Source of the DNA: an uncultured Actinomycetes bacterium
GTDB taxonomy: Bacteria; Actinomycetota; CADDZG01; JAHWKV01
Length of the DNA: 64,000 nucleotides
Reading direction: 5' to 3'
Assembly: GCA_964501265.1 (NCBI GenBank)
Contig: CAZCSK010000001.1
Span: forward strand, 86,314-150,313
In this document: piece after piece, positions 1 to 64,000 of the stretch
Position numbering within the stretch: the stretch's first letter is position 1
Layout of the letters: each line of letters begins with the position of its first letter
Notes under the pieces: generated by a model
The model's input: the letters and a program-made list of their open reading frames with translations, nothing else
Databases searched by the model: none
What the model was told of the DNA's origin: nothing
Translations under genes and position numbers: made by a program

Positions 1-660
1 CACTGCGGCTTCAGCAAGGCGTGCCCAGGTTGTCGGTTCGCCGCCGCCGGCGAGGTGGATGACTCCCCTCTGTCCCTTGCCGATCAACTCGAGGATGCCA
101 TGTGCTAAGTCGACCGCGTACGTCGGGCGGCCCCACTGATCGTCGACAACATCGATTGACTCCCGGTCACGGGCCACCGCCAGGATCGAGCGGATGAAGT
201 TGCCCCCTTCGCCGAACATCCACGAAGTTCTAACGACTAGATGTTCAGCCGTCGCGGCCCTGCGTTCGCCCTCAAGTTTTGTACGGCCGTATACGTTCAA
301 CGGCCCCGTTTGGTCATCTTCGTTGTAAGGGCCTGACTTATCTCCGGAAAAGACATAGTCGGTCGAAATCTGAACCAACAAAGCCCCGTGACGCGCGCAA
401 GCCTCTGCCAGATTGCCGACGGCCTCAGAGTTCACCGCCGCCGCGGCGCCGGGATTGGCCTCGGCATCCTTGACGTTATAAACCGCAGCATTGATCACAA
501 CTTTTGGACTGTGTACGGCGACACTCTTCATCACGGCCACCGGATCGGTCACATCCAAACCAGCGTGATCCAGTACAAGGGCATCGGGGCGAAGGGCAGC
601 CAGCGCTTTGCCCAACTGTCCGCCGCCGCCGGTTACCAGGATTCGGGTATCGATGCCCAC
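1..660 (-). CDS. rmlD: dTDP-4-dehydrorhamnose reductase (RmlD), partial; C-terminus lies beyond window start
   Basis: Manual translation of the reverse strand from ~660 gives VGIDTRILVTGGGGQLGKALAALRPDALVLDHAGLDVTDPVAVMKSV..., the Rossmann N-terminus typical of RmlD. It overlaps the rmlC stop by ~28 nt. Not in the ORF track because its stop lies outside the window. Confidence 0.75.
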   Translation of the reverse strand, partial: MGIDTRILVTGGGGQLGKALAALRPDALVLDHAGLDVTDPVAVMKSVAVHSPKVVINAAVYNVKDAEANPGAAAAVNSEAVGNLAEACARHGALLVQISTDYVFSGDKSGPYNEDDQTGPLNVYGRTKLEGERRAATAEHLVVRTSWMFGEGGNFIRSILAVARDRESIDVVDDQWGRPTYAVDLAHGILELIGKGQRGVIHLAGGGEPTTWARLAEAAV

Positions 661-1211
661 TCGAGTTTGGAGTTTTCCTTGTCTCGGTCGGAAAGAATCG
701 GGCCGGAGATCTTCCAGGGACAGTCGAATGCGGGATCGTCCCATGCCACCCCGAACTCGTCGCTTGCGTCGTAGTAATCGGTCACCCAGTAGATGAGATC
801 CACATCCGTAACGGCAAGGAAACCATGAGCCACGCCCGGAGGGATATACAGGACTTGCGGTTCGCCGCCGACAAGGTCGATCGATACAACCGCTGGTTGG
901 TCCGTGCGGGTGCGAAGGTCGGCCAGCATCGCTTGGGCGTGGCCTCCAATGACGTACCAGAGGTCGGATTGATGGCGGTGCCAGTGAAGGCCGCGCAGCA
1001 CACCTGACGTGGATTTGGAATGATTGCTTTGCACGAACTTGACCCCGAGATTGCTCTCCCGCAAAATCTCCATGAAGGATCCTCGCTCGTCGGTGTGAAC
1101 GTCAGGGACGCCGATCAGGGCGCCGGGAATACCCGTAACTTCTTCGAACTTCATGCCGACTTCGAGTCGGTGTAAATAGACTCCGCTTCGGCTACGTGCG
1201 ATGCCCACCAA
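633..1211 (-). CDS. rmlC: dTDP-4-dehydrorhamnose 3,5-epimerase (RmlC, cupin fold)
   Basis: 192-aa ORF with a cupin-fold core (…RGLHWH…). Lies between rmlB and rmlD on the same strand. Confidence 0.85.
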   Translation of the reverse strand: MVGIARSRSGVYLHRLEVGMKFEEVTGIPGALIGVPDVHTDERGSFMEILRESNLGVKFVQSNHSKSTSGVLRGLHWHRHQSDLWYVIGGHAQAMLADLRTRTDQPAVVSIDLVGGEPQVLYIPPGVAHGFLAVTDVDLIYWVTDYYDASDEFGVAWDDPAFDCPWKISGPILSDRDKENSKLEWASIPESW

Positions 1212-2167
1212 TCGCGATTATTGCCATACCAGTCGACGGTTTTGCCGAGCTGTTCCCAGACGTCGCCTGGGCTCCAGCCAAGGGCGGTGATCTTTGAGGA
1301 GTCGACTGCGTAACGGCGATCGTGGTCGGGCCGATCGTAGGCAGTCATGGTGATGCGGTCGTCGCCCAAGTCGAGGTAACGCAAAAGCCAGCGGACCAGT
1401 TCGATGTTGGTGATTTCCGGATCGTGCATGGGGCCAACGTTGTACGCCTCGCCCGGCGTGCCCTGCTCTGCCAGGAGTCCGATCGCCCGGGCAAAGTCCT
1501 CGGCGAAAAGCCATTGCCTTATATAGAGGCCATCACCCCAAACCAGCAACGGGTCGTCGGTGAGCGCTCGCGCGATCCATCGCGGAAACGCCTTCTCGGG
1601 AAACTGCCAAGGGCCAAATGCGTTTGTGGGGCGGGCCACGACTACGGCCAGCCTGTCGGAGTGCGCAAGGGCAAGGTCGTCGCCCAATGCCTTCGATTGC
1701 GCATAAGGGCTGCTCGCCGCCCCCACGCCCGGCGGCTTATCGACCTCACGGAAGGCGCCTTCAAGGAGCGAACCGTAAACCTCGTCGGTGGAGATGTGTA
1801 CGAACTTCTCGACGCCGCTTGCAATGGATTCGGCGAGCATCGTGCGCGTGCCTTCAACGTTGGTGCGGTGGAATCTCTCAGGATTCGACTCGCTACGTGT
1901 CACGTGCGTCTCTGCGCCGTAGTGCACCACAACATCTGGTTTGTATTCGCGCATGGCCGCCTCGACATCCTCGGCCGAGGCAACATCGCCGCGCACAAAA
2001 GAGTAACGAGGATCGTCTTCAAGATCAGCGAGGCGAAGCCGGTCCCCCGCGTAGGTGAGCAGGTCGAAATTGACAACAGTCTTGGCCCCCGAAGCCAAAG
2101 CATGCCGGACAAAATGGCTACCCAAGAACCCGGCGCCGCCGGTGACGAGAATTCGGCTGCCGTTCAT
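1151..2167 (-). CDS. rmlB: dTDP-glucose 4,6-dehydratase (RmlB)
   Basis: ORF contains MNGSRILVTGGAGFLGSHFV… (GxxGxxG NAD site), a YxxxK region and extended-SDR dehydratase features. Start placed at ATG 2167 (MNGSRILVTG) rather than the ORF-track 2245. Confidence 0.85.
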   Translation of the reverse strand: MNGSRILVTGGAGFLGSHFVRHALASGAKTVVNFDLLTYAGDRLRLADLEDDPRYSFVRGDVASAEDVEAAMREYKPDVVVHYGAETHVTRSESNPERFHRTNVEGTRTMLAESIASGVEKFVHISTDEVYGSLLEGAFREVDKPPGVGAASSPYAQSKALGDDLALAHSDRLAVVVARPTNAFGPWQFPEKAFPRWIARALTDDPLLVWGDGLYIRQWLFAEDFARAIGLLAEQGTPGEAYNVGPMHDPEITNIELVRWLLRYLDLGDDRITMTAYDRPDHDRRYAVDSSKITALGWSPGDVWEQLGKTVDWYGNNRDWWASHVAEAESIYTDSKSA

Positions 2168-2316
2168 GACGAGATCAGAGCGCGCCAGCGTGAAGGCGCC
2201 TCGCGGAAGAACGTGCGTCAATAAACATTGCAACGAGAATACCATCGCTGCTTCGAACCAAGGGTGCGCTCCCCGGTGAATGGACCACAGCTTTCAGCCT
2301 TCTCATCAACGTTAGA

Positions 2317-5300
2317 TCACGCCCACCTTAGCGTCGCCCACGGGGCGTACCCCCGCGAACCGGAGGGTGCACTCGCAACAGATTTCGGACACTTCCTCGT
2401 CCCGTTGGATGTCGATTTAGAACGGGGACGGCATGGGGCGTCGGTGATGGTGCCAATGCCCTCGGAATCGCTGATCGAGGCGTTCACAGCGGCGGCCAGG
2501 TGGACCTTAAAGGTCTCGTCATATTCAGAGGTCGTGTCGCTGTTGACGATCACAGTCACAGTCTGGGTCGTGGTGGTCGGCCCAAAGGTTAAGGTCCCCG
2601 ACGTCGCCTGATAGTCCGATCCGGCAGCGGCTGTCACGTCTTGGGTCGCGAAGGTGACCGTTGCGGTGACTTCGGTCGCTCCGGTCTTGGTGACGGTAAA
2701 GACCGCGGTGGTGGTGCCGGAGCTACCTTCGTTCACGGTAACGTCGTTGATGGCAAATGAGGGTTGGTCGTCGTCGTTGGTGATCGTTCCAACGCCTTGA
2801 GAGTCGGAAATCGTTGCATCGGTAGCTCCACTCAGGTTGACGAAGAAAGTCTCGCTAGGCTCGAAGGTGGCATCTGCGTTGACTGGGATGCTGACCGATT
2901 GAGTGGTTGTCCCAGGCGCGAAAGCGAGAGTGCCACTGGTGGATGCATAGTCCGCAGGCGACGTAGCGTCGGCGTCGGCCGTGGCGAAGTTCACGGTAAC
3001 CATTTGTCCGCTCGCAGTCGACAGCGCGACTGTGAAGGTCGCCGCCCCGGCACCCTCCTCGACCGTCACATCGTTGATCGAGATGGTCGGGCCAGGATCG
3101 TTGTCGGTGATCGTACCCACACCCTGGCCGGGCCCGCCGGCCGAGATCGTTGCGTTAGTTGGATTGGAGAGATTGACGATAAAGGTCTCATTTTCCTCGT
3201 CAAGACTGTCCTCGAGGATCGTAACGTCCACCGTAGTCGTTGTTTGCCCAGAGGCAAAGGTCGCCGTCCCGGTTGCCGCGGTGTAATCGAACCCTGCCGT
3301 CGCGGTCGCGTTCGCGGTGGCAAAATCCACCGTCGCCTCATCAGTCAGCGGCTGCGACAGCGAAAGGGTGAAGGTCGCCGTCCCGCTATCCTCGCCGACA
3401 GCGACATCCGTGATCGAGATCGAGGGCGGCGGCCCGACGATCACGGTCACCGTCGCGGTGTCCGTGCGACCCTCTGGAAGCTCTGAATCGGTGATCGTGT
3501 AGGTGAAGCTGTCGGTGCCGATGAAGTTCGAGTAGGGACTGTAAGTACAGACTCCAGCCTGGGTGCATGAGGCCGCGCCGTTGGCAGGCGGGGTAGAGGC
3601 GGTCACGGTGAAGGGATCCCCATCGGGGTCATAGTCGTTGTTCACTACGTTGATCGTGACCGGCTTGCCCTGGCGAGTGCCAGCCGAATCGTCCACGGCG
3701 TTGGGAGACCGGTTTGGAGCGGTTCTTGCGAACGGGAGTTCGCGCTGCGATTGAACGTCGTCCAGAAAACCTTCACCCTCAACCGTCGAGGGACATAGCC
3801 GGAGGGGCTTGAACTTCCACTGCTCGTACATTTCGAGCTGGTCGATGTAGTGGGCGGGATATGCGCTGTTCGCCTTCGGGTCCGAGGTGTCCGATTCATA
3901 TCTCAGCAAATCGGCCGCCGAGACGGGCGCGCCCTGGCCCGGGGGCAAGATCGAGAGGGCGTTGCAGGTTCCGATTTCAGATATGAAATTGTAAGAGGAA
4001 TGGTCGAAACCGTTCACATCCCGCACCGCGAGGGCCCCAAGAGCTCGGACCTCTATCGTGTTCACGGGTAGTTTGGGCAAGCTCGACAGATCCCCGGTCC
4101 CGGTCGGATCGAGGACATTCAATCCCTCGTCCAGGGCAGTCACTAACAACTCGTCCCAAGTTTCGACGGTCTCGGTAGTAGAGATGTTGTCGAAGTATTT
4201 GCGCGAGGGGGTGAGACCGGTGAAGGGCTCACGCGCGCGCGCGTGACGCAACCACCGCTCCAAGGGGGCTAGTTGCTCCTGCGACGTACCGATCGACGGC
4301 CGACCCGCCAACTCGTCGAATACGAGTGGATAGATGCGGTCCCAGACCGGTCCGGGTTTCAGCGTGCCCCCGTACACATCACTCGGCATGTCATCGGCAG
4401 CCCAGATGGCCAGCCCGGGCGCGTCGTAGAAACCGTCCCCGTTCCCGATCCCGTCCACGTCGACGCGAGCGAACCCGGACTCCGCCCAGTCGTGGAGTAG
4501 GCCCAGTGCTTCCTCCCGACGATCCTGAGCCGGAGTGGTCGGCGTGGAGCGCATCTCAACTGCCTCACTCATTGCGTCGACTAAGAATCCCACCAAAGGA
4601 TCGGTGTCGCAGCAAGCAAGACGGTTCACTACCTTCATTTCGGCGAAGCTCACAGTATCGAGTTCGTCGGCGTCGGCGAGAGACCGGACAATGTCTTCGG
4701 TGACGCCTCGGCGCTCCAACCGCCCAATACGCCATTCGTCTGAGGACGACCACCAACTAACCGGCTTTGAGTCCCATCCTTGATTCGCGACGAGAAACCC
4801 TTGGCTCGGGTTGCGAACGTGGGGATTGGGGATCAAACCCTCCTGCCACTCAAAATCGCTGGAGTGCCCTGGGGTGGGGAGTCGAAGGTCGAGTCCAGCG
4901 GCGTGGAGCTGATTGCGCCCCGAAAACCAGTAAGCGATGTTGCCTTCCGTGTCGGCGTACGGGATGTGAACGCTCCAGGAGGCCTCCTGGATCGCGTCGT
5001 TGGCCTCATCGATGGTTTGAGCCTCAGTTAGGTGGAAGAGACTGGCGAGGTTGTCGAGAACATGCCCTTCTTGCGCCCGCTTGCGAACGTACGCGACGTC
5101 ATTGTCTGGGTCGGTGCTGAAAACCGTTCCATGTAGTGATCGCTGGAATTCGCGCTCCTCAGTCGTGAACTCGGGCACCGTCGGACTGGTGGGATTGGTG
5201 TTGCGGACGAGGAATTGTTCCGTCCGACGCACGAAGGGCCGGGCATCATCATCGTATATGTAGAAGTTGTCAACGTCCGAGAGCTGCTCTATTACCACGT

Positions 5301-6393
5301 CGACTTGATCCCCGGCTGATCCGGCCACTATCGTCCACGCGTGGTGGCTGCACGTTCCATTTACGAGGAATGGCCCCGCCCCCGGAACTGCCGCGCCCGC
5401 GCAATCGATGCCCGGAGCATGCATCCCAACTTCCCACACGAGCGGCGGAGCGGCGATCCCAGACTGCGGTGCGCCAAGGAGCATGGCATTGCCGCTGGCC
5501 GATTGCGAGGGGCCTATTGCGACTCCATACGATCCAAGCTTGGGCAGCGCAGCATCGTCCATGACGCGCCCCAGCAATGCGTCCTGCGACTGGGTCATGG
5601 CCATCGGCAAGGGAAGATCCAAGAATGCGAGTTGAGAGGGGGGCGGAGTGCCGGGCGGCGACGTCAGAATGCTCGGCGCCGGCGGTGCATCGGAGTCAGG
5701 GATGACGGGCGTCGCGTCGGGGTCGTTGATCCAAAGCGTGTCGTCCCAAATACCATCGGCCTCGGCCGAAATGGCGCCGGCCTCGGCCGCGGGAAACCTG
5801 TCCTTCAGCTGGCCCAAGAACACTGCGTTCTCCAGCTCGCCGCCTCCGCCCCAGCCTCCATTATCGACACTTGTGAACAGCAGGGCGACGGCCGCAGAGT
5901 CGATCATGGTCCAAGGCTCGGGTTCGTAGCCGAGGGCCGCAAACTCCACGGGGCTTCGAGTGGGATCGGCGATAACCGCGGCCCACCCGGCGGTGATGCC
6001 GTTGGCGTAAGCATCCCAAAGTCCCCGCAGATCGGGATCCCAGTCGTCGATCTCGGCCTGGATGCGGCTCCTCTCGAAAAACTCCTGGCGCATGAGAATG
6101 TCCTCCTGGAGGAAGTCCCCCGTACCATCGTTATCCGCATCTTCGCCGGCCCCCAGAATCTCGGTCAGCCGCCCCTGGCCCGCCCGACGGTATACGTCTA
6201 ACTGAAAGGGCCGATCCTCAGCCAGCGAAAAACCCATGGCGTAGGCCAGGGCGTTCTGGGAAGGCGCGTCGATGTGCGGAACCCCGAAGGAGTCGCGGTA
6301 AACGGTGGCGAGTTCCGCCGGGGCTGCCAAGGTTGGCGATGGAAGCACAACAGTGATGAGCGTCAGCGCACAGAGAATCGCTGCCCCTCGCAC
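2317..6393 (-). CDS. Secreted penicillin-amidase-family (Ntn-hydrolase S45) protein with cadherin-like/VCBS-like segment and 4 C-terminal Calx-beta domains
   Basis: N-terminus has a signal peptide followed by VYRDSFGVPHIDAPSQNALAYAMGF…, the hallmark penicillin/AHL acylase motif. The C-terminal ~480 aa carry 4 repeats of …TFTVxLSxxSGQxVTVxFATAxxTATxxxDYxxxSGTLxFAPGTTTQxVxIxVxxDxxxExxETFFVNLSxATxATI…GxGTITxDD (Calx-beta-like), preceded by NNDYDPDGDPFTVTA…. Confidence 0.8.
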   Translation of the reverse strand: MRGAAILCALTLITVVLPSPTLAAPAELATVYRDSFGVPHIDAPSQNALAYAMGFSLAEDRPFQLDVYRRAGQGRLTEILGAGEDADNDGTGDFLQEDILMRQEFFERSRIQAEIDDWDPDLRGLWDAYANGITAGWAAVIADPTRSPVEFAALGYEPEPWTMIDSAAVALLFTSVDNGGWGGGGELENAVFLGQLKDRFPAAEAGAISAEADGIWDDTLWINDPDATPVIPDSDAPPAPSILTSPPGTPPPSQLAFLDLPLPMAMTQSQDALLGRVMDDAALPKLGSYGVAIGPSQSASGNAMLLGAPQSGIAAPPLVWEVGMHAPGIDCAGAAVPGAGPFLVNGTCSHHAWTIVAGSAGDQVDVVIEQLSDVDNFYIYDDDARPFVRRTEQFLVRNTNPTSPTVPEFTTEEREFQRSLHGTVFSTDPDNDVAYVRKRAQEGHVLDNLASLFHLTEAQTIDEANDAIQEASWSVHIPYADTEGNIAYWFSGRNQLHAAGLDLRLPTPGHSSDFEWQEGLIPNPHVRNPSQGFLVANQGWDSKPVSWWSSSDEWRIGRLERRGVTEDIVRSLADADELDTVSFAEMKVVNRLACCDTDPLVGFLVDAMSEAVEMRSTPTTPAQDRREEALGLLHDWAESGFARVDVDGIGNGDGFYDAPGLAIWAADDMPSDVYGGTLKPGPVWDRIYPLVFDELAGRPSIGTSQEQLAPLERWLRHARAREPFTGLTPSRKYFDNISTTETVETWDELLVTALDEGLNVLDPTGTGDLSSLPKLPVNTIEVRALGALAVRDVNGFDHSSYNFISEIGTCNALSILPPGQGAPVSAADLLRYESDTSDPKANSAYPAHYIDQLEMYEQWKFKPLRLCPSTVEGEGFLDDVQSQRELPFARTAPNRSPNAVDDSAGTRQGKPVTINVVNNDYDPDGDPFTVTASTPPANGAASCTQAGVCTYSPYSNFIGTDSFTYTITDSELPEGRTDTATVTVIVGPPPSISITDVAVGEDSGTATFTLSLSQPLTDEATVDFATANATATAGFDYTAATGTATFASGQTTTTVDVTILEDSLDEENETFIVNLSNPTNATISAGGPGQGVGTITDNDPGPTISINDVTVEEGAGAATFTVALSTASGQMVTVNFATADADATSPADYASTSGTLAFAPGTTTQSVSIPVNADATFEPSETFFVNLSGATDATISDSQGVGTITNDDDQPSFAINDVTVNEGSSGTTTAVFTVTKTGATEVTATVTFATQDVTAAAGSDYQATSGTLTFGPTTTTQTVTVIVNSDTTSEYDETFKVHLAAAVNASISDSEGIGTITDAPCRPRSKSTSNGTRKCPKSVASAPSGSRGYAPWATLRWA

Positions 6394-6411
6394 GCGGTTC
6401 CACGTAATGAG

Positions 6412-6439
6412 GCAGGCCCTGCCGGTAGGCAGGGCCTGC
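6412..6439. terminator. Perfect 12-bp stem / 4-nt loop hairpin between two co-directional giant genes (putative intrinsic terminator, no U-tract)
   Basis: gcaggccctgcc-ggta-ggcagggcctgc read directly from the sequence. Lies between the stop of the 6474..10693 gene and the start of the 2317..6393 gene. Confidence 0.45.
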
Positions 6440-6473
6440 TCTCTAACTACTAGGTACGTGATTTTGGCTTAAC

Positions 6474-9400
6474 TCACAGGAGGAAGTCCCAGAGGTTACC
6501 CGTTCGGTCCAGCACCACGCCGGCGAACGAACTGGGCAGATCAAACGCTTTGTAGCTATCCACTCCCACGGTGTAAGGATGGCTGGCAGCGACAGCGGTC
6601 ACGGCTCCGAACGGGTGGATGCCGCCGTAGCCGTCGAGCACGTAACCCGAGTTCGGCTCGTTCGTTAGCAGCGCATCGTTGGCGATGTCGTTGCCAGCGA
6701 AGTAAGGCAGCCCTGTCAGTGCAGCCGCGCCGTTGACCGGGTGCATGCCGCCGTAGCCGTCCAGGATGTACCCAGGTGAGTCTCCCGTCGCGGGATCCTG
6801 CAGCACCAGCTCACGTGCGATGTCGATGCTGAAGTAAGGCCCGGGCACAGCACCGTTCCCGCCGAACGGGTGGATTCCACCACGACCGTCGAGCATGTAT
6901 CCGCCGTCATAGTCTTGCTCCTGGTTGTAACCGGTCAGGACCACGTCCCTTGCGATGTCGTTGCCGGGGAAGTACGGAAGTCCCTGGATTGCGTTCGGCG
7001 TGGTTCCGCTGAGGGTGCGGAACGGGTGCATACCGCCCCAACCATCGAGGACGAATCCGCCTGACACGTCGCCATTCTGGTCTTCAAGTAGGACAACTTC
7101 GCGTGCGATGTCGAAGTTGGGGAAGTAGGGCAGTCCCGTGACCGCTTCAGCCGCACCTACGGGGTGCAGCCCTCCGTATCCATCGAGGATGTACCCGCTG
7201 CAACTGTCGAACATCTCCACGTCTCGTGCGATGTCGCCCGAGAATGTGGGCTCGTTATACGGACCACATGAAGCGTTGGTTATCGTGCCCACGCCCTGGG
7301 GGTCGGAAATCGTTGCGTTGGTTGCCCCACTTAGGTTGACGAAGAAGGTCTCGTCGGGCTCAAACGTCGTATCTGCGTTAACCGTGATGTCGACTGTTTG
7401 GGTGGTCGTCCCAGGAGCGAAGATAAGCGTGGTCGTGACGACAGCCGTGTAGTCCAGCGGTGCTGTGGCTGTGCCGTTAGCCGTCGCATAATCAACAGTG
7501 ACGGTCTGACCACTGGGTGAGCCAAGAGTCACAGTGAAGGTGGCGGTGGTGGTACCCGCCGTGGGCTCCGCTACCGTCACGTCGTTGATGGACAAGCCGG
7601 GGGAGGCGGGAGGGTCATTGTCATTGATCGTGCCGACTCCCTGACCATCCAGGATTGCTGCGTTCACCGCGTTGGAAAGGTTGACGAAGAAGTTCTCGCT
7701 TGGCTCGTCCAATGCGTCATCCACGACCGAGACGTTGACCGTCTGCGTGGTTGCCCCGGGCGCGAATGTGACCGTGCCGGTAGCAGATGTGTAGTCCGCC
7801 GGTGCCGAGGCAGTGCCGTTGGCCGTCGCATAGTCGACGGTGACGGTCTGAGCGCTGGGCGCGGAAAGAGTCACCGTGAAGGTAGATGGCCCAGCTCCCT
7901 CGGTGACCGCCGGCGCGTCATTGATAGACAGAGTGGCGGTAGCTGGGTCGTTGTCGTTGATCGTGCCCACACCCTGACCATCAAGGATCGATGCGTTCGT
8001 CGCGTTGGAGAGGTTGACGAAGAAGTTCTCGCTGGGCTCGTCCACTGCGTCATCCACGACCGAGACGTTCACCGTCTGGGTGGTTGCCCCAGGCGCGAAC
8101 GTGAGAGTGGTGGTGGCAACGGCTGTGTAGTCCGCCGGTGCGGTGGCGGTGCCGTTGGCCGTCGCATAATCGACGGTCACTGTCTGACCGCTGGGGGCGG
8201 ACAGAGTCACCGTGAAGGTAGCTGGTCCGGCTCCCTCGGTGACCGCCGGCGCGTCATCGATGGACAAAGTGGCAGTAGCTGGGTCGTTGTCAGTGATCGT
8301 ACCCACGCCCTGACCATCAAGGATCGTTGCGTTCACCGCGTTGGAGAGGTTGACGAAGAAGTTCTCGGTTGGCTCATCCAATGCGTCATCCACGACCGAA
8401 ATGTTGACCGTCTGGGTGGTGGTACCGGGCGCGAATGTAGCCGTTGCAAGGGTAACGGCTGTGTAGTCCCCCGGCGCCGCGGCAGTGCCGTTGGCCGTCG
8501 AGTAGTTGACCGTTACCTCCTCGCTAATTGCTCCCGACAGCGTGATCGTGAAGGTAGCCGGGCCCCCGCTCTCGCTGACCGACGGAGCGTCGTTGATCGA
8601 GATCGTAGGCGCCATCACGTAGCCATTAAGCAGGTCGTGGCCGAGGAAGCAGCCGTTGGAGCAGGAATCCGCCGCGGTGATGTTCCCATCGCTGTTCAGG
8701 TCCACGAGACCGTTGTTGGCGGCGGCGGGAGGGTTCGCGAATCCACAGGGATTCGTGTTTCCTGCCGTGTTACCGAGGATGTCGGCCCCATCCGTCATGT
8801 CGCCGGCCCCGGCGTCGACCGTCTCACCGATGAGCCCGAAGTGACAGTCGTTGGCGTTGATCATCTCGTTGCCGTCAGAGTCCACCCGACCGCTGATGGC
8901 GGACCAAGCGAAGTCAGAGTCGCCGACATCCGGATTATCGGGATCACCGGCGTTAAAGACGGTGGGCAGCGGTCCATCGGCCACCTGAAACTCGCCGTCT
9001 ACGACATCGATCGTTACCCCATCGACGGTGCCGTCGTATCCGATGAGGGTGCAGTCGTCGCTGGCGTTGATTACGCCGTCGCCAGCGGCACCATCATTGT
9101 CAACGGTCCAGGCGTTGCAATCCAGGTATCCGTCGATGATGTGGGTGTCGCCGTAAAACGCGTTTGAGTCGTCGCGTCCAGTGACGGTGCCGCTACCGTT
9201 TAGGTCGGCCCGTCCGCCGATAATCGTCGGCGACAGCCCGCCCGTGTATACACCTGCGGGAGGCGGCGGCGGCGGCGCAGGAGCCACTGGCCCAGGAGAC
9301 TGCACGTAGCCGTTTGTAAGGTTGTGTCCGAAGAAACAGCCGTTGGTGCACGAGTCCGCGGCCGTGATGTCTCCGTCGCTGTTAAGGTCCACGAGCCCGT

Positions 9401-10693
9401 TGTTGGCTGGGTCCGGGGAGTTCGCGAACCCACATGGGTTCGTGTTCCCAGGGTCATTTCCGAGGATGTCGGCTCCGTCCGTGGCGTCTCCGAGCCCGGC
9501 GTCGACCGTCACACCGATGAGCCCGAAGTGACACTCATTGGTGATTATCTCGTCGCCATTGGAGTCCACCCGGCCGCCAATCGCGGACCAAGCGAAGTCA
9601 GAGTCGCCGACATCGGAGCTATTCGGATCGTCAGCGTTGAAAACGAAGGGCAGCGGTCCGTCGGCCCACTGGAACTCGCCGTCTACGACGTCGATCTCTG
9701 CCCCATCTGGGGTGCCGTCGTATGCGATGAGAGTGCAGTCGTCATTGGCGTCGATCACGCCGTTGCCGGCGTCCCCGTCGTTGTCGGACGTCCAGGCGTT
9801 GCAGTCGAGCTTGCCGTCGATGATGTGGGTATCGCCGTAGAACGCGTTCGAGTCGTCGCGCCCAGTGACGGTGCCGTTACCGTTTAGGTCGGCCTCTCCG
9901 CTGAAGACCGTCGGGGAGAAACCTCCCGTGTAAGAACCCGCAGGAGGTACGGGGGCCGCGGGTCCAGGAGACTGCACAAAGCCGTTAGTTAGGTTGTGGC
10001 CGAAGAAGCAGCCGTTGGTGCACGAGTCGGCGGCGGTGATGTTCCCGTCGCTGTTCAGGTCGACAAGACCATTGTTGGCTTCGGCGGGAGCGTTCGCAAA
10101 ACCACATGGGTTCGTATTCCCCGCGGTATTCCCGAGAATGTCGGCCCCATCGTGGGGGTCTCCCAGTCCGGCGTCGACCGTGTCGCCAATGAGCCCGAAG
10201 TGACAGTCGTTAGCATTGATCGTCTCGTTGCCATCGGAATCCACCCTGCCGCTAATCGTGGACCATGCGAACGCAGAATCGCCAACGTCAGGGTTGTTCG
10301 CGTCCCCGGCTTGGGGAAAGACGGTAGGAAGCGGGCCGGCCCATTGGAACCCACCGGCTACCACGGTAATTGTGACGCCACCTGGCGTGCCGTTGTATCC
10401 GACGAGCGTGCAGTTGTCGGCGGTTGTGATCGTTCCATCTCCGCCGCTGCCATCGTTGACAGACCCCCAATCGTCGCAGTCGAGCCCGCCGTCGATGATG
10501 TGGGTGTCGCCGTAAAACGCATTCGAGTCGTCGCGACCGTTACCCACGCCGTCACCGTTGAGGTCGGCATTTCCGTTCAGGACCGTCGGGGAGAAACCTC
10601 CCGTGAAGTCGGCTGCTGAAGCGGGGCTCGCCAGGAAGAACTGCCCTTGCAGGATCAACAGGGTGAGGACGCTGGTAAGTGCAACAGACTTCA
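6474..10693 (-). CDS. Giant secreted repeat protein: 3x ~228-aa Ca-binding-loop repeats, 4x Calx-beta, C-terminal 5x 'LDGxGGxHP…DIAR' repeats
   Basis: Signal peptide MKSVALTSVLTLLILQG…ASAADF (ATG at 10693, preceded by aagga). Three near-identical units begin …YTGGFSPTV… and contain DLNGDG / VDLNSDGNITAAD loops. Calx-beta units follow (…VTVDYATANGTATAPADYTA…). The C-terminus has repeats GYILDGYGGLHPVG…PYFPNFDIAREVVL. The ORF-track start at 10739 is probably an upstream extension. Confidence 0.8.
7290..8535. repeat. Tandem Calx-beta-encoding repeats (~330-nt period) within the giant gene; homologous array at ~2400-3700 in the amidase-family gene
   Basis: Repeated protein units …GPATFTVTLSAPSGQTVTVDYATANGTATAPADYTAV…NFFVNLSNATNASILDGQGVGTINDNDP…. 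Confidence 0.7.
8510..10560. repeat. Three tandem near-identical ~680-nt DNA repeats inside the giant gene (encoding the 228-aa Ca-binding unit)
   Basis: Antisense ORFs at 8637, 9324 and 9996 have near-identical translations (MAEEAAVGAGIRRGDVPIAVQVHE… / MSEETAVGARVRGRDVSVAVKVHE… / MAEEAAVGARVGGGDVPVAVQVDK…). This gives a period of ~672-687 nt. Confidence 0.8.
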
Positions 10694-11000
10694 TCCTTGG
10701 GGTGTGCGTTACTTCTGAGGAGCGGTTCCTTCTAAACATCTAGTGTTCCCCTTTCGTAGGAGACCAAAGTTATTGGACAAACGGTTTCTGCCCAGACATT
10801 ACCGAGCTCAAACAATTTTCCTTTGTGATTTGTCTTCGTGATTGCCTGACCCTAGTGGAAATTGTCGCTTTTTGTCAAGTTTGAGAAGTGCCCCCCGGCC
10901 AGCCTCGCTGCCTGCCCTATCCTCCCGAGGAAGTCCTCCGGCTGGTAGCCTCTTGATTTCCTCCCAATTTAGGCCAAATCGTAGGAGTAAGGGCAAGAAA

Positions 11001-11729
11001 ATGAAGCTTTCTGTGGTCATCCCGGTCTTTAACGAGGAACGGACGCTGGACGAGATCCTCGCCCGCGTTGACGCCGATCCAGTCGACAAGGAGATCATCC
11101 TCGTCGACGACGCCTCAACCGACGGGAGCAGAGATCGCCTAAAGGAAATCGAACGAACCAAGGGCAACGTCATTGTTCTCTACCACGACCGCAATATGGG
11201 GAAAGGGGCGGCGCTGCGGACCGGGTTCGAAGCGGCGAGCGGTGATGTAATTGTTATCCAGGACGCCGACCTCGAGTACGATCCGCGGGACTATGCAACG
11301 CTTCTGCAGCCGATAATAGAGGGGAAGGCGGACGTGGTTTTCGGTTCGCGGTTCCTCGGCGGCCCCCACCGAGTCTTCTTCTTCTGGCACTACCTCGGCA
11401 ACAGGTTTGTGACATTGCTATGCAATGTATTCAGCAATCTAAACTTGTCGGACATGATGACTTGCTACAAGGTATTCCGGCGTGAAGTGATAAATGACAT
11501 CACGCTGCGGTCCAATCGGTTCGGTTTCGAGCCGGAGTTCACCATCAAGGTCGCCAAAAGAGGCTACCGAATCTATGAAGTTCCCATCAGTTACGCAGGG
11601 CGCAGTTACGAGGAAGGAAAGAAGATCACCTGGAAGGACGCTTTCAGGGTAACTTGGACGATCTTTCGAACGGCTTTGTTCGACCGCGCACCTGGGGTAA
11701 AGAGGCGGTCGTACCTGGGAGGCTCTTAA
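11001..11729 (+). CDS. GT2 glycosyltransferase, Dpm1/ArnC/GtrB-like polyprenyl-phosphate sugar synthase
   Basis: [20 protein letters not shown]…[10 protein letters not shown]…[11 protein letters not shown]… The DAD/DxD motifs and C-terminal region are typical of polyisoprenyl-phosphate glycosyltransferases. SD aggag lies 8 nt upstream of ATG 11001. Confidence 0.8.
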
Positions 11730-11738
11730 GGTTCACGG

Positions 11739-12527
11739 ATGCAATATTTAGAGAGCTCGCGCCTGTCCCAGATATGGGCCGCAAGACAACTCCTTAAGAA
11801 CCTCACCGTACGCGAACTAAAGATTCGCTATAAGCGGTCGGCGCTTGGATTCCTGTGGAGCCTGCTGAACCCTCTTCTAATGATGGCCGTCTTCACGCTG
11901 GTCTTTGGGGTCGCCTTCGACATCGGCATTAAGGACTTCCCCATTTTCTTCCTTGTTGGCTACTTGCCTTGGTCGTTCTTTCAGGCTTGCGTTCAGGTTT
12001 CGACCGGCATCATCGTGGGTAACGCAAACCTTGTTAATAAGGTCTACTTTCCCAGAGAAACACTGCCCCTCGCCGTTGTTTTGAGCCAGCTTGTGCACTT
12101 CGTGCTCGCGATGGGGGTTCTGTTCGTCGCTCTAGCGGTCAAGGGGTACGCCTTCCTTCCTTACCTTCCCAGCCTGTTACTTGCGATTGTCTTGCTCGTT
12201 GGACTTTCGACGGGGATATCGATGCTGATGGCCGCAGCGAACACAAAGCTGCGGGACATCCAAGAGTTTCTCAACGTTTTGTTTCTCGTCTGGTTCTACA
12301 TGACTCCGGTGATCTACCCCCTTGACCGGATTCCCGCAAGATTTAGATGGATTATTGAGTTAAATCCCATGACGCAGATCGTCGAGATAGTGCGCGACAG
12401 CCTGTACAGGCTCACCTATCCATCTTGGCAGCGGATCGCAGCAGCCACGGCGGCGGCAATCGTATCTATGATCGTTGGCTTCGTGGTGTTCGGACGGCTC
12501 GCCGACGACTTCGCCAAAGAGGTTTGA
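11739..12527 (+). CDS. wzm: ABC-2 type polysaccharide exporter permease (Wzm/TagG/KpsM family)
   Basis: 262 aa with 6 TM segments and an ABC-2 signature region (…LWSLLNPLLMMAVFTLVFG…), followed by an ATPase gene. Confidence 0.8.
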   Translation: MQYLESSRLSQIWAARQLLKNLTVRELKIRYKRSALGFLWSLLNPLLMMAVFTLVFGVAFDIGIKDFPIFFLVGYLPWSFFQACVQVSTGIIVGNANLVNKVYFPRETLPLAVVLSQLVHFVLAMGVLFVALAVKGYAFLPYLPSLLLAIVLLVGLSTGISMLMAAANTKLRDIQEFLNVLFLVWFYMTPVIYPLDRIPARFRWIIELNPMTQIVEIVRDSLYRLTYPSWQRIAAATAAAIVSMIVGFVVFGRLADDFAKEV

Positions 12528-12570
12528 GCTGACCCTTCCAATAGGCGCTGTTTCGGTCCGAGACGTCTCG

Positions 12571-13731
12571 ATGAACTTTCGGATCTACCACGATCGCGCT
12601 ATAGGAATTAGGGACCGACTAGTTGGAAGACGGCGAAAACGGCCGGAGGAATTCCTAGCCCTTCGCAACGTCAATATCGAAGTGCAGCCTGGCGAAACGG
12701 TGGCCCTCATCGGCCCCAACGGATCGGGCAAGTCGACACTGCTCAAGTGCATCGCCCGTATCATGAAGCCCACCAGCGGAGAGATCCTTTTGAGCGGACA
12801 GACCGCAGCCCTGCTAGAGCTAGGCGCTGGATTTCATGGCGATCTAACGGGCCGGGAAAACGTGTATCTGAATGCGTCGATCCTGGGTTTTGCTCGCAAA
12901 CGCGTAGATGAGATTTTCGACGAGATAGTGGCATTCGCTGAGCTCGAAGATTTCATCGATACGCCGGTTCGCAATTACTCGTCAGGCATGTATGTGCGAC
13001 TGGGTTTCGCTGTGGCGGTCAATCTGTCCCCCGAAATATTTTTGGTCGATGAGGTTCTTGCGGTTGGGGATGCTCGCTTTCAGCAGAGGTGCTTCGATCG
13101 CATTCGCCAGCTTCAACGTTCGGGTACTACTATCGTTCTGGTCACTCATGATCTCGACGCAGCCGCCAACATCTGCCGGACTGCCGTGCTGCTGAACAAG
13201 GGCGAAGTGGTCAAAACAGGAGTAAGCCATCTAGTCGTGGACGCCTATAGGGATCTGGTCGCCGAAAGCGGAGTGCATGAACCTACCGGCTGGACTGGAG
13301 GACCCGTACACGGAAGTGGGGAGATGACCGTAACCAACGTCCGGCTCGAATCTAACGGAGATGACCCCTTGTTGAATTCCGGTGATGAGTTCGCCATTTG
13401 TTTCGATGTTGAGACCCACGTGGCTGTCGAGGACCCCGTCTTCGGGATGATCATTCGAGGGGTTGACGGAACTTACTTGTTCGACACCAACACCCTCTGG
13501 CGGCACCAAGCTACCGGCCGATTCGACAAGGGCCAACGCTCGACTGTGAGATTCGAGCTGAAGGCCAACATCCTTTCTGGGCTTTACCTAGTCACTGTGG
13601 CTGCATCAAACTCAGATGGCCGGAGCCCTTACGACTGGCATACCGACGCCCTCGCCTTCGAAGTCCGGGGGCCGGCCCACTCGGCTGGAGTGGCGGATTT
13701 GGGTGCGCATATCAGTGTAAGGAGCACTTGA
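12571..13731 (+). CDS. wzt: ABC polysaccharide exporter ATP-binding protein (Wzt/TagH family) with C-terminal carbohydrate-binding-like extension
   Basis: Walker A GPNGSGKST, LSGG-type signature YSSGMYVRL, Walker B FLVDE. The extra ~150-aa C-terminal beta-rich domain resembles the Wzt C-terminal glycan-terminus-binding domain. Start placed at ATG 12571. Confidence 0.8.
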   Translation: MNFRIYHDRAIGIRDRLVGRRRKRPEEFLALRNVNIEVQPGETVALIGPNGSGKSTLLKCIARIMKPTSGEILLSGQTAALLELGAGFHGDLTGRENVYLNASILGFARKRVDEIFDEIVAFAELEDFIDTPVRNYSSGMYVRLGFAVAVNLSPEIFLVDEVLAVGDARFQQRCFDRIRQLQRSGTTIVLVTHDLDAAANICRTAVLLNKGEVVKTGVSHLVVDAYRDLVAESGVHEPTGWTGGPVHGSGEMTVTNVRLESNGDDPLLNSGDEFAICFDVETHVAVEDPVFGMIIRGVDGTYLFDTNTLWRHQATGRFDKGQRSTVRFELKANILSGLYLVTVAASNSDGRSPYDWHTDALAFEVRGPAHSAGVADLGAHISVRST

Positions 13732-13732
13732 A

Positions 13733-14590
13733 ATGAGCGATAAGGAAAATTTCGAGAGCGACTACTACGCGTCGAGGTCCTTCGATGAGCAGCACTTGCG
13801 CAAAGTGCGTTCTCACTACTTGAAGTTCTTCAACGGCCGTCGATTCCTCGTTGAACTCGGATGTGGCCGCGGAGAGTTCTTGAAAGACTCCACCGAAATA
13901 GTCGATCGCGCGCTTGGAATCGACATTGAGCCCGCAATGGCCGAGGCTGCAAGAGAGCGCGGACTGGAGGTACACGAAGGCGACGCTCTCTCTTACCTGC
14001 GAGAAACCGCCGACCGACCTGACGCCGTGTTCGCAGCACACCTCGTGGAACACTTCAGCGTCGACGACACCTTTGAGCTGCTACGCGCGGCGGCCAACAT
14101 CATGGAACCCGGCGGAGTCGTCGTGCTCGTGACCCCAAACCCATACTGTCTGGCGGTCATGCTGAGTGACTTCTGGAGCGACCCCACCCATGTCCGCCCC
14201 TACACAACGGCTCTGCTCGAGTTCCTTGTCAAACAAGCCGGCTTCGTCGTCATTGAATCGGGTGCGAATCCACTCGACGTACCCGGGCCTCCGCCGGAGT
14301 TGATCGTACCCGAGACGATGGAGGGATGGGGCCCCCTAGAAACCCATCCTCTTCCGGATCTACCGGAGTACAAAGGCTCCATAAGCCGCAGAGTTGATGA
14401 GAGGCTCGAATTCCTTCTACAACGAACCAACGATATCAACCAAACTTTCGCCGCCGTCACAGAAGCCATCCAACGCCGAGTCGATGAGCTGCGACACCAA
14501 ACTCATCTGGCGACCATCGGGGTCAACAACGCACTGAAATACCTCTACGGCCCTAACGAGATATACATCGCCGCAGAGCGCCCCGCTTGA
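13733..14590 (+). CDS. Class I SAM-dependent methyltransferase
   Basis: Motif I LVELGCGRGEF, with downstream acidic and hydrophobic motifs. Translationally coupled to wzt (stop and start 1 nt apart). Confidence 0.7.
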   Translation: MSDKENFESDYYASRSFDEQHLRKVRSHYLKFFNGRRFLVELGCGRGEFLKDSTEIVDRALGIDIEPAMAEAARERGLEVHEGDALSYLRETADRPDAVFAAHLVEHFSVDDTFELLRAAANIMEPGGVVVLVTPNPYCLAVMLSDFWSDPTHVRPYTTALLEFLVKQAGFVVIESGANPLDVPGPPPELIVPETMEGWGPLETHPLPDLPEYKGSISRRVDERLEFLLQRTNDINQTFAAVTEAIQRRVDELRHQTHLATIGVNNALKYLYGPNEIYIAAERPA

Positions 14591-15930
14591 GTCCCCGGGT
14601 CCGCGTGGTCGTTCTTAACTACAACGGCGGCGACTTTATCCTTCGATGTCTTGAGCATCTGACGCTCATCGAGTGGCCGACGGACAGACTCGAAATCGTC
14701 GTGGTCGACAACGCCTCCAGCGACGGCAGCCCATCCCGGATCAAAGCGCGCTTCCCCGACATCGCCGTCCGCGATGCCGGAGGGAACCTCGGGTTCGCGG
14801 GCGGCAACAATGTTGGGCTACAGGATCTGGCTGACATCGATTACGTCGCTCTCCTCAACAACGACGCCTTTGTGGAAGCAAACTGGCTCGCGCCGCTTGT
14901 GAGGGAGTTGGAAAAGGATCCGGGCCTGGGTGCCGTCAACTCGAAGATCGTGTTTTCGTATTCATACGCCGACCTAGCGATCACTTCCGAAACCTTCACC
15001 CCTTCAGAAGGGGACGGACGGTCGCTCGGACTCCGGATAAGCGGGGTCCGCGTGGATGGAGAGGACCGCTTTCGCAAGGCACATTTCGTCGAGGGATTCT
15101 ACGGACCCGAGCATGGCGGGAAAGAAGAAGTCGACTTTCAGTGGACGGGTGCCAAAGCCTTGCTCCGCATCCCAGTCACTCCGGGCCGGACTGAGTCTGA
15201 GTGCGAGCTGCGAGTCGCCGCCGAACGTACCAAGGCAGTTGGATTCTCCACTGAGGACGGATCACGGGAGTACGAAGTTACGCCGACTCCGACCTGGGTC
15301 AAAGTTCCTCTCCCCAAACGCGCGCACGATGTGATCAATAACGTCGGTTCCGAGCTTGTCGTGAGGGGTTACGGGGGCGACCGCGGTTTTCTTGCGCGCG
15401 ACGTTGGACAGTTCGAGGAACCGGCTGAAGTCTTCGCGTGGTGCGGTTGCAGCGCTTTATTCAGGAAGGCTTATCTGGAAGATGTGGGGTTGTTCGATGA
15501 ACATCTCTTCCTTTATTACGAGGACTTTGACCTGTCTTGGCGCGGACGCCGAAGAGGCTGGCGTTATCTCTACGTTCCCGATTCAGTCGTCCGGCACTTT
15601 CACACGGCAACAAGCCAGGAGAACTCGCCGCTCTTCCAGCACTTCGTTCATCGCAACAGGATGCTCGTACTCATCAAGAACGCGCCAGCTTCGCTAGCTC
15701 TTCAGGCGATCACTGCCTACGTTTGGACCACGATCATTCATGCAATCAACGAGATTCTCCTACCGACAATCAAGGGTCGCAGGCCCTCACCAGGAACCAC
15801 ACAGCGAAGGTTGCGGGCCTTCGCATCTTTCATTCGCCTCGTGCCGTGGGCGCTTCGGGAACGGATGCGTATCTCCCGAACCGCAAGAGTCAGCGCGGCG
15901 AAGTTGATGGAATGGGTCGTCGAGAGATGA
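14587..15930 (+). CDS. GT2 family glycosyltransferase (rhamnosyltransferase-like)
   Basis: VRVVVLNYNGGDFILRCLEHL…IVVVDNASSDGS…GGNNVG… The C-terminal region is typical of WbbL/GT2_3-like enzymes. Confidence 0.75.
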   Translation: MSPRVRVVVLNYNGGDFILRCLEHLTLIEWPTDRLEIVVVDNASSDGSPSRIKARFPDIAVRDAGGNLGFAGGNNVGLQDLADIDYVALLNNDAFVEANWLAPLVRELEKDPGLGAVNSKIVFSYSYADLAITSETFTPSEGDGRSLGLRISGVRVDGEDRFRKAHFVEGFYGPEHGGKEEVDFQWTGAKALLRIPVTPGRTESECELRVAAERTKAVGFSTEDGSREYEVTPTPTWVKVPLPKRAHDVINNVGSELVVRGYGGDRGFLARDVGQFEEPAEVFAWCGCSALFRKAYLEDVGLFDEHLFLYYEDFDLSWRGRRRGWRYLYVPDSVVRHFHTATSQENSPLFQHFVHRNRMLVLIKNAPASLALQAITAYVWTTIIHAINEILLPTIKGRRPSPGTTQRRLRAFASFIRLVPWALRERMRISRTARVSAAKLMEWVVER

Positions 15931-17474
15931 AGGTCGCGGTTTACGACCGCTACTGGGGCACCGCCGGAGGAGGAGAAAAGGTGGCGGGAGGGGCAGCTCA
16001 GGTTCTATCGGACGAACATGAAGTCTTCCTACTTGGAAATGAACCGATCGATTTACAAACTCTGCAAGAAAGACTCAACCTCGACCTTCGTCGTGTTCAG
16101 ACCCACATCTTTGACGACACCGGAAGCGGAGCTTTGACGGCCGCAACCGAAAAGTACGACCTGCTGATCAATTGCTCTCACTTAAGCGCCGATCCGTGCG
16201 GCGCGGCCCGCGGCATCTACTATGTCCACTTCCCGACACCCTTCGACCACCACATCGGCGCGCCGCAACGAGCCGCGGTAAAGCTCCTGCGCCCCTTCGT
16301 GAGACCGAGGGGGGTCACCTTGGATTGGGGAAATGGATTCCACCTGCCTGAACAGTTCCGCCTGCGGAGATATAGATGGACGTCCGAAAAGGCCTATCTA
16401 AAGATCAGCGCACCCGAGGGGCGGCGAGCGGAAATTCATCTGACGCTTGGGGCACACAAGCCCGCCGGGTTGGAACCCGCCTATGTGAATATCGATGTGG
16501 ACGGCCGGATGGTGCGAGAACTCGAGGTGGGGCGCAAACCCATTCGTGTCGACCTCGAAACATATGGCCAGGGCGCAAACAAGCCGTCGGTAATCGGGAT
16601 AACCAGCACTGTCTTCGTTCCAAGCGAGGTAGTTGGGGGATCAGACATGAGAAGGCTCGGCGTGCAGCTGCTCTCCGTTAGGGTCGGAGATGGGCTGGGC
16701 TCACGAATAGCGGCTGCCTACCCTCTACTCGCAACCCCACCGGTGTCCCTCGACTTCCTTTCCAGCTACGACCGGGTAGTTGCAAACTCCGAGTTCACTC
16801 GCCGATGGGTCGCTATCCGGTGGGGCAGAGACAGCGATCTGCTGTATCCCCCCGTTACTGCCATCGAACCCGGACAGAAGTCGCCGGTCATCCTCTCCGT
16901 GGGACGTTTCTTCGACCGCAAACACGGCCACTCGAAGAAACAGTTGGAGCTTGTCCGCGCGTTCGCCACAATGCACCGCTCCGGCCTTCGGGGGTGGGAA
17001 CTTCATTTGGCGGGTGGGGTCAGCGACGACCAGCGGGAGTACCTCCACAAGATTGAGCGCGAAGCACACGGGCTGCCGGTTCACATCCACATCGATGCCT
17101 CCGGCACGCAGCTGCGAGAGCTCTACTCGAGGGCCAGCATCTTCTGGCATGCGACCGGATTGGGAGAAACCGCAGAGCGCACTCCTCATCTTATGGAGCA
17201 CTTCGGGATATCAACCGTGGAGGCGATGTCTGCCGGAGCGGTGCCCGTTGTGATCGCGAAGGGTGGGCAGCCGGAGATCGTGCAAGAGGGCGTGAGTGGA
17301 TTCTTGTTCGCAGATCTTGAGGAACTCGTTGCGAAGACACACCGGATCATCGAAGACCCAGACATGACGCAGCGCGTGTCGTCAGGCGCCAGAGCACGAT
17401 CTGCCGAGTTCAACATCGAACATTTCGGCGCGCGCTTGAAGGGAATCATCGACCAGATCATCATGTCGGCGTGA
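15927..17474 (+). CDS. GT4 (GT-B) glycosyltransferase with ~180-aa inserted domain; paralog 1 of a tandem pair
   Basis: Start MKVAVYDRYW… (ATGA overlap with the upstream stop). The C-terminal GT4 half reads VGRFFDRKHGHSKKQLELV…EHFGISTVEAMSAGAVPVV… The ORF-track N-terminal extension (15537) overlaps the previous gene and was rejected. Confidence 0.7.
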   Translation: MKVAVYDRYWGTAGGGEKVAGGAAQVLSDEHEVFLLGNEPIDLQTLQERLNLDLRRVQTHIFDDTGSGALTAATEKYDLLINCSHLSADPCGAARGIYYVHFPTPFDHHIGAPQRAAVKLLRPFVRPRGVTLDWGNGFHLPEQFRLRRYRWTSEKAYLKISAPEGRRAEIHLTLGAHKPAGLEPAYVNIDVDGRMVRELEVGRKPIRVDLETYGQGANKPSVIGITSTVFVPSEVVGGSDMRRLGVQLLSVRVGDGLGSRIAAAYPLLATPPVSLDFLSSYDRVVANSEFTRRWVAIRWGRDSDLLYPPVTAIEPGQKSPVILSVGRFFDRKHGHSKKQLELVRAFATMHRSGLRGWELHLAGGVSDDQREYLHKIEREAHGLPVHIHIDASGTQLRELYSRASIFWHATGLGETAERTPHLMEHFGISTVEAMSAGAVPVVIAKGGQPEIVQEGVSGFLFADLEELVAKTHRIIEDPDMTQRVSSGARARSAEFNIEHFGARLKGIIDQIIMSA

Positions 17475-19093
17475 AGATCGCCGTCTACAACCGCTACTGG
17501 CAGACCCTCGGAGGAGGCGAACGGTACACCGGTTCCGTGGCCCAGGCGCTCGCGGCAAAACATGACGTGACCTTGCTCACCAACGATCCCCTGGACCTCG
17601 AACTCATCAGCGAACGCCTTGACCTCGACCTTTCGGGGGTTCGCGTCCAACAGATCACCGATGCAGGACGACTGGCACTAAAGCGCGCCACCGAAAGCTT
17701 CGACCTTTTTGTCAACTGCTCCCATCTGAGTGAAGATGCCAACGGAGCGCGTCGTGGGATCAAGATGGTCCAGTTTCCGACTGCTCATCTAACTTTCCTC
17801 CAGCACCTAAACATCAGGCTTTTGGGGCGCTTCGTAAGATCACGTCAGGCACGTCTGGAATGGGGGGTTGGTTTCTATCCACCCGAAGGAAACTTGCTCA
17901 GAGCCTATCGCTGGACCAGCAGCGAGAGAGTCGTATTAAGGGTCTTCGCGCCGCTGGACGAAGAAACTGAGCTGTCGCTACTTATAGGTTCGCGGCCTAA
18001 GGATGCAGGTTCGGATTCGATCAAAGTCGAAGTCGACGGGGTCAATCTGGCAATGGTCCCTTGGAGTTTCACGGGTGGGACGCGCGTCCGCGTTTCGGTG
18101 CGCGGCCTTGGGCTGGATTCGCCCGTCGAGGTGATCCTTCGTAGCGACACTTTTGTTCCAGCGGAGATTGGCCTGGGAAATGACATACGCAGACTTGGGT
18201 TTCCCTTGCTGTCGGTCAGAGTTGGTAAGCGAATCACCGGAAATCCGCGTTTCAAAGACCTAGCGTCGTTCGCGGCCCCCAGACCTGTCGAGGCCATCGA
18301 CGGCGCGCTTGGTACTGTCGGACTCAGGCTCGGATGGCAATACCCCTACCTTCGCGAGCCCAAACCAAATCTCGGCGACCATCTGGATACCTACGACCGG
18401 GTCGTCTCCATTTCGGAGTTCACCCGGAAGTGGGTCAAGATTCGATGGGATCGCGATAGTGACATCCTCTATCCGGCGGTTCCCCAGATTCCGGGGAGAG
18501 CCAAGGAGAACATCATCCTGTCAGTGGGAAGGTTCTTCGATCGCAAGCACGGACACTCGAAGAAACAACTCGACATGGTGCGCGCATTCAGATCGATGAT
18601 CGAAAGGGGCCTCGGCGGATGGGAACTGCATCTTTGCGGGGGCGTTAGCCCTGAGCAAGTTGAATACCTGGATCGTGTACGCGAAGAGGCGGAGGGGCTT
18701 CCAATTCGTATCCACGTGGACGTTTCCGGAGAGGTTCTGAAGGACCTTTATTCGCGCGCAGCGATCTATTGGCATGCCACCGGATTAGGTGAGAAGGAAT
18801 CGAAAGACCCACACCTGTTCGAACACTTTGGAATAACTACCGTCGAAGCGATGTCCGCGGGGGCGGTGCCGGTCGTGATTGGGAAGGCAGGTCAAATTGA
18901 GATCGTGACAGACGGGGTGGACGGCTTTCACTTCCAGAATCTCGGAGAGTTAGTCGGCAAGACAATGCGATTGATCCAAGATGAGGCGCTCCGCAGATCG
19001 TTATCACAGGCCGCGATCCATCGAGCGAAGGATTTTGCCATCGAGCGCTTTTCCGAGCGACTCGAAGAGATCGTGCAACAAGTAGTCGGGTAA
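17471..19093 (+). CDS. GT4 (GT-B) glycosyltransferase with inserted domain; paralog 2
   Basis: MKIAVYNRYW…VGRFFDRKHGHSKKQLDMV…EHFGITTVEAMSAGAVPVV… ~50% identical to the upstream gene. GTG start overlaps the upstream stop. Confidence 0.7.
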   Translation: MKIAVYNRYWQTLGGGERYTGSVAQALAAKHDVTLLTNDPLDLELISERLDLDLSGVRVQQITDAGRLALKRATESFDLFVNCSHLSEDANGARRGIKMVQFPTAHLTFLQHLNIRLLGRFVRSRQARLEWGVGFYPPEGNLLRAYRWTSSERVVLRVFAPLDEETELSLLIGSRPKDAGSDSIKVEVDGVNLAMVPWSFTGGTRVRVSVRGLGLDSPVEVILRSDTFVPAEIGLGNDIRRLGFPLLSVRVGKRITGNPRFKDLASFAAPRPVEAIDGALGTVGLRLGWQYPYLREPKPNLGDHLDTYDRVVSISEFTRKWVKIRWDRDSDILYPAVPQIPGRAKENIILSVGRFFDRKHGHSKKQLDMVRAFRSMIERGLGGWELHLCGGVSPEQVEYLDRVREEAEGLPIRIHVDVSGEVLKDLYSRAAIYWHATGLGEKESKDPHLFEHFGITTVEAMSAGAVPVVIGKAGQIEIVTDGVDGFHFQNLGELVGKTMRLIQDEALRRSLSQAAIHRAKDFAIERFSERLEEIVQQVVG

Positions 19094-19133
19094 AATCCGA
19101 TAGCTTGACCGCGTAACGGAAGAAGATAGTGGA

Positions 19134-21878
19134 ATGCTGCGTAGAGTCCTAGTTTCAATTGCCTTGCTTGGCTCTCTCCTCGTCAGGGCACCAATTCCTG
19201 CATTGGGCGGACCTAGTTCGTTTGTCTTTCAGGGGGGAGGCTTCGGGCACGGAATTGGAATGAGCCAGTACGGCGCGCTCGGGATGGCCCGCGCCGGTTT
19301 CCCGTACGACCAGATCCTTAAGCACTACTACACCGGGGTGACGGTGGGCTCACGAGCATTGCCCCCCACTATCAGAGTGGGCCTCCGGCAAACCGACGGC
19401 GGCTTTCGCCTTTCGGGAAACGGGCTCTTCACCTTCTCCACATCGATCGACGGAGCAGCAATGTCCACCGGCAACACAGACGAGTGGTGGGACATCCGCC
19501 GCGAGGGATCGTCGGTCTTTCTTCTCGCCCCGCCGGCCCGCGTCCAACAGGGAGAACCTGCCGAGCGGGGACCTTTCGCCCAGATATGGCAGCGACCGGC
19601 ATCGGGCGTTCTACTGAAGTTCGTCGAATTTGTAAGTCCATCCTGGAAGGTAACCGGCGAGTACGCACACGGGCGCATACAAGTGAAGGCAAGCGCTGCG
19701 GCGACCACCACGCACGTGGTTCTCGATGCGATCTCGCTCGAAGAGTACGTCTATGGAGTTGCGGAGGTTCCTTCATCTTGGCCAGCGGAAGCAAAGAAGG
19801 CGCAGGCGGTCGCGGCTCGCACCTACGCGGGCAAGAAGGCGGAGGAACAACAAAACCGAAGCAGTTGTTCGTGCGCGGTCGTCGACGACACCCGTGACCA
19901 AGTGTACGCAGGATGGATCAAGGAAACCCCCGCGTGGACGAGCGCGGTTGATGCCACTGCTTCAGTAGTGGTCACGTACGCCGGGGTGATGGTTTCTACG
20001 TTTTACTCCTCTTCGTCCGGCGGATACACCGAGGACAACGAAAAGGTTTGGGGAGGCAGCGCCATCCCGTACCTGCGCGCTGTCTCGGACCTGTACGACA
20101 ATCAGCCGGAAAACTCCCGCTGGCGATGGACGATTTCGGTTTCAGCAGAAGAGTTGAGCAATCGGATCAACAGTTACTTGACCTCTATTGGCCGGCCCCA
20201 GGTGGGAATCGTTCAAGACCTTCTTTATCCGGCGCCGCGCGGGCACGCTGGCCGCATCATCGTGATCAGTGGTAGCGGTGGGGGCGTGACAGTCATCGGA
20301 TCAAGCGCAACCGCGCGGCTTTCAGGCGACCAGTTCAGGTCTGCAGCGAAGTTGCCCAGCTCACTCATCTTCCCATCGATAAACGAACCCACTCGCGACG
20401 TTTCGGGTGGGTACGTGGCAGACGCACGCGGGGGCCTTCATCCTTTCGGCGGAGCGGGGCCGGCAGTGGGTGGCGCCTACTTGAGCCAACCTATAGTGCG
20501 AGACGCGATCTACAGGACTGACGGACGGGGAGGCTATGTTCTCGACGGACGCGGAGGTCTTGCAAGGATCAATGGTGCGCCCGAAATTGGCTCGGCTCCC
20601 GCGTTTGGCATCGACATAGCGCGATCCATGGCCATCACCCCCGACGGATCCGGTGGTTACGTTGTCGACGGATACGGCGGCATCCATAGTTTGGGAAGCG
20701 CGCCGCCCCTTACTGGGAGCCCGTACTGGCAGGGATGGGACATTGCCCGCGCAATTGCTCTTTCTCCCGACGGACTTGGCGGCTATATGTTGGATGGTTT
20801 TGGCGGGCTTCATCCTCTCGGCAACGCCGCGCCAGCGGTTGATCTGCCGTACTTCGGATTTGACATCGCCCGGGATCTGATCATGAGGAGGGACGGAAGC
20901 GGCGGTTATGTGCTCGACGGTTTTGGAGGGATCCACCCGTTCAACGGCGCTCCCGCAATTTCGTCTTCCGGGTATCACGCCGGCGTCGACTCGGCAGCGG
21001 CTCTAGTTCTTCGCAACAAAGGCGTCGGTGGTTATGTGCTCGAACGCTCCGGCGCCCTCGTGGCGGTTGGGGGAGCGCCGGGAGTGTCAACGACTGGCTA
21101 CTTCGACTCGGGCGCTGCCCGGGGAGTCCTCCTTCCTCCCGACCCCGAGGGGTACATCCTTTCGAGCGAGGGCCCAGTGAGCGCGTTCGGTCTGGCGCCG
21201 GCCCTTGTCGGCGCGCCTAATTTTGGCATGGACATCGCGCGCGACCTCGCCCTTCGTCCAAACAGAACCGGATTCGTGCTCGACGGATATGGAGGATTGC
21301 ATCCTGTAGGGGTCGGGGCCCCCGCAGCGATCGGTGGCTCGTATTTCTCCGGACAGGATCGAGTTCGTCGGATCGCGCTGACAACCGACGGAAGTTACGG
21401 ATACGCGATGGATGCCGACGGAAGCCTGTACCCATTCGACGGCGCACCCGCGGTAACGGAGACTTCAACCTGGTGGCCGGATGGCTTCGATGTGGCGCGC
21501 GACTTCGTGCTTCGTCCATCGGGAGGCGGCTACCTCATAGACCGGGGAGGACTGGTTCACGAATTCGGTGGAGCGCCAGCAGTTTCAAGCTCGTGGTACG
21601 TAGGAGGAGAAGATCGCGCTCGAGCCCTTGCCCTCTTGGCCGACGGACAGTCGGGGTATGTCCTTGAAGTAAACGGCGTCCTGCATCAATTCGGTAGCGC
21701 GCCACCACTCGAATCTGGAGTGGTCATCGCCGACGCTCGCGACCTGATTCTGCGTCCGGACGGCCGTTCGGGCTGGATCGTCGGTGTTTCGTTAATCCAT
21801 CCTTTCGGTGGAGCGCCTCCAGTCTCGGGTGGATTGCCTTCCGACAAAGCAGCTCGGGCCGGCGTGGGAACCTCCTAG
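19134..21878 (+). CDS. SpoIID/LytB-domain cell-wall protein with C-terminal array (~12x) of 'LDGxGGxHP…DIAR' repeats
   Basis: Signal peptide; the SpoIID/LytB hallmark GGGFGHGIGMSQYGALGMA…YDQILKHYYTG. Residues ~413-914 are ~42-aa repeats, e.g. GGYVLDGFGGIHPFNGAPAI…, GFVLDGYGGLHPVGVGAPAAIGGSYFSGQDRVRRIAL. Confidence 0.8.
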   Translation: MLRRVLVSIALLGSLLVRAPIPALGGPSSFVFQGGGFGHGIGMSQYGALGMARAGFPYDQILKHYYTGVTVGSRALPPTIRVGLRQTDGGFRLSGNGLFTFSTSIDGAAMSTGNTDEWWDIRREGSSVFLLAPPARVQQGEPAERGPFAQIWQRPASGVLLKFVEFVSPSWKVTGEYAHGRIQVKASAAATTTHVVLDAISLEEYVYGVAEVPSSWPAEAKKAQAVAARTYAGKKAEEQQNRSSCSCAVVDDTRDQVYAGWIKETPAWTSAVDATASVVVTYAGVMVSTFYSSSSGGYTEDNEKVWGGSAIPYLRAVSDLYDNQPENSRWRWTISVSAEELSNRINSYLTSIGRPQVGIVQDLLYPAPRGHAGRIIVISGSGGGVTVIGSSATARLSGDQFRSAAKLPSSLIFPSINEPTRDVSGGYVADARGGLHPFGGAGPAVGGAYLSQPIVRDAIYRTDGRGGYVLDGRGGLARINGAPEIGSAPAFGIDIARSMAITPDGSGGYVVDGYGGIHSLGSAPPLTGSPYWQGWDIARAIALSPDGLGGYMLDGFGGLHPLGNAAPAVDLPYFGFDIARDLIMRRDGSGGYVLDGFGGIHPFNGAPAISSSGYHAGVDSAAALVLRNKGVGGYVLERSGALVAVGGAPGVSTTGYFDSGAARGVLLPPDPEGYILSSEGPVSAFGLAPALVGAPNFGMDIARDLALRPNRTGFVLDGYGGLHPVGVGAPAAIGGSYFSGQDRVRRIALTTDGSYGYAMDADGSLYPFDGAPAVTETSTWWPDGFDVARDFVLRPSGGGYLIDRGGLVHEFGGAPAVSSSWYVGGEDRARALALLADGQSGYVLEVNGVLHQFGSAPPLESGVVIADARDLILRPDGRSGWIVGVSLIHPFGGAPPVSGGLPSDKAARAGVGTS

Positions 21879-24186
21879 CGGGACCAACTTGAGAAACGCA
21901 ATTCGCAACTTCTTGTCCACACGGGGCTGGGAAACTGGGGGGGCGCTTGCATTCGCCTTGTTCGTTGCCTGGCCCCTTTTCCATCCTGGTCGGCTGGTAA
22001 CGGGTTTTGACACACTCACTTATTCGGTCCCCAATCACGCCGTTTCCATCGCGGCTCTGCGGGCGGGCCGTCTCCCGGCGTGGAACCCCTACATCTTTGG
22101 CGGGGCCCCTCACCTGGCTAACCCGCAGGTCGGGATCTTTTATCCACTCAAGTGGGCCTCGATCTTCGTCTCGCCTCATCGAGGACTTGTTCTACTGACC
22201 GGTCTGCATCTTCTCATTCTGGCACTCGGGATGGTCGTGCTCGTCGGAGGCGCTCTCAAGTTGCGACGGCCAGCCGCGTTGATTGCCGCAGTGATCGCTA
22301 CTGGCTCGGGAGTGGCTATGGCTCAGTCACTGCATTTCGAGCAGATCCTCACAATCGCTTGGGCCCCTTGGTTGCTGGCGGCGGTGGACGCCGCAGCTGC
22401 AGGAACGATCCGAATCCGCCGGGGAGTTGCGGCCGTAGCCTTAACTTGCGGACTCATGATTCTGGCCGGACACCAGCAACCCGCTTACGTGGTGCTCGTG
22501 CTGGCAGTTGCTTGGGCTTTGGCGCGGTGCATCGAGGTCAAATCAGTTACTCGTTTCCTCGGAGTGCTGGGCGGATTGCTGCTCGGGTTGGGCCTGGCTG
22601 CCGTTCAGCTTGTACCGACACTCGACCTTGTTAGTCGCTCGGTACGCGAGGGCGGACTCGCAATCAAAGGGCTCAGCGCCCCAGGCTACCTGCTCAATCT
22701 ACGCGACCTGCCGGCCGTACTCCTGGGCAACTCAGTTGCGCGTTCGATCATTAATGCTACCGGCGGCGTCGAAGCTAGCGCCTACATTGGCGCTGCAGGG
22801 TTTGTTCTCGTTCTCGTCGGTCTGATCGTGAGCATCAAGGTCGGGCGGCGAGTCTTGATCCTCACCCTCGCGGCGTCGGTGTTGGTCGCCACCATTTTGG
22901 CAGCAGGACCGGTCACGCCCTTCTTTCGCGCCGCCCACGCGGTCATTCCCGGCTTCTCGCTGTTTCGCGTTCCCGCACGCTGGGTGCTTGCGACAGACCT
23001 CGCACTCGCCGTCCTGGCCGGTTTCGGCGTTGACGCAATCGTGCAGAGGCATGTGCGGAGACGTGACGTCGTCGTCGTGCTGGCGGTCGGGGTGGTGATC
23101 GCGGTGCTCATCGGTGTGCGGGCTCTGCATCGCCCCTCGGGACCCGCAGTTATTGTTTGGCTGATCGCCGGAGGCACAATACTTGCGGGGGCTGCGATGG
23201 CGGGTCGCTTAGGCCGTCGACGGTTTGGGTTGGCGGTTCTCATACTTCTTCCCGTCCTCGAGCTTGGTGGCGCTGCGTCCCAGTCAACGCTTCCGAAACT
23301 CGCTCTCGACCTGCCGTTGCGCATTTATCCTCAGGCTGGAGATTCCGTGAAATTTCTTCAGGGGCATCCCGGGCGGACGCTTCCACTTGGGGGGGATCCC
23401 CAGGGCGCCCCCTTTTATAGCGCCGCTACATTGCGCCCCAACCTCAACGCGACGTACGGCGTCCGATCTCTCGATGGATACGATGGCGGCCCCCAAGTTT
23501 CGCGCCGTTGGGTACGCGCAATGGAGAGCCTGACCAAGCAGCCCTTTAACCCCGACCTCACTCTCAAGGCTCAGATGCCAGTCCCACTCGATGCCGAGAT
23601 GCTGGCCCGTTTCGGTGTGCGCTGGGCCCTTCTCGACACTGACATCAACCCCCCAAGTGTCGTCGTCCCAGGTTGGGGAGAGTCCGTTGCCCGTGAAGGA
23701 AACATTGGGGTGTGGGAAAACCCGCGGTACCAGGGGGAAGGATTTCTTTACGCGGCGACGAAGCCCCTAGGGAATCGCCCCGGTGAATCCCTCCGTGCTC
23801 TTGGGCTTGAAAGCAACTCGATCGCGCTTGTCGAGTCAGACGGCCCAGTCCTTGCCTGCTCCCTCGAGTGTGCAAGGTCTCCCGTCCCGGTAGGTCGTCC
23901 CCGGCCCGAGCGGATGACTGTCAATACCCAATCCGTTTCCCCCTCACTTCTGGTTGTGGCAGAACAGTGGGATCCGGGCTGGCGCGCCGAAGTGGACGGC
24001 AAGAAAGCGGTGGCGATACCGGTAGACGGATTCATGCTCGGGGTTTCGCTGCCCCCAGGCCATCACCGAATCAGACTCACATATCACGTCCCCGGCCTCG
24101 CGATTGGAACATCCCTGACGCTGCTTAGCTTGGCAATCACAACATTGCTGACGGTGAAGAGGCGCGCCGTTAACGCGTCGTTATGA
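21808..24186 (+). CDS. Large polytopic membrane protein, YfhO/GT-C-like (putative extracytoplasmic glycosyltransferase)
   Basis: ~13 predicted TM helices and an N-terminal region resembling YfhO-family proteins (…PAWNPYIFGGAPHLANPQVGIFYPL…), plus a large C-terminal extracytoplasmic domain. The true start may be TTG 21889, because the ORF-track start overlaps SpoIID by 70 nt. Confidence 0.55.
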   Translation: MERLQSRVDCLPTKQLGPAWEPPSGTNLRNAIRNFLSTRGWETGGALAFALFVAWPLFHPGRLVTGFDTLTYSVPNHAVSIAALRAGRLPAWNPYIFGGAPHLANPQVGIFYPLKWASIFVSPHRGLVLLTGLHLLILALGMVVLVGGALKLRRPAALIAAVIATGSGVAMAQSLHFEQILTIAWAPWLLAAVDAAAAGTIRIRRGVAAVALTCGLMILAGHQQPAYVVLVLAVAWALARCIEVKSVTRFLGVLGGLLLGLGLAAVQLVPTLDLVSRSVREGGLAIKGLSAPGYLLNLRDLPAVLLGNSVARSIINATGGVEASAYIGAAGFVLVLVGLIVSIKVGRRVLILTLAASVLVATILAAGPVTPFFRAAHAVIPGFSLFRVPARWVLATDLALAVLAGFGVDAIVQRHVRRRDVVVVLAVGVVIAVLIGVRALHRPSGPAVIVWLIAGGTILAGAAMAGRLGRRRFGLAVLILLPVLELGGAASQSTLPKLALDLPLRIYPQAGDSVKFLQGHPGRTLPLGGDPQGAPFYSAATLRPNLNATYGVRSLDGYDGGPQVSRRWVRAMESLTKQPFNPDLTLKAQMPVPLDAEMLARFGVRWALLDTDINPPSVVVPGWGESVAREGNIGVWENPRYQGEGFLYAATKPLGNRPGESLRALGLESNSIALVESDGPVLACSLECARSPVPVGRPRPERMTVNTQSVSPSLLVVAEQWDPGWRAEVDGKKAVAIPVDGFMLGVSLPPGHHRIRLTYHVPGLAIGTSLTLLSLAITTLLTVKRRAVNASL

Positions 24187-26059
24187 CCGCCCGGGCAACA
24201 TCCAGGCCCACCCATGTGCTTGATTGCGGCAGTCCAGGGGCATTACCGAACGTCCAGATCCTCCCGATGGAATCAAGCACCCAACCTCCTCCTCCGTCTG
24301 AGGTAAGAGCCAGTCCGCGCGCAGTGTCTTGGCCGGGTGCGTAGTAATTCGGAGACATCGATGGGGCTCCACCAAAGGAGTGAAGTCCACCCCAGCCGTC
24401 GAGCACGTACCCACTAATGCCATCTGGGCGCAAAGCGATCGCTCTTGCAATATCAAATCCGAAATAGGGAACGCCCAGTACCTTGGAAGCGACCCCCAGC
24501 GGGTGGACCCCGCCAAAGCCATCTAGGACGTAGCCGGCCGTGCCTGATGCATTCACAGCAATTCCCCGGGCGATATCCCACCCCCAATAAGGGCCACCAC
24601 GAGGAAGGGCGGCGCCACCGAATGGGTGAACACCTCCGTAGGCGTCAAGAACGTAGCCTGTCCCATTCGCCGGACCTTTAGCGGCCCCTCGCACTATGTC
24701 CCACCCGGCCCAATAGGAGTTCCCGGAGATCGGCAACGCGTCGCCATAAGGATGTAACCCGCCATATCCGTCAACGACATACCCGCCGCTGCTCGACCCG
24801 ATTGCGGCGCGCGCAATCGGCCACTTTGCCCAGTAGGAAGAGTGAGTCACCGCCGCTTGGCGCCCGGCGGGGTGCAGCCCTCCGTAACCGTCAAGCGTCA
24901 AGAGGCCCGGCCCGCTCGCTGCGGGGGTCCAACCGGGCAACGGGTGTGGCGGCGTGGAAAACACTTCCGACTGCACGTCGATACGCAGCTGGGGGATTAA
25001 GGGATAAGCGCGATCCCCTGGGCAGGCGGTTGCCGACACGTCTCGATGCCCACTGATCACGTCGAGCGTCACGTTCGTACCCGCTGGATAGCGCGTTGAC
25101 CCGCCGCTCACCGCCTGAATCTGAGCGCGTGAGTCGACTGTGTGATGGGTGAGTTTCCAGGCAAGTAGAGAACGCAACGCGGAACGAGAGGCGACCGGAA
25201 CCGGCACTGGCCCGTGCTCGCCAATCAAAGCGACACCTGTACTGCCGGTGTTGAACCCCCCGGAGTGCGCACCGATTACAGGTTTGGTCGTGCCTCCGAA
25301 CCGGCCCTCGTACACTCGGCCGAACCGATCGATAAGAAAGTTGTAACCGATGTCGCACCACCCGTTGCCAAGAACGTGGTAACGGTAGATGGCGCGCACA
25401 ATCGCCGGGGCCTCTTCTGCTGTGTAAGTGTTGGCGTTGACCGTGTGATGAACGAACGAATTCCTTAGTGAGCCAGCGTATTCGGGGGTTCCACAACCAG
25501 AGTTGGACGTGCGCAGGCTTTCATCGGCCCCCCATTCGGCGCGCGAGATTATCCCTGGCTGAGCAGGGGTCGCCGTCGCCGGAGAAATAGTGAACGGGCG
25601 AGGCTGCGAAACCTCCGAATGAATTAGATGCATCTTCAGCTGCGCGAGCGATCCCTCGGTGACTCGCACGTCCAGCGCGTCGACTCCACGCCCGATCCAG
25701 GTTGGGCCCGCCGATGTGGTGGCGCGATTCTCCATCGAACTCGGGTCCGGGCCTTCGTCGGGGTTGCCGTAAAGCTCGGTCCAGGGGGACCACCCGTCTC
25801 CTCTTCTAAGACGAATCTCCACTGCGCCCTCCACGTGGCCTTGCCACTCGAACCCAACGACTTCCGCCGGCTTGCTTAGCGACAGGAAACGGCGGTATCC
25901 GGGAGATGCTTCTTGAAGTGAACCGGACGCCAGGTCAACGATCCGGCTTTCCACGCGGGGCGGCCTCTGCTGCGGCGCGACCAAACCAGCCGATACCAAC
26001 GACAAAGCCACTACCAGCGGAGGCAGCCTTAAGGACCATCGATTCATGTGTGAAGACAC
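24170..26059 (-). CDS. N-acetylmuramoyl-L-alanine amidase (Amidase_2/PGRP domain) with C-terminal 'LDGxGGxHP…DIAR' repeats (~6x)
   Basis: Signal peptide; Amidase_2 motifs …FVHHTVNANTYTAEEAPAIVRAIYRYHVLGNGWCDIGYNFLIDRFGRVYEGR… The C-terminal ~255 aa are repeats, e.g. GYVLDGFGGVHPLGVASKVLGVPYFGFDIARAIAL. Confidence 0.8.
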   Translation of the reverse strand: MSSHMNRWSLRLPPLVVALSLVSAGLVAPQQRPPRVESRIVDLASGSLQEASPGYRRFLSLSKPAEVVGFEWQGHVEGAVEIRLRRGDGWSPWTELYGNPDEGPDPSSMENRATTSAGPTWIGRGVDALDVRVTEGSLAQLKMHLIHSEVSQPRPFTISPATATPAQPGIISRAEWGADESLRTSNSGCGTPEYAGSLRNSFVHHTVNANTYTAEEAPAIVRAIYRYHVLGNGWCDIGYNFLIDRFGRVYEGRFGGTTKPVIGAHSGGFNTGSTGVALIGEHGPVPVPVASRSALRSLLAWKLTHHTVDSRAQIQAVSGGSTRYPAGTNVTLDVISGHRDVSATACPGDRAYPLIPQLRIDVQSEVFSTPPHPLPGWTPAASGPGLLTLDGYGGLHPAGRQAAVTHSSYWAKWPIARAAIGSSSGGYVVDGYGGLHPYGDALPISGNSYWAGWDIVRGAAKGPANGTGYVLDAYGGVHPFGGAALPRGGPYWGWDIARGIAVNASGTAGYVLDGFGGVHPLGVASKVLGVPYFGFDIARAIALRPDGISGYVLDGWGGLHSFGGAPSMSPNYYAPGQDTARGLALTSDGGGGWVLDSIGRIWTFGNAPGLPQSSTWVGLDVARAVITTR

Positions 26060-26105
26060 TCTCTCTTAGTCTCGGCAATCCGGCGGGTCGGTTTAAGGGG
26101 TGACC

Positions 26106-26684
26106 TTACGGCAGCGGTCGCAGGCCCTTTAGATCGTCTATCTGTTCGTAGCTGCGGCCACACGAACAGGAAAGCTCCGCAGGCAACGTTAGCCCGCACT
26201 CGCATACCCATCCTACCCTGCGAGCGGGATTGCCGACCGTGACAGCGTGCGCAGGAACGGATCTCGTAACCGTTGCCCCTGCCCCTACGAACGCGTGCTC
26301 TCCAATGATCACTCCGCAGACGATGGTCGCATTGGCTCCTATCGTTGCACCGCGCCTCACGAGAGTCGGCGAAAACTCGTCGGGGGACTTCTTGAAGGCC
26401 GCACGCGGGTTGAGGTCGTTCGTGAACACCGCGTGAGGGCCGACGAACACGTCATCCTCTATCGTCACCTTGTCGCAGATCATGATGTAGTTCTTGATCG
26501 TGACACGGTCTCCCACGACGGCTCCGCTTTCGATGAAAGCATGCCCGCAGATGTTGCAGTCCGCTCCGACGTGCGCTCCTTGCATAATCTGGGCAAAAGC
26601 CCAAACTCGCGTCCTTGGACCGACATTTACCGATTCGCACAGGGCTTTGTCGTGCACGAATACGGATGGGTCGGGCAAAGTCAA
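26106..26684 (-). CDS. Left-handed beta-helix (hexapeptide) sugar N-acetyltransferase, WbpD/PglD-like
   Basis: Hexapeptide repeats (…IGANATIVCGVIIGEHAFVGAGATV…) with a C-terminal Cys cluster (CECG…CSCG). Translationally coupled to the upstream DegT gene. Confidence 0.75.
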   Translation of the reverse strand: MTLPDPSVFVHDKALCESVNVGPRTRVWAFAQIMQGAHVGADCNICGHAFIESGAVVGDRVTIKNYIMICDKVTIEDDVFVGPHAVFTNDLNPRAAFKKSPDEFSPTLVRRGATIGANATIVCGVIIGEHAFVGAGATVTRSVPAHAVTVGNPARRVGWVCECGLTLPAELSCSCGRSYEQIDDLKGLRPLP

Positions 26685-27787
26685 CGGACCGCCTTTCTTA
26701 GGGCGTCGGCCACCCGCTGCTGCTGTTCGGGCAAGATCTCGGGAAAGAGGGGAAGTGACAGGATCTGGCTCGCGGCCTCTTCGGCGACGGGAAAGTCGCC
26801 TTCTTCGTGGCCGAGACTCTTGAATGCCCCTTGAAGATGAATAGGCACGGGGTAGTGGATTCCCGCTCCGATATCTTGCTCATGAAGCTTCTCAAGAACA
26901 CGGTCACGGTCCGGCACTCGCACTACATAGAGATGCCAGATGTGCTCGTTACCACCGACAACTGATGGCAGGGTCACCTCATCTAAATCTTCGAGAAGCT
27001 CTTCATACTTAGCAGCTGCCACGCGCCGTGCCGCATTCCCGTCTGCGAGCCGCCGCAGCTTCGCACTAAGAACCACTGCCTGAAGGGTGTCGAGACGCGA
27101 GTTATAACCCTCCTGGGGATGCAGGTATTTGACTTCACTTCCGTAGTTTCTAAGAGCCCGTACCTTCGCGGCAACGTCGTCGGAGTTGGTGATGACCGCT
27201 CCAGCGTCGCCGTAAGCCCCTAAGTTTTTGCCTGGGTAAAAGCTAGTTCCGGCTGAGATACCAAATGCGCCCGCGCCAACACCGTTTCGGACAGCGCCCT
27301 GAGCTTGCGCCGCGTCCTCGATGATCAGAACCTGGTCGGAGGCGATCGTTGCGAGATCCTCCATCGGCGCCATCTGCCCGTATAGGTGGACAGGCATGAT
27401 CGCTCTCGTTTGCGGCGTCATCTTCCTCGCCACGTCATCCGAGTCGAGAAGATAGTCATGGGTCACGTCGACGAGGACGGGCCGCGCTCCGGCCCGCATC
27501 ACGGCAAGGGCGCTCGCCACGAAAGAGTTTGTCGGGACAATCACTTCGTCGCCCATGCCAATCCCCGAAGCGCGCAACGCGAGTTCGAGTGCATCCGTTC
27601 CGTTGGCAACACCGATGCAATGCTTGACTCCCGAGAAACTCGCAAACTCAGCCTCGAACTTACCGACTTCCTCGCCGAGGATGAAGGCGGTCCGATCTAA
27701 AACCTTCTCCCAACCGACCGCGACTTCCTTTTCGATCGCTCGATGCTGGGCCCGCAGATCAACGAGAGGAATCGGCGCGTCACTCAA
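26681..27787 (-). CDS. DegT/DnrJ/EryC1/StrS-family PLP-dependent sugar aminotransferase (WbpE-like)
   Basis: 368 aa. The PLP-lysine region …SFYPGKNLGAYGDAGAV… and overall pattern are typical of nucleotide-sugar 3-/4-aminotransferases. Confidence 0.85.
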   Translation of the reverse strand: MSDAPIPLVDLRAQHRAIEKEVAVGWEKVLDRTAFILGEEVGKFEAEFASFSGVKHCIGVANGTDALELALRASGIGMGDEVIVPTNSFVASALAVMRAGARPVLVDVTHDYLLDSDDVARKMTPQTRAIMPVHLYGQMAPMEDLATIASDQVLIIEDAAQAQGAVRNGVGAGAFGISAGTSFYPGKNLGAYGDAGAVITNSDDVAAKVRALRNYGSEVKYLHPQEGYNSRLDTLQAVVLSAKLRRLADGNAARRVAAAKYEELLEDLDEVTLPSVVGGNEHIWHLYVVRVPDRDRVLEKLHEQDIGAGIHYPVPIHLQGAFKSLGHEEGDFPVAEEAASQILSLPLFPEILPEQQQRVADALRKAVR

Positions 27788-28810
27788 TCAAATCACCTGC
27801 TCTTCGCGGCCGCCGCCGCGCGCCGACCTTTCTATCGCTTCTAGCACCCGAACGACAGCAAGCCCTTCACGGCCGCCTGTCAAGGGCTGCTTCCCGAACT
27901 CCACGCACTCGAGGAAGTGATCGCACTCAGCCTGCAGAGGTTCTCCCAACGCGACCTTCGGGATCGTGATGTCGCCCTCTCGAACGCTCGCGCGAAATGA
28001 CGCAAAAGTGTCGACGTAGCTCGGGACTATACGATCTTCCGCCACACCCTTGTCGTATATGCGAAGCGGTTCGCTCAAGTTCATATCGTCGAGGGTCAGC
28101 ATGCGTCTTTCTCCGACGACGGTAATGTCGCGGGCCTTGCGCGGGTTCAACCAGGACGCATGAAGGTTGACGAGAACTTCGTCGGGATACCGGAGCGTGA
28201 TGAACAGGGCGTCTTCTATTCCTTTGTTGATCCAGTTGCCCCCGATAGCCGACGCACTAAGCGGACCCGAGTTGAGCCAGTAGTTCGCGATCGAGACGTC
28301 GTGCGACGCGAGGTCCCAGGCAGCGCTAACGTCGACCCTGATTGGCCCCAAATTGGTCCGGACCATTGATACGTAATAGACATTGCCTAGATCCCCTTCG
28401 TCGAGGAACCTCTTGACGGCTTGAACACCCGCGTTATAAACGAACACGTGCCCGACCATCAGGATCAGCTTGTTCCGTTCGGCCACCGCACAAAGATCTT
28501 CGGCGTGTGCCGTGCTGTTGGTGATCGGTTTTTCCACAAGAACGTTCTTTCCAGATTCAAGCGCACTCTTCGCCAACTCATAGTGCGTGCTGGTGGGCGT
28601 CGCCACGACAACCGCTGTTACGCTCTCGTCGTCAAGGGCAGAAGAAGCATCTGTTCCCACCTGGATTTCGGGGAACCGAGCCGCCACCTGATCGAGACGA
28701 GTTCGATCGGTATCGATCACCCAAGCGACGCTGCTCTTCGGAGGATTGTGGAAGTTGCGGATCAGGTTCGGCCCCCAATGGCCCGCGCCGATCATGGCTA
28801 GTTTGATCAC
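27788..28810 (-). CDS. Gfo/Idh/MocA-family NAD-dependent sugar oxidoreductase (WbpB-like)
   Basis: MIKLAMIGAGHWGPNLIRNF… N-terminal Rossmann fold, …EKPITNS… motif and a C-terminal alpha/beta domain. Confidence 0.8.
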   Translation of the reverse strand: MIKLAMIGAGHWGPNLIRNFHNPPKSSVAWVIDTDRTRLDQVAARFPEIQVGTDASSALDDESVTAVVVATPTSTHYELAKSALESGKNVLVEKPITNSTAHAEDLCAVAERNKLILMVGHVFVYNAGVQAVKRFLDEGDLGNVYYVSMVRTNLGPIRVDVSAAWDLASHDVSIANYWLNSGPLSASAIGGNWINKGIEDALFITLRYPDEVLVNLHASWLNPRKARDITVVGERRMLTLDDMNLSEPLRIYDKGVAEDRIVPSYVDTFASFRASVREGDITIPKVALGEPLQAECDHFLECVEFGKQPLTGGREGLAVVRVLEAIERSARGGGREEQVI

Positions 28811-28833
28811 TTCGGAATCCTACTCATTGCAGG

Positions 28834-29556
28834 TCAACGCTTTATTCTTAAGCCCACGTACACGAGCGGGCGCAGTATCGACCACCACCCCACAATCGGC
28901 TTCATCTTGGTCTGGCCGAGATGCTTGGGCGGGTAGATCTTGGTGACCGGCGCCTCTGCGGTCCGGTAGCCCAACTTGATTACCTTCAAGTACAGGTAGG
29001 GCTCCAACTCATACTCGTCCAGCCAACTTTGCGCCAGGTCGATGCGAGCATCTTTAAAGACCGACATCCGGATCGCGCGGAATCCGTTTGTGGAATCGGT
29101 CACGCGGCGACGTGCAACAAGGGAGAAAAGTAGAGGGTGAAGACGCGTGGCCAACTTGCGGTAGGCAGGCATAGGACCCAAGTTCAGTTCTTCCTTTAGA
29201 AAACGTGACCCTTGCACGAAGTCTGCACGGTCGGATGCGATGGGTTCAAGAAGATCGGGGATCTCCTGCGGTTCGTCCTTGTTGTTCCCTGCCATGACCA
29301 CCGCAACGTCGTACCCCCTTTCGAGACCGTATTGATATCCGCGCCGCAACGCTGCGCCGACTCCGACGGTTTTGCCCAGTTCCAGAACGGTCGCACCTCC
29401 GGCTCTGGCAACTTCCGCTGAGCGGTCGGTTGATCCGTCGTCCACCACCAGCAGTTCGTCGACGACGTCGCGTGGAGTACGACGGACGACTTCTCCGATC
29501 TTTTCCTGCTCGTCGAGAACTGGAACGATTGCCAACACCCTCAGCCCTTTATACAC
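28834..29556 (-). CDS. GT2 glycosyltransferase, polyprenyl-phosphate sugar synthase-like (Dpm1-like)
   Basis: …RVLAIVPVLDEQEKIGEVV…LVVDDGSTDRS… Small GT2 (240 aa), GTG start at 29556. Divergent from a GT-C-like membrane gene. Confidence 0.75.
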   Translation of the reverse strand: MYKGLRVLAIVPVLDEQEKIGEVVRRTPRDVVDELLVVDDGSTDRSAEVARAGGATVLELGKTVGVGAALRRGYQYGLERGYDVAVVMAGNNKDEPQEIPDLLEPIASDRADFVQGSRFLKEELNLGPMPAYRKLATRLHPLLFSLVARRRVTDSTNGFRAIRMSVFKDARIDLAQSWLDEYELEPYLYLKVIKLGYRTAEAPVTKIYPPKHLGQTKMKPIVGWWSILRPLVYVGLRIKR

Positions 29557-29589
29557 AGCTGTTTCCAGGATCTCTTCCCGCAGTCCGGG

Positions 29590-29616
29590 CTCAACGGACG
29601 GTAGATTAGCGCCGTG
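29590..29616 (+). promoter_or_regulatory. Putative leaderless-type promoter: -10 TAGATT, 6-nt spacer, GTG start codon
   Basis: cggTAGATTagcgccGTG read directly. The same arrangement and flanking sequence recur at 35803-35829. Confidence 0.4.
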
Positions 29617-31239
29617 GAGACAAGCTCCAAGAAGGGGTTCGGGATGTCAGACATCGGCATCAGAATACCGGATGCAGACAGGCACCGGCGCAAGATCGTC
29701 GCCGGGTTCTTCGCGCTACTGCTACTTCTCGGGGTTGCGATCTTCAACGACTTCGGAGTCTCCTGGGACGAGCCGGATTACTATCGCTACGGCCACCTCG
29801 TTCTGGATTTCTTCACCGGTGGGGGTCGGCAGTTCGAGACTTTTCTGAACCTCAGGCTCTACGGACCGGTCGTCCCAGTGGTCCAGGCAATCGTCGCAAA
29901 TGTGTTTGATCTCTCGCCCGGACAAGCCTTTCCCGGGGCTCACCTGGTTAACTACATCATCTTCTTGGCCGGGGCAGTTGCCTTCTACCACCTGTGCCTT
30001 CTGCAATTCGAAAGCTGGAGATGGGCACTTTTGGCTACTGCGATGCTCTTCTTGTCGCCTCGCATCTTCTCGCACGCATTCGTCAATCCAAAAGACGGAC
30101 CCTTTCTTGCCCTGTTTACGATCAACATCTACTTGCTGGTTCTCTTCCTCGAGAAACGCAAACTATTCCTCATTCCTCTGCTTGGCCTAACCACTGCGCT
30201 TCTAATCGATATTCGAGTAGCAGGGTTCCTAATTCCGGCCCTCGTGACGGTTGCGCTCGCGGCCGACGCGCTCACTGCGTCCGGTCGCCGTTTCCTGAAA
30301 TCGCTCTTGCCTCATCTCGGCCTCTACTTACTCGTGGTGGTCCCGACGGCGTTGGCGTTGTGGCCGTTTCTCTGGCCCAACCCGATTGGCCGGTTGGGCG
30401 AGTCGATGAGTTTGATGAGCAACTTCGTAGGGGGCCCCGTCGTCGCCGTTTACATGGGAATGGCACACGAGACGACCAGCCTGCCCTGGCATTACCTGCC
30501 GGTCTGGATTGGGATCACCACGCCCCCTGCTTACCTGGTGCTGGCTTCGGTCGGCCTTGTCTCGGGCTTGTGGCGAAATCCCATCGCGGCCTTTCGGACA
30601 CATTCGAAGGACCGTCATTTCTTCCTGTACGCGGCCTGGCTCCTTGCGGTTCCCTTGGCCATCATTGTCAGCGGAGCAAATCTTTACGACGAGTGGCGTC
30701 AGGTTAATTTCATCTATCCCGCGATGCTGATATTTGCCATCGCCGGTGCGAGATCGATCTACCTGCGTCTTGGCCGACAGAGGAACGTTGGACATCTTTT
30801 GCGCGTCGGGTTTGCGGCGGGCCTGGTAATCGTTATGGCATCCGTGGGGGTTCGCATGATTTCGCTGCACCCCTACGAGGCTCTCTACTTCAACTCACTC
30901 GCAAGGGGAGGAGATCGCGTGGAGAACAATTTCGAACTCGACTACTGGGGCATCTCATACAAGGAAGGACTCTCCTACCTGCTATCGCATTATCCTGGAC
31001 AACTCAAGGTTTATGGCTGCACAGCTCCTGCGGCCCACAACTCAATCTTGTTCGAAGATCGCGCGCGGCTCGAGTTCGTTTCGAAAGAAGATGCCGAATT
31101 CGGGCTGTGCGCCCCTCGGGAGTATTTCCTCGGATATGGGGGGGGCCGGGATGTGTATCTTTCGGAGTATCCGACGCTTTACAGCGTCGAGCGCGACGGA
31201 GCGACGTTCCTCTACGTGAAGGATCTAAGGGGCGCCTGA
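29614..31239 (+). CDS. Polytopic membrane protein, GT-C fold, GT39/ArnT/PMT-like (putative polyprenyl-P-sugar dependent glycosyltransferase)
   Basis: METSSKKGFGMSDIG…; ~11 TM helices and an acidic first extracytoplasmic loop (…VSWDEPDYY…) reminiscent of GT-C DE/DD motifs. Confidence 0.55.
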   Translation: METSSKKGFGMSDIGIRIPDADRHRRKIVAGFFALLLLLGVAIFNDFGVSWDEPDYYRYGHLVLDFFTGGGRQFETFLNLRLYGPVVPVVQAIVANVFDLSPGQAFPGAHLVNYIIFLAGAVAFYHLCLLQFESWRWALLATAMLFLSPRIFSHAFVNPKDGPFLALFTINIYLLVLFLEKRKLFLIPLLGLTTALLIDIRVAGFLIPALVTVALAADALTASGRRFLKSLLPHLGLYLLVVVPTALALWPFLWPNPIGRLGESMSLMSNFVGGPVVAVYMGMAHETTSLPWHYLPVWIGITTPPAYLVLASVGLVSGLWRNPIAAFRTHSKDRHFFLYAAWLLAVPLAIIVSGANLYDEWRQVNFIYPAMLIFAIAGARSIYLRLGRQRNVGHLLRVGFAAGLVIVMASVGVRMISLHPYEALYFNSLARGGDRVENNFELDYWGISYKEGLSYLLSHYPGQLKVYGCTAPAAHNSILFEDRARLEFVSKEDAEFGLCAPREYFLGYGGGRDVYLSEYPTLYSVERDGATFLYVKDLRGA

Positions 31240-31267
31240 GCGAGCACTAGAGCAAGCGCGGATTCGC

Positions 31268-33316
31268 TCATGTTGAGCGCCCTGTCTCCCGTTTGAATCG
31301 ATGCGCGAACCGCTTAAGGAACCGCTCGTACGGGAGTAGAAGGATGAGGCCCCCGAGGGCCGACAGAACGCGGGCTACCCTAACTTGCCACGGGAGCTCG
31401 TACGTCACCTGGAGAAGATGGCTTCCTGTGGGAACCCGCACGAGCATCTGGTCGAATTCGTCGGGCCGAGTTGCCAGTGGGCGGCCATCAAGAGAGGCCG
31501 TCCAGTACGGCGATTCGATCACCCGAACAAGAATAGTGGCCCGCACCTTTGCATCGATCCGCGCCGCGAACGACTTGGCACCTGAAGAGAGCAAAGTTAC
31601 TTCGGCTGAGTCGATTGCAACGATCCTTCCGGGTTTCGCCGGCAGAAACCGGAAAACGGCCAGGTCGTCGAATCGCGCCTGCTGACTGAACAAGTTAGGG
31701 AGCCGAGACATCACCTGGAACGGTAGACGGTTGCCCTCTGCAACAATCTCGGCCGCGCCCACAGTCTCGAGGTAGCCGGCAAGACGATTCGCCGCTGCAT
31801 CCAACGTCATCACGTCCGCCCAAGAGATCCCAAAGATAGACCTGTGATCGAAGTCGTTGGCAAAGTCTCGTACCGTATCGGCCCCTGGGCCGTACATCAG
31901 ATAGGCCTGCATCGGGCTCGGATGAGTCGACGTTCCTCCGATGAACTCTCGCTCAGCGAAGACACCGGTGAGCCCGAAGATGTGCGTAGCGCCGCTTCCG
32001 TACGTCGAACTCGTGAACACCACACGTCCGGAATGACCCGCAAGATATGCCCATAGATGCCCGACGGCTCCCTCTTTTGGACCTTCCAGTCGCAGAGCAA
32101 ATCTCTCCTCAGGGCCTAGCACCGAATGCTCCGCCACTATCCATCCCAATCCCAGTAACCCAACGAGGATGGGAGACAGAGCGCGCGTCCAGCGCAGACG
32201 AGGCAATGCCTCGATCCACAACACCGACATCACCGCGAACCAGAAGAAGATGTCGTCGAGGACTCGGTAAGGGTCGAAGTACGAGATGCGGAGGGGGCCC
32301 GCGATCAACATCATGAATGCCACCAGGAGAAGGAGCGGACCCGCCGCTTTGAACAAGACGAACCGTGGATCTTTCAAGCGGCCTCGCGCCAGTAGAAATC
32401 CCCCCGCAACCGCTGCGCAAATAAGCCACCAATCCCAGCCCCGGCTGTGTGGTGGATTCAAGAGAGATTGGAGCAGGTTCTTGCCCCACAGAAACGGGAT
32501 GGTCTCCCGGCGCATCAGTAGGAGTCCGGCCCACCAGACTCCGGCGAGAAACACGCCAGCTGCAAGTCCCGTCCATGCGCGAATTACGCCGCCCTTGCGA
32601 TCGCGGTTCAGCCCCCAAGCAGCCGCCGCAGCTACGACGAGGGTCGCTGGAAAGTGATACGGGTGACTCAGGATTAACGCCACTGCCGACGTCGCCAGTG
32701 TCAAGGTCCACAGACCGCGCCTTGCGGTCGCGCCCGAGGCTATCTTGGCGAACGCAACTACAACCACGGGCGCGATCGCCAGAGAAAGCCTCGAGCCGAG
32801 CGTGCCGTACCCGGCCCCGACAACCGTCCCTGACACGCCGAAGGCCATGTAGCCCGCAACAACTCCGGCAAGGGCCGCCACGTGCGGACGGACGTTAAGG
32901 AAAATGAGCGACAGCGTCACGGTAAGAGCCGGAGCGAGATAGACGATAACGACGAGGAGCCAATAGGCTCGCTCGTCATTTAGACCCAAGACCAGTCCGA
33001 GAGCCCCTCCTAGCAACGACGGCCCCGGCGGATAGAACTGAAGGTCGGGGTAGCCGCCGAAGATCTCCTGCACCCAACCAAATGGGTCCCTGCCGTCCAC
33101 GATCATCTGTCGTGCGTTGATCATCCGCGCAAGCCGGTCGGGATGGTCCGAAAGAGCAAAGGCCCCTTCAGACAGCAGCCCCTTCGCGGCTAGAAGCATT
33201 ACAGCCAGCGGCACGAAAACCCAGACGGACGCCCACAGGCGTCGGCGCAGGTGATGGTTCAAGATCTCTTCAGGCCCTGAGCGCTCCTTTGGCCCTCGTC
33301 TTTCACTGCAACGCAC
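31268..33316 (-). CDS. Large polytopic membrane protein with C-terminal extracytoplasmic domain (GT-C-like / polymerase-like), function unknown
   Basis: 682-aa ORF with >10 hydrophobic helices in the N-terminal 400 aa and a soluble C-terminal ~250 aa. Start uncertain; the ORF-track start overlaps the upstream gene by 58 nt. Confidence 0.5.
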   Translation of the reverse strand: MRCSERRGPKERSGPEEILNHHLRRRLWASVWVFVPLAVMLLAAKGLLSEGAFALSDHPDRLARMINARQMIVDGRDPFGWVQEIFGGYPDLQFYPPGPSLLGGALGLVLGLNDERAYWLLVVIVYLAPALTVTLSLIFLNVRPHVAALAGVVAGYMAFGVSGTVVGAGYGTLGSRLSLAIAPVVVVAFAKIASGATARRGLWTLTLATSAVALILSHPYHFPATLVVAAAAAWGLNRDRKGGVIRAWTGLAAGVFLAGVWWAGLLLMRRETIPFLWGKNLLQSLLNPPHSRGWDWWLICAAVAGGFLLARGRLKDPRFVLFKAAGPLLLLVAFMMLIAGPLRISYFDPYRVLDDIFFWFAVMSVLWIEALPRLRWTRALSPILVGLLGLGWIVAEHSVLGPEERFALRLEGPKEGAVGHLWAYLAGHSGRVVFTSSTYGSGATHIFGLTGVFAEREFIGGTSTHPSPMQAYLMYGPGADTVRDFANDFDHRSIFGISWADVMTLDAAANRLAGYLETVGAAEIVAEGNRLPFQVMSRLPNLFSQQARFDDLAVFRFLPAKPGRIVAIDSAEVTLLSSGAKSFAARIDAKVRATILVRVIESPYWTASLDGRPLATRPDEFDQMLVRVPTGSHLLQVTYELPWQVRVARVLSALGGLILLLPYERFLKRFAHRFKRETGRST

Positions 33317-34785
33317 AGGATCGAAGTCCCCACCGGAAGCGACACGAGCGCTATGAGGACGCGCTCCAAACGCGTGAGAACAAGCGCGGCGCGGTCGAGA
33401 AACGGCGATGACTTATCGAGACCGAGCTTGCTGCGTGCATCACCGGGCCGCCGCCTGCTCGCCCATACGAATGGCGTGAGCCAGCTGAATATGTGGCTGA
33501 TAAACAGAACGCGGAACCCGCTCTCGGCAAGTTCTCGACGCAAGCTATTTTTGCTGTAACGGCGGTGATGACCGAGAAGTTCATCGGCCGAGCTCCAAAG
33601 CCATTGATGAGCAGGAACGGTGACTATCAAGCGACCGCCGGGCTCGAGGATGCGACGAGCTTCTCGCAAAACCTCGTCCGGATTTTCGACGTGCTCTATA
33701 ACGTCGAGAAGGCATGCATTTGAGATGAACCCATCGGGAATGGCGACGCGGTGGATGTCGCCGACAAATCCCGACAGCGCGTGCCTGTCGCGCGCACGCT
33801 TGGCAAGTTCGTGCGATCCCTCAACGATAAAAAGGTGCTCTGGGGGCCAACCAAGCATGGCGGTCACTCCACCCGCACCTGCGCCAAGGTCCACGAGCCA
33901 AGAAGATCCTTTGCCCCAACGTCTCAGAGCCCAGGAGACGAAGGCCGCCTTGCTTCGGAACCACCAGTGGCGAGCGTCGGCGTCCATCAGCGCCTCGGCA
34001 TTTGCTGCGTCAAAGATTCCATCCGCTTGGGGGATCGGTGGATTCTGCTTTCGCAACGCCCTCACCCTTAGCGCGATTCTTGGAATAGCCAAGACCATGT
34101 TCATACCGTCTCTAAAGACGCGCACACGGGATCTTTCGTCGTGACGCCAGGAGATGGCGATCTCTTCTACACCGATGTCGAGAGCGCGCGCGAGGGCGAC
34201 AATTTCTACATCCCATGCGAAGCCGACTTCGGTTGAGGCAGGGAGGATCTTTTTCCACGTCTGCGTTGAGGCAGCCTTGGCTCCACACTGAGTGTCGACG
34301 ATCCCGGGCGTCAACACGAGCTGCACGAGACGGTTGTAGGCGCGCCCAAGAAGTTCCCGCATTCGATTCTCATGGCGAAGCAATTCGGAGCCAGCGAGAT
34401 CCCTCGATCCGATGACCAACTCATGACCCCTTTGTGCTGCCTTCAGAATGACTTCGAGGTCGTGGAGCGGCGTGGCCAGGTCGACATCACAAAATCCGGC
34501 GAGATCGGTCCGCGCGCTCAACAACCCGGCAGTGATCGCGGCGCCTTTGCCGTAGTGCCCTGCGCGGATTAGACGGCCCGGTACATGAAGGTTGTTGAGC
34601 AGAAACTTCTCGACGCGCTGCGAGGTTTCATCGGCGCTGCCGTCGTCCACAAAAATTAGCTCACTACCCTCGGGCATCGAGACGATGAATGCGGCGAGTT
34701 CCTCTGCAGACTCTTCGAACCGCTCTTCTTCGTTAAATAGGGGAACCACTAGCGAAACGGTCTTCACAACACGCGAGCCAGTCAT
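33259..34785 (-). CDS. Bifunctional GT2 glycosyltransferase (N-terminal, Dpm1-like) / class I SAM methyltransferase (C-terminal) fusion
   Basis: N-terminus VSLVVPLFNEEERFEES…IFVDDGSADET…; C-terminus …LVDLGAGAGGVTAML… followed by …ILEPGGRLIVTVP…. Confidence 0.7.
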   Translation of the reverse strand: MTGSRVVKTVSLVVPLFNEEERFEESAEELAAFIVSMPEGSELIFVDDGSADETSQRVEKFLLNNLHVPGRLIRAGHYGKGAAITAGLLSARTDLAGFCDVDLATPLHDLEVILKAAQRGHELVIGSRDLAGSELLRHENRMRELLGRAYNRLVQLVLTPGIVDTQCGAKAASTQTWKKILPASTEVGFAWDVEIVALARALDIGVEEIAISWRHDERSRVRVFRDGMNMVLAIPRIALRVRALRKQNPPIPQADGIFDAANAEALMDADARHWWFRSKAAFVSWALRRWGKGSSWLVDLGAGAGGVTAMLGWPPEHLFIVEGSHELAKRARDRHALSGFVGDIHRVAIPDGFISNACLLDVIEHVENPDEVLREARRILEPGGRLIVTVPAHQWLWSSADELLGHHRRYSKNSLRRELAESGFRVLFISHIFSWLTPFVWASRRRPGDARSKLGLDKSSPFLDRAALVLTRLERVLIALVSLPVGTSILCVAVKDEGQRSAQGLKRS

Positions 34786-35723
34786 CGTGACCGTTTCCCC
34801 ATCTCACTTGGATATTTCCCGTTGTTGAACTGAGCAAATCTCTCGCGTAAGGGCTCCCTCAACAGGCGGTCCATCTTTGCCGTTAACGATTCGCGCACCA
34901 TCCGGCGGCGGCACACAAAGAACGAATGCATGACGGGGACCACTCCTTCGAGAGTGAGTCGATCGTCCAGTGCTAGCAGATAAGCAAGAGCCTTGTTCGC
35001 CTCTTCGTCCTGCCTGGCGAACTCTTCTATGTTGTTCCAAAGTATCTGATAGCCGATGCCGCCGCCCAGATCTTTGCGTTCGACAAAGTCGAAGTAGTGC
35101 CCGATGGCGCGAAACAGTTCAGCAGAATGAACTGCCTCAGTTGGCTCCCAGGCCAGCAGGTGGCGAAGAGCGGGGCGAAGCGGGTGAGATGTTCTGAAAC
35201 GCTCGGGCAGCCCGGCATTCGCCTCTTCCATAGCAGCCGCGTGGCGATCGGAGTACTGATTCCGGCTGGGCCCAACATACTCCCAGTTAACAAAGAGCCC
35301 CTCGGGGGTCAAGCAGGTTGAGAGGACGCGAGTGATCCTGTAGAGGTACTGAGCATGGTGCAACGCCGCCACGTTCACTATTAGGTCGTAACTCTTGCGT
35401 GGGGAGAATGACCGAAAGTCCGACTTGAAGTAAGAGATGGGGCGATCCTTCCTAAGCTCTTTCGCCTCCTCTAGATAGGAGGGAGACACATCGAAGGCAT
35501 CGATGTGTGCTGCGATCCCTCGATCGATTAGATCGCGATCCACCCATCCATTCCCGCAGCCGATTACTAGTGCCTGATCGAGTGGCGGTGTTGCGTAACG
35601 CACCTTGAAGTAGTCCATCCACCAGACGTTGGAGTCGCCCGTGGCCTTACGACATAGATGGGCCAACACGCCCGGCAACTCATTCCAATACTTGTCGACA
35701 TAGTGGCTGAGGGCGTCAGCCAT
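34782..35723 (-). CDS. Class I SAM-dependent methyltransferase
   Basis: …ALVIGCGNGWVDRDL…AFDVSPSYLEEA…; ATGA overlap with the upstream gene. Confidence 0.65.
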   Translation of the reverse strand: MADALSHYVDKYWNELPGVLAHLCRKATGDSNVWWMDYFKVRYATPPLDQALVIGCGNGWVDRDLIDRGIAAHIDAFDVSPSYLEEAKELRKDRPISYFKSDFRSFSPRKSYDLIVNVAALHHAQYLYRITRVLSTCLTPEGLFVNWEYVGPSRNQYSDRHAAAMEEANAGLPERFRTSHPLRPALRHLLAWEPTEAVHSAELFRAIGHYFDFVERKDLGGGIGYQILWNNIEEFARQDEEANKALAYLLALDDRLTLEGVVPVMHSFFVCRRRMVRESLTAKMDRLLREPLRERFAQFNNGKYPSEMGKRSR

Positions 35724-35800
35724 CGAGGATTGCCAGAACTGGAACGAATGCCACCACCTTCATCCCTTTGTACACGGCTGCTGTCTCTTCCCGTAGGCCG
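35716..35800 (-). pseudogene. Remnant 5' end of a Dpm1-like GT2 gene (≈20 codons) retained within a duplicated promoter cassette
   Basis: The reverse strand encodes …REETAAVYKGMKVVAFVPVLAILDG*, parallel to the N-terminus (LREEILETA)VYKGLRVLAIVPVLDEQ of the intact GT2 at 28834..29556. The surrounding ~115 nt are ~80-85% identical to 29521-29635. The rest of ORF-track entry 35716..36045 has no GT2 continuity. Confidence 0.4.
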
Positions 35801-35802
35801 GG

Positions 35803-35829
35803 CCCGGTGAGCGGTAGATTGAGACCGTG
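35803..35829 (+). promoter_or_regulatory. Second copy of the TAGATT-N6-GTG leaderless-type promoter
   Basis: gcggTAGATTgagaccGTG. The flanking ~60 nt are conserved with 29560-29616. Confidence 0.4.
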
Positions 35830-37590
35830 GAGACAGCCTCGAAGGACGAGATATCCGCCGCCTCTGTGGCAGACACCGGATCTCGCGAACGCGATAGCGC
35901 GGCGCGCGTCACGCTTGTACTCGTTCTCTTCCTCGCCGTAGCCGTTTACGCAACGTGGCCGCTTTCCCGGTACATGGGTAGCAGGGTACCCCAAAATCTT
36001 TTTGACTCTCTTGAAAACGCGTGGATCTTCGGGTGGAACGCGCACGCCTTTACAACCAACCCCCTCAAGATATTCAACGCGAATATCTTCTATCCAGAAC
36101 CGCTGACCCTAGCCTACGCGGAGAACCTGCTGGGCGTTTCCGTCTTCGTCGCGCCGATCTTCTGGCTGACTAAAAACGCGCTTCTGACCGCCAACATCGC
36201 CTACCTGCTCATGTACGCGGTGGCCGGGCTTGGCGTATACCTCCTTGTGAGGGAACTAGGCGGATCGCGCGTGGGTTCTTTTCTTGCAGGTTTCGCCTTT
36301 TCGGTGGCACCTTACCGGCTCATTCAAATAGCCCATCCACACGTGGTTGCAATTCACCTTGTCCCTTTCATCCTCCTGCTGTTGATCCGGCTTCGGCGTT
36401 CGCGTTCGAGATGGGTTCTAGTGGGGATAGCTCTTCTCGTCGCACTCCAGATGTGGTCTTCCATTACTGGCGGTTTGATCATGCTTATTGCAATCACCGG
36501 CTTCGGGATTTGGGAAGTCATCCGACTCCGGACGAGATCGCTACCGGTGGTTGGACGAGCTGCTGCCTCTGTCATCGTGGGCTTGGTTCTGGCGATCCCT
36601 GTGGCTCTTCCCTACATCGAGGTCCGCAAGCTTCACCCGGAGTTCCAGCACTCACCTGGCGAGATATTTACCTTCTCCGCGCTCCCTTCTTCCTACCTGT
36701 CTCCGGCCGAGGGACGGGGTCCGCTTGTCCGGTCATCGAACGATTGGCTAGACAAGCGATTCCGAGCCCGCGATGGGTTCTGGGAAAAAACGCTTTTCCC
36801 CGGTTACTGGCTGGGGGGTGCATTCCTGCTAACTCTTGCGCTCCTTGGCGTCGCGCTGGTGAGAAGGCGAAAGGCACCCTGGATAGAGCCGGCGGCGCTA
36901 TTCCTGTTCATCGCAACGATTGGGTTCGTGGCTAGCCTCGGCCCTCGCTACGGAGGGCCGAGCGGGATTAGGCTCCCATTTAGCCTGGTGTCAGATCTCA
37001 TTCCCGGGGGTTTCGTGCGCGTGCCGGCCAGATTCGGAACCGTCACTCTCCTCGGAATGTCGATTGCCGCGGGAGTAGTTCTCGGGGGGATCAGATCGCG
37101 TCCCGCCCGCGCGCTCATAGCAGTCTCAGGACTCTTCCTACTTCTCGAGGCCGCGCCATCCCCCTTTCCAATGATCGAGCCCCCTCCTCTTAGTAGGGCG
37201 CTCCAGCAGGTCCCCCGCTCCGGCGCAGTATTGGCGCTTCCCACAACCCAGGTGAACGAGAAGGGTAACGTGGTCGAGGGGAGCATCTTCCAGGATACGC
37301 GCAACCTCTACCTCTCCACCGGCAATTTCGCCCCGATGGTCAACGGATACGGGGCATTCCATCCTCAAACTTACTGGGAGGTCATGTCCGCCGTGCAGGA
37401 CTTCCCGAGCGCCGTCGGCATGCAGAGGTTGCAGGTGGTCGGTGTCAAGACAGTGGTGATTCAGACGGAGAGGATCAAAGGAACTCCCTGGAGTGAAGTG
37501 GTAGAGCGGCTGGAAGCATGGAAGGGAGTGCGCAGAATCGCTTCGGGCGAGCAGATCGTCGTCTTCGACATTTCGATGGCGAGTGACTAA
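35827..37590 (+). CDS. Polytopic membrane protein (putative GT-C-like glycosyltransferase/polymerase); N-terminal 7 aa and 5' region paralogous to gene 29614
   Basis: METASKDE…; ~12 TM helices and extracytoplasmic loops. Conserved upstream cassette. Confidence 0.55.
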   Translation: METASKDEISAASVADTGSRERDSAARVTLVLVLFLAVAVYATWPLSRYMGSRVPQNLFDSLENAWIFGWNAHAFTTNPLKIFNANIFYPEPLTLAYAENLLGVSVFVAPIFWLTKNALLTANIAYLLMYAVAGLGVYLLVRELGGSRVGSFLAGFAFSVAPYRLIQIAHPHVVAIHLVPFILLLLIRLRRSRSRWVLVGIALLVALQMWSSITGGLIMLIAITGFGIWEVIRLRTRSLPVVGRAAASVIVGLVLAIPVALPYIEVRKLHPEFQHSPGEIFTFSALPSSYLSPAEGRGPLVRSSNDWLDKRFRARDGFWEKTLFPGYWLGGAFLLTLALLGVALVRRRKAPWIEPAALFLFIATIGFVASLGPRYGGPSGIRLPFSLVSDLIPGGFVRVPARFGTVTLLGMSIAAGVVLGGIRSRPARALIAVSGLFLLLEAAPSPFPMIEPPPLSRALQQVPRSGAVLALPTTQVNEKGNVVEGSIFQDTRNLYLSTGNFAPMVNGYGAFHPQTYWEVMSAVQDFPSAVGMQRLQVVGVKTVVIQTERIKGTPWSEVVERLEAWKGVRRIASGEQIVVFDISMASD

Positions 37591-37807
37591 CATTAGATGC
37601 GGGAAGAATGGAGTGATGCGGCTGAGCGGAGAGGTGTGGAAGGTCCGACGGTTCGCTTCCGGCGACCAGATCCTATGTCGGTTCAGAATCGGTGATGCAG
37701 GGCCGCTCGAATGTGAAGATATTTGCGGACGGTACACTACCGATAACATGGTTTGCAGCTCGGCCGTTGAGGACTACCGCTAATGCAAGGGTGCAGTTAG
37801 GATCATC

Positions 37808-38815
37808 ATGCGGCTCGTTTCTCGCCGCCTGATTGTGTCAATCGCAATTCTTGCCACGAGTACTGCATTGCTGTCGGTCGGCGCTCTAGTGGTGCGGCGG
37901 GGAGTCGTCAGAGAAGTAGCGCCCCCGGGAGAGCCCGCAACCGATATGCCTCCCGCAGTCGCCCAATCCCCCACACCCGAGTTTTCTCCTACCCCGGAGA
38001 GGCCCTCACACCTACTCTCCCCCCCGCAGGAAATCCCCACGTCCGCCACGTCCCCTCAGGACTACATTTGGAGCTTTCCGAAGTTGACCCTGAGCATAAA
38101 TGTAGATCCTGTAGAAGGGCCCACCTATGTCGGCCCCCAAGCACGAGGTGGATCGGGGTGTGCAAGGCTGATGGCCCAGACAAAGGGATCTGACATCACC
38201 GTTGAAGGTATGCGCTACCCACGCGATGCCATTTGCACGGCGGATACTCCGTTGCGCTGGGAGCCGATTGCAGTCAATGGCGCTGCGATGCAAATCACCA
38301 TTCGCTACCAGGGAGAAACTGGCGTATACGAGTTGAACCGGATTGAAGGTCGAGTGCGCTTGCTGCTTGCGCAGGGAATGGATGTCAGTCCGCCTGTGTG
38401 CCCGGCCTGGTGGGAGGTTCCCTCGGATATCTTAGCCGTCTCCGTCTGGAACAACGACGACCGCGCGGCCGCGACTGTAGAACGCGTCTCTGATCGCATC
38501 AGCTACCGGCTTCATGAGGAAGGCGGGTCCAAGCATGATCCACCACCCGGAAGAGCGATCGTCAAACGAGCAGGTGCCGACGACAACGGCGGTTGCGACG
38601 GCGAAGCTTCTGTCCTACCTGCGGCGTGGCGGGACCGGGAGGGGTTGTCCCGCAGCTTTCGCGTCTACCGCACTTCATCCGACGACAGCACACTCCAGCG
38701 AATCGCCGCGGAGGAGTCCAGTCGGGAGAAGGATTACTGCATAAACGTGAACATGAGCAGGCGATCCGAGTACATGGCGTCTCCAAAAATCCGGACCGAA
38801 GGCTGCCAGTATTGA
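37808..38815 (+). CDS. Hypothetical membrane-anchored/secreted protein (N-terminal TM, Pro-rich linker, Cys-containing domain)
   Basis: 335 aa; hydrophobic segment LIVSIAILATSTALLSVGALVV, then a P/S/T-rich linker. No family recognised. Confidence 0.45.
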   Translation: MRLVSRRLIVSIAILATSTALLSVGALVVRRGVVREVAPPGEPATDMPPAVAQSPTPEFSPTPERPSHLLSPPQEIPTSATSPQDYIWSFPKLTLSINVDPVEGPTYVGPQARGGSGCARLMAQTKGSDITVEGMRYPRDAICTADTPLRWEPIAVNGAAMQITIRYQGETGVYELNRIEGRVRLLLAQGMDVSPPVCPAWWEVPSDILAVSVWNNDDRAAATVERVSDRISYRLHEEGGSKHDPPPGRAIVKRAGADDNGGCDGEASVLPAAWRDREGLSRSFRVYRTSSDDSTLQRIAAEESSREKDYCINVNMSRRSEYMASPKIRTEGCQY

Positions 38816-38930
38816 TACGAGCGTTCCAGCATTGTACCCCCCGGGGCCCCAGTGACTAACCTCAAATGGGGGTCTAGCGCACTCGCCGCGATGACGATAA
38901 CTATCCCGTAACCAATCGCATCGGACCGAT

Positions 38931-40757
38931 ATGTTCAATAAGGCGAAATCTGTATTACTCGTCCTCGCGTCGATAGCCCTTGCGGCATCGATGCAATCGC
39001 CCTCGTACGCCGCCAACGGCACGCTCGTCGGCAGGGTCACCAACGTAGACACCGGCGGCGCCGTTTCGGGTGCGAGCATTTGGGCCGGCGTCGGACTTCC
39101 GACCGGTACAAGCAACTCAAGCGGCAACTACTCAATCAGTCTCCCAGCCAACAGCGGGTACAACGTGTTAGCCGACAAATCAGGTTACGCAGGAGCCCAC
39201 CAGTACGGGGTATCGATAATCGCAGGCTCGACTACCATCCTCGACTTCAGAATCACGACTCGGCAAGGCATCATCACCGGAAGGGTGATCGACGGCTCGG
39301 GATCACCAGTGCCAAGTCACGTTATTGCCGATTCCACAGAAGGCAACGGCTTCGGTAACGCGAACACGGACTCCAATGGTTACTTCACGATCAACCGTCT
39401 TGCCCCCATGACCTATTACATCCACGCCTTTCCAAACAACACCGCGTACGCACAGGTTGCTCAGGCAGGTGTGATCGTTTCAAACGGACAGACGACGAAC
39501 ACCACGGTGATCATCAACGGTGGAAGTACCGGGAAGATCGCCGGTCGCGTGACCTTCCCTGACGGAAGTGGACCTTCCAACGCAAGCATCTACATCGACA
39601 GCGGCCAGACATCGTCGGCTTGGGCGGGCAACACCGACGCATCGGGGAACTACACGAGCAGCTTCCTGCCGGCGGCCAAGTACAACGTCCATGTGTCGGA
39701 TGTCCCAGGATGGGCCAACCAGGTGAGATACGACGTACCTGTCAATGGCGGTCAGACCGCAGTGCTCAACATTCCTCTGGCCAACAACACCGGAAGCATT
39801 AGGGGCTGGATCACCGACATCAACGGCACCCCCATAGTGGGAGCGCAGGTCGATGCCTTCTCGTCGTCTAACACAGGCCCCTGGGGTTGGCAGACGGTGT
39901 TCTCCGCAGCGGACGGGTGGTACGACCTCAACCGTCTTCTTCCGAGCGACCGCTACCAGATCTGGGTGCACACCGCAGGGCGGCCGTCGCTGCACGCCGA
40001 TTTCATCACCCTGGCGGCCGGTCAGATCCGCCAGCCTTATAACTTCACGTTCACGTTCCCTGGAAAGGCAATCGCCGCCAACCCCAGCGGCGGCTATTAC
40101 CTGCTGAGCGGAACGGGCGAAGTGTACGCATATGGTGGCGCGAACTATTATGGATCACCCACATTCTCGTGGAATATCGCCCGCTCGATCGCGGTCATGC
40201 CTGATGGTCTCGGATACATCGTGCTCGACGGATACGGTGGTGTGCACAGGTTCGGCAGCGCCGCGTCCGGACCGATCTCGTCGCTTGTGAGTCCCTATTT
40301 CGGATGGGACATCGCGCGAGGTTTGGCGATCACCCCGTCAGGCGCTGGATTCGCGGTGCTCGACGGATACGGCGGCTATCACGCCCGAGGCAACGCTCCC
40401 ACCCCCCCGGTCAAACCCCCTTACTGGGGCGGTTGGGACATCGCAAGAGCCATCGCATTCAGCCCGAGTGGCGGGGGCTACTACATCCTCGATGGATATG
40501 GAGGAGTCCACGCCCGAGGGGACGCCGTCAGCCGCCAAGCGCCCTACTTCGGATGGGATATCGCGCGAGGTTTGGCGATCACGCCAACCAATGGGGGTTT
40601 TGCGATCCTCGACGGCTTCGGAGGGGTTCACATCGCTGGTGACGCAACCGTCGCAGGGCCCGGCGGTTATCTTGGGGCGGATCGGTGGCGTGGCCTGATC
40701 ATCCAAGGTGGCAAGTACCGTTTAGTTAGAAACGACGGATACGCAGCCCAGTTCTAA
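38931..40757 (+). CDS. Secreted protein with ~4 carboxypeptidase-regulatory-like (CarbopepD_reg / Big-like) domains and C-terminal 'LDGxGGxHP…DIAR' repeats (~5x)
   Basis: Signal peptide MFNKAKSVLLVLASIALAAS…; repeated G(R/W)(V/I)TdxxGxPVxGAxVxA…TDxxGxYxI units. C-terminal repeats, e.g. GYIVLDGYGGVHRFGSAASGPISSLVSPYFGWDIARGLAITP. Confidence 0.7.
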   Translation: MFNKAKSVLLVLASIALAASMQSPSYAANGTLVGRVTNVDTGGAVSGASIWAGVGLPTGTSNSSGNYSISLPANSGYNVLADKSGYAGAHQYGVSIIAGSTTILDFRITTRQGIITGRVIDGSGSPVPSHVIADSTEGNGFGNANTDSNGYFTINRLAPMTYYIHAFPNNTAYAQVAQAGVIVSNGQTTNTTVIINGGSTGKIAGRVTFPDGSGPSNASIYIDSGQTSSAWAGNTDASGNYTSSFLPAAKYNVHVSDVPGWANQVRYDVPVNGGQTAVLNIPLANNTGSIRGWITDINGTPIVGAQVDAFSSSNTGPWGWQTVFSAADGWYDLNRLLPSDRYQIWVHTAGRPSLHADFITLAAGQIRQPYNFTFTFPGKAIAANPSGGYYLLSGTGEVYAYGGANYYGSPTFSWNIARSIAVMPDGLGYIVLDGYGGVHRFGSAASGPISSLVSPYFGWDIARGLAITPSGAGFAVLDGYGGYHARGNAPTPPVKPPYWGGWDIARAIAFSPSGGGYYILDGYGGVHARGDAVSRQAPYFGWDIARGLAITPTNGGFAILDGFGGVHIAGDATVAGPGGYLGADRWRGLIIQGGKYRLVRNDGYAAQF

Positions 40758-40769
40758 GGCACACAAGCT

Positions 40770-42170
40770 CTATGCAACTGGGCAGGGGCCCGGAACAAAA
40801 TTCTGGTTAGGGGGGGGAGACTTCGGCGGGGTTGGCCCCGCCGGGTTGGCGGGAATTGATACTGGTTTGGCCCCGTCTGCCCCCACCACCAGAGCGATTG
40901 GCGTTTCGACAATCACGGCGGGGGGCATCGCTTTCACTGGCGCGCCATAGCGGGCAGCCACCAGTCGAGCCTTTTCATCATGGCCCGGCCCGAAATAAAC
41001 AGTTGTCGCGGCGTGAGGGCTCGCATCACCCGTTGCAACGACCTGATAACCCGCCGCCTTCAGAGCGTCCGCCACCTTGCGCGCCTCGCCATCGACGCGC
41101 GTTCCGTTCAGAACACTGATCTCAACATCTTCAGGTTCCAGCGTACTCACGCCGGTTCTGCCGTAATCGGGCAAAGCCTTTCGCTCTTTGATCGCGGCAA
41201 ATAGCGCGTCGGACTGTCTTTTGTTCGCGACAACGAAAGAGACTCCACCTATTCGCGCACCGCTGGATGGAACCGCTCGAAGATCGAGTTTGCTTGAGTC
41301 GAAGCCTCGAAGTCGGAGCGCCAGTGTCTTCATGTCGGATATCGCAAGATCAGCGTCCGTCTTTACGTTCTTCGAGAAAAGGTTAACGAGTTTCACGACC
41401 TTGATCGGGTTTAGCACTGTTCCCTTCCTCGTCAATTTTTCCATCATGAGTTTCACGAACAACTGCTGGCGGGCTATGCGGCCAAAGTCGCTGTCGATCT
41501 TGCGCACCCTCACAAACGCAAGCGCCTGATCGCCTTTGAGGCGCACGCAACCCTTGGGAACGTTGAGTCCGGAGTCTTTTTCGTTGATGGGTCTTTCAAA
41601 GAAAACATCGATGCCTCCCAGGGCATCGACGATGCTTCGAAATCCGGTGAAATCGACTTCGACGTAGTGATTCATTTCGAGCCCCGTGAAGCTTTCCACT
41701 GTTTTGACGACGGATCCTGCCCCGCCCTGGTATGCCCCGTTAATTTTTCCGGTCTTGCCGCCGGGCAGCGCTACTCTTAAGTCCCTTGGGAAGTGCACGA
41801 GCACTACCTCATCTCGCTTTTCGTCGACATGGACAAGGATGATCGTGTCGGCCCTGCGGCCGGTCTTGCGATCGGTCCCCTCCGGATCAAACTTCTTGAG
41901 TTCTTCTGGTGAAAGCCCTTCTCTGGAGTCGGAACCAACGATTAACACATTGAGCGGAGCCTTCGGCGCCTGACTGCTGAGTTCGGCTATGTCCTGCCTC
42001 TCGCCGCCAAGACGGATTACAACGTAGGCGAGGACGGCCCCGGCTATCAGACTCAGGATCAACACGAACATGAATGTATAGAAGGCAAGCCTGGCGCCTC
42101 GGGACCACCGATGTCGGCCGCGCCGGCCTCTCTCCTTGATTATTTGGTCCCAACCCGGGCTCATGGACAT
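40770..42170 (-). CDS. LytR-CpsA-Psr (LCP) family glycopolymer-to-cell-wall phosphotransferase
   Basis: N-terminal TM anchor, LCP core …LNVLIVGSDSREG…RADTIILVHVD…VLVHFPRDL…MNHYVEVDFTGF…, a C-terminal LytR_C-like domain and a Pro-rich tail. Confidence 0.8.
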   Translation of the reverse strand: MSMSPGWDQIIKERGRRGRHRWSRGARLAFYTFMFVLILSLIAGAVLAYVVIRLGGERQDIAELSSQAPKAPLNVLIVGSDSREGLSPEELKKFDPEGTDRKTGRRADTIILVHVDEKRDEVVLVHFPRDLRVALPGGKTGKINGAYQGGAGSVVKTVESFTGLEMNHYVEVDFTGFRSIVDALGGIDVFFERPINEKDSGLNVPKGCVRLKGDQALAFVRVRKIDSDFGRIARQQLFVKLMMEKLTRKGTVLNPIKVVKLVNLFSKNVKTDADLAISDMKTLALRLRGFDSSKLDLRAVPSSGARIGGVSFVVANKRQSDALFAAIKERKALPDYGRTGVSTLEPEDVEISVLNGTRVDGEARKVADALKAAGYQVVATGDASPHAATTVYFGPGHDEKARLVAARYGAPVKAMPPAVIVETPIALVVGADGAKPVSIPANPAGPTPPKSPPPNQNFVPGPCPVA

Positions 42171-42186
42171 AAGAGAAGTATCACCT

Positions 42187-43296
42187 TCAATCTCCCGCGA
42201 CGTCGCTGTAGACCTGACGAGTTAGGCGAGCCGTTTCCGCCCATGTATATAAGGAAGCCTGGGTGACTCCCAATTTGATTGCCCGGTCTCGAGCGTCATC
42301 GTCAGTAAGGACTCGCCGAATCGCATCGGCGATTGAGTCGGTATCGAGCGGATCGCACCAAATGGGGGCCTCTCCAAGCACTTCGACCAATGAACCAACG
42401 CTTGACGCGACCACTGGGATCCCGGCCGCCATAGCCTCCAGCGGTGGAAGCCCAAAACCCTCATATAAAGGGGCAAACACGAAGGCCCGGCAGCCTGCCA
42501 TAAGAGCGCCTAACTCAGCGTCTGGAAGATACCCCGAGAAAACAACTCGCGGATGAACCTTCAGCCTCCGAGTAAGAGCGCGCAAGTCGATGCTCCCCCA
42601 TCCTGGGGGACCCGCAATGACGAGGCTCACTTCCTCTTTAACCAGGCTGAGCGCCGTGACTAGCCTGTCAAGATTTTTCCTCGGTTCCTGCGTTCCCGCG
42701 AATAAGACATACGGACCATTTATGCCCAACCGATCGAGAACGGATTTGTCTGGTTGTGTGTTATTAAAGGCCCCCCTTACGCCTTCGGGCGTTACGACAA
42801 CGCGGTCAGATGGGACTCCTAGTTCGGCGACGACCTGGTCGCCGACTGTCCTGGACGGAGCAATGACCATTGCGCACCTTCTCAAAAAGCGCGGGACGAG
42901 CCACCTATAGCGCTGTACGTGTGGCGTGCACATCTCCGGATACAACCAGAAGGTCATGTCGTGAATCGTGATAACGCTGCGACTGCCTTTCACGGGGGGC
43001 ACCCAGAAATTGGTGCCATGAAATACGTCGATGGGTCCGATAAGCCTCTCCGCGTTCGGGGCACCCAACACTTCCCAAGCGGTGACGGCATAGCGCGCGG
43101 GGACCCTAAAGTGCCGCAGGGCAATCCTTGGATCGATAGGAACTTTCGACCTGTCCTCACCCATAGTAAGAGCGAGCAAGCGAAACTCCACCTGGGAGTC
43201 GATGGCCATCAACCCTTCCAACAGGTTCAGAGTGTAGTGACCCACCCCTGTCAGGGGGTTCAGCAACGGAGATACGTCGTAACCCACTCTCATCAC
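42187..43296 (-). CDS. GT4 (GT-B) glycosyltransferase
   Basis: MMRVGYDVSPLLNPLTGVGHYTLNLL… and a C-terminal E-x7-E-like region (…FAPLYEGFGLPPLEAMAAGIPVV…). Confidence 0.75.
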   Translation of the reverse strand: MMRVGYDVSPLLNPLTGVGHYTLNLLEGLMAIDSQVEFRLLALTMGEDRSKVPIDPRIALRHFRVPARYAVTAWEVLGAPNAERLIGPIDVFHGTNFWVPPVKGSRSVITIHDMTFWLYPEMCTPHVQRYRWLVPRFLRRCAMVIAPSRTVGDQVVAELGVPSDRVVVTPEGVRGAFNNTQPDKSVLDRLGINGPYVLFAGTQEPRKNLDRLVTALSLVKEEVSLVIAGPPGWGSIDLRALTRRLKVHPRVVFSGYLPDAELGALMAGCRAFVFAPLYEGFGLPPLEAMAAGIPVVASSVGSLVEVLGEAPIWCDPLDTDSIADAIRRVLTDDDARDRAIKLGVTQASLYTWAETARLTRQVYSDVAGD

Positions 43297-43315
43297 CGAT
43301 ATCCTGCCTTAGATA

Positions 43316-44428
43316 ATGCGTATCGGCGTCAATTTGATGTTTCTTGTTCCCGGTGAAGTCGGCGGAAGCGAACCGCTTCTGACGCGGCTTGTTGAATCTA
43401 TCTCCGACCTGGATCACGAATTAGTCGTCTTTGCCACCTCCGGTTTCGCGTCTGCTTACCCCCAAATCGCCGAGAGGACGCGAATCGTGCAGGTCCCCTG
43501 GAGTTCTGGCGCGCAGGGTTTGCGCATAGCCGCCGAAAACTCCTGGCTTGCGTGGAAGGCTCGGAGCCTAAAGCTCGATGTGATTCACCACGGCGTGGGC
43601 ACGACCCCGTTTTTCAAGACCATTCCCACCGTTGTGACCATTCACGACATCCAATACCTGCATCATCCGGAGAATTTTGTGAAGCTCAAACGCAAATGGC
43701 TTGAAATTAATGTTCCCCATTCGGCCCGGCGGTGTGAAGTAATTTGCGTTCCCAGCAACTGGGTAAAGCTGGACATCGTCCGCGCATTCGGAATCTCTGT
43801 TGACAAGGTGGCGGTCGTTCCCTTTGGAAGCGAGGGCCTCTTTGGAGTCGACGGTGGAGCGGGGGTTTCGAGCGTTACTGCGAAGTATCGCCTCGAACGA
43901 CCCTTCTTCTTGTTCCCCGGCAGGGCGTACCCCCACAAGAGTCATCGATTTCTTCTAGAGGCTTACAAACCTCTTGCCCCGTTCGCAGACCTCGTCTTCA
44001 CGGGTCCGCCGTGGTTTCGCGATAGGGAGATCGCCACGGCTGCCAGGGGGCTCGGGCTTTCCGGCAAAGTTCGGCATCTGGGCATCGTCTCCAGGGAGGA
44101 CCTCGGAGGGCTCTATCGCGCCGCCACTGCGCTTGTTTATCCAACGCGCTTTGAAGGCTTCGGACTACCTCTACTCGAAGCGATGTCCGTAGGCTGCTGC
44201 GTGATTGCATCCAACGTGACTTCGATTCCCGAAGTTGTTGCCGAAAGCGGCATTCTTCTTGAGCCAGACGATCTTGAAGGTTGGACCGAGACCATGGACA
44301 AGGTGCTGGGCGATGAGGCCCTACGGGCCGAACTTTCCTTGAGGGGTCTAAGGCGGGCGGCAGATTTCACCTGGGAGAACGCGGCGCGTCTTCAGGTGGC
44401 GGCCTACCAGCAGGCCAAGCGACCATGA
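43316..44428 (+). CDS. GT4 (GT-B) glycosyltransferase
   Basis: …FEGFGLPLLEAMSVGCCVIASNV… GT4 C-terminal motif. Divergent from the previous GT4. Confidence 0.75.
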   Translation: MRIGVNLMFLVPGEVGGSEPLLTRLVESISDLDHELVVFATSGFASAYPQIAERTRIVQVPWSSGAQGLRIAAENSWLAWKARSLKLDVIHHGVGTTPFFKTIPTVVTIHDIQYLHHPENFVKLKRKWLEINVPHSARRCEVICVPSNWVKLDIVRAFGISVDKVAVVPFGSEGLFGVDGGAGVSSVTAKYRLERPFFLFPGRAYPHKSHRFLLEAYKPLAPFADLVFTGPPWFRDREIATAARGLGLSGKVRHLGIVSREDLGGLYRAATALVYPTRFEGFGLPLLEAMSVGCCVIASNVTSIPEVVAESGILLEPDDLEGWTETMDKVLGDEALRAELSLRGLRRAADFTWENAARLQVAAYQQAKRP

Positions 44429-45207
44429 CGGCGCCCGTCGCCGTAGTCTTTGTCGCCACCAACGAAAACAACTTTCTGTTCGAAGCGCTTGAGTCACTCT
44501 TTGCTTCCACGACCTTGCATCCCGAAGTGGTGGTCGTTGACAACTGTTCAGACGAATCTCCCGCGCCAAAAATCGGCTCCCAGTGGCCGAGCGTAAAAGT
44601 ACTCTCGCGGGAGACCCGCTCCGGGCTCCCCTCAAACTTGAATTTTGGTTTCCGCGCGACGACGGCACCCTATGTGATGTTGTGCAATTGCGACCTCATC
44701 TTCAAGGCTCAATCGATCGAGATTCTCGCCCGTTTCCTGGGAGATAACCCGGGGGCCGGAGTGGCAGCCCCCAAATTGCTAGATCCGCAGGGGAAAAGGC
44801 GTGCCTCGGCCAGGCGCTGGTACACGTTTAGTTCGTTGATCGCCCTGCAGGGACCCTGGAGAAAGTTGTTCAAGAACAGCGTGCTCGTTCGACGGAGCCT
44901 GTACGAAGATTGGGACTACACTTCCGCCCGCCTGGTCGATTGGACGCCATTCTCAGCCACGATGGTGAGGAGGACCGCCTTCGAACAGGTCGGCCTAATG
45001 GACGAACGCTTTTGGGTCTACTTCGACGACGTCGACATCTGCCTTCGCATGCACAATGCAAGCTGGGAAGTGTGGTGCGTGCCGGACGCGGAAATAATTC
45101 ACCTGGAGCAACGATCGAGCAGCCGGCCCTTTTCACGCGCCTGGCGATGGCACCTTGCGTCGATGATCAAGTTCTGGCTGAAACATCGGAGCCTCACGCC
45201 TCGTTAG
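44425..45207 (+). CDS. GT2 family glycosyltransferase
   Basis: …VVVVDNCSDES… and …DDVDICLR… (DxD) motifs. ATGA overlap with the upstream GT4. Confidence 0.75.
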   Translation: MTAPVAVVFVATNENNFLFEALESLFASTTLHPEVVVVDNCSDESPAPKIGSQWPSVKVLSRETRSGLPSNLNFGFRATTAPYVMLCNCDLIFKAQSIEILARFLGDNPGAGVAAPKLLDPQGKRRASARRWYTFSSLIALQGPWRKLFKNSVLVRRSLYEDWDYTSARLVDWTPFSATMVRRTAFEQVGLMDERFWVYFDDVDICLRMHNASWEVWCVPDAEIIHLEQRSSSRPFSRAWRWHLASMIKFWLKHRSLTPR

Positions 45208-45632
45208 AAGCAGAAGGCCCCGATCGCGCAGGGGGCAAAGTCTACGACCTCCAAGAAGGCCAGCATCGCCGCAACGATTACCGTAGCTAACGTCAAAAGC
45301 CATAGCCGTCTGACGGGGGGCGACTCTCTCGCATCCGCCACGGCTGGCCTGTGATCTACTTCGGCCAAAGCGAGGGTTGCGGCATCGAAGTCGGGTTCAC
45401 GGACCAGCACTTTGACTGACGCTAACGCGTCGCCGAATGGCTTTAGAAAAGCGCCGGGGGCCAGATTGGTCTCGTCGAGCACGACCTCTATCCCAACGCT
45501 CGCAAGGAGCCCCTCAATCAAATGGGCAGTGAAATGATCTTTGGCGACCGTCAGTTCTTTCCATTTATCTCCCCCGCCACCACGGTGAGGTCTCGGCGCG
45601 AGTGGCGGACGATCGATGATCGATGTTTTCAT
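45204..45632 (-). CDS. Hypothetical small protein, DUF2007-like (PII-like putative signalling fold) with C-terminal TM helix
   Basis: MKTSIIDRPP… start overlaps the upstream stop (ATGA). …LTVAKDHFTAHLIEGLLASVGIEVVL… resembles DUF2007. Assignment is tentative. Confidence 0.35.
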   Translation of the reverse strand: MKTSIIDRPPLAPRPHRGGGGDKWKELTVAKDHFTAHLIEGLLASVGIEVVLDETNLAPGAFLKPFGDALASVKVLVREPDFDAATLALAEVDHRPAVADARESPPVRRLWLLTLATVIVAAMLAFLEVVDFAPCAIGAFCF

Positions 45633-46360
45633 TTCCAGTTTTCCAGCATTTTCGCAAAACGTTTCCATCCTGCGGGGACGACAATCTGAGCGCCGTCGAT
45701 TCCCGACTCGCGCAAAGAATCCATCTCGTCTATGGCCGCATTAAAGCCTGCTTCGCCATCATTTGAGAACCGATCCAGATATCCCGACGGCGGCTGCAAC
45801 TCTGGAATCTTTTCGAACACCCGGCGAGCCATCGCTTCATCGCGAAGCGCGATGACGCCACAATACAGCGGCTTATTCAAGTCAATCGCCTCCTTCCACG
45901 GTCCGACCCCAGCACGTCCGAAGGCCAACTGCGTCATGAAGAAATCCGCCTTGCCTCTCCAGCCGAGCGGCTTGCCAATCGCCGCAGCGACTCCCCTTTT
46001 GAATCCTTTGGCGGCTTCATCAGACAACATCCGGCGCACATTGAGGTCCGACCGCCCCTCCTTCACGGGATCGCCGTAAAGAAACATCACTTCATCGATT
46101 CCGTAGGCCTTCAAGGTGATCAAGTCGCTCGCCAACCGCAACTGGTTGCGATCGCGCGCATTCATTCCCACGATCGGCTTAAATCCGCGTTCCAGTATCT
46201 CCAGAGAAATCGCCAGAGATGACATAGCCGGCAGGCCCAGGTGATTGTCCGGCACGAAGATCGAATCGACGATCGGTCCGAAGATCTCGATCTGGCGCGT
46301 AACCTTCTTCAGATCCGGCTCACGGGGCGCGGCCATCTCGTAGATGAGCCTGAAGCTCAT
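45629..46360 (-). CDS. Methylenetetrahydrofolate reductase-like (MetF-family TIM-barrel) protein
   Basis: …FVPDNHLGLPAMSSLAISLEILERGFKPIVGMNARDRNQLRLASDLITLKAYGIDEVMFLYGDP… fits the MTHFR fold pattern. It is short (243 aa), so the family call is moderate. Confidence 0.5.
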   Translation of the reverse strand: MSFRLIYEMAAPREPDLKKVTRQIEIFGPIVDSIFVPDNHLGLPAMSSLAISLEILERGFKPIVGMNARDRNQLRLASDLITLKAYGIDEVMFLYGDPVKEGRSDLNVRRMLSDEAAKGFKRGVAAAIGKPLGWRGKADFFMTQLAFGRAGVGPWKEAIDLNKPLYCGVIALRDEAMARRVFEKIPELQPPSGYLDRFSNDGEAGFNAAIDEMDSLRESGIDGAQIVVPAGWKRFAKMLENWK

Positions 46361-47523
46361 TTCAGTAACCTGCGCCCGATCACCACTCGCTGAATCTGGT
46401 TGGTGCCCTCGTATATCTGAGTGATTTTTGCATCGCGCATCATTCGCTCCACGGGAAATTCCTTGACGTAACCGTATCCGCCGAGCAATTGCACGGCGTC
46501 AGTCGTTACCTTCATCGCGGTGTCGGAGGCAAATGCCTTCGCTATGGCGGCGAAGTAACCGACGTTAGGGTCCTTTTGATCGACCATCACCGCCGACTTG
46601 TAAGTCAAAAGACGCGAGGCCTCGATGGCCATCGCCATGTCCGCCATCATGAACTGGACACCCTCAAAGCGCGAGATCGCCTGGCCAAACTGTTCACGTT
46701 CCTTCGTGTACCCGACGGCGTAGTCGAGCGCCCCCTGCGCGATGCCAAGAGCCTGGGCCGCGATCGTTGGGCGAGAGTAGTCCAACGTCTTCATAGCGAT
46801 CTGAAACCCCTCGTTGACTTCGCCCACGACATCTTCATCGGGAACCCAAACGTTGTCACAAATCACCTCGCAAGTTGGAGATCCGCGAATGCCCATCTTC
46901 TTCTCCGACTTTCCAATTGAGAAACCCTCACTGTCGGATGGTATGAGAAAGGCAGTGATGTTCTTGCCTTTCTCTCCCTCGGGGTTGGTCACTGCGAAAT
47001 ACAGGTAGCGATTCGAGATACCCGCGTTCGTAATAAAGCGCTTCGTGCCCGTGATGCGCCAGCCGTCGCCGTCTTTGACGGCCCGAGACTTCATCGCCGC
47101 TGCGTCGGAGCCCGAGCCGGGCTCCGTCAGACAATACGAATACTGACTCTCACCTGTCGAGATTCCGTGCGACGCTGCCTTTTTCTGCTCATCTGTACCG
47201 GCAATCAAAACTGGAATTGCTCCGAGCCGGCTCACGAGATGGATAAGACTCACGCCTGCCGAAACTCGCGAGATCTCTTCGGCGAGGATGCAGACGTCGA
47301 GGGGCCCTCCGCCGGAACCTCCCCACTGTTCCTCGTAGCCCACCCCCATAAACCCCTGTTCAACCAGCAACTTGTGAATGTCCCAGGGGAACTCATCAGC
47401 CTCATCGATCTCGGCGGCGCGAGGTGCGATCTTGTTTTCCGCAAACTCGCGCACTGATTTGCGGAAGAGTTCCTGCTCCTCGGTGAGAGCAAACGATGGG
47501 GAGGCGCTAGATAACTCGTTCAA
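46357..47523 (-). CDS. Acyl-CoA dehydrogenase (short/branched-chain type)
   Basis: …LTEEQELFRKSVREFAENKIAP…, …YCLTEPGSGSDAAAMK…, …QLLGGYGYVKEFPVERMMRDAKITQIYEGTNQIQR… Start proposed at TTG 47523 (TTGA overlap with the thiolase stop); the ORF-track ATG 47571 is the alternative. Confidence 0.85.
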   Translation of the reverse strand: MNELSSASPSFALTEEQELFRKSVREFAENKIAPRAAEIDEADEFPWDIHKLLVEQGFMGVGYEEQWGGSGGGPLDVCILAEEISRVSAGVSLIHLVSRLGAIPVLIAGTDEQKKAASHGISTGESQYSYCLTEPGSGSDAAAMKSRAVKDGDGWRITGTKRFITNAGISNRYLYFAVTNPEGEKGKNITAFLIPSDSEGFSIGKSEKKMGIRGSPTCEVICDNVWVPDEDVVGEVNEGFQIAMKTLDYSRPTIAAQALGIAQGALDYAVGYTKEREQFGQAISRFEGVQFMMADMAMAIEASRLLTYKSAVMVDQKDPNVGYFAAIAKAFASDTAMKVTTDAVQLLGGYGYVKEFPVERMMRDAKITQIYEGTNQIQRVVIGRRLLK

Positions 47524-48704
47524 GCTTCGACCCGGATGATCAGCGCATCGCCTTGACCACCGCCGCCGCAAAGAGCGGCGGCGCCGAACCCTCCGCCGCG
47601 GCGGCGCAGTTCGGCGCTAAGAGTAAGCACCAAGCGCGCCCCGGACATCCCGATGGGATGGCCGAGGGCTATCGCCCCTCCGTTTACGTTCACCCTTTCC
47701 GCGCCAACGCCCAACTCCTTCGACGACTGGATGGCGACGCTGGCAAACGCCTCGTTCATTTCATAAAGATCGAAACCGCCGGGGTCGCGCCCAAGTTTGC
47801 CTGCGGCCTTGCGGATCGCATTCGCGGGTTGCGATTCCAAAGTTGGACCGGGACCTGCCACCATGCCGTGAGCCGCGATAGTCGCGAGGACGGTGAGGCC
47901 CTCACTTGTCGCGCGCTCGCGACTAGTCACAATGACGGCGGCCGCCCCGTCGGAGATTTGCGAGGCATTGCCGGCGGTGATCGTCCCATCGGCTACAAAA
48001 GCTGGTTTCAACTTGCCCAAAGACTCCGCTGTCGTTCCCGGCCTGATCCCTTCGTCTTCTAGGGCGAGCAGAGGCTCACCCTTTCGCTGTGGAATTTCAA
48101 CGCCCACGATTTCTTCAGCCAGCAAGCCAGCCTTGGTCGCTTCAGCAGCGCGCTCATGCGAGGAGGCCGCCCACTCGTCTTGCTCGGCGCGACTGATTCC
48201 CAGGCGGGCTGCGCAGGCATCGCTTCCCTTGCCCATGTGCTGATGATCAAAGGCGCACCAGAGACCGTCGTGGATCATCAGGTCGACCGCTTCCGCATTT
48301 CCCATCCGAAATCCTTGGCGTCCGCGCGGCAAGGCATAGGGGGCCCCGCTCATCGATTCCATACCGCCTGCGACGACCATTTCGACTTCGCCAGCGCGGA
48401 TCAGTTGATCCGCCAGTGCAATCGCGTTCAGACCCGAAAGACAAACTTTGTTGATCGTTATGCAGGGCACTTCCATGCCGATTCCCGCGTTAGTTGCCGC
48501 CTGCCGGGCCGTGATCTGGCCCTGACCCGCCTGCAAAACCTGACCCATGATTACGTAGTCGATCTGCTCCGGAGCAACTTGTCCGCGCTCCAGGGCGCCC
48601 TTGATGGCTACGCCGCCCAGATCCTGCGCGCTCAGATCGCTGAACGATCCAAGGAACTTGCCGATGGGCGTGCGGCTGCCGGCTACGATGACGGATTCGG
48701 TCAT
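47520..48704 (-). CDS. Acetyl-CoA C-acetyltransferase (thiolase II)
   Basis: MTESVIVAGSRTPIGKF… (ATG 48704 with caggaggg SD), active-site Cys region …NKVCLSGLNAI… and C-terminal …NVNGGAIALGHPIGMSGARL…GLAALCGGGGQG… The ORF-track N-terminal extension is rejected. Confidence 0.85.
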   Translation of the reverse strand: MTESVIVAGSRTPIGKFLGSFSDLSAQDLGGVAIKGALERGQVAPEQIDYVIMGQVLQAGQGQITARQAATNAGIGMEVPCITINKVCLSGLNAIALADQLIRAGEVEMVVAGGMESMSGAPYALPRGRQGFRMGNAEAVDLMIHDGLWCAFDHQHMGKGSDACAARLGISRAEQDEWAASSHERAAEATKAGLLAEEIVGVEIPQRKGEPLLALEDEGIRPGTTAESLGKLKPAFVADGTITAGNASQISDGAAAVIVTSRERATSEGLTVLATIAAHGMVAGPGPTLESQPANAIRKAAGKLGRDPGGFDLYEMNEAFASVAIQSSKELGVGAERVNVNGGAIALGHPIGMSGARLVLTLSAELRRRGGGFGAAALCGGGGQGDALIIRVEA

Positions 48705-48784
48705 TTTAAGACCCTCCTGATTGATTTCTTCTTCACATCTTATCGCCGCCCGGTGGAGGGGTCTCAACCAGTTAGGATGCGGCC

Positions 48785-49192
48785 ATGTTGACGAAGATCG
48801 AACACGTTGCGATCGTAGTTTCCGATCTGGAAGCAGCCATCGAGTTGTACACGAAGACGTGGGGACTGCCTCTTGTCCACCGAGAGATCGTGGAAGACCA
48901 AGGTGTGGAAGAGGCCATGTTGGCCCTGGGCGATTCCCATATTCAATTGCTTTGCCCGCTGTCGCCCGACACGACCGTCGGGAGATTTCTCGCGAAGAAA
49001 GGTGAGGGATTGCATCACATCGCATACGAAGTGAAGAACCTGGAGGCTGCGCTCGAATCGCTGCGAACGCAGGGCGCGAGCTTGATCGATGAAGAACCGC
49101 GGCGCGGCTCTCGCAATACTCGAATCGCCTTTGTACATCCCAAGTCAAACCGGGGCCTGCTGGTGGAACTAGTGGAGTTGGACCCCTCCTAA
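48785..49192 (+). CDS. Methylmalonyl-CoA epimerase-like VOC/glyoxalase-family protein
   Basis: 135 aa with an MLTKIEHVAIVVSDLEAAIELY… paired βαβββ pattern and …GEGLHHIAYEV… metal ligands. Confidence 0.7.
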   Translation: MLTKIEHVAIVVSDLEAAIELYTKTWGLPLVHREIVEDQGVEEAMLALGDSHIQLLCPLSPDTTVGRFLAKKGEGLHHIAYEVKNLEAALESLRTQGASLIDEEPRRGSRNTRIAFVHPKSNRGLLVELVELDPS

Positions 49193-49203
49193 GGGGGGGC
49201 GTG
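49183..49203. terminator. Short G/C hairpin (CCCCUCC-UAA-GGGGGGG) overlapping the epimerase stop codon between convergent genes
   Basis: Read directly; 7-bp stem including one G·U pair and a 3-nt loop. Weak. Confidence 0.25.
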
Positions 49204-49205
49204 TC

Positions 49206-50768
49206 TCAGGGATCCGTGACTTCCAAGGTCCGGCCTTGCTGAATTGACTTGCAGTCGGGGAGCGGCAGTTGGCTCAGAGAGCGACGGGCTCGTTGCCGGG
49301 AGAAATGAAACGACTGCCATGCCTCCCCGTCTCGGCTACCTTGCCAAGAGGCGCAAGAGAGCATCCGATTAAGAGCCGCTCGAGGTCCAGGCGCAAGCTC
49401 GCCGGCCCTCGCGACCACCACAGGAACAGCGTCGCTTGAAAGCTGGGACAAGTAATGGAGATCTAGTTCCCGGCCCTCAACCCATCGACTTAGGTTCCGA
49501 TTCGCAACAAAGGAATCTACACCCAGTACGTTAAGGGATAAGAGAAAGGCAACGGACGCGACCAAAGATAAAAAGGCGAACGACCGGAGTCGCCCCAACC
49601 ACTGCAGCGCCAATGTTCCGACGAGCAAGGCAGCAAGACAGAAAATGAAGACATGCGTGTAGGTCCGAAGCCGCGTGAAGCCATAGGCGTCTTCGTAAAG
49701 GAGTAAACGCTGGAGGGCAGAAACAAGTATCACCGAGGTGAGGAGAATCCAGACGCTGCCCAAGACGGAGAAGGCTTTGGCCATACGTCTAGAGTTTGGA
49801 GTCGAAAGCAGGCTTAAACCGAGAAAAAGAAAGAGGGTAAGGATCGCCACTGCCACCAGTTGGCCGAATCCCCGCCTTGCGTAATCTGAATAGGTCATGC
49901 CAAGAGTCTTCACTGCGGCTTCTCCGGCGAAGAAGTAACGAAGTTGAACCGCGACAAACGCGGCGAAGAGCAGATCAATGCTTGCGAGAACAACGAGCGC
50001 TTCAGTGGATCCCTTAGTACGCGCTTCGCGCTCGGGAAAGTTATCGAGCGCGCCATGATGGTTGATTGAATGCATATAGAGTCCGCCCAACAAATAACTG
50101 AGAATGCCCACGACAAACACTCGTGCCATGATCTCGGCCACAGACTCCGCCTCAATCCAATCGAGTGGATTGCGTAACATCTTCGAAAAGATCGGGTCCG
50201 CACTGGCGAATAGCAAGGAAAAAATAGCCAGCAAAGGTAGCGCCAGTAGGATGCCTCGCACCAGCGGACTTCCTCTAAACCGCCGTCCCCCCCGTTGATG
50301 CGAAGCCCCACGCCGCCCAGCGAGTTCCATTCCGGGCCGCACGAGCACGGCGATAATCAATTGGACTGCGGCGACAACATAGTCAACAAAACGGTACCGA
50401 ACCCAGCGGCCGGTTGTCATCGAATCGGCGAGAACACCCACTAGCAAAGTGGTTGCGAAATAGTTGAGAGCCAAGGTCAAGGGCTCCGCGCGAAAGATCG
50501 ATCCCAACGAAAAGGCCAAGATGAGGGCGATCAGCCACGCACTCTCTCCCGCCACGCGGGTCGACGTTAAACGCGCGATCAAGGCGCCTCCAGTCAATAC
50601 GAGGGCGACAAAAATCGGAAAGGAAATTCCCGGCCGCGTTCCCCAAAAGAGAAAGTCAAAGGCCCAGCCGATGAACAGTGCCAGCGGCCACAGGGCCGGG
50701 GAAACAATTGGCGCTGAGTCGACACCAAGCAACTCTTCGAAGAAGCCTCTGCGAGTGATCTCCTGCAC
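49206..50768 (-). CDS. Polytopic membrane protein, DUF4173-like
   Basis: 520 aa with >10 TM helices; the family call is from recollection of DUF4173 architecture. The C-terminal ~60 aa may be non-coding read-through. Confidence 0.45.
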   Translation of the reverse strand: MQEITRRGFFEELLGVDSAPIVSPALWPLALFIGWAFDFLFWGTRPGISFPIFVALVLTGGALIARLTSTRVAGESAWLIALILAFSLGSIFRAEPLTLALNYFATTLLVGVLADSMTTGRWVRYRFVDYVVAAVQLIIAVLVRPGMELAGRRGASHQRGGRRFRGSPLVRGILLALPLLAIFSLLFASADPIFSKMLRNPLDWIEAESVAEIMARVFVVGILSYLLGGLYMHSINHHGALDNFPEREARTKGSTEALVVLASIDLLFAAFVAVQLRYFFAGEAAVKTLGMTYSDYARRGFGQLVAVAILTLFLFLGLSLLSTPNSRRMAKAFSVLGSVWILLTSVILVSALQRLLLYEDAYGFTRLRTYTHVFIFCLAALLVGTLALQWLGRLRSFAFLSLVASVAFLLSLNVLGVDSFVANRNLSRWVEGRELDLHYLSQLSSDAVPVVVARAGELAPGPRAALNRMLSCASWQGSRDGEAWQSFHFSRQRARRSLSQLPLPDCKSIQQGRTLEVTDP

Positions 50769-50839
50769 TAGGCGAAGTTACCATCGTCGCAGAAGGGCTG
50801 GAGCTTGCTGAGTGCGAACGCGGGTTAAAAGCCTGGTAC

Positions 50840-50865
50840 ACTTATTTTCTGAAAGTAAGAAAATA
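50840..50865. promoter_or_regulatory. Near-perfect inverted repeat (cTTATTTTCT-gaaagt-AGAAAATAg) upstream of antitoxin gene; putative TA operator in an AT-rich promoter
   Basis: Read directly; lies 22 nt upstream of ATG 50888, with SD aggag at 50876. Confidence 0.5.
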
Positions 50866-50887
50866 GGAAACCTGACAGGAGCCTTTT

Positions 50888-51193
50888 ATGTCCATTTCGA
50901 TTGTCCGGTCCAAGGGCCAGATCACCATTCCTCGAGAGGTTCGGGAGGCAGCGCACCTGGAAGAAGGAGACCCGGTGGAGGTCGAAATGACTCCCGAGGG
51001 AATCCTGCTGAGGCCGCAGAAAGTGATCGACGCCACCCAGGCATGGTTCTGGACGCCGGAGTGGCAGGCGGGAGAGCGCGAGGCCGACGCAGACTTGGCG
51101 GCAGGACGTGGCGAAACCTTTAACTCCGGCGAGGAGTTCATCGAAGCTCTGCGTTCCCGTCCGAAGCCCGCGCTCCCACGCCGACGGCGCTAA
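50888..51193 (+). CDS. AbrB/MazE/SpoVT-family antitoxin (type II TA system)
   Basis: MSISIVRSKGQITIPREVREAAHLEEGDPVEVEMTPEGILL… is a swapped-hairpin AbrB-domain signature. Confidence 0.65.
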   Translation: MSISIVRSKGQITIPREVREAAHLEEGDPVEVEMTPEGILLRPQKVIDATQAWFWTPEWQAGEREADADLAAGRGETFNSGEEFIEALRSRPKPALPRRRR

Positions 51194-51199
51194 TAACGC

Positions 51200-51493
51200 T
51201 TGCCCACCTTCCGGTGGCTGCCTCGCTTCCGAGTGGACTTCACCCGACTGACTCCCGCGCGCAAAGCGATGTTTCTGACCGCTGTTGCGCAGTTCGTCGA
51301 GGACCTGCGATCGGGGGGGCGCTTCCGCAATAGCCTTCGCGTTAAAGGCGTCAAGGGCGCGCCCGGCGTCTTCGACCTGACCTGGGCCGGTGACGGCCGG
51401 GCAACTTTTCAATACGGAGATCCGGTGAAAGAAGGAGAGCCGCACGTGATCTGGCGTCGTGTCGGAACGCACTCGATCTTCGAGAAGCCCTGA
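51200..51493 (+). CDS. Putative type II toxin (RelE/ParE-superfamily-like), partner of upstream AbrB-type antitoxin
   Basis: 97 aa, 7 nt downstream of the antitoxin. …LRVKGVKGAPGVFDLTWAGDGRATFQYGD…HVIWRRVGTHSIF resembles the RelE/ParE C-terminal pattern. Confidence 0.45.
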   Translation: MPTFRWLPRFRVDFTRLTPARKAMFLTAVAQFVEDLRSGGRFRNSLRVKGVKGAPGVFDLTWAGDGRATFQYGDPVKEGEPHVIWRRVGTHSIFEKP

Positions 51494-51497
51494 TCGA

Positions 51498-52490
51498 TTA
51501 GCGTTTAGGGTCAAGCGTGGAAAGCGTGACCATCCACTTCGCCTTGTAGGTAAATCCGCGATCGTCGGTCACGTTCTGGTCGTAGAACTCCTGCACGGTT
51601 TGGCGTTGCTCAGGCGACACCCACAGCCGCACCAGCACGTCGCCCGTGCTCTTAGGCCCTAACAGTTTCATCTTAAGTTCGACGACCCACGTCCGAACCT
51701 TGCGTCCCGAGATGACAATCTCTTGCTTATCGATGATGCGTGCGGTGTAGTCGGCATCCGCCTCGCGATTGCCGTCCTCCCAGTGCCCGCTCCAGGCGGC
51801 CCCCACTGCTGCCGGAAATTGCATGTATCGCGCCGGGGGAATCTGTTTGATATGGATTCCTCCAGAACCGGGACCGATAGTGATATCCACGTCATAGCGA
51901 TCCCCCATCACTCCCGAAGAATCGACGAACAAGTCGAATTCTTCTTTGTGCTCCCCGGAGTATTGGTGATAACTCGTCCACTTGTTCGGGGCCGTAACGA
52001 TCACGCTGCGCTGGCCCTTTCGAGGAAACTCGCGGCCCAAGCCTCCCAACTCTTCCGTCGCTGTGGGTTCGGTTTCGGCCCCCGAGCACTGACCGGAATC
52101 CCGTCCGCACTGGTACCACTCGTATACGCCCTGCTCCGGTGCCCTGAGGGGGCCCTGGCAGACCCACTCGCAAGAGGGAGTTGGACTGACAACGCCTCCA
52201 GAAGATAATGAGGGGGGCAACGCTTTGGGCAGAGTCAACGCTGCGGCCGTCGGTTGCGGTGAAGAAATCTCTGCCGGAGAGGTGGAATCGGGAAGATTCC
52301 CCGCCGCGGCCTGTCGTCGACGAAAGTCATCGAGGGCGCTACTCTGCAGAACCTCTTCGGATGTCGTCAGGGTGCCGTAAACGGCGGTCAATTGCGCCAC
52401 CAAGAGTGCAACTATGAGAGCGCTGTAGATGCGTCGGTGATTTGACGCCCAGATCCCAGGCAGTCGAAGGATCCTGCGCGGTTCTTTCAA
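51498..52490 (-). CDS. Hypothetical membrane-anchored secreted protein
   Basis: N-terminal TM (ALIVALLVAQLTAVYG), a Pro/Ser-rich region and a Cys-rich segment. No family recognised. Confidence 0.4.
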   Translation of the reverse strand: MKEPRRILRLPGIWASNHRRIYSALIVALLVAQLTAVYGTLTTSEEVLQSSALDDFRRRQAAAGNLPDSTSPAEISSPQPTAAALTLPKALPPSLSSGGVVSPTPSCEWVCQGPLRAPEQGVYEWYQCGRDSGQCSGAETEPTATEELGGLGREFPRKGQRSVIVTAPNKWTSYHQYSGEHKEEFDLFVDSSGVMGDRYDVDITIGPGSGGIHIKQIPPARYMQFPAAVGAAWSGHWEDGNREADADYTARIIDKQEIVISGRKVRTWVVELKMKLLGPKSTGDVLVRLWVSPEQRQTVQEFYDQNVTDDRGFTYKAKWMVTLSTLDPKR

Positions 52491-52506
52491 TGTCGAAAGG
52501 ACGGAG

Positions 52507-53841
52507 TCAGGCTAGATCGCGCCATGCTGTGAGCTTTTCCCCGAGCCGGCTGCGTTTCTCATCGTCGGTGACGCCGAGACCTTCTGATGGCGCCATACAA
52601 AGGACACCGAGCTTGCCAGTGTGCGCGTTGTTGTGGACTTCGTACGCGGCCTGCCCCACCTCTTTCAGCGGATAGGTCTTCGACAAGATCGGCTGGATCA
52701 TTCCAAGATCGAGCATTCGATTGGCTTCCGAGGCCTCGCGGTAATTCGCGAAGTGCGAACCGATGATCGTCTTCAGATGCATCCACAAGTAACGGTTGTC
52801 AAACTCGTGCATGAATCCCGATGTCGAGGCACAGGTGATGATCTTCCCCCCGCGTTTAGCAACATAGACACTGGCTCCGAATGTTTGCCTGCCGGGATGC
52901 TCGAAAACGATGTCTGGATCTGCACCCCCGGTTAGTTCCCGGATCTTCTTTCCGAAGCGCGCCCACTCTTTCGGGTCCTGGCGGTCGTCCTTCCAAAACT
53001 CGTAACCCTCCGCGCTTCTGTCGATCACTAACGCGACTCCCAAATCTCTGAGGTGCTGCGCCTTTCTTGCCGACGACACCACTGCTACCGGGATCGCGCC
53101 ACCGTTCAAGCAATACTGAACGGCGTAACCTCCGAGGCCCCCGGTCGCGCCCCACACCAACACGATGTCCCCCTGCTTCATGCGTGCTCCGTTAGAACCG
53201 ATGAGCATTCGGTACGCCGTCGAGTTGACCAGACCGTTGCAGGCCGCCTCTTCCCAAGTCAGATGCGACGGCTTGGGCATCAACTGGTTTGCCTTGACCA
53301 TCGCGATCTCCGCCAGGCCACCGAAGTTGGACTCGAAACCCCATATTCGCTGGCGAGGATCGAGCATCGAATCGTCGTGGCCCTCCGGCGATTCGAGGTC
53401 AACGTAGTTGCAATGGATCGTGACAAGATCACCTGGCTTCCAGCGAGTCACTCCCGGCCCAACTCTTAAGACGATGCCCGAGCCGTCCGACCCGACAATG
53501 TGATAGTCGAGGTCGTGCCGGGCCCCAAGTTCGGACTCCTTGCCAAACTTCTCAAGGAATTTGAAAGTCGGAATCGGTTCAAACAGGGAAGTCCACACGG
53601 TGTTGTAGTTGATCGCACTTGCCATCACCGCCACAAGGGCTTCGTTGGGGCCGAGCGGGGGGATGGGCACTTCCTCAACATGAGTCGACTTGCGCGGATC
53701 CCTCTCGGAATGGGCCATGCCCTCGAACATCTGCGCCTCGTCCTTGCGGACGAACGCAGCCACCATAGATTCAGGAAGGGCAAGCCCCCCCGCGGCTTCG
53801 AAGTCACCCGCAGCGAAGGCCGTTCGAATCTCCTCTATCAT
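52507..53841 (-). CDS. ccr: Crotonyl-CoA carboxylase/reductase (MDR-superfamily enoyl-CoA reductase/carboxylase)
   Basis: 444 aa with an N-terminal extension typical of Ccr before the MDR catalytic domain, and …LVWGATGGLGGYAVQ… NADPH motif. Confidence 0.8.
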   Translation of the reverse strand: MIEEIRTAFAAGDFEAAGGLALPESMVAAFVRKDEAQMFEGMAHSERDPRKSTHVEEVPIPPLGPNEALVAVMASAINYNTVWTSLFEPIPTFKFLEKFGKESELGARHDLDYHIVGSDGSGIVLRVGPGVTRWKPGDLVTIHCNYVDLESPEGHDDSMLDPRQRIWGFESNFGGLAEIAMVKANQLMPKPSHLTWEEAACNGLVNSTAYRMLIGSNGARMKQGDIVLVWGATGGLGGYAVQYCLNGGAIPVAVVSSARKAQHLRDLGVALVIDRSAEGYEFWKDDRQDPKEWARFGKKIRELTGGADPDIVFEHPGRQTFGASVYVAKRGGKIITCASTSGFMHEFDNRYLWMHLKTIIGSHFANYREASEANRMLDLGMIQPILSKTYPLKEVGQAAYEVHNNAHTGKLGVLCMAPSEGLGVTDDEKRSRLGEKLTAWRDLA

Positions 53842-53925
53842 CTCCGCCGCATTCTCTCACCTCGCTTGACCCGTCGGTCAACACGGTTATAGTGACGTCG
53901 ACCATACCGACAGAAAGGTTCAAGA

Positions 53926-54708
53926 ATGATCAGGTCCAAGCTCTTAACCGCGGCCATAGCTCTCACCCTTGCGCTCACCGCTTGCCAAACAACCACTGAA
54001 ACCACCAGCGACGACAAGACGGAGGCCAAGGGTCCTTCTCTTTCGATCACATCGCCCAAGAACACGTCAACCGTGGATGGCAATGTCGTCACGCTTGCGC
54101 TCGAAGTAAAGGGAATCGACATCGTTAAGGCGGCCGAAGGCGACACTTCTGGCAAGAACGGGCACTTCCACGTCTTCGTTGACAAGGACCCCGTCGCTCC
54201 CGGGGCCGTGGTTCCGAAAGAAGCAGGAATCATCCACACCACCGACAACCCAATCACCGTAACCGGGCTCGGGATCGGCGAGCACACACTCAAAGTCATT
54301 TTTGGCGACAGCACCCACACCAGAATCGGCGACGCCGTGGCAGCGGTGACGCTCAGCGTGAAGGGCCCCTCTGTCGACATCGACAGCCCGACCACGGAGT
54401 TCACTTCCGGGCAAGACGTTTTCCTGGCCTTCGTAGTTCAGGGCGTCAATCTCGTGAAGGCGGACGCCGACACTGCCGGCTCAAAGACCACGGGGCATCT
54501 GCATGTCTTCCTGGATCCTGCCGCTGCGCCGACGGCCGATGGCACAGCTATTGCTAAGACGGACACGATCATCCACGCGACGGAAACCAGTTACATCTTC
54601 AAGGGGCTTGCTGTGGGCGAGCACACCATCTGGCTCGTACTCGGCGACAAGGGCCACGTCCCATTCGGCCCCTTGGTAGCAGACAAGATAGTCATTACCG
54701 TCAAGTAG
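53926..54708 (+). CDS. Lipoprotein with two tandem DUF4399-like domains (conserved GHxHVF(V/L)D motifs)
   Basis: Lipobox LTLALTAC; two ~100-aa repeats each ending …GEHT(L/I)…. Confidence 0.55.
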   Translation: MIRSKLLTAAIALTLALTACQTTTETTSDDKTEAKGPSLSITSPKNTSTVDGNVVTLALEVKGIDIVKAAEGDTSGKNGHFHVFVDKDPVAPGAVVPKEAGIIHTTDNPITVTGLGIGEHTLKVIFGDSTHTRIGDAVAAVTLSVKGPSVDIDSPTTEFTSGQDVFLAFVVQGVNLVKADADTAGSKTTGHLHVFLDPAAAPTADGTAIAKTDTIIHATETSYIFKGLAVGEHTIWLVLGDKGHVPFGPLVADKIVITVK

Positions 54709-54718
54709 AAAGGTTCGG

Positions 54719-55210
54719 ATGGAGCCGTCCGTCGACTCGAGCGTTCTTAGGACTCGAGCCTACGCCGACTCGCGCCACCTAGCTACTCGCCGCGACATCT
54801 ACAAGTACCGAACCACATCGGCCAGTCTTGGCAGCTGGGTGCTGTCGCACCTGCCCCATGACCAAGGAAGGGTGCTCGATGTCAGCTGCGGCCCTGGCAT
54901 TTGGTTGGCAATGCTGGCCGAGCGCCATGCCTCTCGGGCGCTCGTGGGAATCGACCTTTCACACGGAATGCTCAAGGAGGTGGACGTTCCCGGCGCCCTG
55001 CGCTGCGTAGCCGATGCTGAGAATCTACCGCTGAGTGACACATCTTTCGACACCACGCTTTGCATTCATATGCTGTATCACGTCCCCGATGTTGACAAGG
55101 CGATTGGGGAACTTCGTCGCGTAACAGGGCCTTCCGGCGTCGTCCTTGTCGCCACGAACGGGGCCAACCATATGAGTCGCTTCAGAAGGACCTTCGTATG
55201 CCGGCAGTGA
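54719..55210 (+). CDS. Class I SAM-dependent methyltransferase (short)
   Basis: …VLDVSCGPGIWL…GIDLSHGML…PSGVVLV…. Confidence 0.55.
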   Translation: MEPSVDSSVLRTRAYADSRHLATRRDIYKYRTTSASLGSWVLSHLPHDQGRVLDVSCGPGIWLAMLAERHASRALVGIDLSHGMLKEVDVPGALRCVADAENLPLSDTSFDTTLCIHMLYHVPDVDKAIGELRRVTGPSGVVLVATNGANHMSRFRRTFVCRQ

Positions 55211-55893
55211 CTCAGGCCGTGATCCTCGCTGGGGGTCAAGCGACTCGCATGCGCCCCTATACCGACGATCGGCCCAAAGCGATGGTCGATGTTGGCGGCG
55301 CCCCGATCATCGAGCACCAGATCAAATGGCTGGCATCAAACGGGGTTACTCAGATCGTCATCAGCTGCGGATACAAGGCAGACGTGATCAAGTCCTATCT
55401 CGGCGATGGTTCGCACGTCGGCGTGCAGGCGACATACGCAGTTGAGGACGAACCGCTCGGACGCGGTGGTGGACTCAAATTCGCTTCTCGTTTGTTGGCG
55501 AAACCCGAAGGTATATGGCTCGCGATCAACGGCGACGTTCTTGCTCGGTTTTCCACAGACGACTTAGTAGCGCAGCACGAAACACTCGACGTAACCGCGA
55601 CGATTGCACTTGCCCAATACCGAACGACCTGGGGCATCGCCGAACTGGACGGAGACCTCATTCGCGGCTTCACGCAGAGCCCGTCGCTGCCCTATTGGAT
55701 CAACGCGGGCATCTATTGCTTCGACCCGTCATTTGCGGAGCTTCTCCCCGAAGTTGGAGACCACGAGAATTCCACATTCCCCGAACTTGCGGCCGCGGGA
55801 AAACTGGGGGCCTACCGCATTGACGGATACTGGCGCGGAATCGACACCGCCAAAGACATCAAGGAAGCGACCCAGGAGCTTGAGAATCTCTAG
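55198..55893 (+). CDS. Sugar-1-phosphate nucleotidyltransferase (NTP_transferase family)
   Basis: AVILAGGQATRMRPYTDDRPKAMVDVGGAPIIEHQI… G-loop and overall GT-A-like pyrophosphorylase pattern. Confidence 0.75.
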   Translation: MPAVTQAVILAGGQATRMRPYTDDRPKAMVDVGGAPIIEHQIKWLASNGVTQIVISCGYKADVIKSYLGDGSHVGVQATYAVEDEPLGRGGGLKFASRLLAKPEGIWLAINGDVLARFSTDDLVAQHETLDVTATIALAQYRTTWGIAELDGDLIRGFTQSPSLPYWINAGIYCFDPSFAELLPEVGDHENSTFPELAAAGKLGAYRIDGYWRGIDTAKDIKEATQELENL

Positions 55894-55931
55894 GAACATG
55901 CGCATCGCGTCCGCCCTATAAACTGATCGCC

Positions 55932-57551
55932 GTGGCAAAGAAACTAAAGGACGAATCGAAGGCGGCGCTCCGCGGGGAGGGGACGCTCGACTCCCACAAG
56001 ATCTCTCCCGAGACCCGGCTCGATCAGGTGCGCGACGCGAAGGCCGAGTCCCTATTGGGTGGAGGCGAGGCGCGAATCGCTCGGCAGCATGCCGGAGGCA
56101 AACTCACCGCCCGCGAACGCCTTGAGAAGTTGCTCGACGCTGGCTCTTTCGTTGAAACCGACGCGCTCGCCCGCCACCGAGCCAAGGGTTTCGGGATCGA
56201 AGAGCGCCGCCCATACGGCGATGGCGTGGTTACTGGATGGGGAACCGTCGACGGACGCAAGGTCTTCGTTTTCTCACAGGACTTCACCGTCGAGGGTGGG
56301 TCGCTTGGCGAGGTCATGTCGGAAAAGATCTGCAAAGTGATGGATCTCGCGCTGGCAACCGGCGCCCCTGTCATCGGATTGGGCGATTCGGGCGGAGCCC
56401 GAATCCAGGAGGGGGCCCCCTCGCTGGCTGGATACGGATACATCTTCGACCGCAATGTCCGATCGTCGGGGGTCATCCCTCAGATCTCGGTGATACTCGG
56501 CCCCTGCGCGGGGGGCGCGGTCTACTCCCCCGCAATCACCGACTTTATTTTTATGAGCGAAGGTACATCGCACATGGCCATCACCGGCCCCGAAGTTATC
56601 AAAGCCGTAACGGGCGAGGAGGTCACGCTGGAGGAACTGGGTGGGGCCATGACTCACGCATCGCGATCGGGAGTGGCACACTTTGTCGGCGCAGACGAAG
56701 AACAGACCTTGGCGATGGTGCGGTATCTATTGAGTTTTATCCCGTCCAACAATCTGGACGACCCGCCCTACTTCCCGCCCACCGATGATCCAAACCGCAC
56801 CGAGCAGCGGCTACTGGAGCTGATGCCCGACACATCCAACAAGCCCTACGACATGCACGAGGTCATCCGTCTTGTCTTTGACGACGGTGAATTCTTCGAG
56901 GTGTTCCCTCACTGGGCTGGCAACATCCTCACCGGATTTTCAAGACTCAACGGACATTCCGTGGGCATCGTAGCCAACCAACCTGCGGTCCTGGCCGGAA
57001 CACTCGACATCAACGCGTCGCTGAAAGCTGCGCGCTTCGTGAGGTTTTGCGATGCATTCAACATCCCCTTGATTGTCCTCGTGGATGTACCTGGATTTCT
57101 TCCAGGAGTCACTCAGGAGCATTCGGGGATCATCCGCCACGGTGCAAAGTTGCTTTATGCATTCACCGAGGCCACGGTTCCTCGGCTTACTGTGATCACC
57201 CGCAAAGCTTTCGGCGGCGCCTACTTAGTCATGAACTCAAAACACATTCGCGCCGACGTGAGCTTCGCATGGCCGACCGCCGAGATCGCAGTGATGGGGG
57301 CCGAAGGGGCAGTCAACATCGTGTTCCGCAAGGAGCTGGCGGAATCAGAGAATCCGGATGAGTTGCGCGCCGAGTTGCTCGCCGACTACACGGCCAAACT
57401 CTTCAACCCATTCGTCGCCGCTGAGCGCGGCTACGTCGACGACATCATCGAACCGCAGGAAACTCGTCCACGCTTGATCCAAGCTCTCGAAGCTCTTCGG
57501 AACAAGCGCGAAACGTTGCCGCCTCGCAAGCACGGAAATATCCCGCTGTGA
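55932..57551 (+). CDS. Acyl-CoA (propionyl-/methylcrotonyl-type) carboxylase carboxyltransferase beta subunit
   Basis: …GGGEARIARQHAGGKLTARERLEKLLDAGSFVE… and duplicated crotonase-like CT domains. Confidence 0.85.
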   Translation: MAKKLKDESKAALRGEGTLDSHKISPETRLDQVRDAKAESLLGGGEARIARQHAGGKLTARERLEKLLDAGSFVETDALARHRAKGFGIEERRPYGDGVVTGWGTVDGRKVFVFSQDFTVEGGSLGEVMSEKICKVMDLALATGAPVIGLGDSGGARIQEGAPSLAGYGYIFDRNVRSSGVIPQISVILGPCAGGAVYSPAITDFIFMSEGTSHMAITGPEVIKAVTGEEVTLEELGGAMTHASRSGVAHFVGADEEQTLAMVRYLLSFIPSNNLDDPPYFPPTDDPNRTEQRLLELMPDTSNKPYDMHEVIRLVFDDGEFFEVFPHWAGNILTGFSRLNGHSVGIVANQPAVLAGTLDINASLKAARFVRFCDAFNIPLIVLVDVPGFLPGVTQEHSGIIRHGAKLLYAFTEATVPRLTVITRKAFGGAYLVMNSKHIRADVSFAWPTAEIAVMGAEGAVNIVFRKELAESENPDELRAELLADYTAKLFNPFVAAERGYVDDIIEPQETRPRLIQALEALRNKRETLPPRKHGNIPL

Positions 57552-57817
57552 GCGAGATCGGCGACTACTCGATTCAGGGCACACCTACCCCGACTGAGGA
57601 AGCACTGGTGCTTGCGGCGCTCGAGCGGATGCTGCGAGAGGAAGCGGAGCGCGCTCGCCCTTCCAGATGGAAACTCGCGGGCCGCGCCGCATCGCTTCGT
57701 GTAGGCGTGACTGAGCTAAGGCATAGGTTCGGGTCCGAGACTTGGGGTGCGAGCAGAACCCTTTCGTGGAGCGGCGAGTCCACTCTCGACTTCCACGGCC
57801 GCGGCGACTCCCGCTAG
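57548..57817 (+). CDS. Possible acyl-CoA carboxylase epsilon subunit (small protein immediately downstream of beta subunit)
   Basis: 89 aa, ATGA-coupled to the beta subunit; the position mirrors actinobacterial accD-accE pairs. The sequence is low-complexity and the call is weak. Confidence 0.35.
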   Translation: MSEIGDYSIQGTPTPTEEALVLAALERMLREEAERARPSRWKLAGRAASLRVGVTELRHRFGSETWGASRTLSWSGESTLDFHGRGDSR

Positions 57818-57844
57818 ACGCCCGCCAACCCCTCCTTGGTTCGC

Positions 57845-59614
57845 TTAGTAGGTGTGGAAACCTCGGCCTGATTTGCGGCCCAAGTAGCCCGCGGTCACCA
57901 TGTGCTCCAGGAGGGGGGCTGGCGCGTAGGCTGGTTCTCGAAACTCGGTGTGCATCGACTTCATGATCTCTAGCGTGACATCCAAACCCACCAGATCCAC
58001 GAGGGCAAGCGGGCCCATTGGGTGACGGCAGCCGAGCTTCATCGCCGTGTCGATGTCCTCTGCCGTCGCGTAACCCTGCTCCATCATCTTGACCGCATCG
58101 TTTAGATAAGGAAACAGAAGGCGGTTGACGATGAAACCGGCCCGGTCTTCGCAGAAGACCGGATGTTTGCCGACTCGTTCGACAAAGGCTCTCGCGTCTG
58201 CCAACGTCTGGGGAGACGTCGCAACGGTGCGGACTAGTTCGACCAACCCCATGAGCGTTGCAGGGTTGAAAAAGTGAATGCCGAGGACGCTCTGTGGCCG
58301 CGAAGTGGCCGAAGCAAGTTCAACGACCGAGAGTGATGAAGTTCCTGTACCTAGGACTGCAGAATCCTTCGCGACGCGATCAATCTCGCGGAAGATGGCG
58401 GTCTTGAGTTCAAGGTCTTCAGCCACCGACTCTATGATCACGTCGCATTCCGAAAGAGCGTCGAAGTCCGTTTCCCAAGTTACGCGTGCGAGGAGTGAGT
58501 CGCGCTCGGCTTCGGTCATCTTTTTCTTCTCCACCGCCTTTGCCGCCGACCGACCCAGGGCACCTTCGGCACGCTTCAGCGCGTCGTCGCTTCGGCCCCG
58601 GCAGACGACGTCGAGACCAGCCTTCGCTGCAACTTCCACGAGCCCGGCTCCCATCTGCCCGGTCCCGACAATGCCGACCTTTTTTACTTCCGAAGACGGC
58701 TCGGGCAGCGCGAGCACTCTTCCGGAGCGGCCGTCGGAAACGGTCTTGGGCGAGTCTGGCTCCTCGTAGGTATAGAAACCCTTGCCAGCCTTACGTCCCA
58801 GATATCGCGCCGACACCAAATGACGGAACGCCGGCGAGGGCGCGTAACGAATCTCGGGAAACTGGCGGTAGAGCGATTCCAGAATCTCCGCGCAAGAATC
58901 CAACCCGACAAGATCCAACAACGCGAGTGGCCCCATGGGATGTCCTGCGCCCAGTCGCATCGCGGCGTCGATGTCCTCACGGGAAGCGAATCCTGCCTCC
59001 AACAACTTGACCGCCTCGTTGAGATAAGGGAATAACAAAAGGTTCGCGATGAATCCCGCGCGGTCGCGGCATACCACCGGAGTCTTGCCAAGGCTCTTAA
59101 CAAACTCGGCCGCGGCCTCAACGGCTTCGGGTGAGGAAGTGACGGTCTGGACGAGTTCAACTAATTCCATCACCGGAGCCGGATTGAAGAAGTGAACTCC
59201 CAGTACGCGGTTGGGACGGCCGGTTGTCACTCCCAACTCGATGACCGGCAGGGACGATGTGTTTGTCGCGATTATCGCCTCGGGCCCCAGGACGGAATCG
59301 AGCTTTTGGAACACTTCTCTTTTGGCTTCCAGGAACTCCGGCACTGCTTCTATCACCAATTCGCATCCGGCAAGATCGTCCAAACTCGTGGTCCCGCTGA
59401 TGTTGGCTAGAGTCTTGGACCGCTCGTCGGAGGTGATCTTGCTACGGTTCAGGGCCCTGGAAAGGGAATGGTCGATACGATCCCGGCCGGCCTCAACGCG
59501 TGACGGATCGACCTCGCGGAAGATCACCTTGTAGCCCGCCCTTGCGACTACCTCGCATATCCCTGAGCCCATCGTGCCGCAACCAACGACACCAACAGTA
59601 CGGATCTCGGTCAC
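57845..59614 (-). CDS. Tandem-duplicated 3-hydroxyacyl-CoA dehydrogenase (two complete HCDH modules in one polypeptide)
   Basis: Two copies of the NAD-binding motif (VGVVGCGTMGSGI… and VGIVGTGQMGAGL…), each followed by …HFFNPAP…/…HFFNPAT… and the C-terminal HCDH domain. Start proposed at GTG 59614 (VTEIRTVGVVG). Confidence 0.8.
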   Translation of the reverse strand: MTEIRTVGVVGCGTMGSGICEVVARAGYKVIFREVDPSRVEAGRDRIDHSLSRALNRSKITSDERSKTLANISGTTSLDDLAGCELVIEAVPEFLEAKREVFQKLDSVLGPEAIIATNTSSLPVIELGVTTGRPNRVLGVHFFNPAPVMELVELVQTVTSSPEAVEAAAEFVKSLGKTPVVCRDRAGFIANLLLFPYLNEAVKLLEAGFASREDIDAAMRLGAGHPMGPLALLDLVGLDSCAEILESLYRQFPEIRYAPSPAFRHLVSARYLGRKAGKGFYTYEEPDSPKTVSDGRSGRVLALPEPSSEVKKVGIVGTGQMGAGLVEVAAKAGLDVVCRGRSDDALKRAEGALGRSAAKAVEKKKMTEAERDSLLARVTWETDFDALSECDVIIESVAEDLELKTAIFREIDRVAKDSAVLGTGTSSLSVVELASATSRPQSVLGIHFFNPATLMGLVELVRTVATSPQTLADARAFVERVGKHPVFCEDRAGFIVNRLLFPYLNDAVKMMEQGYATAEDIDTAMKLGCRHPMGPLALVDLVGLDVTLEIMKSMHTEFREPAYAPAPLLEHMVTAGYLGRKSGRGFHTY

Positions 59615-59644
59615 GGGCACAATATAGCCGGTAACATCTGACCC

Positions 59645-60742
59645 ATGATCGATCCACGGGACCTGCCGGAACTTCCGGCCCTCATGATCGCCGGCCCGGG
59701 CGAACTGCGCGATGACGATCTGAAAGTTCTCGGCCATCAGGTTCTTGCGCACTATGGTGAAACCTGGACCGCACTTCACGACGAGACCATCGATGCAATC
59801 TCGCACCTGCTGGGTGCAGGCGGTGGCACTTATCTCGTTCCGGGAAGCGGAACCACCGGGGTCGAAATGGGTATCCGAAATGTCTTTGGTCCGGGGCAAA
59901 AAGTTGTCATACCTAACTCAGGCTTCTTTGGCTTTCGTTTAGTTGAGATTGCCAGAGCTGTTGGGCTCGAGGTTCGCGAGGTGCCGGTCGAAGTCGGCGA
60001 GCCCGTCGATGTAAACCTCATCGCCGAGGCGGCAGTTGGCGCCGACGGCGTGATATCGGTCCACGTCGACACATCCACCGGTGTTCGTCACCCTATCGGC
60101 GAGATCGCAAAAGCTGCGCACACAGCCGGAGGACTCTTCATGGTCGACGCGATTGCATCTGCTGGAGGTGAGGTCATCGATGTTGAAGCTATGGGCATCG
60201 ACCTGCTCGTGACCGGCTCGCAAAAGGGCCTTGAAGCGCCGCCCGGGCTGGCCGTTGTATGCCTCAGCAACGCCGGCAAAGAGGCGATCGCGAATCGGAC
60301 CTTTTCTACCTTGAGTTGGTATCTAGACATTGCAGTGTGGGACAGGTTCAGAACGGACTGGGGGGCCTGGCATCCTCATCCCGTAACCATGCCCACCAAC
60401 GTCGTCCTCGCGCTCGCGTCGAGCGTGAAACGCATCACCGAGTTCGGCGGAGGCGATTGGATCGAGGCCCGCGCTGCCTTGGCAAAGCGTTGCCGCGAGG
60501 GGCTAGCGGAATTGGGCCTTTCTCCGGTGCCAGTGCCGGGCGCTGAAGCCAATCTGATCGTCGTAGCCTGGGCGGATGATCCCGACAAGATTATTCAAGC
60601 CCTAAAACGGGAAGGAATCATGATCGGCGGAGGCCTCGGTCCGACCGCCGGCAAGTCGATCAGGATCGGGCTGATGGGGAAGAACGCGACCGAAGAGATG
60701 GCCGACAAGGCGCTGGGGATCATCGCCGACTCATTCAAATGA
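59645..60742 (+). CDS. Class V aminotransferase (serine-glyoxylate/alanine-glyoxylate/SPT-like)
   Basis: …LMIAGPGELRDDDL…GSGTTGVEMGIRN…VDAIASAGG…GSQKGLEAPPGLA… PLP-Lys motif. Confidence 0.8.
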   Translation: MIDPRDLPELPALMIAGPGELRDDDLKVLGHQVLAHYGETWTALHDETIDAISHLLGAGGGTYLVPGSGTTGVEMGIRNVFGPGQKVVIPNSGFFGFRLVEIARAVGLEVREVPVEVGEPVDVNLIAEAAVGADGVISVHVDTSTGVRHPIGEIAKAAHTAGGLFMVDAIASAGGEVIDVEAMGIDLLVTGSQKGLEAPPGLAVVCLSNAGKEAIANRTFSTLSWYLDIAVWDRFRTDWGAWHPHPVTMPTNVVLALASSVKRITEFGGGDWIEARAALAKRCREGLAELGLSPVPVPGAEANLIVVAWADDPDKIIQALKREGIMIGGGLGPTAGKSIRIGLMGKNATEEMADKALGIIADSFK

Positions 60743-62724
60743 CCGAGCGGGACCGGCCGTGGTTGATGCGGACTTACGGGGGACATACTTCGGCTAAAGC
60801 AAGCAACGCTCTTTACCACACCAACTTGGCCAACGGCCAGACCGGACTCTCGGTCGCCTTCGATCTCCCAACACAAACCGGTTACGACGCGGACCACATC
60901 ATGGCCCGAGGCGAAGTCGGCAAAGTCGGCGTTCCGATCAAGCACATCGGCGACATGCGCACGCTTTTCGAGGGAATACCTCTGGACACATCCAATACTT
61001 CAATGACCATTAATGCGACGGCGATGTGGCTGCTTGCGCTTTACGTTGCGGTGGCCGACGAGCAAGGTGCGGACCGCGCCACTCTTGCGGGAACTACTCA
61101 GAACGACATCTTGAAGGAATACCTGGCGCGCGGCACCTACATCTTCCCTCCGGGGCCCTCGATGCGACTCACTGTCGACATGGTCACGTGGACTCTTCGA
61201 AACACGCCTAAGTGGAATCCGATCAACATTTGCTCGTATCACTTGCAGGAGGCCGCCGCGACTCCCGTGCAGGAACTGGCCTACACAATGGCCAACGCCA
61301 TCGCAGTGCTCGATGCGGTGAAAGACACCGGGCGGGTATCCGACGAAGAGTTAGGGCGCCTCGTGGGGCGCATTTCTTTCTTCTGTAACGCCGGCATACG
61401 GATAGTCGAAGAGATCTGCAAGATGCGAGCCTTCACCAGGATGTGGGATCAAATCACGTTGGATCGTTACGCGGTGACCGATCCGAAGTTCCGCAGGTTC
61501 CGTTATGGAGTGCAAGTCAATTCGCTAGGACTAACGGCGTTGCAACCCGAGAACAACGTCTACCGCATTCTCCTTGAGATGTTGGCAGTTGTGGCATCGA
61601 AGGACGCCAGGGCACGTTCGGTCCAATTGCCGGCATGGAACGAGGCCTTGGGGCTTCCGAGGCCCTGGGACCAGCAGTGGTCGCTGCGAGCGCAACAGAT
61701 TCTGGCAGTCGAGACAGATCTGTTGGAGTACGAAGATATCTTCGAGGGATCCGCGGTGATCGAGAAGAAAACCGCGGACTTGACGCAGGAGGCGACCGAA
61801 GAACTCAACCGCGTGCTCGAGATGGGAGGCTCGATCGAGGCCATCGGTTACATGAAAGAACAGATGGTCGCGTCGCACGCGGCCCGACAGAGGGCAATAG
61901 AGTCAGGTGAATTGACGGTTGTTGGAATGAATGATTACCTTTCAACCGAGCCGTCGCCGCTCGAAGGGCGGACAAGCGGATCAATCCTGACCGTTGAGGC
62001 TGAAGCCGAGACGGACGAGGTTGAGGCCCTTAACCAGTGGCGGGAAACGCGAGACGGACCCCTCGTCGAGCGAGCACTCGCGGATCTCAAGAAAGCAGCT
62101 TCAACCGATGAGCAATTGATGGAGTTTTCGATCGCCGCCGCCGTCGCTGGCGTCACGACCGGCGAATGGGCGGGGGCCCTTCGCGAAGTCTTCGGTGAGT
62201 ACCGGCCCCCCACCGGCGTGACCGATCGGTCGGCCGCCGGCGCGGCAACATCGGAGGCGATCACAATAGTTCGAAAGAAAGTAAGGGAAACCGCCGCATC
62301 TATAGGTGCGAAGAGATTGCGTCTGCTGGTCGCCAAACCCGGACTGGATGGTCACTCAAACGCGGCCGAGCAAGTCGCCGTGAGGGCGCGCGATGTTGGG
62401 TTCGAGGTGATCTACCAGGGAATAAGGCTGACTCCCGAGCAGATCGCGCAGGCGGCGGTGGACGAAGGTGTGCATGCGATCGGAATCTCGATACTGTCGG
62501 GTGCCCACAACTTCTTGGTAAAAGACTTGCTCGAACGTCTGCGCGACTTGGGGCTGGACCCGTCTAAGGTTCCGTTGATAGTTGGCGGTGTGATTCCGCC
62601 CGAAGACGAAAAACGGTTGCTCGACTCGGGCGTTGTGCGGGTCTACACGCCGCGAAACTACGACCTGACTCAGGCCATGGGCGAAATCGCGGATCTCATT
62701 GCGACAAGCGCGGGGCAGGCTTAG
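60739..62724 (+). CDS. ecm: Methylmalonyl-CoA-mutase-family acyl-CoA mutase with fused C-terminal B12-binding domain; given ccr context probably ethylmalonyl-CoA mutase
   Basis: …WLMRTYGGHTSAKASNALYHTNLANGQTGLSVAFDLPTQTGYD… catalytic domain, plus a C-terminal …LLVAKPGLDGHSNAAEQVAVRARDVGFEV…GVHAIGISILSGAH… B12-binding Rossmann domain with the DxHxxG motif. Confidence 0.8.
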   Translation: MTERDRPWLMRTYGGHTSAKASNALYHTNLANGQTGLSVAFDLPTQTGYDADHIMARGEVGKVGVPIKHIGDMRTLFEGIPLDTSNTSMTINATAMWLLALYVAVADEQGADRATLAGTTQNDILKEYLARGTYIFPPGPSMRLTVDMVTWTLRNTPKWNPINICSYHLQEAAATPVQELAYTMANAIAVLDAVKDTGRVSDEELGRLVGRISFFCNAGIRIVEEICKMRAFTRMWDQITLDRYAVTDPKFRRFRYGVQVNSLGLTALQPENNVYRILLEMLAVVASKDARARSVQLPAWNEALGLPRPWDQQWSLRAQQILAVETDLLEYEDIFEGSAVIEKKTADLTQEATEELNRVLEMGGSIEAIGYMKEQMVASHAARQRAIESGELTVVGMNDYLSTEPSPLEGRTSGSILTVEAEAETDEVEALNQWRETRDGPLVERALADLKKAASTDEQLMEFSIAAAVAGVTTGEWAGALREVFGEYRPPTGVTDRSAAGAATSEAITIVRKKVRETAASIGAKRLRLLVAKPGLDGHSNAAEQVAVRARDVGFEVIYQGIRLTPEQIAQAAVDEGVHAIGISILSGAHNFLVKDLLERLRDLGLDPSKVPLIVGGVIPPEDEKRLLDSGVVRVYTPRNYDLTQAMGEIADLIATSAGQA

Positions 62725-63773
62725 GGCGCGAAACGCGGGTAATAGCTTTCAGGACCGATAGCCTTTACATCGTCTGCATAGTTCCCGTCGTAGAAATCTT
62801 CAAGGCCCTCGGCGGCGTCGACGAGGCTCCACGCCTGCCGTTTGTAGGTCCAGTTGTTCGGCTGTGCGCGATGAGCTTCGCGGAAGTGAAACATCGCATC
62901 AGTCGGATGGCCCGCGCGATGAAGATGCTGTCCCATTTCAAAGTGGGCCGCCGCCGCACCTACCTCAAGGGGACGAGGATGAGACCGGCGGATCACCTCA
63001 TCGGGTTCAAGGGCAAAAACGGAGTCAGGTCCCTTGCCGACCCAATCTCTAAGAGCGTTCACGTAGGTGTCCCCGTCGATAATCAGCCGCCTCGCGAGAT
63101 TGATTCGTTCTTTTCGCTCAGCCGAAGCATCCTCGGGGATGGGGAAGTTGCTGTTGTCAACGCTGTGCGTCCACGCCGGTTCGGCCGGCCTGACGAGCAC
63201 TCCCTGCTCATCGATCCAGACACCGTTAGGAACGTTGACTATTCCGAGTAGCTCGTCCACGACGTGGGCCTCGTCGATCAATGACGGATGCTCCGGGTTG
63301 GCAGCCTCGATGTATTCCCGGCAGGCTTCAGACCCTCCGGTGTCCAATGCGACAGTGACTATCTCAAGCCCTTTTGGGTTCAACTCGAGGCGAAGTTTCT
63401 GCCACCCGGGCAGGTCATTGCGGCACCCTCACCAAGACGCCCACGCTACGAGCAGAACTTTTTGCCCAAGCAAGGAACGAAGGTCGAACGATCCGCCTTC
63501 GAGATCGGGCAAGACCAGCGGCGGCGCGGCGGCAGAGGTGAGGGCCCTGCCCCCGGACTGAGGGCCGAGGCTCCAGAGCCCGTGTTTCTCATCATGAACA
63601 ACAGGCATGGCAAGTTGGGATGCAAGCAGAGAGATGTCGACGGCCCCATCGACGCGAGTCTCGGAAGCAAGCGGGATGCACACTTCCCCTTTGCATGCGC
63701 CCCGGTCATTCAGTTCCCAACCCGTCAGTCGTTCGAACTCCGCCACTGCGACCCATGCCGATTCAAAGATCAC
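62721..63773 (-). CDS. Thioredoxin-fold TlpA/ResA-like thiol:disulfide oxidoreductase interrupted by a single in-frame TGA at the redox-active Cys position (selenoprotein candidate, or pseudogene)
   Basis: ORF 63429..63773 ends …LPDLEGGSFDLRSLLGQKVLLVAWASW-TGA. It continues in the same frame as GCRNDLPGWQKLRLE + ORF 62721..63383 (…EIVTVALDTGG…IDEQGVLV…). The 45 nt between them are in frame with no other stop. Compare the redoxin consensus …VLVNFWASWCxPCRxE(x)P…. Confidence 0.5.
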
Positions 63774-64000
63774 TTAAGGAGTTACAACAACTCTCGTGCC
63801 GACGGGCGCCCAATTCCAAAGTATCTCGGCGTTAGCACGCAATTGACGCACGCAGCCGGCACTCCGAAATGTTCCGAGTTGGGACTCGGTTTGAATCGGG
63901 CCACCGCGGCCAACTGGAATCGAGTGAAAACCAATTGCCAGACGGCGGCCTCGGGCGAAGCGGACCATAAATTCCATCCTCACGCGGCCCCCGCGTGCGC
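63774..64000 (-). CDS. L,D-transpeptidase (YkuD domain), partial; N-terminus beyond window end
   Basis: C-terminal …IGFHSIPVGRGGPIQTESQLGTFRSAGCVRQLRANAEILWNWAPVGTRVVVTP matches the YkuD catalytic H…S-x-GC(I/V)R…G-T-x-V motif. Its stop abuts the start of the redoxin-like gene. Confidence 0.6.
   Translation of the reverse strand, partial: ARGGRVRMEFMVRFARGRRLAIGFHSIPVGRGGPIQTESQLGTFRSAGCVRQLRANAEILWNWAPVGTRVVVTP

Follow-up and report, generated by a model that had tools for sequence, protein, structure and literature searches.

The window that we analyzed, meaning the whole 64,000-nucleotide stretch of DNA to which all coordinates refer, contains a forward-strand operon that encodes the permease (Wzm) and the ATPase (Wzt) of a glycan exporter, a SAM-dependent methyltransferase (MTase), and several glycosyltransferases (GTs). 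The original prediction addressed the interval 11739–14590; all genes of this interval lie where it placed them, on the forward strand, although its title omitted the first of them, wzm. It also counted three more MTases in the surrounding island, and these are present as well, the last of them far from the operon. The features are as follows.

11001–11729, + strand: GT2 glycosyltransferase, first gene of the operon (Pfam Glycos_transf_2, E = 1e-36; ATG start chosen)
11739–12527, + strand: Wzm, ABC-2 permease of the glycan exporter (Pfam ABC2_membrane, E = 7.8e-25)
12529–13731 (start uncertain), + strand: Wzt, exporter ATPase with a nucleotide-binding domain (NBD) and a C-terminal carbohydrate-binding domain (CBD) (Pfam ABC_tran and Wzt_C)
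13309–13698, + strand: Wzt_C jelly-roll CBD of Wzt (PF14524, E = 8.2e-27)
13450–13452 (Ile), 13594–13596 (Thr), 13600–13602 (Ala), and 13636–13638 (Trp), + strand: putative methyl-pocket residues of the CBD (alignment to Aquifex aeolicus)
13733–14590, + strand: class I SAM-dependent MTase, 285 aa, proposed capping O-methyltransferase (Pfam Methyltransf_23/25/11)
14587–15930, + strand: GT2 glycosyltransferase, 447 aa, candidate polymerizing enzyme (Pfam Glycos_transf_2)
15927–17474, + strand: GT4 glycosyltransferase a (GT4a), 515 aa, candidate polymerizing enzyme (Pfam Glycos_transf_1)
17471–19093, + strand: GT4 glycosyltransferase b (GT4b), 540 aa (Pfam Glycos_transf_1)
33259–34785, − strand: GT2–MTase fusion (Pfam)
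34782–35723, − strand: further MTase (Pfam)
40770–42170, − strand: LytR-CpsA-Psr (LCP) ligase (Pfam LytR_cpsA_psr, E = 1.4e-43, and LytR_C)
54692–55207, + strand: small MTase-like ORF, 40 kb from the 13733 MTase

The stop codon of wzt (TGA, 13729–13731) and the ATG of the MTase (13733) are separated by a single base, exactly as predicted, with a Shine-Dalgarno-like AAGGAG (13719–13724) ahead of the ATG. After this 1-nt gap, the MTase, GT2, GT4a, and GT4b genes are joined by 4-nt overlaps: TTGA at 14587 (MTase stop and GT2 start), ATGA at 15927 (GT2 stop and GT4a start), and GTGA at 17471 (GT4a and GT4b). Upstream, the wzm stop lies 2 nt before the likely wzt start. Because the whole operon is packed in this way, with six genes all showing overlaps or gaps of 1–9 nt, the 1-nt spacer between wzt and the MTase is by itself uninformative. 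Thus, the proposed translational coupling of the two genes is borne out as a tight junction but is an operon-wide property rather than one special to this pair.

No gene of the cassette matched an NCBIfam family above its cut-off, and the remaining genes are described here by their similarities. The GT2 at 11001 resembles polyprenyl-phosphate sugar synthases (AglJ/PpgS/PgfS-like, all matches being below the family cut-offs) and its probable role is to provide a lipid-linked sugar for extracytoplasmic decoration. The C-terminal part of the 14587 GT2 has weak similarity to rhamnosyltransferases (TIGR01556, E = 1e-10, below cut-off), and GT4a and GT4b are tandem paralogues with 52% pairwise identity. 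The LCP ligase likely attaches the exported polymer to the wall; its presence favors a single-membrane cell, and the host is an uncultured, probably monoderm actinobacterium, placed in Actinomycetota by the affiliation of its best homologues.

Wzt is readily recognized along its entire length. In addition to the ABC_tran match (E = 4.5e-22), it gave a full-length match to A. aeolicus Wzt (7k2t/8dku) at E = 8.5e-77 as a single sequence and at E = 3.7e-120 over residues 3–392 when the family profile was used; matches to TagH/TarH ranged from E = 1e-51 to 1e-56. Three start codons are available: CTG at 12529 (400 aa), TTG at 12475 (418 aa), and ATG at 12571 (386 aa), the last being the database call. 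We consider CTG 12529 or TTG 12475 more likely because ATG 12571 cuts a conserved N-terminal strand (AVSVRDVS). The length of 386 aa implied by the original prediction would correspond to a truncated protein. The 120 best Wzt homologues, about 395–425 aa in length, all carry Wzt_C.

The central structural claim was that the C-terminal extension of Wzt folds as a Wzt-C jelly roll, and every approach that we applied agrees with it. The PF14524 match scores 94 bits against a gathering score of 30 and is complete, covering profile positions 5–142 of 143 in residues 279–408 of the 418-aa ORF; the motif VTNVRLESNGDD, near which the extension was predicted to begin, lies at the beginning of this domain. 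With phmmer, the extension matched the A. aeolicus CBD (8dky/6o14, E = 1.6e-6) and E. coli O9a Wzt-C (2r5o, E = 1.7e-3). As modeled by AlphaFold2 (AF2), the extension is an all-beta sandwich of nine strands (pLDDT 89.8), and when this model was compared with the PDB by Foldseek, the best 17 matches were all Wzt CBDs, including 8dky, 6o14, 2r5o, and 5hno (TM 0.60–0.71 on query length and 0.68–0.80 on isolated-CBD targets). The first of these was 8dky, the A. aeolicus domain with 3-O-methyl-mannose (TM 0.80, rmsd 2.6 Å), while 2r5o and 5hno gave TM 0.71 and 0.69. Dimerization stabilized by exchange of C-terminal strands is characteristic of CBD-bearing Wzt proteins; the present model is of a monomer and contains a C-terminal strand at residues 162–167 of the segment. 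Full-length Wzt was used as the query for homologues since a word-indexed search with the CBD alone returned only 2 proteins; invariant and near-invariant residues across 53 homologues indicate that the CBD is clearly constrained.

Comparison with A. aeolicus also suggests what the domain may bind. The methyl pocket of the A. aeolicus CBD (Leu300, Thr346, Ala348, and Trp362) aligns to Ile, Thr, Ala, and Trp here, and among 53 family members the Trp is kept in 50 and the Thr in 45. These residues resemble those of the only Wzt CBD that was solved with an O-methyl sugar, that of A. aeolicus; in the E. coli O9a CBD, the reader of a methyl-phosphate cap, the Trp position is occupied by Arg. We regard the likeness as supportive rather than as proof because the mapping comes from a 28%-identity alignment in which the "trap loop" of this CBD is shorter by two residues than that of A. 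aeolicus.

We then considered the MTase. Five Pfam MTase families match it (Methyltransf_23, E = 1.5e-15; motif I LVELGCGRG), and VELGCGRGEF is invariant in 28 homologues, the best match among genome representatives being 52% identical. Residues 1–180 form a Rossmann core with an invariant DFWSDPTHVRPY motif. After this core come a Pro-rich linker, an amphipathic helix of 53 residues (219–271) that is conserved and shows 3.6-residue periodicity across the family, and a final strand (276–282). In the AF2 model (pLDDT 91.6), which matches class I MTases in fold, the helix is flanked by the final two strands of the Rossmann sheet and does not lie in a C-terminal tail. The best PDB sequence match was 3dli (E = 1.4e-22; Foldseek TM 0.79 on target); the substrate is unreadable from the fold because Foldseek matches beyond 3dli are only generic class I methyltransferases. 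Although WbdD structures exist in the PDB (PMC3482155), no WbdD chain appeared among PDB sequence matches at E ≤ 0.1 or among the top 50 Foldseek matches, and neither a long coiled-coil ruler nor a kinase domain was seen in the 285-aa protein by Pfam or AF2. Some relatives of the MTase are fusions with GT4 (P0336) or GT2 (P0259), and others are double MTases with a coiled coil between them (P0366). It is conceivable, albeit doubtful, that the conserved insertion made up of the Pro-rich linker and the helix serves as a compact docking arm or mini-ruler, holding the MTase on the CBD/NBD of Wzt or on the GT2/GT4 polymerase. The insertion would in that case take the place of the long coiled coil found in WbdD-type terminators, and the family would represent a new class of stand-alone capping enzymes that is widespread in Actinomycetota and Chloroflexota.

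The pairing of wzt with the MTase is conserved beyond this window: across Actinomycetota and Chloroflexota, at least 31 related loci have the MTase start −7 to +73 nt from the stop of a wzt whose product carries an extension of ~150 aa. The synteny count covered 47 non-redundant loci in which the MTase relative is full length. The wzt end lies −7 to +73 nt from the MTase start in 22 of these, and wzt lies elsewhere within 10 kb in nine; seven have no wzt in the flanks of the MTase, and contig ends cut the remaining nine. Another nine loci with split MTase matches also have wzt directly upstream. Every wzt that is partnered with the MTase has a C-terminal extension of 143–195 aa. In related loci, wzm orthologues lie directly upstream of wzt, and the same GT2 and GT4 genes nearly always follow the MTase (fused to each other in locus L006). 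Related clusters contain between two and four MTase genes. MTases of other families also lie immediately downstream of three more distant Wzt_C homologues.

Two cases in this set call for separate treatment. A 716-aa ORF in locus L061 appeared to be a Wzt–CBD–MTase fusion, but its +1 frame reads a normal Wzt C terminus (SAGRGAG followed by a stop) as in the siblings L044 and L065. We rejected the fusion: the MAG comes from long reads, and a 1-nt frameshift in one of its GC-rich runs is the likelier explanation. In a Frankiales/Mycobacteriales clade, the same MTase family accompanies a Wzt extension (for example, L025:9513–10001) that is not recognizably Wzt_C; profile–profile comparison found no similarity between it and the window-type CBD (probability 5%), and we therefore do not call these extensions Wzt_C. 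This pairing counts against the capping model set out below; the clade might conceivably combine the MTase with a cap-reading domain of another kind.

Together, these features suggest that the locus is probably the export-and-termination core of an ABC-transporter-dependent pathway for a cell-surface glycan, in which the MTase caps the polymer and the Wzt CBD reads the cap. In this model, the GT2 and the two GT4 enzymes would extend a polyprenol-linked polymer at the cytoplasmic face of the membrane until the 285-aa MTase O-methylates the non-reducing-end sugar and blocks further extension. The jelly roll of Wzt would then bind the O-methyl sugar through the small hydrophobic Ile/Thr/Ala/Trp pocket, so that only capped chains would be loaded into the Wzm–Wzt channel and exported, and the LCP ligase or another transferase would anchor the polymer on the wall or on a surface protein. 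The methyl-cap interpretation originally proposed has held wherever it could be examined in silico, namely for the fold, the recurrent adjacency, and the pocket residues, and the coupling of capping to export is well supported. From these data we infer that the methyl group is terminal, that the 13733 MTase installs it, and that export depends on it, although the capping role is not uniquely assignable to this enzyme because the window has three other MTases and there are more near related clusters. Chain length would be set by competition between capping and extension and not by a long coiled-coil ruler. The predicted "defined length" of the polymer is accordingly the more tentative part of the original proposal because the MTase lacks both homology to WbdD and such a ruler.

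Other arrangements of the same enzymes deserve consideration. The MTase might decorate internal residues of the polymer (for example, with one O-methyl group per repeat) or a precursor, while the CBD reads something else at the chain end, perhaps a sugar attached by one of the GT4 paralogues. The tightest partner of the MTase is indeed the GT pair and not Wzt, given that the seven loci without wzt in the flanks have MTase–GT2–GT4, a module that would also fit internal methylation; the fusion of MTase relatives to GTs and the lack of a ruler-type coiled coil point in the same direction. Moreover, the duplication of GT4a and GT4b is found only in this window compared with related loci, so one of the two could add a distinct terminal residue. 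Against this stand the CBD pocket, which is like that of the methyl-sugar-binding A. aeolicus domain and unlike that of O9a, and the association of a CBD on Wzt with a terminal cap in every characterized case in the literature consulted (PMC11231755). The placement of an MTase directly after wzt also recurs when the MTase family has changed, a pattern more readily understood if the transporter requires a methyl mark. We therefore judge internal decoration to be unlikely.

It is still less likely that the cap is made by another enzyme of the island, the GT2–MTase fusion (33259–34785) or the MTase at 34782–35723, with the 13733 MTase adding a second, non-terminating methyl group. Several MTases are present in the window, as in the related clusters, and MTase–GT fusions are classical terminator architectures (WsaE and K. 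pneumoniae O7 ORF6), but the 33259–35723 genes lie 20 kb away in a separate operon on the opposite strand, and conserved stop/start coupling to wzt across phyla is seen only for the 13733 family. Finally, the adjacency could reflect operon packing only, with a CBD that is unneeded for export and an MTase that is functionally unrelated to the transporter. The short overlaps and gaps throughout the operon are what such packing would produce; however, the adjacency is kept across two phyla, and the CBD is both constrained in sequence and retained by all 120 of the closest Wzt homologues, which makes this explanation highly improbable. We conclude that terminal capping by the MTase, read by the Wzt CBD, is the interpretation to be preferred.

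So understood, the locus is a well-known cap-reading exporter design in a new lineage with a different MTase family; it is ordinary in its logic and overturns nothing. Cap-dependent export through Wzm–Wzt is a quality-control step of ABC-transporter-dependent glycan assembly that has been worked out almost entirely on Gram-negative O antigens. Here, a wzm–wzt(CBD)–MTase–GT cassette occurs in this locus and in roughly 50 relatives from uncultured Actinomycetota and Chloroflexota, which predicts an O-methyl sugar at the chain ends of the wall polymers or S-layer glycans made by these lineages. To our knowledge, the 13733 MTase family has no characterized member, and its small size and stand-alone form make the enzyme a capping candidate for use in glyco-engineering.

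The closest structural comparison is with A. aeolicus WzmWzt (7k2t and 8dku; CBD 6o14 and 8dky), the best solved full-length relative of this Wzt with both NBD and CBD, whose CBD is also the best structural match. The two pockets have Thr, Ala, and Trp in common, with Ile here at the position of Leu, but the CBDs are only ~28% identical, the trap loop differs as noted above, and A. aeolicus is a diderm with LPS whereas the present host is an actinobacterium that has an LCP ligase. Its O-methyl sugar is reportedly found only at the non-reducing terminus, at about one per chain, and its CBD binds the 3-O-methyl-mannose/rhamnose cap (PMC9445017). The E. coli O8/O9a (K. pneumoniae O5/O3) systems share the logic that a terminal methyl or methyl-phosphate stops polymerization and is read by the C-terminal domain of Wzt. 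The CBD fold matches as well; the O9a CBD has Arg in place of the pocket Trp. According to a summary passage in PMC9445017, O9a Wzt from which the CBD has been deleted fails to export polymer. Known ruler-type terminators carry long coiled coils (PMC11231755; PMC3482155), and both the kinase domain of WbdD and its 250-residue C-terminal coiled-coil/WbdA-recruiting region are absent from the 13733 MTase. The protein closest to this MTase, 3dli from Archaeoglobus fulgidus, shares an F..DPTH..P motif with it but is a structural-genomics protein of 240 aa without assigned function or glycan context.

In gene order, two systems are especially similar. The CPA "TET" operon of Pseudomonas syringae runs wzm–wzt–wbdD-like O-methyltransferase–wbdA, with MTase and GT fused in some strains (PMC7820976). 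It thus shares the order of permease, CBD-bearing ATPase, SAM methyltransferase, and polymerizing GT but serves proteobacterial LPS and has a single two-domain GT4 (WbdA-like) instead of GT2 and GT4. The S-layer cluster of Geobacillus stearothermophilus NRS 2004/3a, wzm–wzt–wsaE with overlapping stop and start codons, makes a 2-O-methyl-rhamnose cap that is proposed to be read by Wzt (PMC2943079). It resembles the present locus in having a Gram-positive host and, by gene order and described activities, in having O-methyltransferase and GT functions directly after wzt. MTase–GT fusion terminators are known from this cluster (WsaE; PMC2943079) and from K. pneumoniae O7 (ORF6; PMC11231755). WsaE is one trifunctional protein with an MTase and two rhamnosyltransferase domains (PMC2943079), whereas the MTase, GT2, and GT4 here are separate, translationally coupled genes, with fused counterparts among their relatives in P0336 (MTase–GT4) and P0259 (MTase–GT2).

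The exporter genes lie within a single tightly packed operon on the plus strand (10842–19093), which contains the following genes:

11001–11729, plus: GT2 resembling polyprenyl-phosphate sugar synthases, opening the operon
11739–12527, plus: wzm, ABC-2 permease (ABC2_membrane, E = 7.8e-25)
ending at 13731, plus: wzt, exporter ATPase (stop codon TGA, 13729–13731)
13733–14590, plus: SAM methyltransferase (MTase)
14587–15930, plus: GT2, 447 aa
15927–17474, plus: GT4, first of two paralogues
17471–19093, plus: GT4, second of two paralogues

One base separates the wzt stop from the MTase ATG (13733), which has AAGGAG 8 nt upstream. Overlaps of TTGA, ATGA, and GTGA make the remaining junctions equally close. 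Such coupling therefore characterises the operon throughout, and the tightness of the wzt–MTase junction is no evidence by itself. The tandem GT4 paralogues (15927–19093) share 52% identity, and Pfam scarcely recognises the N-terminal ~340 aa of either. Because related loci hold a single GT4 copy, the doubling is a lineage-specific duplication, which may alter the polymer.

In the public gene call for Wzt (P0123, 386 aa), which starts at ATG 12571, the conserved first strand AVSVRDVS is lost; the homologues and the TagH structures start a few residues ahead of it. Only two in-frame candidates exist: CTG 12529, a rare start codon, lies 2 nt past the end of wzm and has AAGAGG 6 nt ahead of it, and TTG 12475 would overlap wzm by 53 nt. 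The true start is likely one of these, with the choice between them uncertain.

The original prediction, that Wzt and the adjoining methyltransferase imply a methyl-capped polymer of defined length, would have been refuted had the C-terminal extension of Wzt not folded as a Wzt-C jelly roll; by sequence and predicted fold, it does. Pfam Wzt_C spans residues 279–408 of the 418-aa Wzt ORF and is covered over its whole length (E = 8.2e-27). Full-length A. aeolicus Wzt (7k2t/8dku) is matched by the whole protein with E = 8.5e-77 and by a profile of 53 homologues with E = 3.7e-120 across residues 3–392; the extension alone matches the carbohydrate-binding domain (CBD) of A. aeolicus Wzt (E = 1.6e-6) and the Wzt-C domain of E. 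coli O9a (2r5o; E = 1.7e-3). An AlphaFold2 model of the extension, built from 53 sequences, has nine beta strands (pLDDT 89.8). When this model was searched against the PDB with Foldseek, the best 17 matches were all Wzt CBDs, including those of A. aeolicus (8dky; TM 0.80, rmsd 2.6 Å), E. coli O9a (2r5o; TM 0.71), and the Kdo-binding O12 domain (5hno; TM 0.69), followed by a thousand-fold fall in E-value before the first unrelated beta sandwiches. In every testable respect, this Wzt belongs with the CBD-bearing Wzt proteins.

In A. aeolicus, 3-O-methyl-D-mannose but not mannose is bound by the CBD, whose methyl pocket consists of Leu300, Thr346, Ala348, and Trp362 (PMC9445017). A phmmer alignment places Ile (codon 13450–52), Thr (13594–96), Ala (13600–02), and Trp (13636–38) at these positions. 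Among the 53 homologues, 50 keep the Trp, 45 have the Thr and the remainder Ser in its place, and 51 have either Ala or Gly at the Ala position. The pocket Trp is not generic to Wzt_C, since the methyl-phosphate-reading Wzt-C of E. coli O9a carries Arg there. At 28% identity in this alignment, the pocket residues point to an O-methyl sugar as the cap. Compared with A. aeolicus, the trap loop is shorter by two residues.

The MTase belongs to the class I SAM enzymes (motif I VELGCGRGEF; matches to five Pfam MTase families; AlphaFold2 pLDDT 91.6). Its closest solved relative, 3dli (E = 1.4e-22), is an uncharacterised protein of A. fulgidus. An exhaustive profile search returned 3,316 cluster representatives at E ≤ 1e-30. 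The family is marked by an invariant DFW.DPTH.R.Y motif, invariant His103, Glu106, and His107, a Pro-rich linker, and a 53-residue helix (219–271) with a conserved hydrophobic stripe and a top periodicity of 3.6 residues; the final strand, NEIYVVA, returns into the Rossmann sheet. The conserved helical insertion is a possible subject for follow-up. Close or best profile matches include an MTase–GT4 fusion (P0336, 814 aa), an MTase–GT2 fusion (P0259, 618 aa), and a double methyltransferase with a ~130-residue coiled coil between its domains (P0366, 843 aa), architectures that resemble glycan terminator–polymerase proteins. Neither sequence searches nor Foldseek against the PDB detected a relation to WbdD. 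Unlike WbdD, the MTase has neither a kinase domain nor a coiled coil at its C-terminus, and it would be a functional analogue from outside the WbdD family. Elsewhere in the window, a small methyltransferase-like ORF (54692–55207, plus) far from the cassette matches the family profile (E = 1.4e-9) and overlaps the start of an NTP-transferase gene (55198–55893).

We mapped the window proteins onto 80 loci from a scan with one genome per species, almost all of them in MAGs of Actinomycetota (Acidimicrobiia, Frankiales, Mycobacteriales, Pseudonocardiales) or Chloroflexota, and onto further individually fetched loci. Across the 47 non-redundant loci with a full-length MTase relative, the end of wzt falls −7 to +73 nt from where the MTase starts in 22, wzt lies elsewhere within 10 kb in nine, and it is absent from the flanks in seven; a contig end cuts the locus in the other nine. 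In nine additional loci, where the MTase was matched as two pieces, wzt again lies immediately upstream. Every such MTase-linked Wzt carries a C-terminal extension of 143–195 aa. GT2 and GT4 orthologues then follow the MTase in nearly all loci, fused into one 980-aa protein in an Acidobacteriota locus, and two Acidimicrobiia loci have dTDP-rhamnose genes flanking the cassette. In the reverse direction, three Wzt_C homologues (L088, L089, L090; 44–47% identity) had a methyltransferase directly after wzt, in each case from another MTase family. As a general rule in this branch, then, a methyltransferase comes after a CBD-bearing Wzt, which supports a functional link and also marks the design as common. 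An apparent 716-aa Wzt–CBD–MTase fusion (L061:8750–10900) most likely arose from a frameshift of 1 nt, within a GC-rich stretch of a long-read MAG, and is no true fusion, since the +1 frame reads the normal Wzt C-terminus of sibling loci (...SAGRGAG*).

Several loci (L021, L025, L029, L031–L048, L065) place ahead of the same MTase–GT2–GT4 cassette a Wzt whose ~150-aa extension is unrecognised as Wzt_C (e.g., L025:9513–10001); their hosts are Frankiales, Mycobacteriales, and Pseudonocardiales MAGs. Pfam found a match in only 19 of 43 extensions, and profile–profile comparison of the Frankiales-type extension with the window-type CBD gave a probability of 5%. It may be a cap-reading domain that has diverged strongly or one of another kind and, like the helical insertion of the MTase, is a possible subject for follow-up.

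The best explanation, which we consider probable, is that GT2 and GT4 would polymerise a lipid-linked chain, the MTase would O-methylate its non-reducing terminal sugar and so stop growth, and the CBD would bind the methyl sugar so that only capped chains enter the Wzm–Wzt channel. It is unlikely, given the pocket residues, that the MTase instead methylates internally without terminating the chain while the CBD reads another cap, although the tighter link of the MTase to the glycosyltransferases than to wzt speaks for this reading. There is a slim chance that another methyltransferase of the island is the capper; candidates are a fusion of an N-terminal polyprenyl-phosphate glycosyltransferase-like GT2 to a C-terminal class I methyltransferase (33259–34785, minus) and a second methyltransferase gene overlapping it by 4 nt (34782–35723). 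That the wzt–MTase adjacency has no functional meaning is highly improbable: although junction spacing is uninformative by itself, the pairing recurs, also with methyltransferases of other families.

The arrangement is real and its interpretation holds up overall, with a methyl cap read by Wzt-C supported and chain-length control its weakest element. Characterised ruler-type terminators hold long coiled coils (PMC11231755; PMC3482155), which the MTase lacks, and methylation by WsaE in vitro is independent of chain length (PMC2943079). Any length control here would more likely be kinetic competition between capping and extension.

Other genes of the window:

2317–6393 and 6474–10739, minus: two very large secreted Calx-beta surface proteins, divergent from the operon; one has penicillin-amidase, cadherin-like, and Calx-beta domains, and the other (1421 aa) three ~230-aa internal repeats, Calx-beta-like repeats, and C-terminal repeats
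21808–24186: YfhO-type GT-C enzyme, closing the gene block
26106–28810, minus: hexapeptide acetyltransferase, DegT-type aminotransferase, and GFO/IDH/MocA oxidoreductase in a row
29614–31239: PMT_2-type GT-C enzyme near the operon's gene block
40770–42170: LCP ligase

A SpoIID-like protein, an amidase, and a dTDP-glucose 4,6-dehydratase-like enzyme are also encoded. Similar plus-strand ORFs at 8637–9167, 9324–9887, and 9996–10619 are antisense shadows of the repeats of the 1421-aa protein. The pairing of the GT2 at 11001–11729 with GT-C enzymes suggests extracytoplasmic addition of side-chain sugars. The amino-sugar trio resembles a typical set for an acetamido (possibly 2,3-diacetamido) sugar nucleotide and hints at the composition of the polymer or its linkage unit. 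Nothing specific to LPS was seen in the window and the best homologues are actinomycetotal, so the exported product is most likely either a polysaccharide linked to the wall or a glycan on surface proteins.

What is new is a different methyltransferase family in an unstudied phylum-level setting; the cap-export logic is familiar. In working logic, the system is like WbdD–Wzt of E. coli O8/O9a and WzmWzt of A. aeolicus, and in gene order it is nearest to wzm–wzt–wsaE of Geobacillus and the TET operon of P. syringae.

Follow-up and report, generated by a model that had tools for sequence, protein, structure and literature searches.

Non-covalent anchoring of exported proteins by repeats and sugar recognition by propeller lectins are both well-known principles. 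The LGFP repeats of Corynebacterium glutamicum MytA bind peptidoglycan-arabinogalactan in pull-downs (PMC11299179), and the receptor-binding protein of phage phi11 has a five-bladed propeller whose putative GlcNAc-binding cavity is implicated in wall teichoic acid recognition (PMC6115969). Blade arrangement varies among the lectins, RSL being a trimer of two-blade units and PLL having seven blades, and the ligands of NHL and YWTD propellers, where known, are proteins. Here we analysed a window, the whole stretch of 64,000 nt of DNA from an uncultured Actinomycetes bacterium, in which a preliminary description had noticed one tandem repeat at the ends of four different secreted proteins.

A search of all six-frame ORFs of the window with an HMM made from 19 seed units matched the ~42-aa repeat in exactly four of them, the next best ORF having an E-value of 0.05. 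These are the four ORFs named in the preliminary description, and the array coordinates given there were correct within a few codons. The carriers and their arrays are as follows.

19134..21878, plus strand: SpoIID/LytB-domain protein, secreted, 914 aa, with a hydrophobic N-terminal leader and a C-terminal 12-repeat array (SpoIID PF08486, E 4.9e-17; TIGR02669, E 1.5e-55)
20388..21149, plus strand: SpoIID repeats 1-6, first predicted six-bladed propeller (HMM units, AF2, Foldseek)
21150..21875, plus strand: SpoIID repeats 7-12, second predicted propeller, with more degenerate units (HMM units, AF2, Foldseek)
24170..26059, minus strand: Rv3811_N + Amidase_2 protein, secreted, 629 aa (Amidase_2 PF01510, E 3.5e-13; PF27503 Rv3811_N precomputed on the identical protein P0378)
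24173..24940, minus strand: C-terminal six-repeat array of the amidase, a predicted six-bladed beta-propeller
6474..10739, minus strand: Calx-beta protein, secreted, 1421 aa, with three ~230-aa Asp/Gly-rich repeats, four Calx-beta domains and a C-terminal propeller (PF03160, E 5.3e-79)
6477..7247, minus strand: predicted propeller of the Calx-beta protein, five full units plus a blade split across the two ends of the array (HMM units)
38931..40757, plus strand: CarboxypepD_reg protein, secreted, 608 aa, with four CarboxypepD_reg domains and a C-terminal propeller (PF13620, E 9.8e-42, 4 stretches)
40068..40754, plus strand: predicted propeller of the CarboxypepD_reg protein, in which the first unit is degenerate, the next four are strong and the last is weaker (HMM units)

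The repeat HMM gave E-values of 1.9e-119 for the SpoIID/LytB ORF (12 units, aa ~424-900), 4.6e-95 for the Amidase_2 ORF (6 units, aa 385-629), 4.6e-89 for the Calx-beta ORF (5 full units, aa 1180-1405) and 4.3e-63 for the CarboxypepD_reg ORF (6 units). In the Calx-beta array the sixth blade is in two parts, the strand 'DIARD' on the N-terminal side and the half-unit 'GVVLDRTGNLWDF' on the C-terminal side, and the unit number is a multiple of six in every array of the window (12, 6, 6, 6). Six is also the modal count per homologue, found for 69 of 120 and 69 of 136 homologues in two samples. The consensus over 401 units from 136 cluster representatives is sGGYVLDG[WYF]GG[LVI]HPFGgAP-x6-YWpGWDIARx[LIV][AV]LxPDG, so that the approximate consensus drawn earlier from the window holds across the family. 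No tandem array was detected at the DNA level by Tandem Repeats Finder and the repetition exists at the protein level only, indicating that the units are old and diverged, and reflect neither recent amplification nor an assembly artefact.

All four carriers have a hydrophobic leader, and none has a C-terminal anchor. They had been introduced as four secreted cell-wall-active proteins; the four carriers stand, but a wall-active domain can be demonstrated only in the SpoIID/LytB and Amidase_2 proteins, and Pfam-A and NCBIfam gave none for the Calx-beta and CarboxypepD_reg proteins. An identical copy of the SpoIID/LytB protein (P0121) is present on a 228-kb NCBI contig, and orthologues of the CarboxypepD_reg protein with equal architecture occur in two of the metagenome loci described below (L004 and L010). 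The database gene call for the amidase begins four codons downstream of the start of the 629-aa ORF of the window.

Searches of Pfam-A and NCBIfam with the four proteins and the isolated array (E ≤ 10) returned no family for the repeat. The isolated 496-aa array gave only a chance match to TPP_enzyme_C (E 1.9) in hmmscan against all of Pfam-A at E ≤ 10, and no NCBIfam model matched on the repeat regions. Against the PDB, single-sequence phmmer found three chance-level matches only, the best being PknD (1rwi, E 0.085), and a profile of 67 repeat sequences found none. The NHL repeat (PF01436) was rejected on these results, with no Pfam match at E ≤ 10 and an hhalign probability of 0.06% to PknD; membership of the LDL-receptor class B/YWTD family (PF00058) was rejected as well. 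The LGFP repeat (PF08310) matched none of the four window proteins, and the PLL-like/DUF346 lectins (PF26607, PF03984) had no Pfam match and an hhalign probability of 0.1% for the C-terminal array of P0402. SLH, CW_binding_1, CW_binding_2, PG_binding_1, LysM, SH3b, FG-GAP, LVIVD and tachylectin did not match the 496-aa array in Pfam-A at E ≤ 10. The repeat is undescribed in the literature retrieved with motif strings and with propeller wall-binding domains; the 42-aa RIVW repeat is neither matched nor excluded, because the abstract of the 2004 paper on RIVW, LGxL, LVIVD and LGFP gives no consensus. The initial judgement that the repeat belongs to no known family is borne out by these searches of Pfam-A, NCBIfam and the PDB, and the comparison with Pfam proposed at that time matched no described wall-binding or propeller family.

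Structure prediction of the arrays, also proposed at that time, was run with AF2 and gave a propeller-type fold for the SpoIID array (aa 415-914, pLDDT 83.6, pTM 0.77, 12 units of 3 strands). The prediction agrees with the six-bladed beta-propeller class, which is defined by six four-stranded antiparallel sheets round an axis, one per repeat of ~40-50 residues, and a ring closed by the termini. We infer that one six-unit array forms one propeller and that the SpoIID protein has two in tandem; a single 12-bladed ring appears unlikely for this protein because homologues most often have six units and its array is matched best in Foldseek by tandem double propellers.

Among the top Foldseek matches are 1l0q, a YVTN propeller of an archaeal S-layer protein, and the protein-binding propellers of YWTD receptors. 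They bring in the alternative that the propeller is a protein-protein platform building a surface layer or a multi-enzyme complex, as archaeal S-layer YVTN propellers and WD40/YWTD platforms do. That several carriers are adhesin-like (Calx-beta, CarboxypepD_reg and Ig domains) and that secreted multidomain proteins are clustered in one locus, L013, would suit such a platform. We regard it as improbable, since no conserved partner protein was found beside the carriers, the near-identical conserved aromatic and charged residues of each blade are more typical of multivalent lectins, and the place of the module in its carriers is one taken elsewhere by lectin or wall-binding modules (see below), not by protein-binding ones. 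A role as an enzyme or as a sensor of small molecules, like that of the six-bladed propellers of the lactonase/SGL and PknD types, is hardly credible: the same conserved motif recurs in every blade with no distinct set of active-site residues at the centre, the module is in every case an accessory to some other domain and is present twice in the SpoIID protein, and it has no sequence relation to NHL/SGL. The conserved H, Y, W, D and R residues could be purely structural, like the Asp of YWTD motifs, which would speak against multivalent sugar binding.

Clustered at 50% identity, the family comprises ~800-5,600 groups, every one of which comes from metagenomes or MAGs. Its few taxon-labelled members belong to Acidimicrobiia/Acidimicrobiales, Actinomycetota or Dormibacterota, and the labelled matches from Actinomycetota and Dormibacterota have ~45-50% identity. 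The array is C-terminal in 104 of the 136 representatives and N-terminal or internal in 32, and an N-terminal hydrophobic, leader-like segment was found in 146 of the 212 homologues starting with M (69%) against 2 of 212 for an internal control window. More than 20 different partner domains occur across the family, all of them extracellular, and peptidoglycan hydrolases or remodellers are the commonest; the counts for these, out of 67, were M23 (10), SpoIID (3), CHAP (3), YkuD (2), Amidase_2 (2) and GH25 (1). Fusions to GH9, GH43, GH18, S8 protease, CAP, arylsulfotransferase, GSDH, PQQ propellers and Ig/Calx adhesin-like proteins were found as well. The exclusive attachment to cell-wall hydrolase and remodelling domains that had been claimed does not hold in view of these partners and of the two window carriers lacking a wall-active domain. 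A wide occurrence on cytoplasmic proteins, which had been named as evidence against an envelope role, was not seen, there being no cytoplasmic domain among the family fusions. Carried by exported proteins, apparently non-catalytic, usually terminal and common to unrelated enzymes, the module has features expected of a wall-binding or surface-anchoring one.

Comparison of homologues showed which modules occupy the same place. Among 120 SpoIID/LytB homologues, 104 are without the repeat and most of these carry LGFP (PF08310), which in all three homologues checked lies C-terminal to the catalytic domain, the position of the propeller here. Members of the Rv3811_N + Amidase_2 family (n = 120) have this propeller in 39 cases, a Ricin-B lectin in ~36 and PLL-like/DUF346 propellers in ~10, indicating that the module is interchangeable with LGFP in the former family and with Ricin-B and PLL-like modules in the latter. 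Diverged copies of the repeat were also found at the N-terminus of a minor tail protein of a phage (phrog_5287), encoded on a single metagenomic contig, with an hhalign probability of 97.4% and an E-value of 1.3e-11; isolate phage genomes gave no match. As far as sequences can tell, the anchoring role suggested in the preliminary description fits a terminal, non-catalytic module that mostly follows a leader-like segment and shares its slot with LGFP, Ricin-B and PLL-like modules.

We then considered the surroundings of the carriers, where the following features were found.

1151-2245: epimerase
10842..45207, no strand assigned: glycan-biosynthesis island around the four genes, with GT2, GT1/GT4, methyltransferases, YfhO, PMT_2, DegT aminotransferase and GFO oxidoreductase
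11739..13731, plus strand: Wzm (ABC-2 permease) and Wzt (ABC ATPase with Wzt_C), for ABC-transporter-dependent polysaccharide export (PF01061, E 7.8e-25; PF00005; PF14524 Wzt_C, E 8.2e-27)
40770..42170, minus strand: LCP ligase (LytR_cpsA_psr + LytR_C), for glycopolymer attachment to peptidoglycan (PF03816, E 1.4e-43; PF13399, E 1.7e-14)

The glycopolymer island with an LCP ligase that had been recognized at first sight was therefore confirmed, with Wzm/Wzt, many GTs, methyltransferases, YfhO and PMT_2 accompanying the ligase, and the Wzm/Wzt locus is a candidate source of the ligand. The genes for the SpoIID-repeat and amidase-repeat proteins lie in glycan-synthesis loci of at least four other metagenome contigs (L004, L005, L009 and L010), among genes for GTs, methyltransferases and PMT_2/YfhO, and in some cases together with genes for CarboxypepD_reg-repeat or CAP-repeat proteins. 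This synteny persists down to 36% orthologue identity; Wzm/Wzt was seen in L004 only. A search of genome contigs, for which a single-sequence query was used, gave two loci. Among six independently sampled loci, GT-rich surroundings were seen in three (L001, L007 and L012), an enrichment that is not statistically secure because GT genes are common; L006, with a CHAP fusion, lies among housekeeping genes, and L008 and L013 have only a Wzy_C-type gene nearby.

Wzm/Wzt with Wzt_C, the methyltransferases beside them and YfhO and PMT_2, both of GT-C type, form a gene set that we take to resemble the S-layer glycan (slg) clusters of Gram-positive bacteria, with their Wzm/Wzt, capping methyltransferase and GT-C transferases. 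The locus could then be a protein-glycosylation cluster with the propeller proteins as its acceptors, and the synteny would reflect their glycosylation and not glycan binding. This seems very unlikely to us, as the LCP ligase suggests that the polymer is linked to peptidoglycan, lectin and wall-binding domains replace the module in homologous enzymes, members of the family are also found outside loci of this kind, and the occurrence of the repeat on a phage tail argues for a binding role.

The propellers cluster by orthologue and not by genome, the orthologues of the second SpoIID propeller being apart from those of the first. This rules out concerted evolution within one genome, and nothing in it hints that the propellers co-evolve with a ligand peculiar to each genome. 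It also favours the alternative that the propeller binds peptidoglycan itself (glycan strand or stem peptide) instead of the locus polymer, targeting hydrolases to their substrate and serving the other carriers as a generic wall anchor, a reading that agrees with the commonest partners being peptidoglycan enzymes (M23, CHAP, Amidase_2, SpoIID, YkuD and GH25), with the conservation across labelled matches of two phyla and with the position of L006 outside any glycan locus. Nevertheless we consider it rather unlikely, because several propeller genes are clustered, and conserved, inside glycan-biosynthesis loci, the Ricin-B and PLL-like modules of the same slot are typical sugar lectins not known to bind peptidoglycan, and non-peptidoglycan enzymes (GH9, GH43 and S8) carry the module too.

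Taken together, the repeat is probably the blade of an uncatalogued six-bladed propeller that retains or targets exported proteins on the envelope by binding a cell-wall carbohydrate, and its best reading from the sequences is a new family of lectin-like, multivalent envelope-targeting propellers. We infer the carbohydrate binding, its multivalency and the identity of the ligand. The module would act as a non-catalytic, usually C-terminal part of exported proteins lacking a membrane or sortase anchor, and its six near-identical sites with conserved H, Y/W, W, D and R would provide avidity, as in propeller lectins and in choline-binding or SLH repeats. In the window, a SpoIID/LytB-type glycan-strand enzyme, an amidase and two adhesin-like proteins would be co-localized on one wall component, for which the Wzm/Wzt-exported, probably methyl-capped and LCP-attached polymer encoded around the carriers is the leading candidate. 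It is plausible that the ligand is this polymer, which the conserved synteny appears to favour; the span of labelled matches from Actinomycetota and Dormibacterota at ~45-50% identity would agree no less well with a conserved ligand, for instance peptidoglycan, than with a polymer specific to the locus.

More tentatively, uncultured Acidimicrobiia-type Actinomycetota, and possibly Dormibacterota, might have a non-covalent anchoring system of their own, in which a lectin propeller recognizes the Wzm/Wzt-exported, methyl-capped, LCP-attached wall polysaccharide, dozens of exoenzymes are displayed per genome, the SpoIID-amidase pair is co-localized to degrade peptidoglycan and phage tails exploit the propeller for adsorption. 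Bacillus SpoIID acts on strands denuded by an amidase, and the proposed function, if correct, would explain why the SpoIID/LytB enzyme and the amidase are kept together in a glycan locus, both tethered to one wall component. It would also name and explain a domain that is invisible to annotation, present in hundreds to thousands of protein clusters with no Pfam or NCBIfam model, provide a handle on the surface proteome of uncultured lineages and point to the wall polymer that anchors it. A new propeller-lectin scaffold and a hint at how phages recognize these lineages would follow as well.

The similarity to the NHL and YWTD propellers (the PknD sensor 1rwi; LDLR, LRP4/6 and nidogen) is at the level of fold only, with 10-18% identity, and the motif of the present repeat, LDGxGGxH...WDIAR, differs from YWTD and NHL. 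The RSL/AAL fucose lectins and the PLL-like/DUF346 propellers are unrelated to it in sequence, as the hhalign result above illustrates for the PLL-like array, and sugar binding, their known property, is here suggested by context. Phage phi11 gp45 is alike in that a propeller is found on a phage tail protein, whereas gp45 has five blades and an unrelated sequence, and the phage copies of the present repeat come from one contig. LGFP of MytA/PS1 and of Rv3811-type amidases is similarly a C-terminal tandem-repeat module on secreted actinobacterial enzymes and also follows the SpoIID/LytB domain, but its unit has ~54 aa, is of the alpha+beta type and builds a stalk instead of a propeller, and there is no sequence similarity (no Pfam match at E ≤ 10). 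SLH domains and choline-binding repeats have different folds, and their link to the ligand has been demonstrated, whereas here it is synteny that suggests one; they are alike in the proposed logic, a repeated non-covalent anchor that holds unrelated exoproteins on a wall-linked secondary polymer. The anchoring system, if true, would be the counterpart of SLH and pyruvylated SCWP, of choline-binding repeats and teichoic acid, and of LGFP and arabinogalactan.

A repeat HMM seeded with 19 clean units was run on all six-frame ORFs of the window and matched exactly four of them, the next ORF scoring only E 0.05. These are the same four carriers named in the preliminary description, whose arrays are thus real:

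6474-10739, minus strand: Calx-beta-repeat protein, 1421 aa, 5 full units (E 4.6e-89)
19134-21878, plus strand: SpoIID/LytB-repeat protein, 914 aa, 12 units (E 1.9e-119)
24170-26059, minus strand: Amidase_2-repeat protein, 6 units (E 4.6e-95)
38931-40757, plus strand: CarboxypepD_reg-repeat protein, 5 units and a degenerate first unit (E 4.3e-63)

The SpoIID/LytB protein has a hydrophobic leader at its N-terminus, a SpoIID/LytB domain (Pfam PF08486, E 4.9e-17; NCBIfam TIGR02669, E 1.5e-55), and units of about 42 aa that fill it from about aa 424 through the C-terminus. The Calx-beta protein has a sixth blade made up of a 'DIARD' strand ahead of unit 1 and a 'GVVLDRTGNLWDF' half-unit behind the last unit, so that the array sizes become 12, 6, 6 and 6, all multiples of six. 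The consensus of 401 units from 136 cluster representatives was sGGYVLDG[WYF]GG[LVI]HPFGgAP-x6-YWpGWDIARx[LIV][AV]LxPDG, with G10 conserved in 99%, D7 in 95%, D31 in 91%, H13 and R34 each in 90%, and W27 in 86% of them; the consensus and coordinates proposed earlier were essentially right. No DNA-level tandem repeat was detectable in the window arrays, indicating that the units are old and diverged.

The Calx-beta protein also carries, at aa ~45-700, three repeats of about 230 aa rich in 'DLNGDG/DSNAFYGDTHIIDG' Asp/Gly loops, for which no family was found and dockerin-like matches were sub-threshold only; they probably bind calcium. The adjoining gene (2317-6393, minus strand) encodes a secreted 1358-aa protein of unusual architecture: a full-length penicillin-amidase (Ntn-hydrolase) domain (PF01804, E 6.5e-85) is joined to a cadherin-like/Big_9 domain and to Calx-beta domains, three or four in number. 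It lacks the propeller.

Pfam-A and NCBIfam matched only the N-terminal domains of the four carriers, leaving the repeat without a catalogued family, and a Pfam scan of the isolated 496-aa array gave nothing meaningful at E<=10. Among PDB sequences, phmmer returned only a marginal match to the NHL sensor of PknD (E 0.085), and a 67-sequence repeat profile had zero matches at E<=10. Kinship with NHL was rejected by hhalign (probability 0.06% for the window profile versus PknD), as was kinship with PLL-like/DUF346 propellers (0.1%, unrelated in sequence); nor does the repeat belong by sequence to YWTD, LGFP, SLH, CW_binding_1, CW_binding_2, PG_binding_1, FG-GAP, LVIVD or tachylectin. The view that it falls in no known repeat family was therefore upheld. 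The predicted structure of the 500-aa SpoIID array (pLDDT 83.6, pTM 0.77) shows 12 strand groups, its best structural matches being the tandem double propellers 2ymu and LRP6 E1E2, and we infer from this model that the array forms two six-bladed propellers. Fold-level matches also include TRIM NHL and Kelch domains, and Foldseek concurs (best E 5e-5). These matches reflect likeness of fold, not family; of the two folds first suggested, propeller and solenoid, the former is the one predicted, and in fold the array belongs to the six-bladed propeller class. A role as an enzyme or as a sensor, the latter being that of the PknD propeller, is a less likely reading of a module that would be a non-catalytic six-bladed propeller on exported proteins without another anchor.

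A glycan-biosynthesis island occupies the window between about 1.1 and 45.2 kb, and the Pfam gene content (Wzm/Wzt, glycosyltransferases, LCP) agrees with the glycopolymer locus and LCP ligase recognized from the sequence alone. Its blocks, in order, are:

epimerase, GT2, Wzm, Wzt with a Wzt_C domain
methyltransferase, GT2, two GT1 genes, SpoIID-repeat gene
YfhO, amidase-repeat gene
DegT aminotransferase, GFO oxidoreductase, GT2, PMT_2, GT2+methyltransferase, methyltransferase
three ORFs without Pfam match, CarboxypepD_reg-repeat gene
LCP ligase, two GT4 genes, GT2

Three sizeable island ORFs have no Pfam match at E<=1e-3:

31268-33316, minus strand
35827-37590, plus strand
37808-38815, plus strand

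They may be uncharacterised membrane glycosyltransferases or polymerases, since a DUF6311 protein adjoins the SpoIID gene in a syntenic Actinomycetota contig (L004). At 12475-14590 (plus strand), Wzt with its Wzt_C carbohydrate-binding domain is directly followed by a SAM methyltransferase, a pairing also present in L004. In E. coli O9a the chain bears a methyl-type cap, and by analogy the arrangement suggests that the island polymer may be methyl-capped, chain-length-controlled and exported O9a-style. In its longest form, with the start at 21808, the YfhO ORF encodes 792 aa and shares 71 nt (21808-21878) with the 3′ end of the SpoIID gene. The public annotation of this contig has a later start and a 785-aa product, so the true start is probably downstream of 21808.

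Other contigs preserve this arrangement. L004, an Actinomycetota MAG, has a SpoIID orthologue with 56% identity and shares its locus with L005:

L004 and L005: CAP-repeat, Wzm, Wzt, methyltransferase, GT2, GT1, SpoIID-repeat, DUF6311, CarboxypepD_reg-repeat, amidase-repeat, GT4, YfhO
L010 (62% identity): SpoIID-repeat, CarboxypepD_reg-repeat, amidase-repeat, with GT2 and methyltransferase
L009 (36% identity): SpoIID-repeat, amidase-repeat, with several GT4s, methyltransferases and PMT_2

Propeller-bearing SpoIID/LytB and Amidase_2 genes thus lie a few kb apart in five divergent contigs, the window included. Six further loci were sampled independently of SpoIID orthology, and a glycan-locus setting was found in three of them:

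L001 (Dormibacterota): two repeat genes by a likely flippase, two likely GT4s and an O-antigen-ligase-like gene (roles from ORF translations)
L007: adjoining three GT4 genes and a sugar nucleotidyltransferase
L012: three repeat genes amid glycosyltransferase and methyltransferase fragments
L008 and L013: a Wzy_C-type gene only, within 10 kb
L006: housekeeping genes only

The survey favours, without proving, a link between the repeat and wall-glycan synthesis. It is possible, if still doubtful, that the ligand is the Wzm/Wzt-exported, LCP-attached polymer made by the surrounding locus. The propellers group by orthologue and not by genome, indicating that the fusions are old, with no sign of genome-specific co-evolution. 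Such glycan genes could also be read as an slg-like cluster in which the propeller is a glycosylation acceptor, which we consider less likely. In L013 (Logan SRR22452306 contig), nine co-oriented genes at 165-16494 encode large secreted proteins with GSDH, Peptidase_M11, Big_7, CarboxypepD_reg and weak dockerin-like matches, one being a seven-unit propeller protein; the run looks like a surface-protein island.

Searching 1.84 billion cluster representatives with a profile of the five window propellers gave 5,573 matches at E<=1e-3, of which 1,808 reached E<=1e-10 and 803 reached E<=1e-30. Every member known so far is of metagenomic or MAG origin, the few with taxon labels being Acidimicrobiia/Acidimicrobiales, 'Actinomycetota bacterium' and Candidatus Dormibacterota MAGs; the proteins of the window themselves were met on a 228-kb NCBI contig. 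The modal number of repeats per protein was six (69/120 and 69/136), and the array was C-terminal in 104 of 136 representatives. By a crude hydropathy test, 146 of 212 homologues starting with M have an N-terminal hydrophobic segment, whereas an internal stretch scored as control gave 2 of 212. The four carriers of the window all pass, and none of them has a C-terminal sorting signal or membrane segment. Among 67 representatives drawn at random from the best, the partner domains were Peptidase_M23 (10), PQQ_2 (4), SpoIID and CHAP (3 each), YkuD, Amidase_2, CAP and arylsulfotransferase (2 each), and, as singletons, GH25, GH18, GH43, GH9, subtilase S8, GSDH and Ig-like domains; TIG, fn3, PF08924 and neprosin were found in the first homologue search. 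All are extracellular, and peptidoglycan enzymes are the largest group among others. The GH9, GH43, GH18, S8, CAP and PQQ_2 partners refute the exclusive attachment to cell-wall hydrolases asserted in the preliminary description. Peptidoglycan itself, as this largest group might suggest, is the alternative to the island polymer as ligand, though an unlikely one.

Among the best 120 homologues of the full SpoIID protein (window's own included), 12, also counting the window's, combine SpoIID with the repeat array (31-100% identity, 7-12 units detected each), and 4 are non-SpoIID proteins with the repeat. The other 104 lack it, most having LGFP repeats instead, which lay C-terminal to the SpoIID domain, the position of the window propeller, in all three repeat-free homologues checked. 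LGFP domains of C. glutamicum MytA bind peptidoglycan-arabinogalactan in pull-down assays (summarised in PMC11299179). Similarly, of 120 close homologues of the catalytic part of the amidase (Rv3811_N + Amidase_2), 39 carry the window-type propeller, about 36 Ricin-B lectin domains and about 10 PLL-like/DUF346 propellers. The slot therefore exchanges binding modules, several of the alternates being carbohydrate binders. Two further repeats without a Pfam family among precomputed matches occur in sister amidases (P0407, P0414, P0420, P0435, P0457 (C-terminal ~230 aa) and P0472): a ~45-aa FG-GAP-like unit, 'GDWNGDGxDTxGVxRxGxWYLRN', and a ~38-aa Cys-containing unit, 'RIGVINSCGGAYVKEGxLxxPF'.

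Phages that infect Gram-positive hosts commonly bear wall-glycan-binding modules on their tail proteins. On an IMG/VR contig (L011, IMGVR_UViG_3300049846_001316), a 2343-aa ORF, similar in size to a tape-measure gene, is directly followed by a 946-aa ORF (7656-10496). Residues 370-946 of this 946-aa product match phrog_5287 'minor tail protein' (E 2.7e-94), and its N-terminal extension of about 290 aa contains diverged repeat copies, with four blades aligned (hhalign probability 97.4%, E 1.3e-11). The module was not found in isolate phages, as expected if the hosts are uncultured. This architecture suggests that phages of repeat-bearing hosts may use the module for adsorption. In phage phi11, the receptor-binding protein includes a propeller of five blades, whose putative GlcNAc-binding cavity has been implicated in wall teichoic acid recognition (PMC6115969).

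Every blade would present the same His, two or three aromatics, Asp and Arg, a set that, as far as residues can tell, resembles the make-up of multivalent propeller lectins; a protein-interaction platform is less likely. We lean towards the propeller binding wall carbohydrate and thereby targeting its carriers to the envelope or retaining them there. Tethering to one wall component would co-localise the SpoIID/LytB enzyme and the amidase. SpoIID and SpoIIP of Bacillus act sequentially on peptidoglycan, and by analogy the two island enzymes may form such a pair. The repeat is an uncatalogued, moderately large domain family with a fold and probable role already familiar and no new principle; it adds that family and a testable hypothesis on its role. 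Among known systems, the neighbouring propeller-bearing SpoIID/LytB and Amidase_2 genes resemble the SpoIID-SpoIIP pair that degrades peptidoglycan in sporulating Firmicutes, and the propeller is closest in mode of working, by its proposed role, to LGFP, SLH and choline-binding anchors and to propeller lectins.

Follow-up and report, generated by a model that had tools for sequence, protein, structure and literature searches.

The locus examined here raises the question of whether three candidate lipid-phosphate sugar synthases and four large polytopic membrane proteins, packed into about 27 kb of a genome assigned to an uncultured Actinomycetes bacterium, constitute transmembrane glycosylation systems, and what such systems would modify. 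The window, i.e. the whole stretch of DNA analysed, is 64 kb in length (64,000 nucleotides). A sequence-only reading had predicted extracytoplasmic glycosylation from lipid-linked donors; the seven ORFs that it named were all recovered at the same coordinates, and this core interpretation is supported, with a donor-acceptor chemistry that we infer. Systems of this type, in which GT2 lipid-sugar synthases and GT-C transferases decorate wall polymers, O-antigens or proteins, are already known. We describe the folds and family relationships of the seven proteins and their cluster context, and consider it probable (about 0.7) that the window holds a wall-glycopolymer cluster of ~45 kb, for a peptidoglycan-linked and probably rhamnose-containing polysaccharide made by the ABC-transporter route, in which multi-component transmembrane glycosylation modules are embedded.

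Genomic context

A candidate exporter of a lipid-linked polymer is formed by a Wzm permease (11739-12527, plus strand; Pfam ABC2_membrane, 8e-25) and a Wzt ATPase with a C-terminal carbohydrate-binding Wzt_C domain (12475-13731, plus strand; ABC_tran and Wzt_C, 8e-27), which also match the NCBIfam models TagH and galactan Wzt. On the same strand, Pfam models identify a methyltransferase (13733-14590) and three enzymes assigned to cytoplasmic backbone synthesis, namely a GT2 (14587-15930) and two GT4 proteins (about 15930-17474 and 17471-19093). The methyltransferase is a candidate for capping the chain end, given its pairing with Wzt_C (PMC11127046, PMC2943079). The dTDP-rhamnose genes RmlB and RmlC are present in the cluster, and a LytR-CpsA-Psr (LCP) glycopolymer-peptidoglycan ligase (40770-42170, minus strand; Pfam LytR_cpsA_psr, 1e-43, and LytR_C; NCBIfam LCP domain and TagU) identifies the product as a polymer attached to the wall.

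The ORFs scanned in the window included no flippase of the GtrA, Wzx or small EamA type, and a priming phosphoglycosyl transferase was likewise not found in it. Two membrane proteins considered as flippases (45204-45668, 154 aa; 49206-50768, 520 aa) were rejected, being DUF2007 and DUF4153 proteins respectively. The cluster also encodes several large secreted proteins, and the product of the gene at 37808-38815 is anchored in the membrane and contains a P/S/T-rich linker of 50 residues.

GT2 proteins of the polyprenyl-phosphate sugar synthase type

All three GT2 proteins match Pfam Glycos_transf_2, and their best NCBIfam matches (AglJ, PpgS, PgfS and ArnC) all lie below the equivalog cut-offs. 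Their proposed likeness to Dpm1 and GtrB is borne out by their nearest solved structures (DPMS, ArnC and GtrB), with the exception that the protein encoded at 28834 has no canonical DXD motif; the other two carry DAD (11001) and DVD (the methyltransferase fusion at 33259). Similarly, the 'short soluble' architecture holds for the proteins at 11001 and 28834, in which no TM helix was found by scanning, but not for the fusion, which has one at its C-terminus. No gene for a small membrane partner of the two soluble proteins (the role of GacJ) was seen in the window.

The first of these genes (11001-11729, plus strand; Pfam GT2, 1e-36), for which the mechanical ORF begins at TTG 10842, opens a plus-strand operon that ends with the gene for membrane protein A. 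Its product is a candidate polyprenyl-phosphate sugar synthase with matches to PfDPMS (5mlz, 4e-23), ArnC (3e-18) and GtrB (1.5e-10) in the PDB and to AglJ (2e-36) in NCBIfam, where PpgS is also among the best matches. A relative (L046) carries a homologue of membrane protein D (51% identity) directly followed by a homologue of this GT2 (44%).

The second protein (28834-29556, minus strand; 240 aa, soluble; Pfam GT2, 3e-12) is AglJ/PpgS-like (NCBIfam AglJ, 8e-24, and PpgS, 3e-19; PDB 5mlz, 3e-11, and ArnC, 6e-6), and its gene is divergent from that of membrane protein B across a gap of 57-87 bp. In place of the DXD motif, its segment VVMAGNNKDEP aligns with VVMDADLQHPP of PfDPMS, so that AGN stands opposite DAD. 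The AGNNKD motif is also present in the 66%-identical L046 orthologue, and a GtrA-adjacent homologue from Cereibacter carries DGNGKD; from these alignments, the motif looks like a conserved variant that would define a DXD-less subfamily of DPMS-like GT2 proteins. Downstream of this gene sits a sugar-nucleotide tailoring trio (26106-28810), all on the minus strand and all recognized by Pfam: a GFO/IDH/MocA 3-dehydrogenase-like protein (27788-28810; NCBIfam UDP-GlcNAc 3-dehydrogenase, 7e-49), a DegT aminotransferase (26681-27787; NCBIfam sugar aminotransferases) and a hexapeptide N-acetyltransferase (26106-26684; NCBIfam NeuD/PglB/VioB acetyltransferase). The order GT2, dehydrogenase, aminotransferase is kept in L046 at 66-72% identity.

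Membrane proteins with a GT-C fold

The four membrane proteins, here called A to D, all belong to the GT-C glycosyltransferase superfamily, A and B by profile matches and C and D by their modelled fold. Protein A (21808-24186, plus strand; 792 aa) is YfhO-related (Pfam YfhO, PF09586, 5.7e-14; 51.9 bits against a gathering score of 28.5), with an alignment that covers only positions 774-835 of the 835 in the profile, i.e. the last ~60 residues, which comprise the C-terminal β domain and a TM helix. Its only NCBIfam matches, PgfM2 (5e-8) and PgfM1 (1e-5), are likewise C-terminal and score 24-32 bits against equivalog cut-offs of 1400-1500. In hhalign comparisons, A matched the D family at 99.0% probability (E 7e-18) and the C family at 98.0%. 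A crude Kyte-Doolittle scan, used for all four proteins, gave 12 TM segments in A, together with an outer domain of ~270 aa (about 492-764) and a C-terminal TM.

Protein B (29614-31239, plus strand; 541 aa, or 531 aa in the public gene call, which starts 10 codons later) is of the PMT_2/ArnT type, with a Pfam PMT_2 match (4e-5) that falls below threshold (24.2 bits against a gathering score of 26.1). Many of its 179 homologues (30-55% identity) contain PF13231 or PF02366, and hhalign related it to the C family (95.4%) and the D family (94.9%). From these profile comparisons, B appears to be a family-level relative of PMT_2/GT39-GT83, short of demonstrated membership. It has 8 strong TM segments (weaker ones were not scored) and a soluble domain at about 415-541. 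In L031, a Dpm1-like GT2 gene is directly followed by a B-family gene.

Protein C (31268-33316, minus strand; 682 aa) belongs to a family for which no Pfam model exists. It has no match in Pfam or NCBIfam, and its closest homologue (P0002) scored 20.5 bits against YfhO, under the cut-off. It has nine TM segments by the hydropathy scan and an outer β-sandwich domain (about 405-642), after which comes a C-terminal helix or TM. A word-indexed search returned only the protein itself and one relative, and an exhaustive search was therefore used, in which about a hundred relatives were detectable among 1.84 billion representatives, mostly from Acidimicrobiia-like actinobacteria and from Rokubacteria/Methylomirabilota. 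Protein D (35827-37590, plus strand; 587 aa), whose gene is divergent from the operon headed by a methyltransferase gene across a gap of 103 bp, falls in the DUF6311/DUF6044/PTPS_related neighbourhood of the clan, with a weak Pfam match to PTPS_related; it has 11 TM segments and a soluble domain at about 450-587.

Single-sequence PDB searches with A to D gave nothing meaningful, the D-family profile found nothing among PDB sequences and the B-family profile matched no PDB chain, so that the fold could not be decided from sequence alone. In the AlphaFold2 models of both C and D, roughly a dozen long helices come before the soluble domain, the membrane module has the GT-C fold, and the strongest structural matches include AftD and AftA. 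A conserved acidic residue, which the sequence-only reading had proposed looking for, was found in the predicted first extracytoplasmic loop: in B, D52 (motif WD52EPD) is invariant in 50 sequences, as are K160 and D161; in C, D57 is conserved in at least 90% of 36 sequences and invariant in the 7 closest; and in D, D60 is invariant in 50 sequences. The candidate catalytic residue in A, D68, is weaker, coming from hhalign only and lying one column out of register. In all four proteins the Asp follows TM1, and this position, together with the positive-inside rule, would place the loop outside. The predicted extracytoplasmic soluble domains are present throughout. Of the further expectations, that of at least 10 TM helices fits A and D by hydropathy and is plausible for C, B having 8 segments that are strong, and 'YfhO/GT39/ArnT-like' is correct at the superfamily level only, with family-level Pfam support that is partial for A and B, absent for C and weak for D.

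Proposed pathway and acceptor

We infer the donors, the pairings, the acceptor and the roles of the methyltransferases as parts of the explanation that best accounts for the locus. The GT2 and GT4 enzymes would assemble the backbone on a polyprenyl carrier in the cytoplasm; it would probably be capped by the methyltransferase at 13733, then exported by Wzm/Wzt and finally joined to peptidoglycan by the LCP enzyme. In parallel, on the inner side of the membrane, the three DPMS/ArnC/GtrB-type GT2 proteins would each transfer a sugar from a nucleotide donor to polyprenyl phosphate, a flippase encoded outside the window would translocate the lipid-linked monosaccharides, and A, B, C and D would attach the flipped sugars to the polymer once exported or assemble side chains on it. 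It is the neighbourhood of DPMS-type GT2 genes that points to the use of polyprenyl-(di)phosphate-linked donors by A to D. Gene arrangement suggests a likely pair in the GT2 at 28834 and B, for which a 3-acetamido sugar would come from the dehydrogenase, aminotransferase and acetyltransferase encoded alongside, and gene overlap suggests another in the fusion and C. The GT2 at 11001 may pair with D (adjacent in L046) and/or with A (same operon). Four GT-C enzymes and three synthases imply that at least one donor is shared or made elsewhere. A genome scan with the 7 closest C sequences, which did not return the genome of the window, placed close homologues of C in the company of genes for haem or pantothenate; within 10 kb no GT2 was detected, and these neighbourhoods showed no methyltransferase or GT-C partner, so that a conserved GT2-C pairing finds no support beyond this locus.

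The nearest precedents are the multi-component transmembrane glycosylation systems of Gram-positive wall polymers, of which three GT-A/GT-C pairs are listed for B. subtilis and three for L. lactis (PMC8035078); the comparison set comprises CsbB/GtcA/YfhO, GacI/J/K/L, CsdAB/CD/EF with CflA, YkcC/YkcB and YkoT/YkoS (PMC8035078). As in these, a lipid-phosphate sugar synthase of the GT2 type forms a pair with a GT-C protein (in the known systems YfhO, PMT_2 or 'no domain'), synthase and GT-C genes are adjacent, and several pairs occur in one genome. Flippases of such systems can be encoded elsewhere: that shared by the L. lactis pairs carries a distant locus tag. There are also soluble GT2 variants, such as GacI, which has a separate membrane partner, GacJ (PMC8035078). 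The present locus differs in its non-Firmicute host, in its density (three synthases and four GT-C proteins in about 27 kb), in having one methyltransferase-fused and one DXD-less synthase, and in that no flippase or membrane partner was found in the window. The modification by periplasmic GT-C enzymes of glycans made by ABC-transporter pathways has itself been described (PMC11127046).

Some or all of the GT-C enzymes might instead O-glycosylate secreted or membrane proteins at Ser/Thr/Pro-rich linkers, as the streptococcal GtrB/PgtC2 and PgfS/PgfM1 or the actinobacterial Ppm1/Pmt do. PgfM2 and PgfM1 are the sole NCBIfam matches of A, and PgfS is the best for the fusion, but scores of this kind (31 bits against 1500) are far under the equivalog cut-offs. 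PMT and PMT_2 domains occur in the B family, yet B is not an orthologue-level PMT (PMT_2 at 24 bits, below cut-off). Disordered regions rich in Ser/Thr are substrates of YfhO-type GT-C enzymes (PMC12041528), the cluster codes for several large secreted proteins and the P/S/T-rich linker protein directly follows D; this is, however, the one obvious target of its kind nearby, and the genes sit inside a Wzm/Wzt-LCP polysaccharide cluster. We regard protein O-glycosylation as unlikely, if a serious alternative.

Also improbable, though worth weighing, is that the GT-C enzymes polymerize a substantial extracytoplasmic domain from lipid-monophosphate donors, in the way that mycobacterial Aft and Emb enzymes build arabinan on exported galactan. 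In mycobacterial arabinogalactan and LAM assembly, Wzm-Wzt export is followed by GT-C enzymes (AftA-D, Emb, PimE, Mpt) that use decaprenyl-phosphate sugars, with a PpgS/Rv3779 GalN branch and ligation by Lcp1. The window shares an ABC exporter, an LCP ligase and multiple GT-C proteins, a layout that fits the logic of arabinogalactan as described (PMC11127046; PMC13018209); PpgS is among the best NCBIfam matches of the GT2 proteins at 28834 and 11001, four GT-C enzymes face three donors and the host is, from its best homologues, probably an actinobacterium and probably Acidimicrobiia-like. AftD and AftA, although top structural matches of C and D, resemble them no more than PMT or OST do, and these structural alignments show about 10-15% identity, i.e. 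no orthologue-level similarity. Moreover, among the ORFs scanned no PRPP or DprE-type pentofuranose donor genes and none of the DPA pathway were seen; the donors look like hexose or HexNAc carriers of the DPMS type, and the backbone seems rhamnose-based.

The GT2-methyltransferase fusion

The operon next to D consists of a second class I SAM methyltransferase gene (34782-35723, minus strand; Pfam Methyltransf_11 and Methyltransf_25), which overlaps the following gene by 4 nt, then the fusion gene (33259-34785, minus strand) and the gene for C, the start of which overlaps the end of the fusion gene by 58 nt. The reported joining of a synthase to a methyltransferase is real: Pfam places a GT2 domain (residues 1 to ~245) and a class I SAM methyltransferase domain (about 290-430), and the TM scan a C-terminal helix (476-494), within one protein of 508 aa. 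The GT2 domain is closest to ArnC (9hwj, 1e-12, residues 7-239, extending to chain residue 233 of 322), then to 5mlz (1.6e-7) and GtrB (1e-6), and its best NCBIfam match is PgfS (2e-15). Its description as unusual holds in that no full-length relative was found, a metagenome pattern scan giving half-length matches only and a plasmid tblastn search no match covering at least 80%; the limited sensitivity of both searches means that rarity is suggested rather than proven. The pairing itself is less unusual, since it recurs as adjacent genes in Nonomuraea, Sphingobium (GT and methyltransferase neighbours) and plasmid pMOL30 of C. metallidurans.

On pMOL30, a run of class I SAM methyltransferase, GT39, GtrA and GT2 genes includes homologues of both halves (methyltransferase, 28% identity, E 3e-14; GT2, 34%, E 3e-13). 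This region, called gtr1, is of uncharacterized function and reported only as metal-induced (PMC11647585). It has the same component set as the methyltransferase, fusion and C genes of the window, with a GT-C protein and a flippase alongside the homologues of the fusion halves; unlike the window, it has separate genes, a proteobacterial host and a flippase. In Proteobacteria more generally, homologues of the methyltransferase half adjoin GtrA flippases (e.g. in Ralstonia and Sphingomonas), GT39 and GtrB-like GT2 genes. The Nonomuraea run consists of a 2-TM GT2, a methyltransferase and a deacetylase, flanked by two polytopic membrane proteins; these matched the B and D families at only 2-4% probability in hhalign, which is not significant, and GT-C status is not claimed for them.

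This neighbourhood pattern suggests an uncharacterized methyltransferase component. By analogy with ArnD, which deformylates a sugar while it is on undecaprenyl phosphate in the lipid A aminoarabinose pathway, we tentatively propose, as a possibility short of even odds, that the fused domain, a SAM-dependent enzyme with a membrane anchor, is the fourth part of lipid-carrier/GT-C systems in a widespread subset of these and methylates the polyprenyl-phosphate-linked sugar, which C would then install outside. The fusion would in that case be a Rosetta-stone link for gene sets that are separate in distant phyla. The likeness to the ArnC/ArnD/ArnE-F/ArnT pathway includes ArnC as the best solved relative of the fusion GT2; the differences are an acceptor that would be a wall polymer or protein rather than lipid A, and a tailoring enzyme that is a methyltransferase and is fused to the synthase.

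It is rather more doubtful that the fusion is a cytoplasmic enzyme that elongates and terminates chains, and not a lipid-phosphate sugar synthase. WsaE, from the Wzm/Wzt-dependent S-layer glycan cluster of Geobacillus stearothermophilus, also joins methyltransferase and glycosyltransferase domains and makes a 2-O-methyl cap that Wzt is predicted to bind prior to export (PMC2943079); chains are commonly terminated by methyl caps (PMC11127046) and the Wzt of this cluster carries Wzt_C. WsaE, however, is a soluble protein with an N-terminal methyltransferase and two polymer-acting rhamnosyltransferase domains, whereas the fusion has a different domain order, a GT2 of the ArnC/DPMS type nearest to ArnC, DPMS and GtrB, and a C-terminal TM anchor. 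The homologues of its methyltransferase half lie beside GtrA, GT39 and GtrB-like GT2 genes (Proteobacteria) or a 2-TM GT2 gene (Nonomuraea), and the separate methyltransferase at 13733, beside wzt, is a better candidate for a terminator.

That A to D act as Wzy or WaaL (O-antigen polymerase or ligase) or as transporters, the finding that was to count against the sequence-only reading, is hardly credible and was rejected as contradicted by the fold searches: apart from their being polytopic proteins in a polysaccharide cluster nothing was found to support it, no such fold is among the significant matches, transporters appear only at Foldseek probabilities <0.3, there is no Wzy_C or transporter match in Pfam and, to our knowledge, ABC-transporter-dependent pathways do not use Wzy.

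Implications

Embedded glycosylation modules in a wall-glycopolymer cluster being the preferred reading, the main result amounts to a sound annotation, not a discovery. Protein C, from a rare family without a Pfam model, gains a confident GT-C fold assignment, and a conserved DXD-less subfamily of DPMS-like GT2 proteins would pose a mechanistic question, that of metal dependence. The fusion and the pattern of neighbouring genes elsewhere lead to a testable hypothesis, namely that a lipid-linked sugar or the acceptor is methylated as part of the module. Finally, four GT-C proteins in one Wzm/Wzt-LCP cluster suggest that arabinogalactan-like elaboration outside the membrane is not confined to Mycobacteriales.

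Organization of the wall-glycopolymer cluster

The wall-glycopolymer cluster covers about 0.6 to 45 kb of the window, with fatty-acid metabolism genes past 45.2 kb. All open reading frames named in the sequence-only reading were recovered at the same coordinates, the gene calls for this region were identical in the public assembly Logan SRR6868923, and the nearest homologues came from Acidimicrobiales, Acidimicrobiia and Actinomycetota MAGs. RmlC and RmlB (633–2245) mark the cluster start and are followed by two very large secreted Calx-beta proteins (2317–10739). From the glycosyltransferase gene GT2 11001 (11001–11729, + strand) the order is Wzm, Wzt with a Wzt_C carbohydrate-binding domain, a methyltransferase, a GT2 and two GT4, then a SpoIID/LytB-like protein (19134–21878, +), the polytopic membrane protein A (21808–24186, +; 792 aa) and an Amidase_2 protein (24170–26059, −). 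A hexapeptide acetyltransferase, a DegT aminotransferase and a GFO/IDH/MocA oxidoreductase (top NCBIfam match UDP-GlcNAc 3-dehydrogenase, 7e-49) lead to GT2 28834 (28834–29556, −), after which come membrane protein B (29614–31239, +; 541 aa, the public gene call beginning 10 codons later), membrane protein C (31268–33316, −; 682 aa), a GT2-methyltransferase fusion (33259–34785, −; 508 aa), a second methyltransferase and membrane protein D (35827–37590, +; 587 aa). Two secreted proteins downstream of D precede an LCP ligase (40770–42170), two more GT4 and a GT2.

Wzm/Wzt together with LCP denote a polymer built in the cytoplasm on a lipid carrier, exported and ligated to peptidoglycan, as is well established (PMC8035078), and their presence marks the product of this cluster as such a polymer. 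The C-terminal Wzt_C domain (E = 8e-27; 12475–14590 region, +) and the stand-alone SAM methyltransferase directly after it (13733) form the usual signature of, and by analogy suggest, a methyl-type chain-end cap read by the exporter; caps recognized by Wzt_C exporters have precedent (PMC11127046; PMC2943079).

The first of the two Calx-beta proteins (2317–6393, −; 1358 aa, secreted) contains a complete Ntn hydrolase domain of the penicillin-amidase type (E = 6.5e-85) as well as Big_9/cadherin-like and three Calx-beta domains, an unusual protein to find beside a wall-polysaccharide cluster. A tandem repeat of ~42 residues, with the core 'GGYVLDGYGGLHP', is common to four secreted cluster proteins, whose copy numbers run from 4 to at least 9 with a usual spacing of 40–46 residues: the second Calx-beta giant (6474–10739, −; C-terminus), the SpoIID/LytB-like protein (residues ~420–900), the Amidase_2 protein (~380–629) and a CarboxypepD_reg protein (38931–40757, +; ~420–608). 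No Pfam or NCBIfam family covers this repeat, which may be a wall-polymer-binding module anchoring hydrolases to the polymer made by the cluster.

Putative lipid-phosphate sugar synthases

In a sequence search against all solved structures, the best matches of all three GT2 proteins were lipid-phosphate sugar synthases. GT2 11001 matched the Pyrococcus furiosus DPMS (5mlz, 3.9e-23), ArnC (3e-18) and GtrB (1.5e-10), GT2 28834 matched 5mlz (3e-11) and ArnC (6e-6), and the N-terminal domain of the fusion matched ArnC (9hwj, 1.2e-12; residues 7–239 on chain residues 7–233 of 322), 5mlz (1.6e-7) and GtrB (1.2e-6). The Dpm1/GtrB type proposed from the sequence was thus borne out, with DPMS, ArnC and GtrB among the nearest solved relatives and no transmembrane (TM) segment in either short GT2 by hydropathy scan; neither of these two has a membrane anchor or a nearby partner gene. 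Top NCBIfam matches (AglJ, PpgS, Dol-P-hexose transferase, ArnC and PgfS) all scored far under equivalog cut-offs, so the three are family-level relatives rather than orthologues.

GT2 11001 and the fusion carry DXD motifs (DAD and DVD respectively), but the DXD expected of a Dpm1-type enzyme fails in GT2 28834, which has 'VVMAGNNKDEP' where PfDPMS has 'VVMDADLQHPP'. Since the AGNNKD deviation is kept in the 66%-identical orthologue of a related genome, and a Cereibacter homologue encoded directly after a GtrA gene has part of it (DGNGKD), GT2 28834 looks like a functional variant subfamily rather than a pseudogene.

Membrane proteins of the GT-C superfamily

The sequence-only reading had given each large membrane protein at least 10 TM helices; by hydropathy scan this was true of A (12 strong segments) and D (11), with fewer strong segments counted in B (8) and C (9). 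Its YfhO/GT39/ArnT-like assignment stood at the superfamily level, although direct Pfam matches were weak: A matched YfhO over the cut-off (51.9 bits) but only in its last ~60 residues, B fell just under the PMT_2 cut-off (24.2 bits), D matched PTPS_related at E = 0.007, and C had no Pfam match even at E ≤ 10. Many of the 179 relatives of B contain PF13231 or PF02366, and the 85 relatives of D show scattered matches to DUF6311, DUF6044, PTPS_related, YfhO and PMT_2, all of which we take to be members of the Pfam GT-C clan. A word search for C homologues found one relative; exhaustive phmmer found 112 among 1.84 billion representatives (33 at E ≤ 1e-10), and 11 of 36 full-length family members weakly match PTPS_related and five of 36 YfhO. 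C has its relatives mainly in MAGs of Rokubacteria/Methylomirabilota and in a few actinobacterial MAGs.

Profile–profile comparison ties the four proteins together: the C family to the D family (98.5% probability, E = 3e-15, 474 columns) and the B family (95.4%, 1.8e-8, 311 columns), the B family to the D family (94.9%, 4e-8, 167 columns), and A to the D (99.0%, 7e-18, 280 columns) and C (98.0%, 1.6e-13, 218 columns) families. AlphaFold2 models from family alignments were confident for both C (pLDDT 92.3, pTM 0.92) and D (94.3, 0.93), and fold searches with both returned GT-C enzymes: D matched Pmt4 (21.0), AftD (19.9), AglB (19.1), STT3B (19.1), Pmt2 (18.8), AftA (17.5), ArnT (16.5) and PglB (16.5), and Foldseek on C gave 18 GT-C chains at probability 1.00. 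A Wzy, WaaL or transporter fold was rejected, as the Foldseek results for C contained no WaaL or Wzy chain and transporters only at probabilities below 0.3.

The catalytic DxD-type motif of GT-C enzymes sits in the first outer loop (PMC8035078; PMC12041528). A conserved aspartate, which the sequence-only reading had proposed looking for in the outer loops, was found right after TM1, invariant in B (D52, WDEPD) and D (D60) and conserved at ≥ 90% in C (D57), with D68 of A an alignment-assigned candidate; basic N-termini and the positive-inside rule place these residues in the first outer loop.

Predicted gene pairings and glycosylation

The cluster most likely works by multi-component transmembrane glycosylation, whose scheme its arrangement matches: sugar loaded onto C55-P by a GT-A enzyme is exported by a flippase and moved by a GT-C enzyme onto a wall polymer beyond the membrane (PMC8035078), a scheme also documented for glycans made by the ABC-transporter route (PMC11127046). 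Several GT-A/GT-C pairs per genome are normal: Bacillus subtilis and Lactococcus lactis are listed with three each, and in L. lactis a single flippase, whose locus tag is distant, serves all three (PMC8035078). Neither a flippase gene nor a priming enzyme gene was seen in the window, which counts against this reading.

The divergent arrangement of GT2 28834 and B across 57–87 bp suggests that they pair, and a contig from a metagenome has a B-family gene directly after a Dpm1-like GT2. The related genome keeps GT2 28834, dehydrogenase and aminotransferase in order (66–72% identity). By analogy with WbpB/E/D and GnnA/B chemistry, the 3-dehydrogenase, aminotransferase and N-acetyltransferase downstream of GT2 28834 would yield a 3-acetamido sugar nucleotide. 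The methyltransferase, fusion and C genes form an overlapping operon (overlaps of 4 and 58 nt), which suggests that the fusion pairs with C. Against this pairing, close C homologues elsewhere lie among haem or pantothenate genes, with no GT2 within 10 kb; the two nearest actinobacterial copies are surrounded by hemB and hemL-like genes for haem, or by panC and panD for pantothenate, and are not part of a glycan cluster. For GT2 11001, pairing with D and/or A is suggested by the related genome, where a D homologue (51% identity) is followed immediately by a GT2 11001 homologue (44%), and by A being the last gene of the + strand operon opened by GT2 11001.

Less probably, the acceptor is protein: YfhO-type enzymes can glycosylate Ser/Thr-rich regions (PMC12041528), and the protein after D (37808–38815, +; 335 aa, no family match) is a plausible O-glycosylation target, having an N-terminal TM anchor and a Pro/Ser/Thr-rich linker of ~50 residues (38–89).

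The GT2–methyltransferase fusion

The proposed fusion of a synthase-like GT2 to a methyltransferase is real, both Pfam domains lying in one 508-aa protein (Glycos_transf_2, residues 11–165; class I SAM methyltransferase, about 292–427) with a C-terminal TM segment (476–494). No full-length relative was found by metagenome pattern scan or among 72,556 plasmid-collection records. The two halves are neighbours in Nonomuraea gerenzanensis (NZ_LT559118.1, 1670612–1684207, reverse complement), in the order 16-TM protein (895 aa), 2-TM GT2, methyltransferase, Polysacc_deac_1 and 8-TM protein (514 aa); the flanking membrane proteins have no Pfam match and no link to GT-C by hhalign. This gene set has the look of an Arn-style pathway, with a lipid-linked sugar deacetylated and methylated. 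Sugar tailoring on the lipid carrier has a precedent in ArnD.

In Cupriavidus metallidurans CH34, plasmid pMOL30 carries a methyltransferase, GT39, GtrA and GT2 in one run (NC_007971.2, 171374–175246) adjoining metal-efflux genes, the methyltransferase and GT2 being homologous to the fusion halves; the region, called gtr1, is reported to be metal-induced (PMC11647585). A glycosyl transferase overlaps the methyltransferase in Sphingobium, the methyltransferase is adjacent to GtrA in Ralstonia and Sphingomonas, and Rhizobium has the order small EamA protein, two methyltransferases, aminotransferase and GT2. The matches span the TM segment at the C-terminus of the fusion, reaching query residues of about 496–500. 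This Rosetta-stone evidence suggests that the methyltransferase type works in lipid-carrier/GT-C modules. That the fusion is instead a cytoplasmic cap-forming enzyme like WsaE (PMC2943079) is less likely, given its ArnC-type GT2 domain, its TM anchor and the GtrA neighbourhoods of methyltransferase relatives.

Significance

An arabinogalactan-like polymerising role for the GT-C enzymes is a less likely alternative. Assignment of the window proteins as lipid-sugar synthases and GT-C enzymes is supported at the superfamily level. The system is mostly ordinary, and its modest novelty comes from three features: a rare family, that of C, a GT2 subfamily without DXD, and a methyltransferase component.
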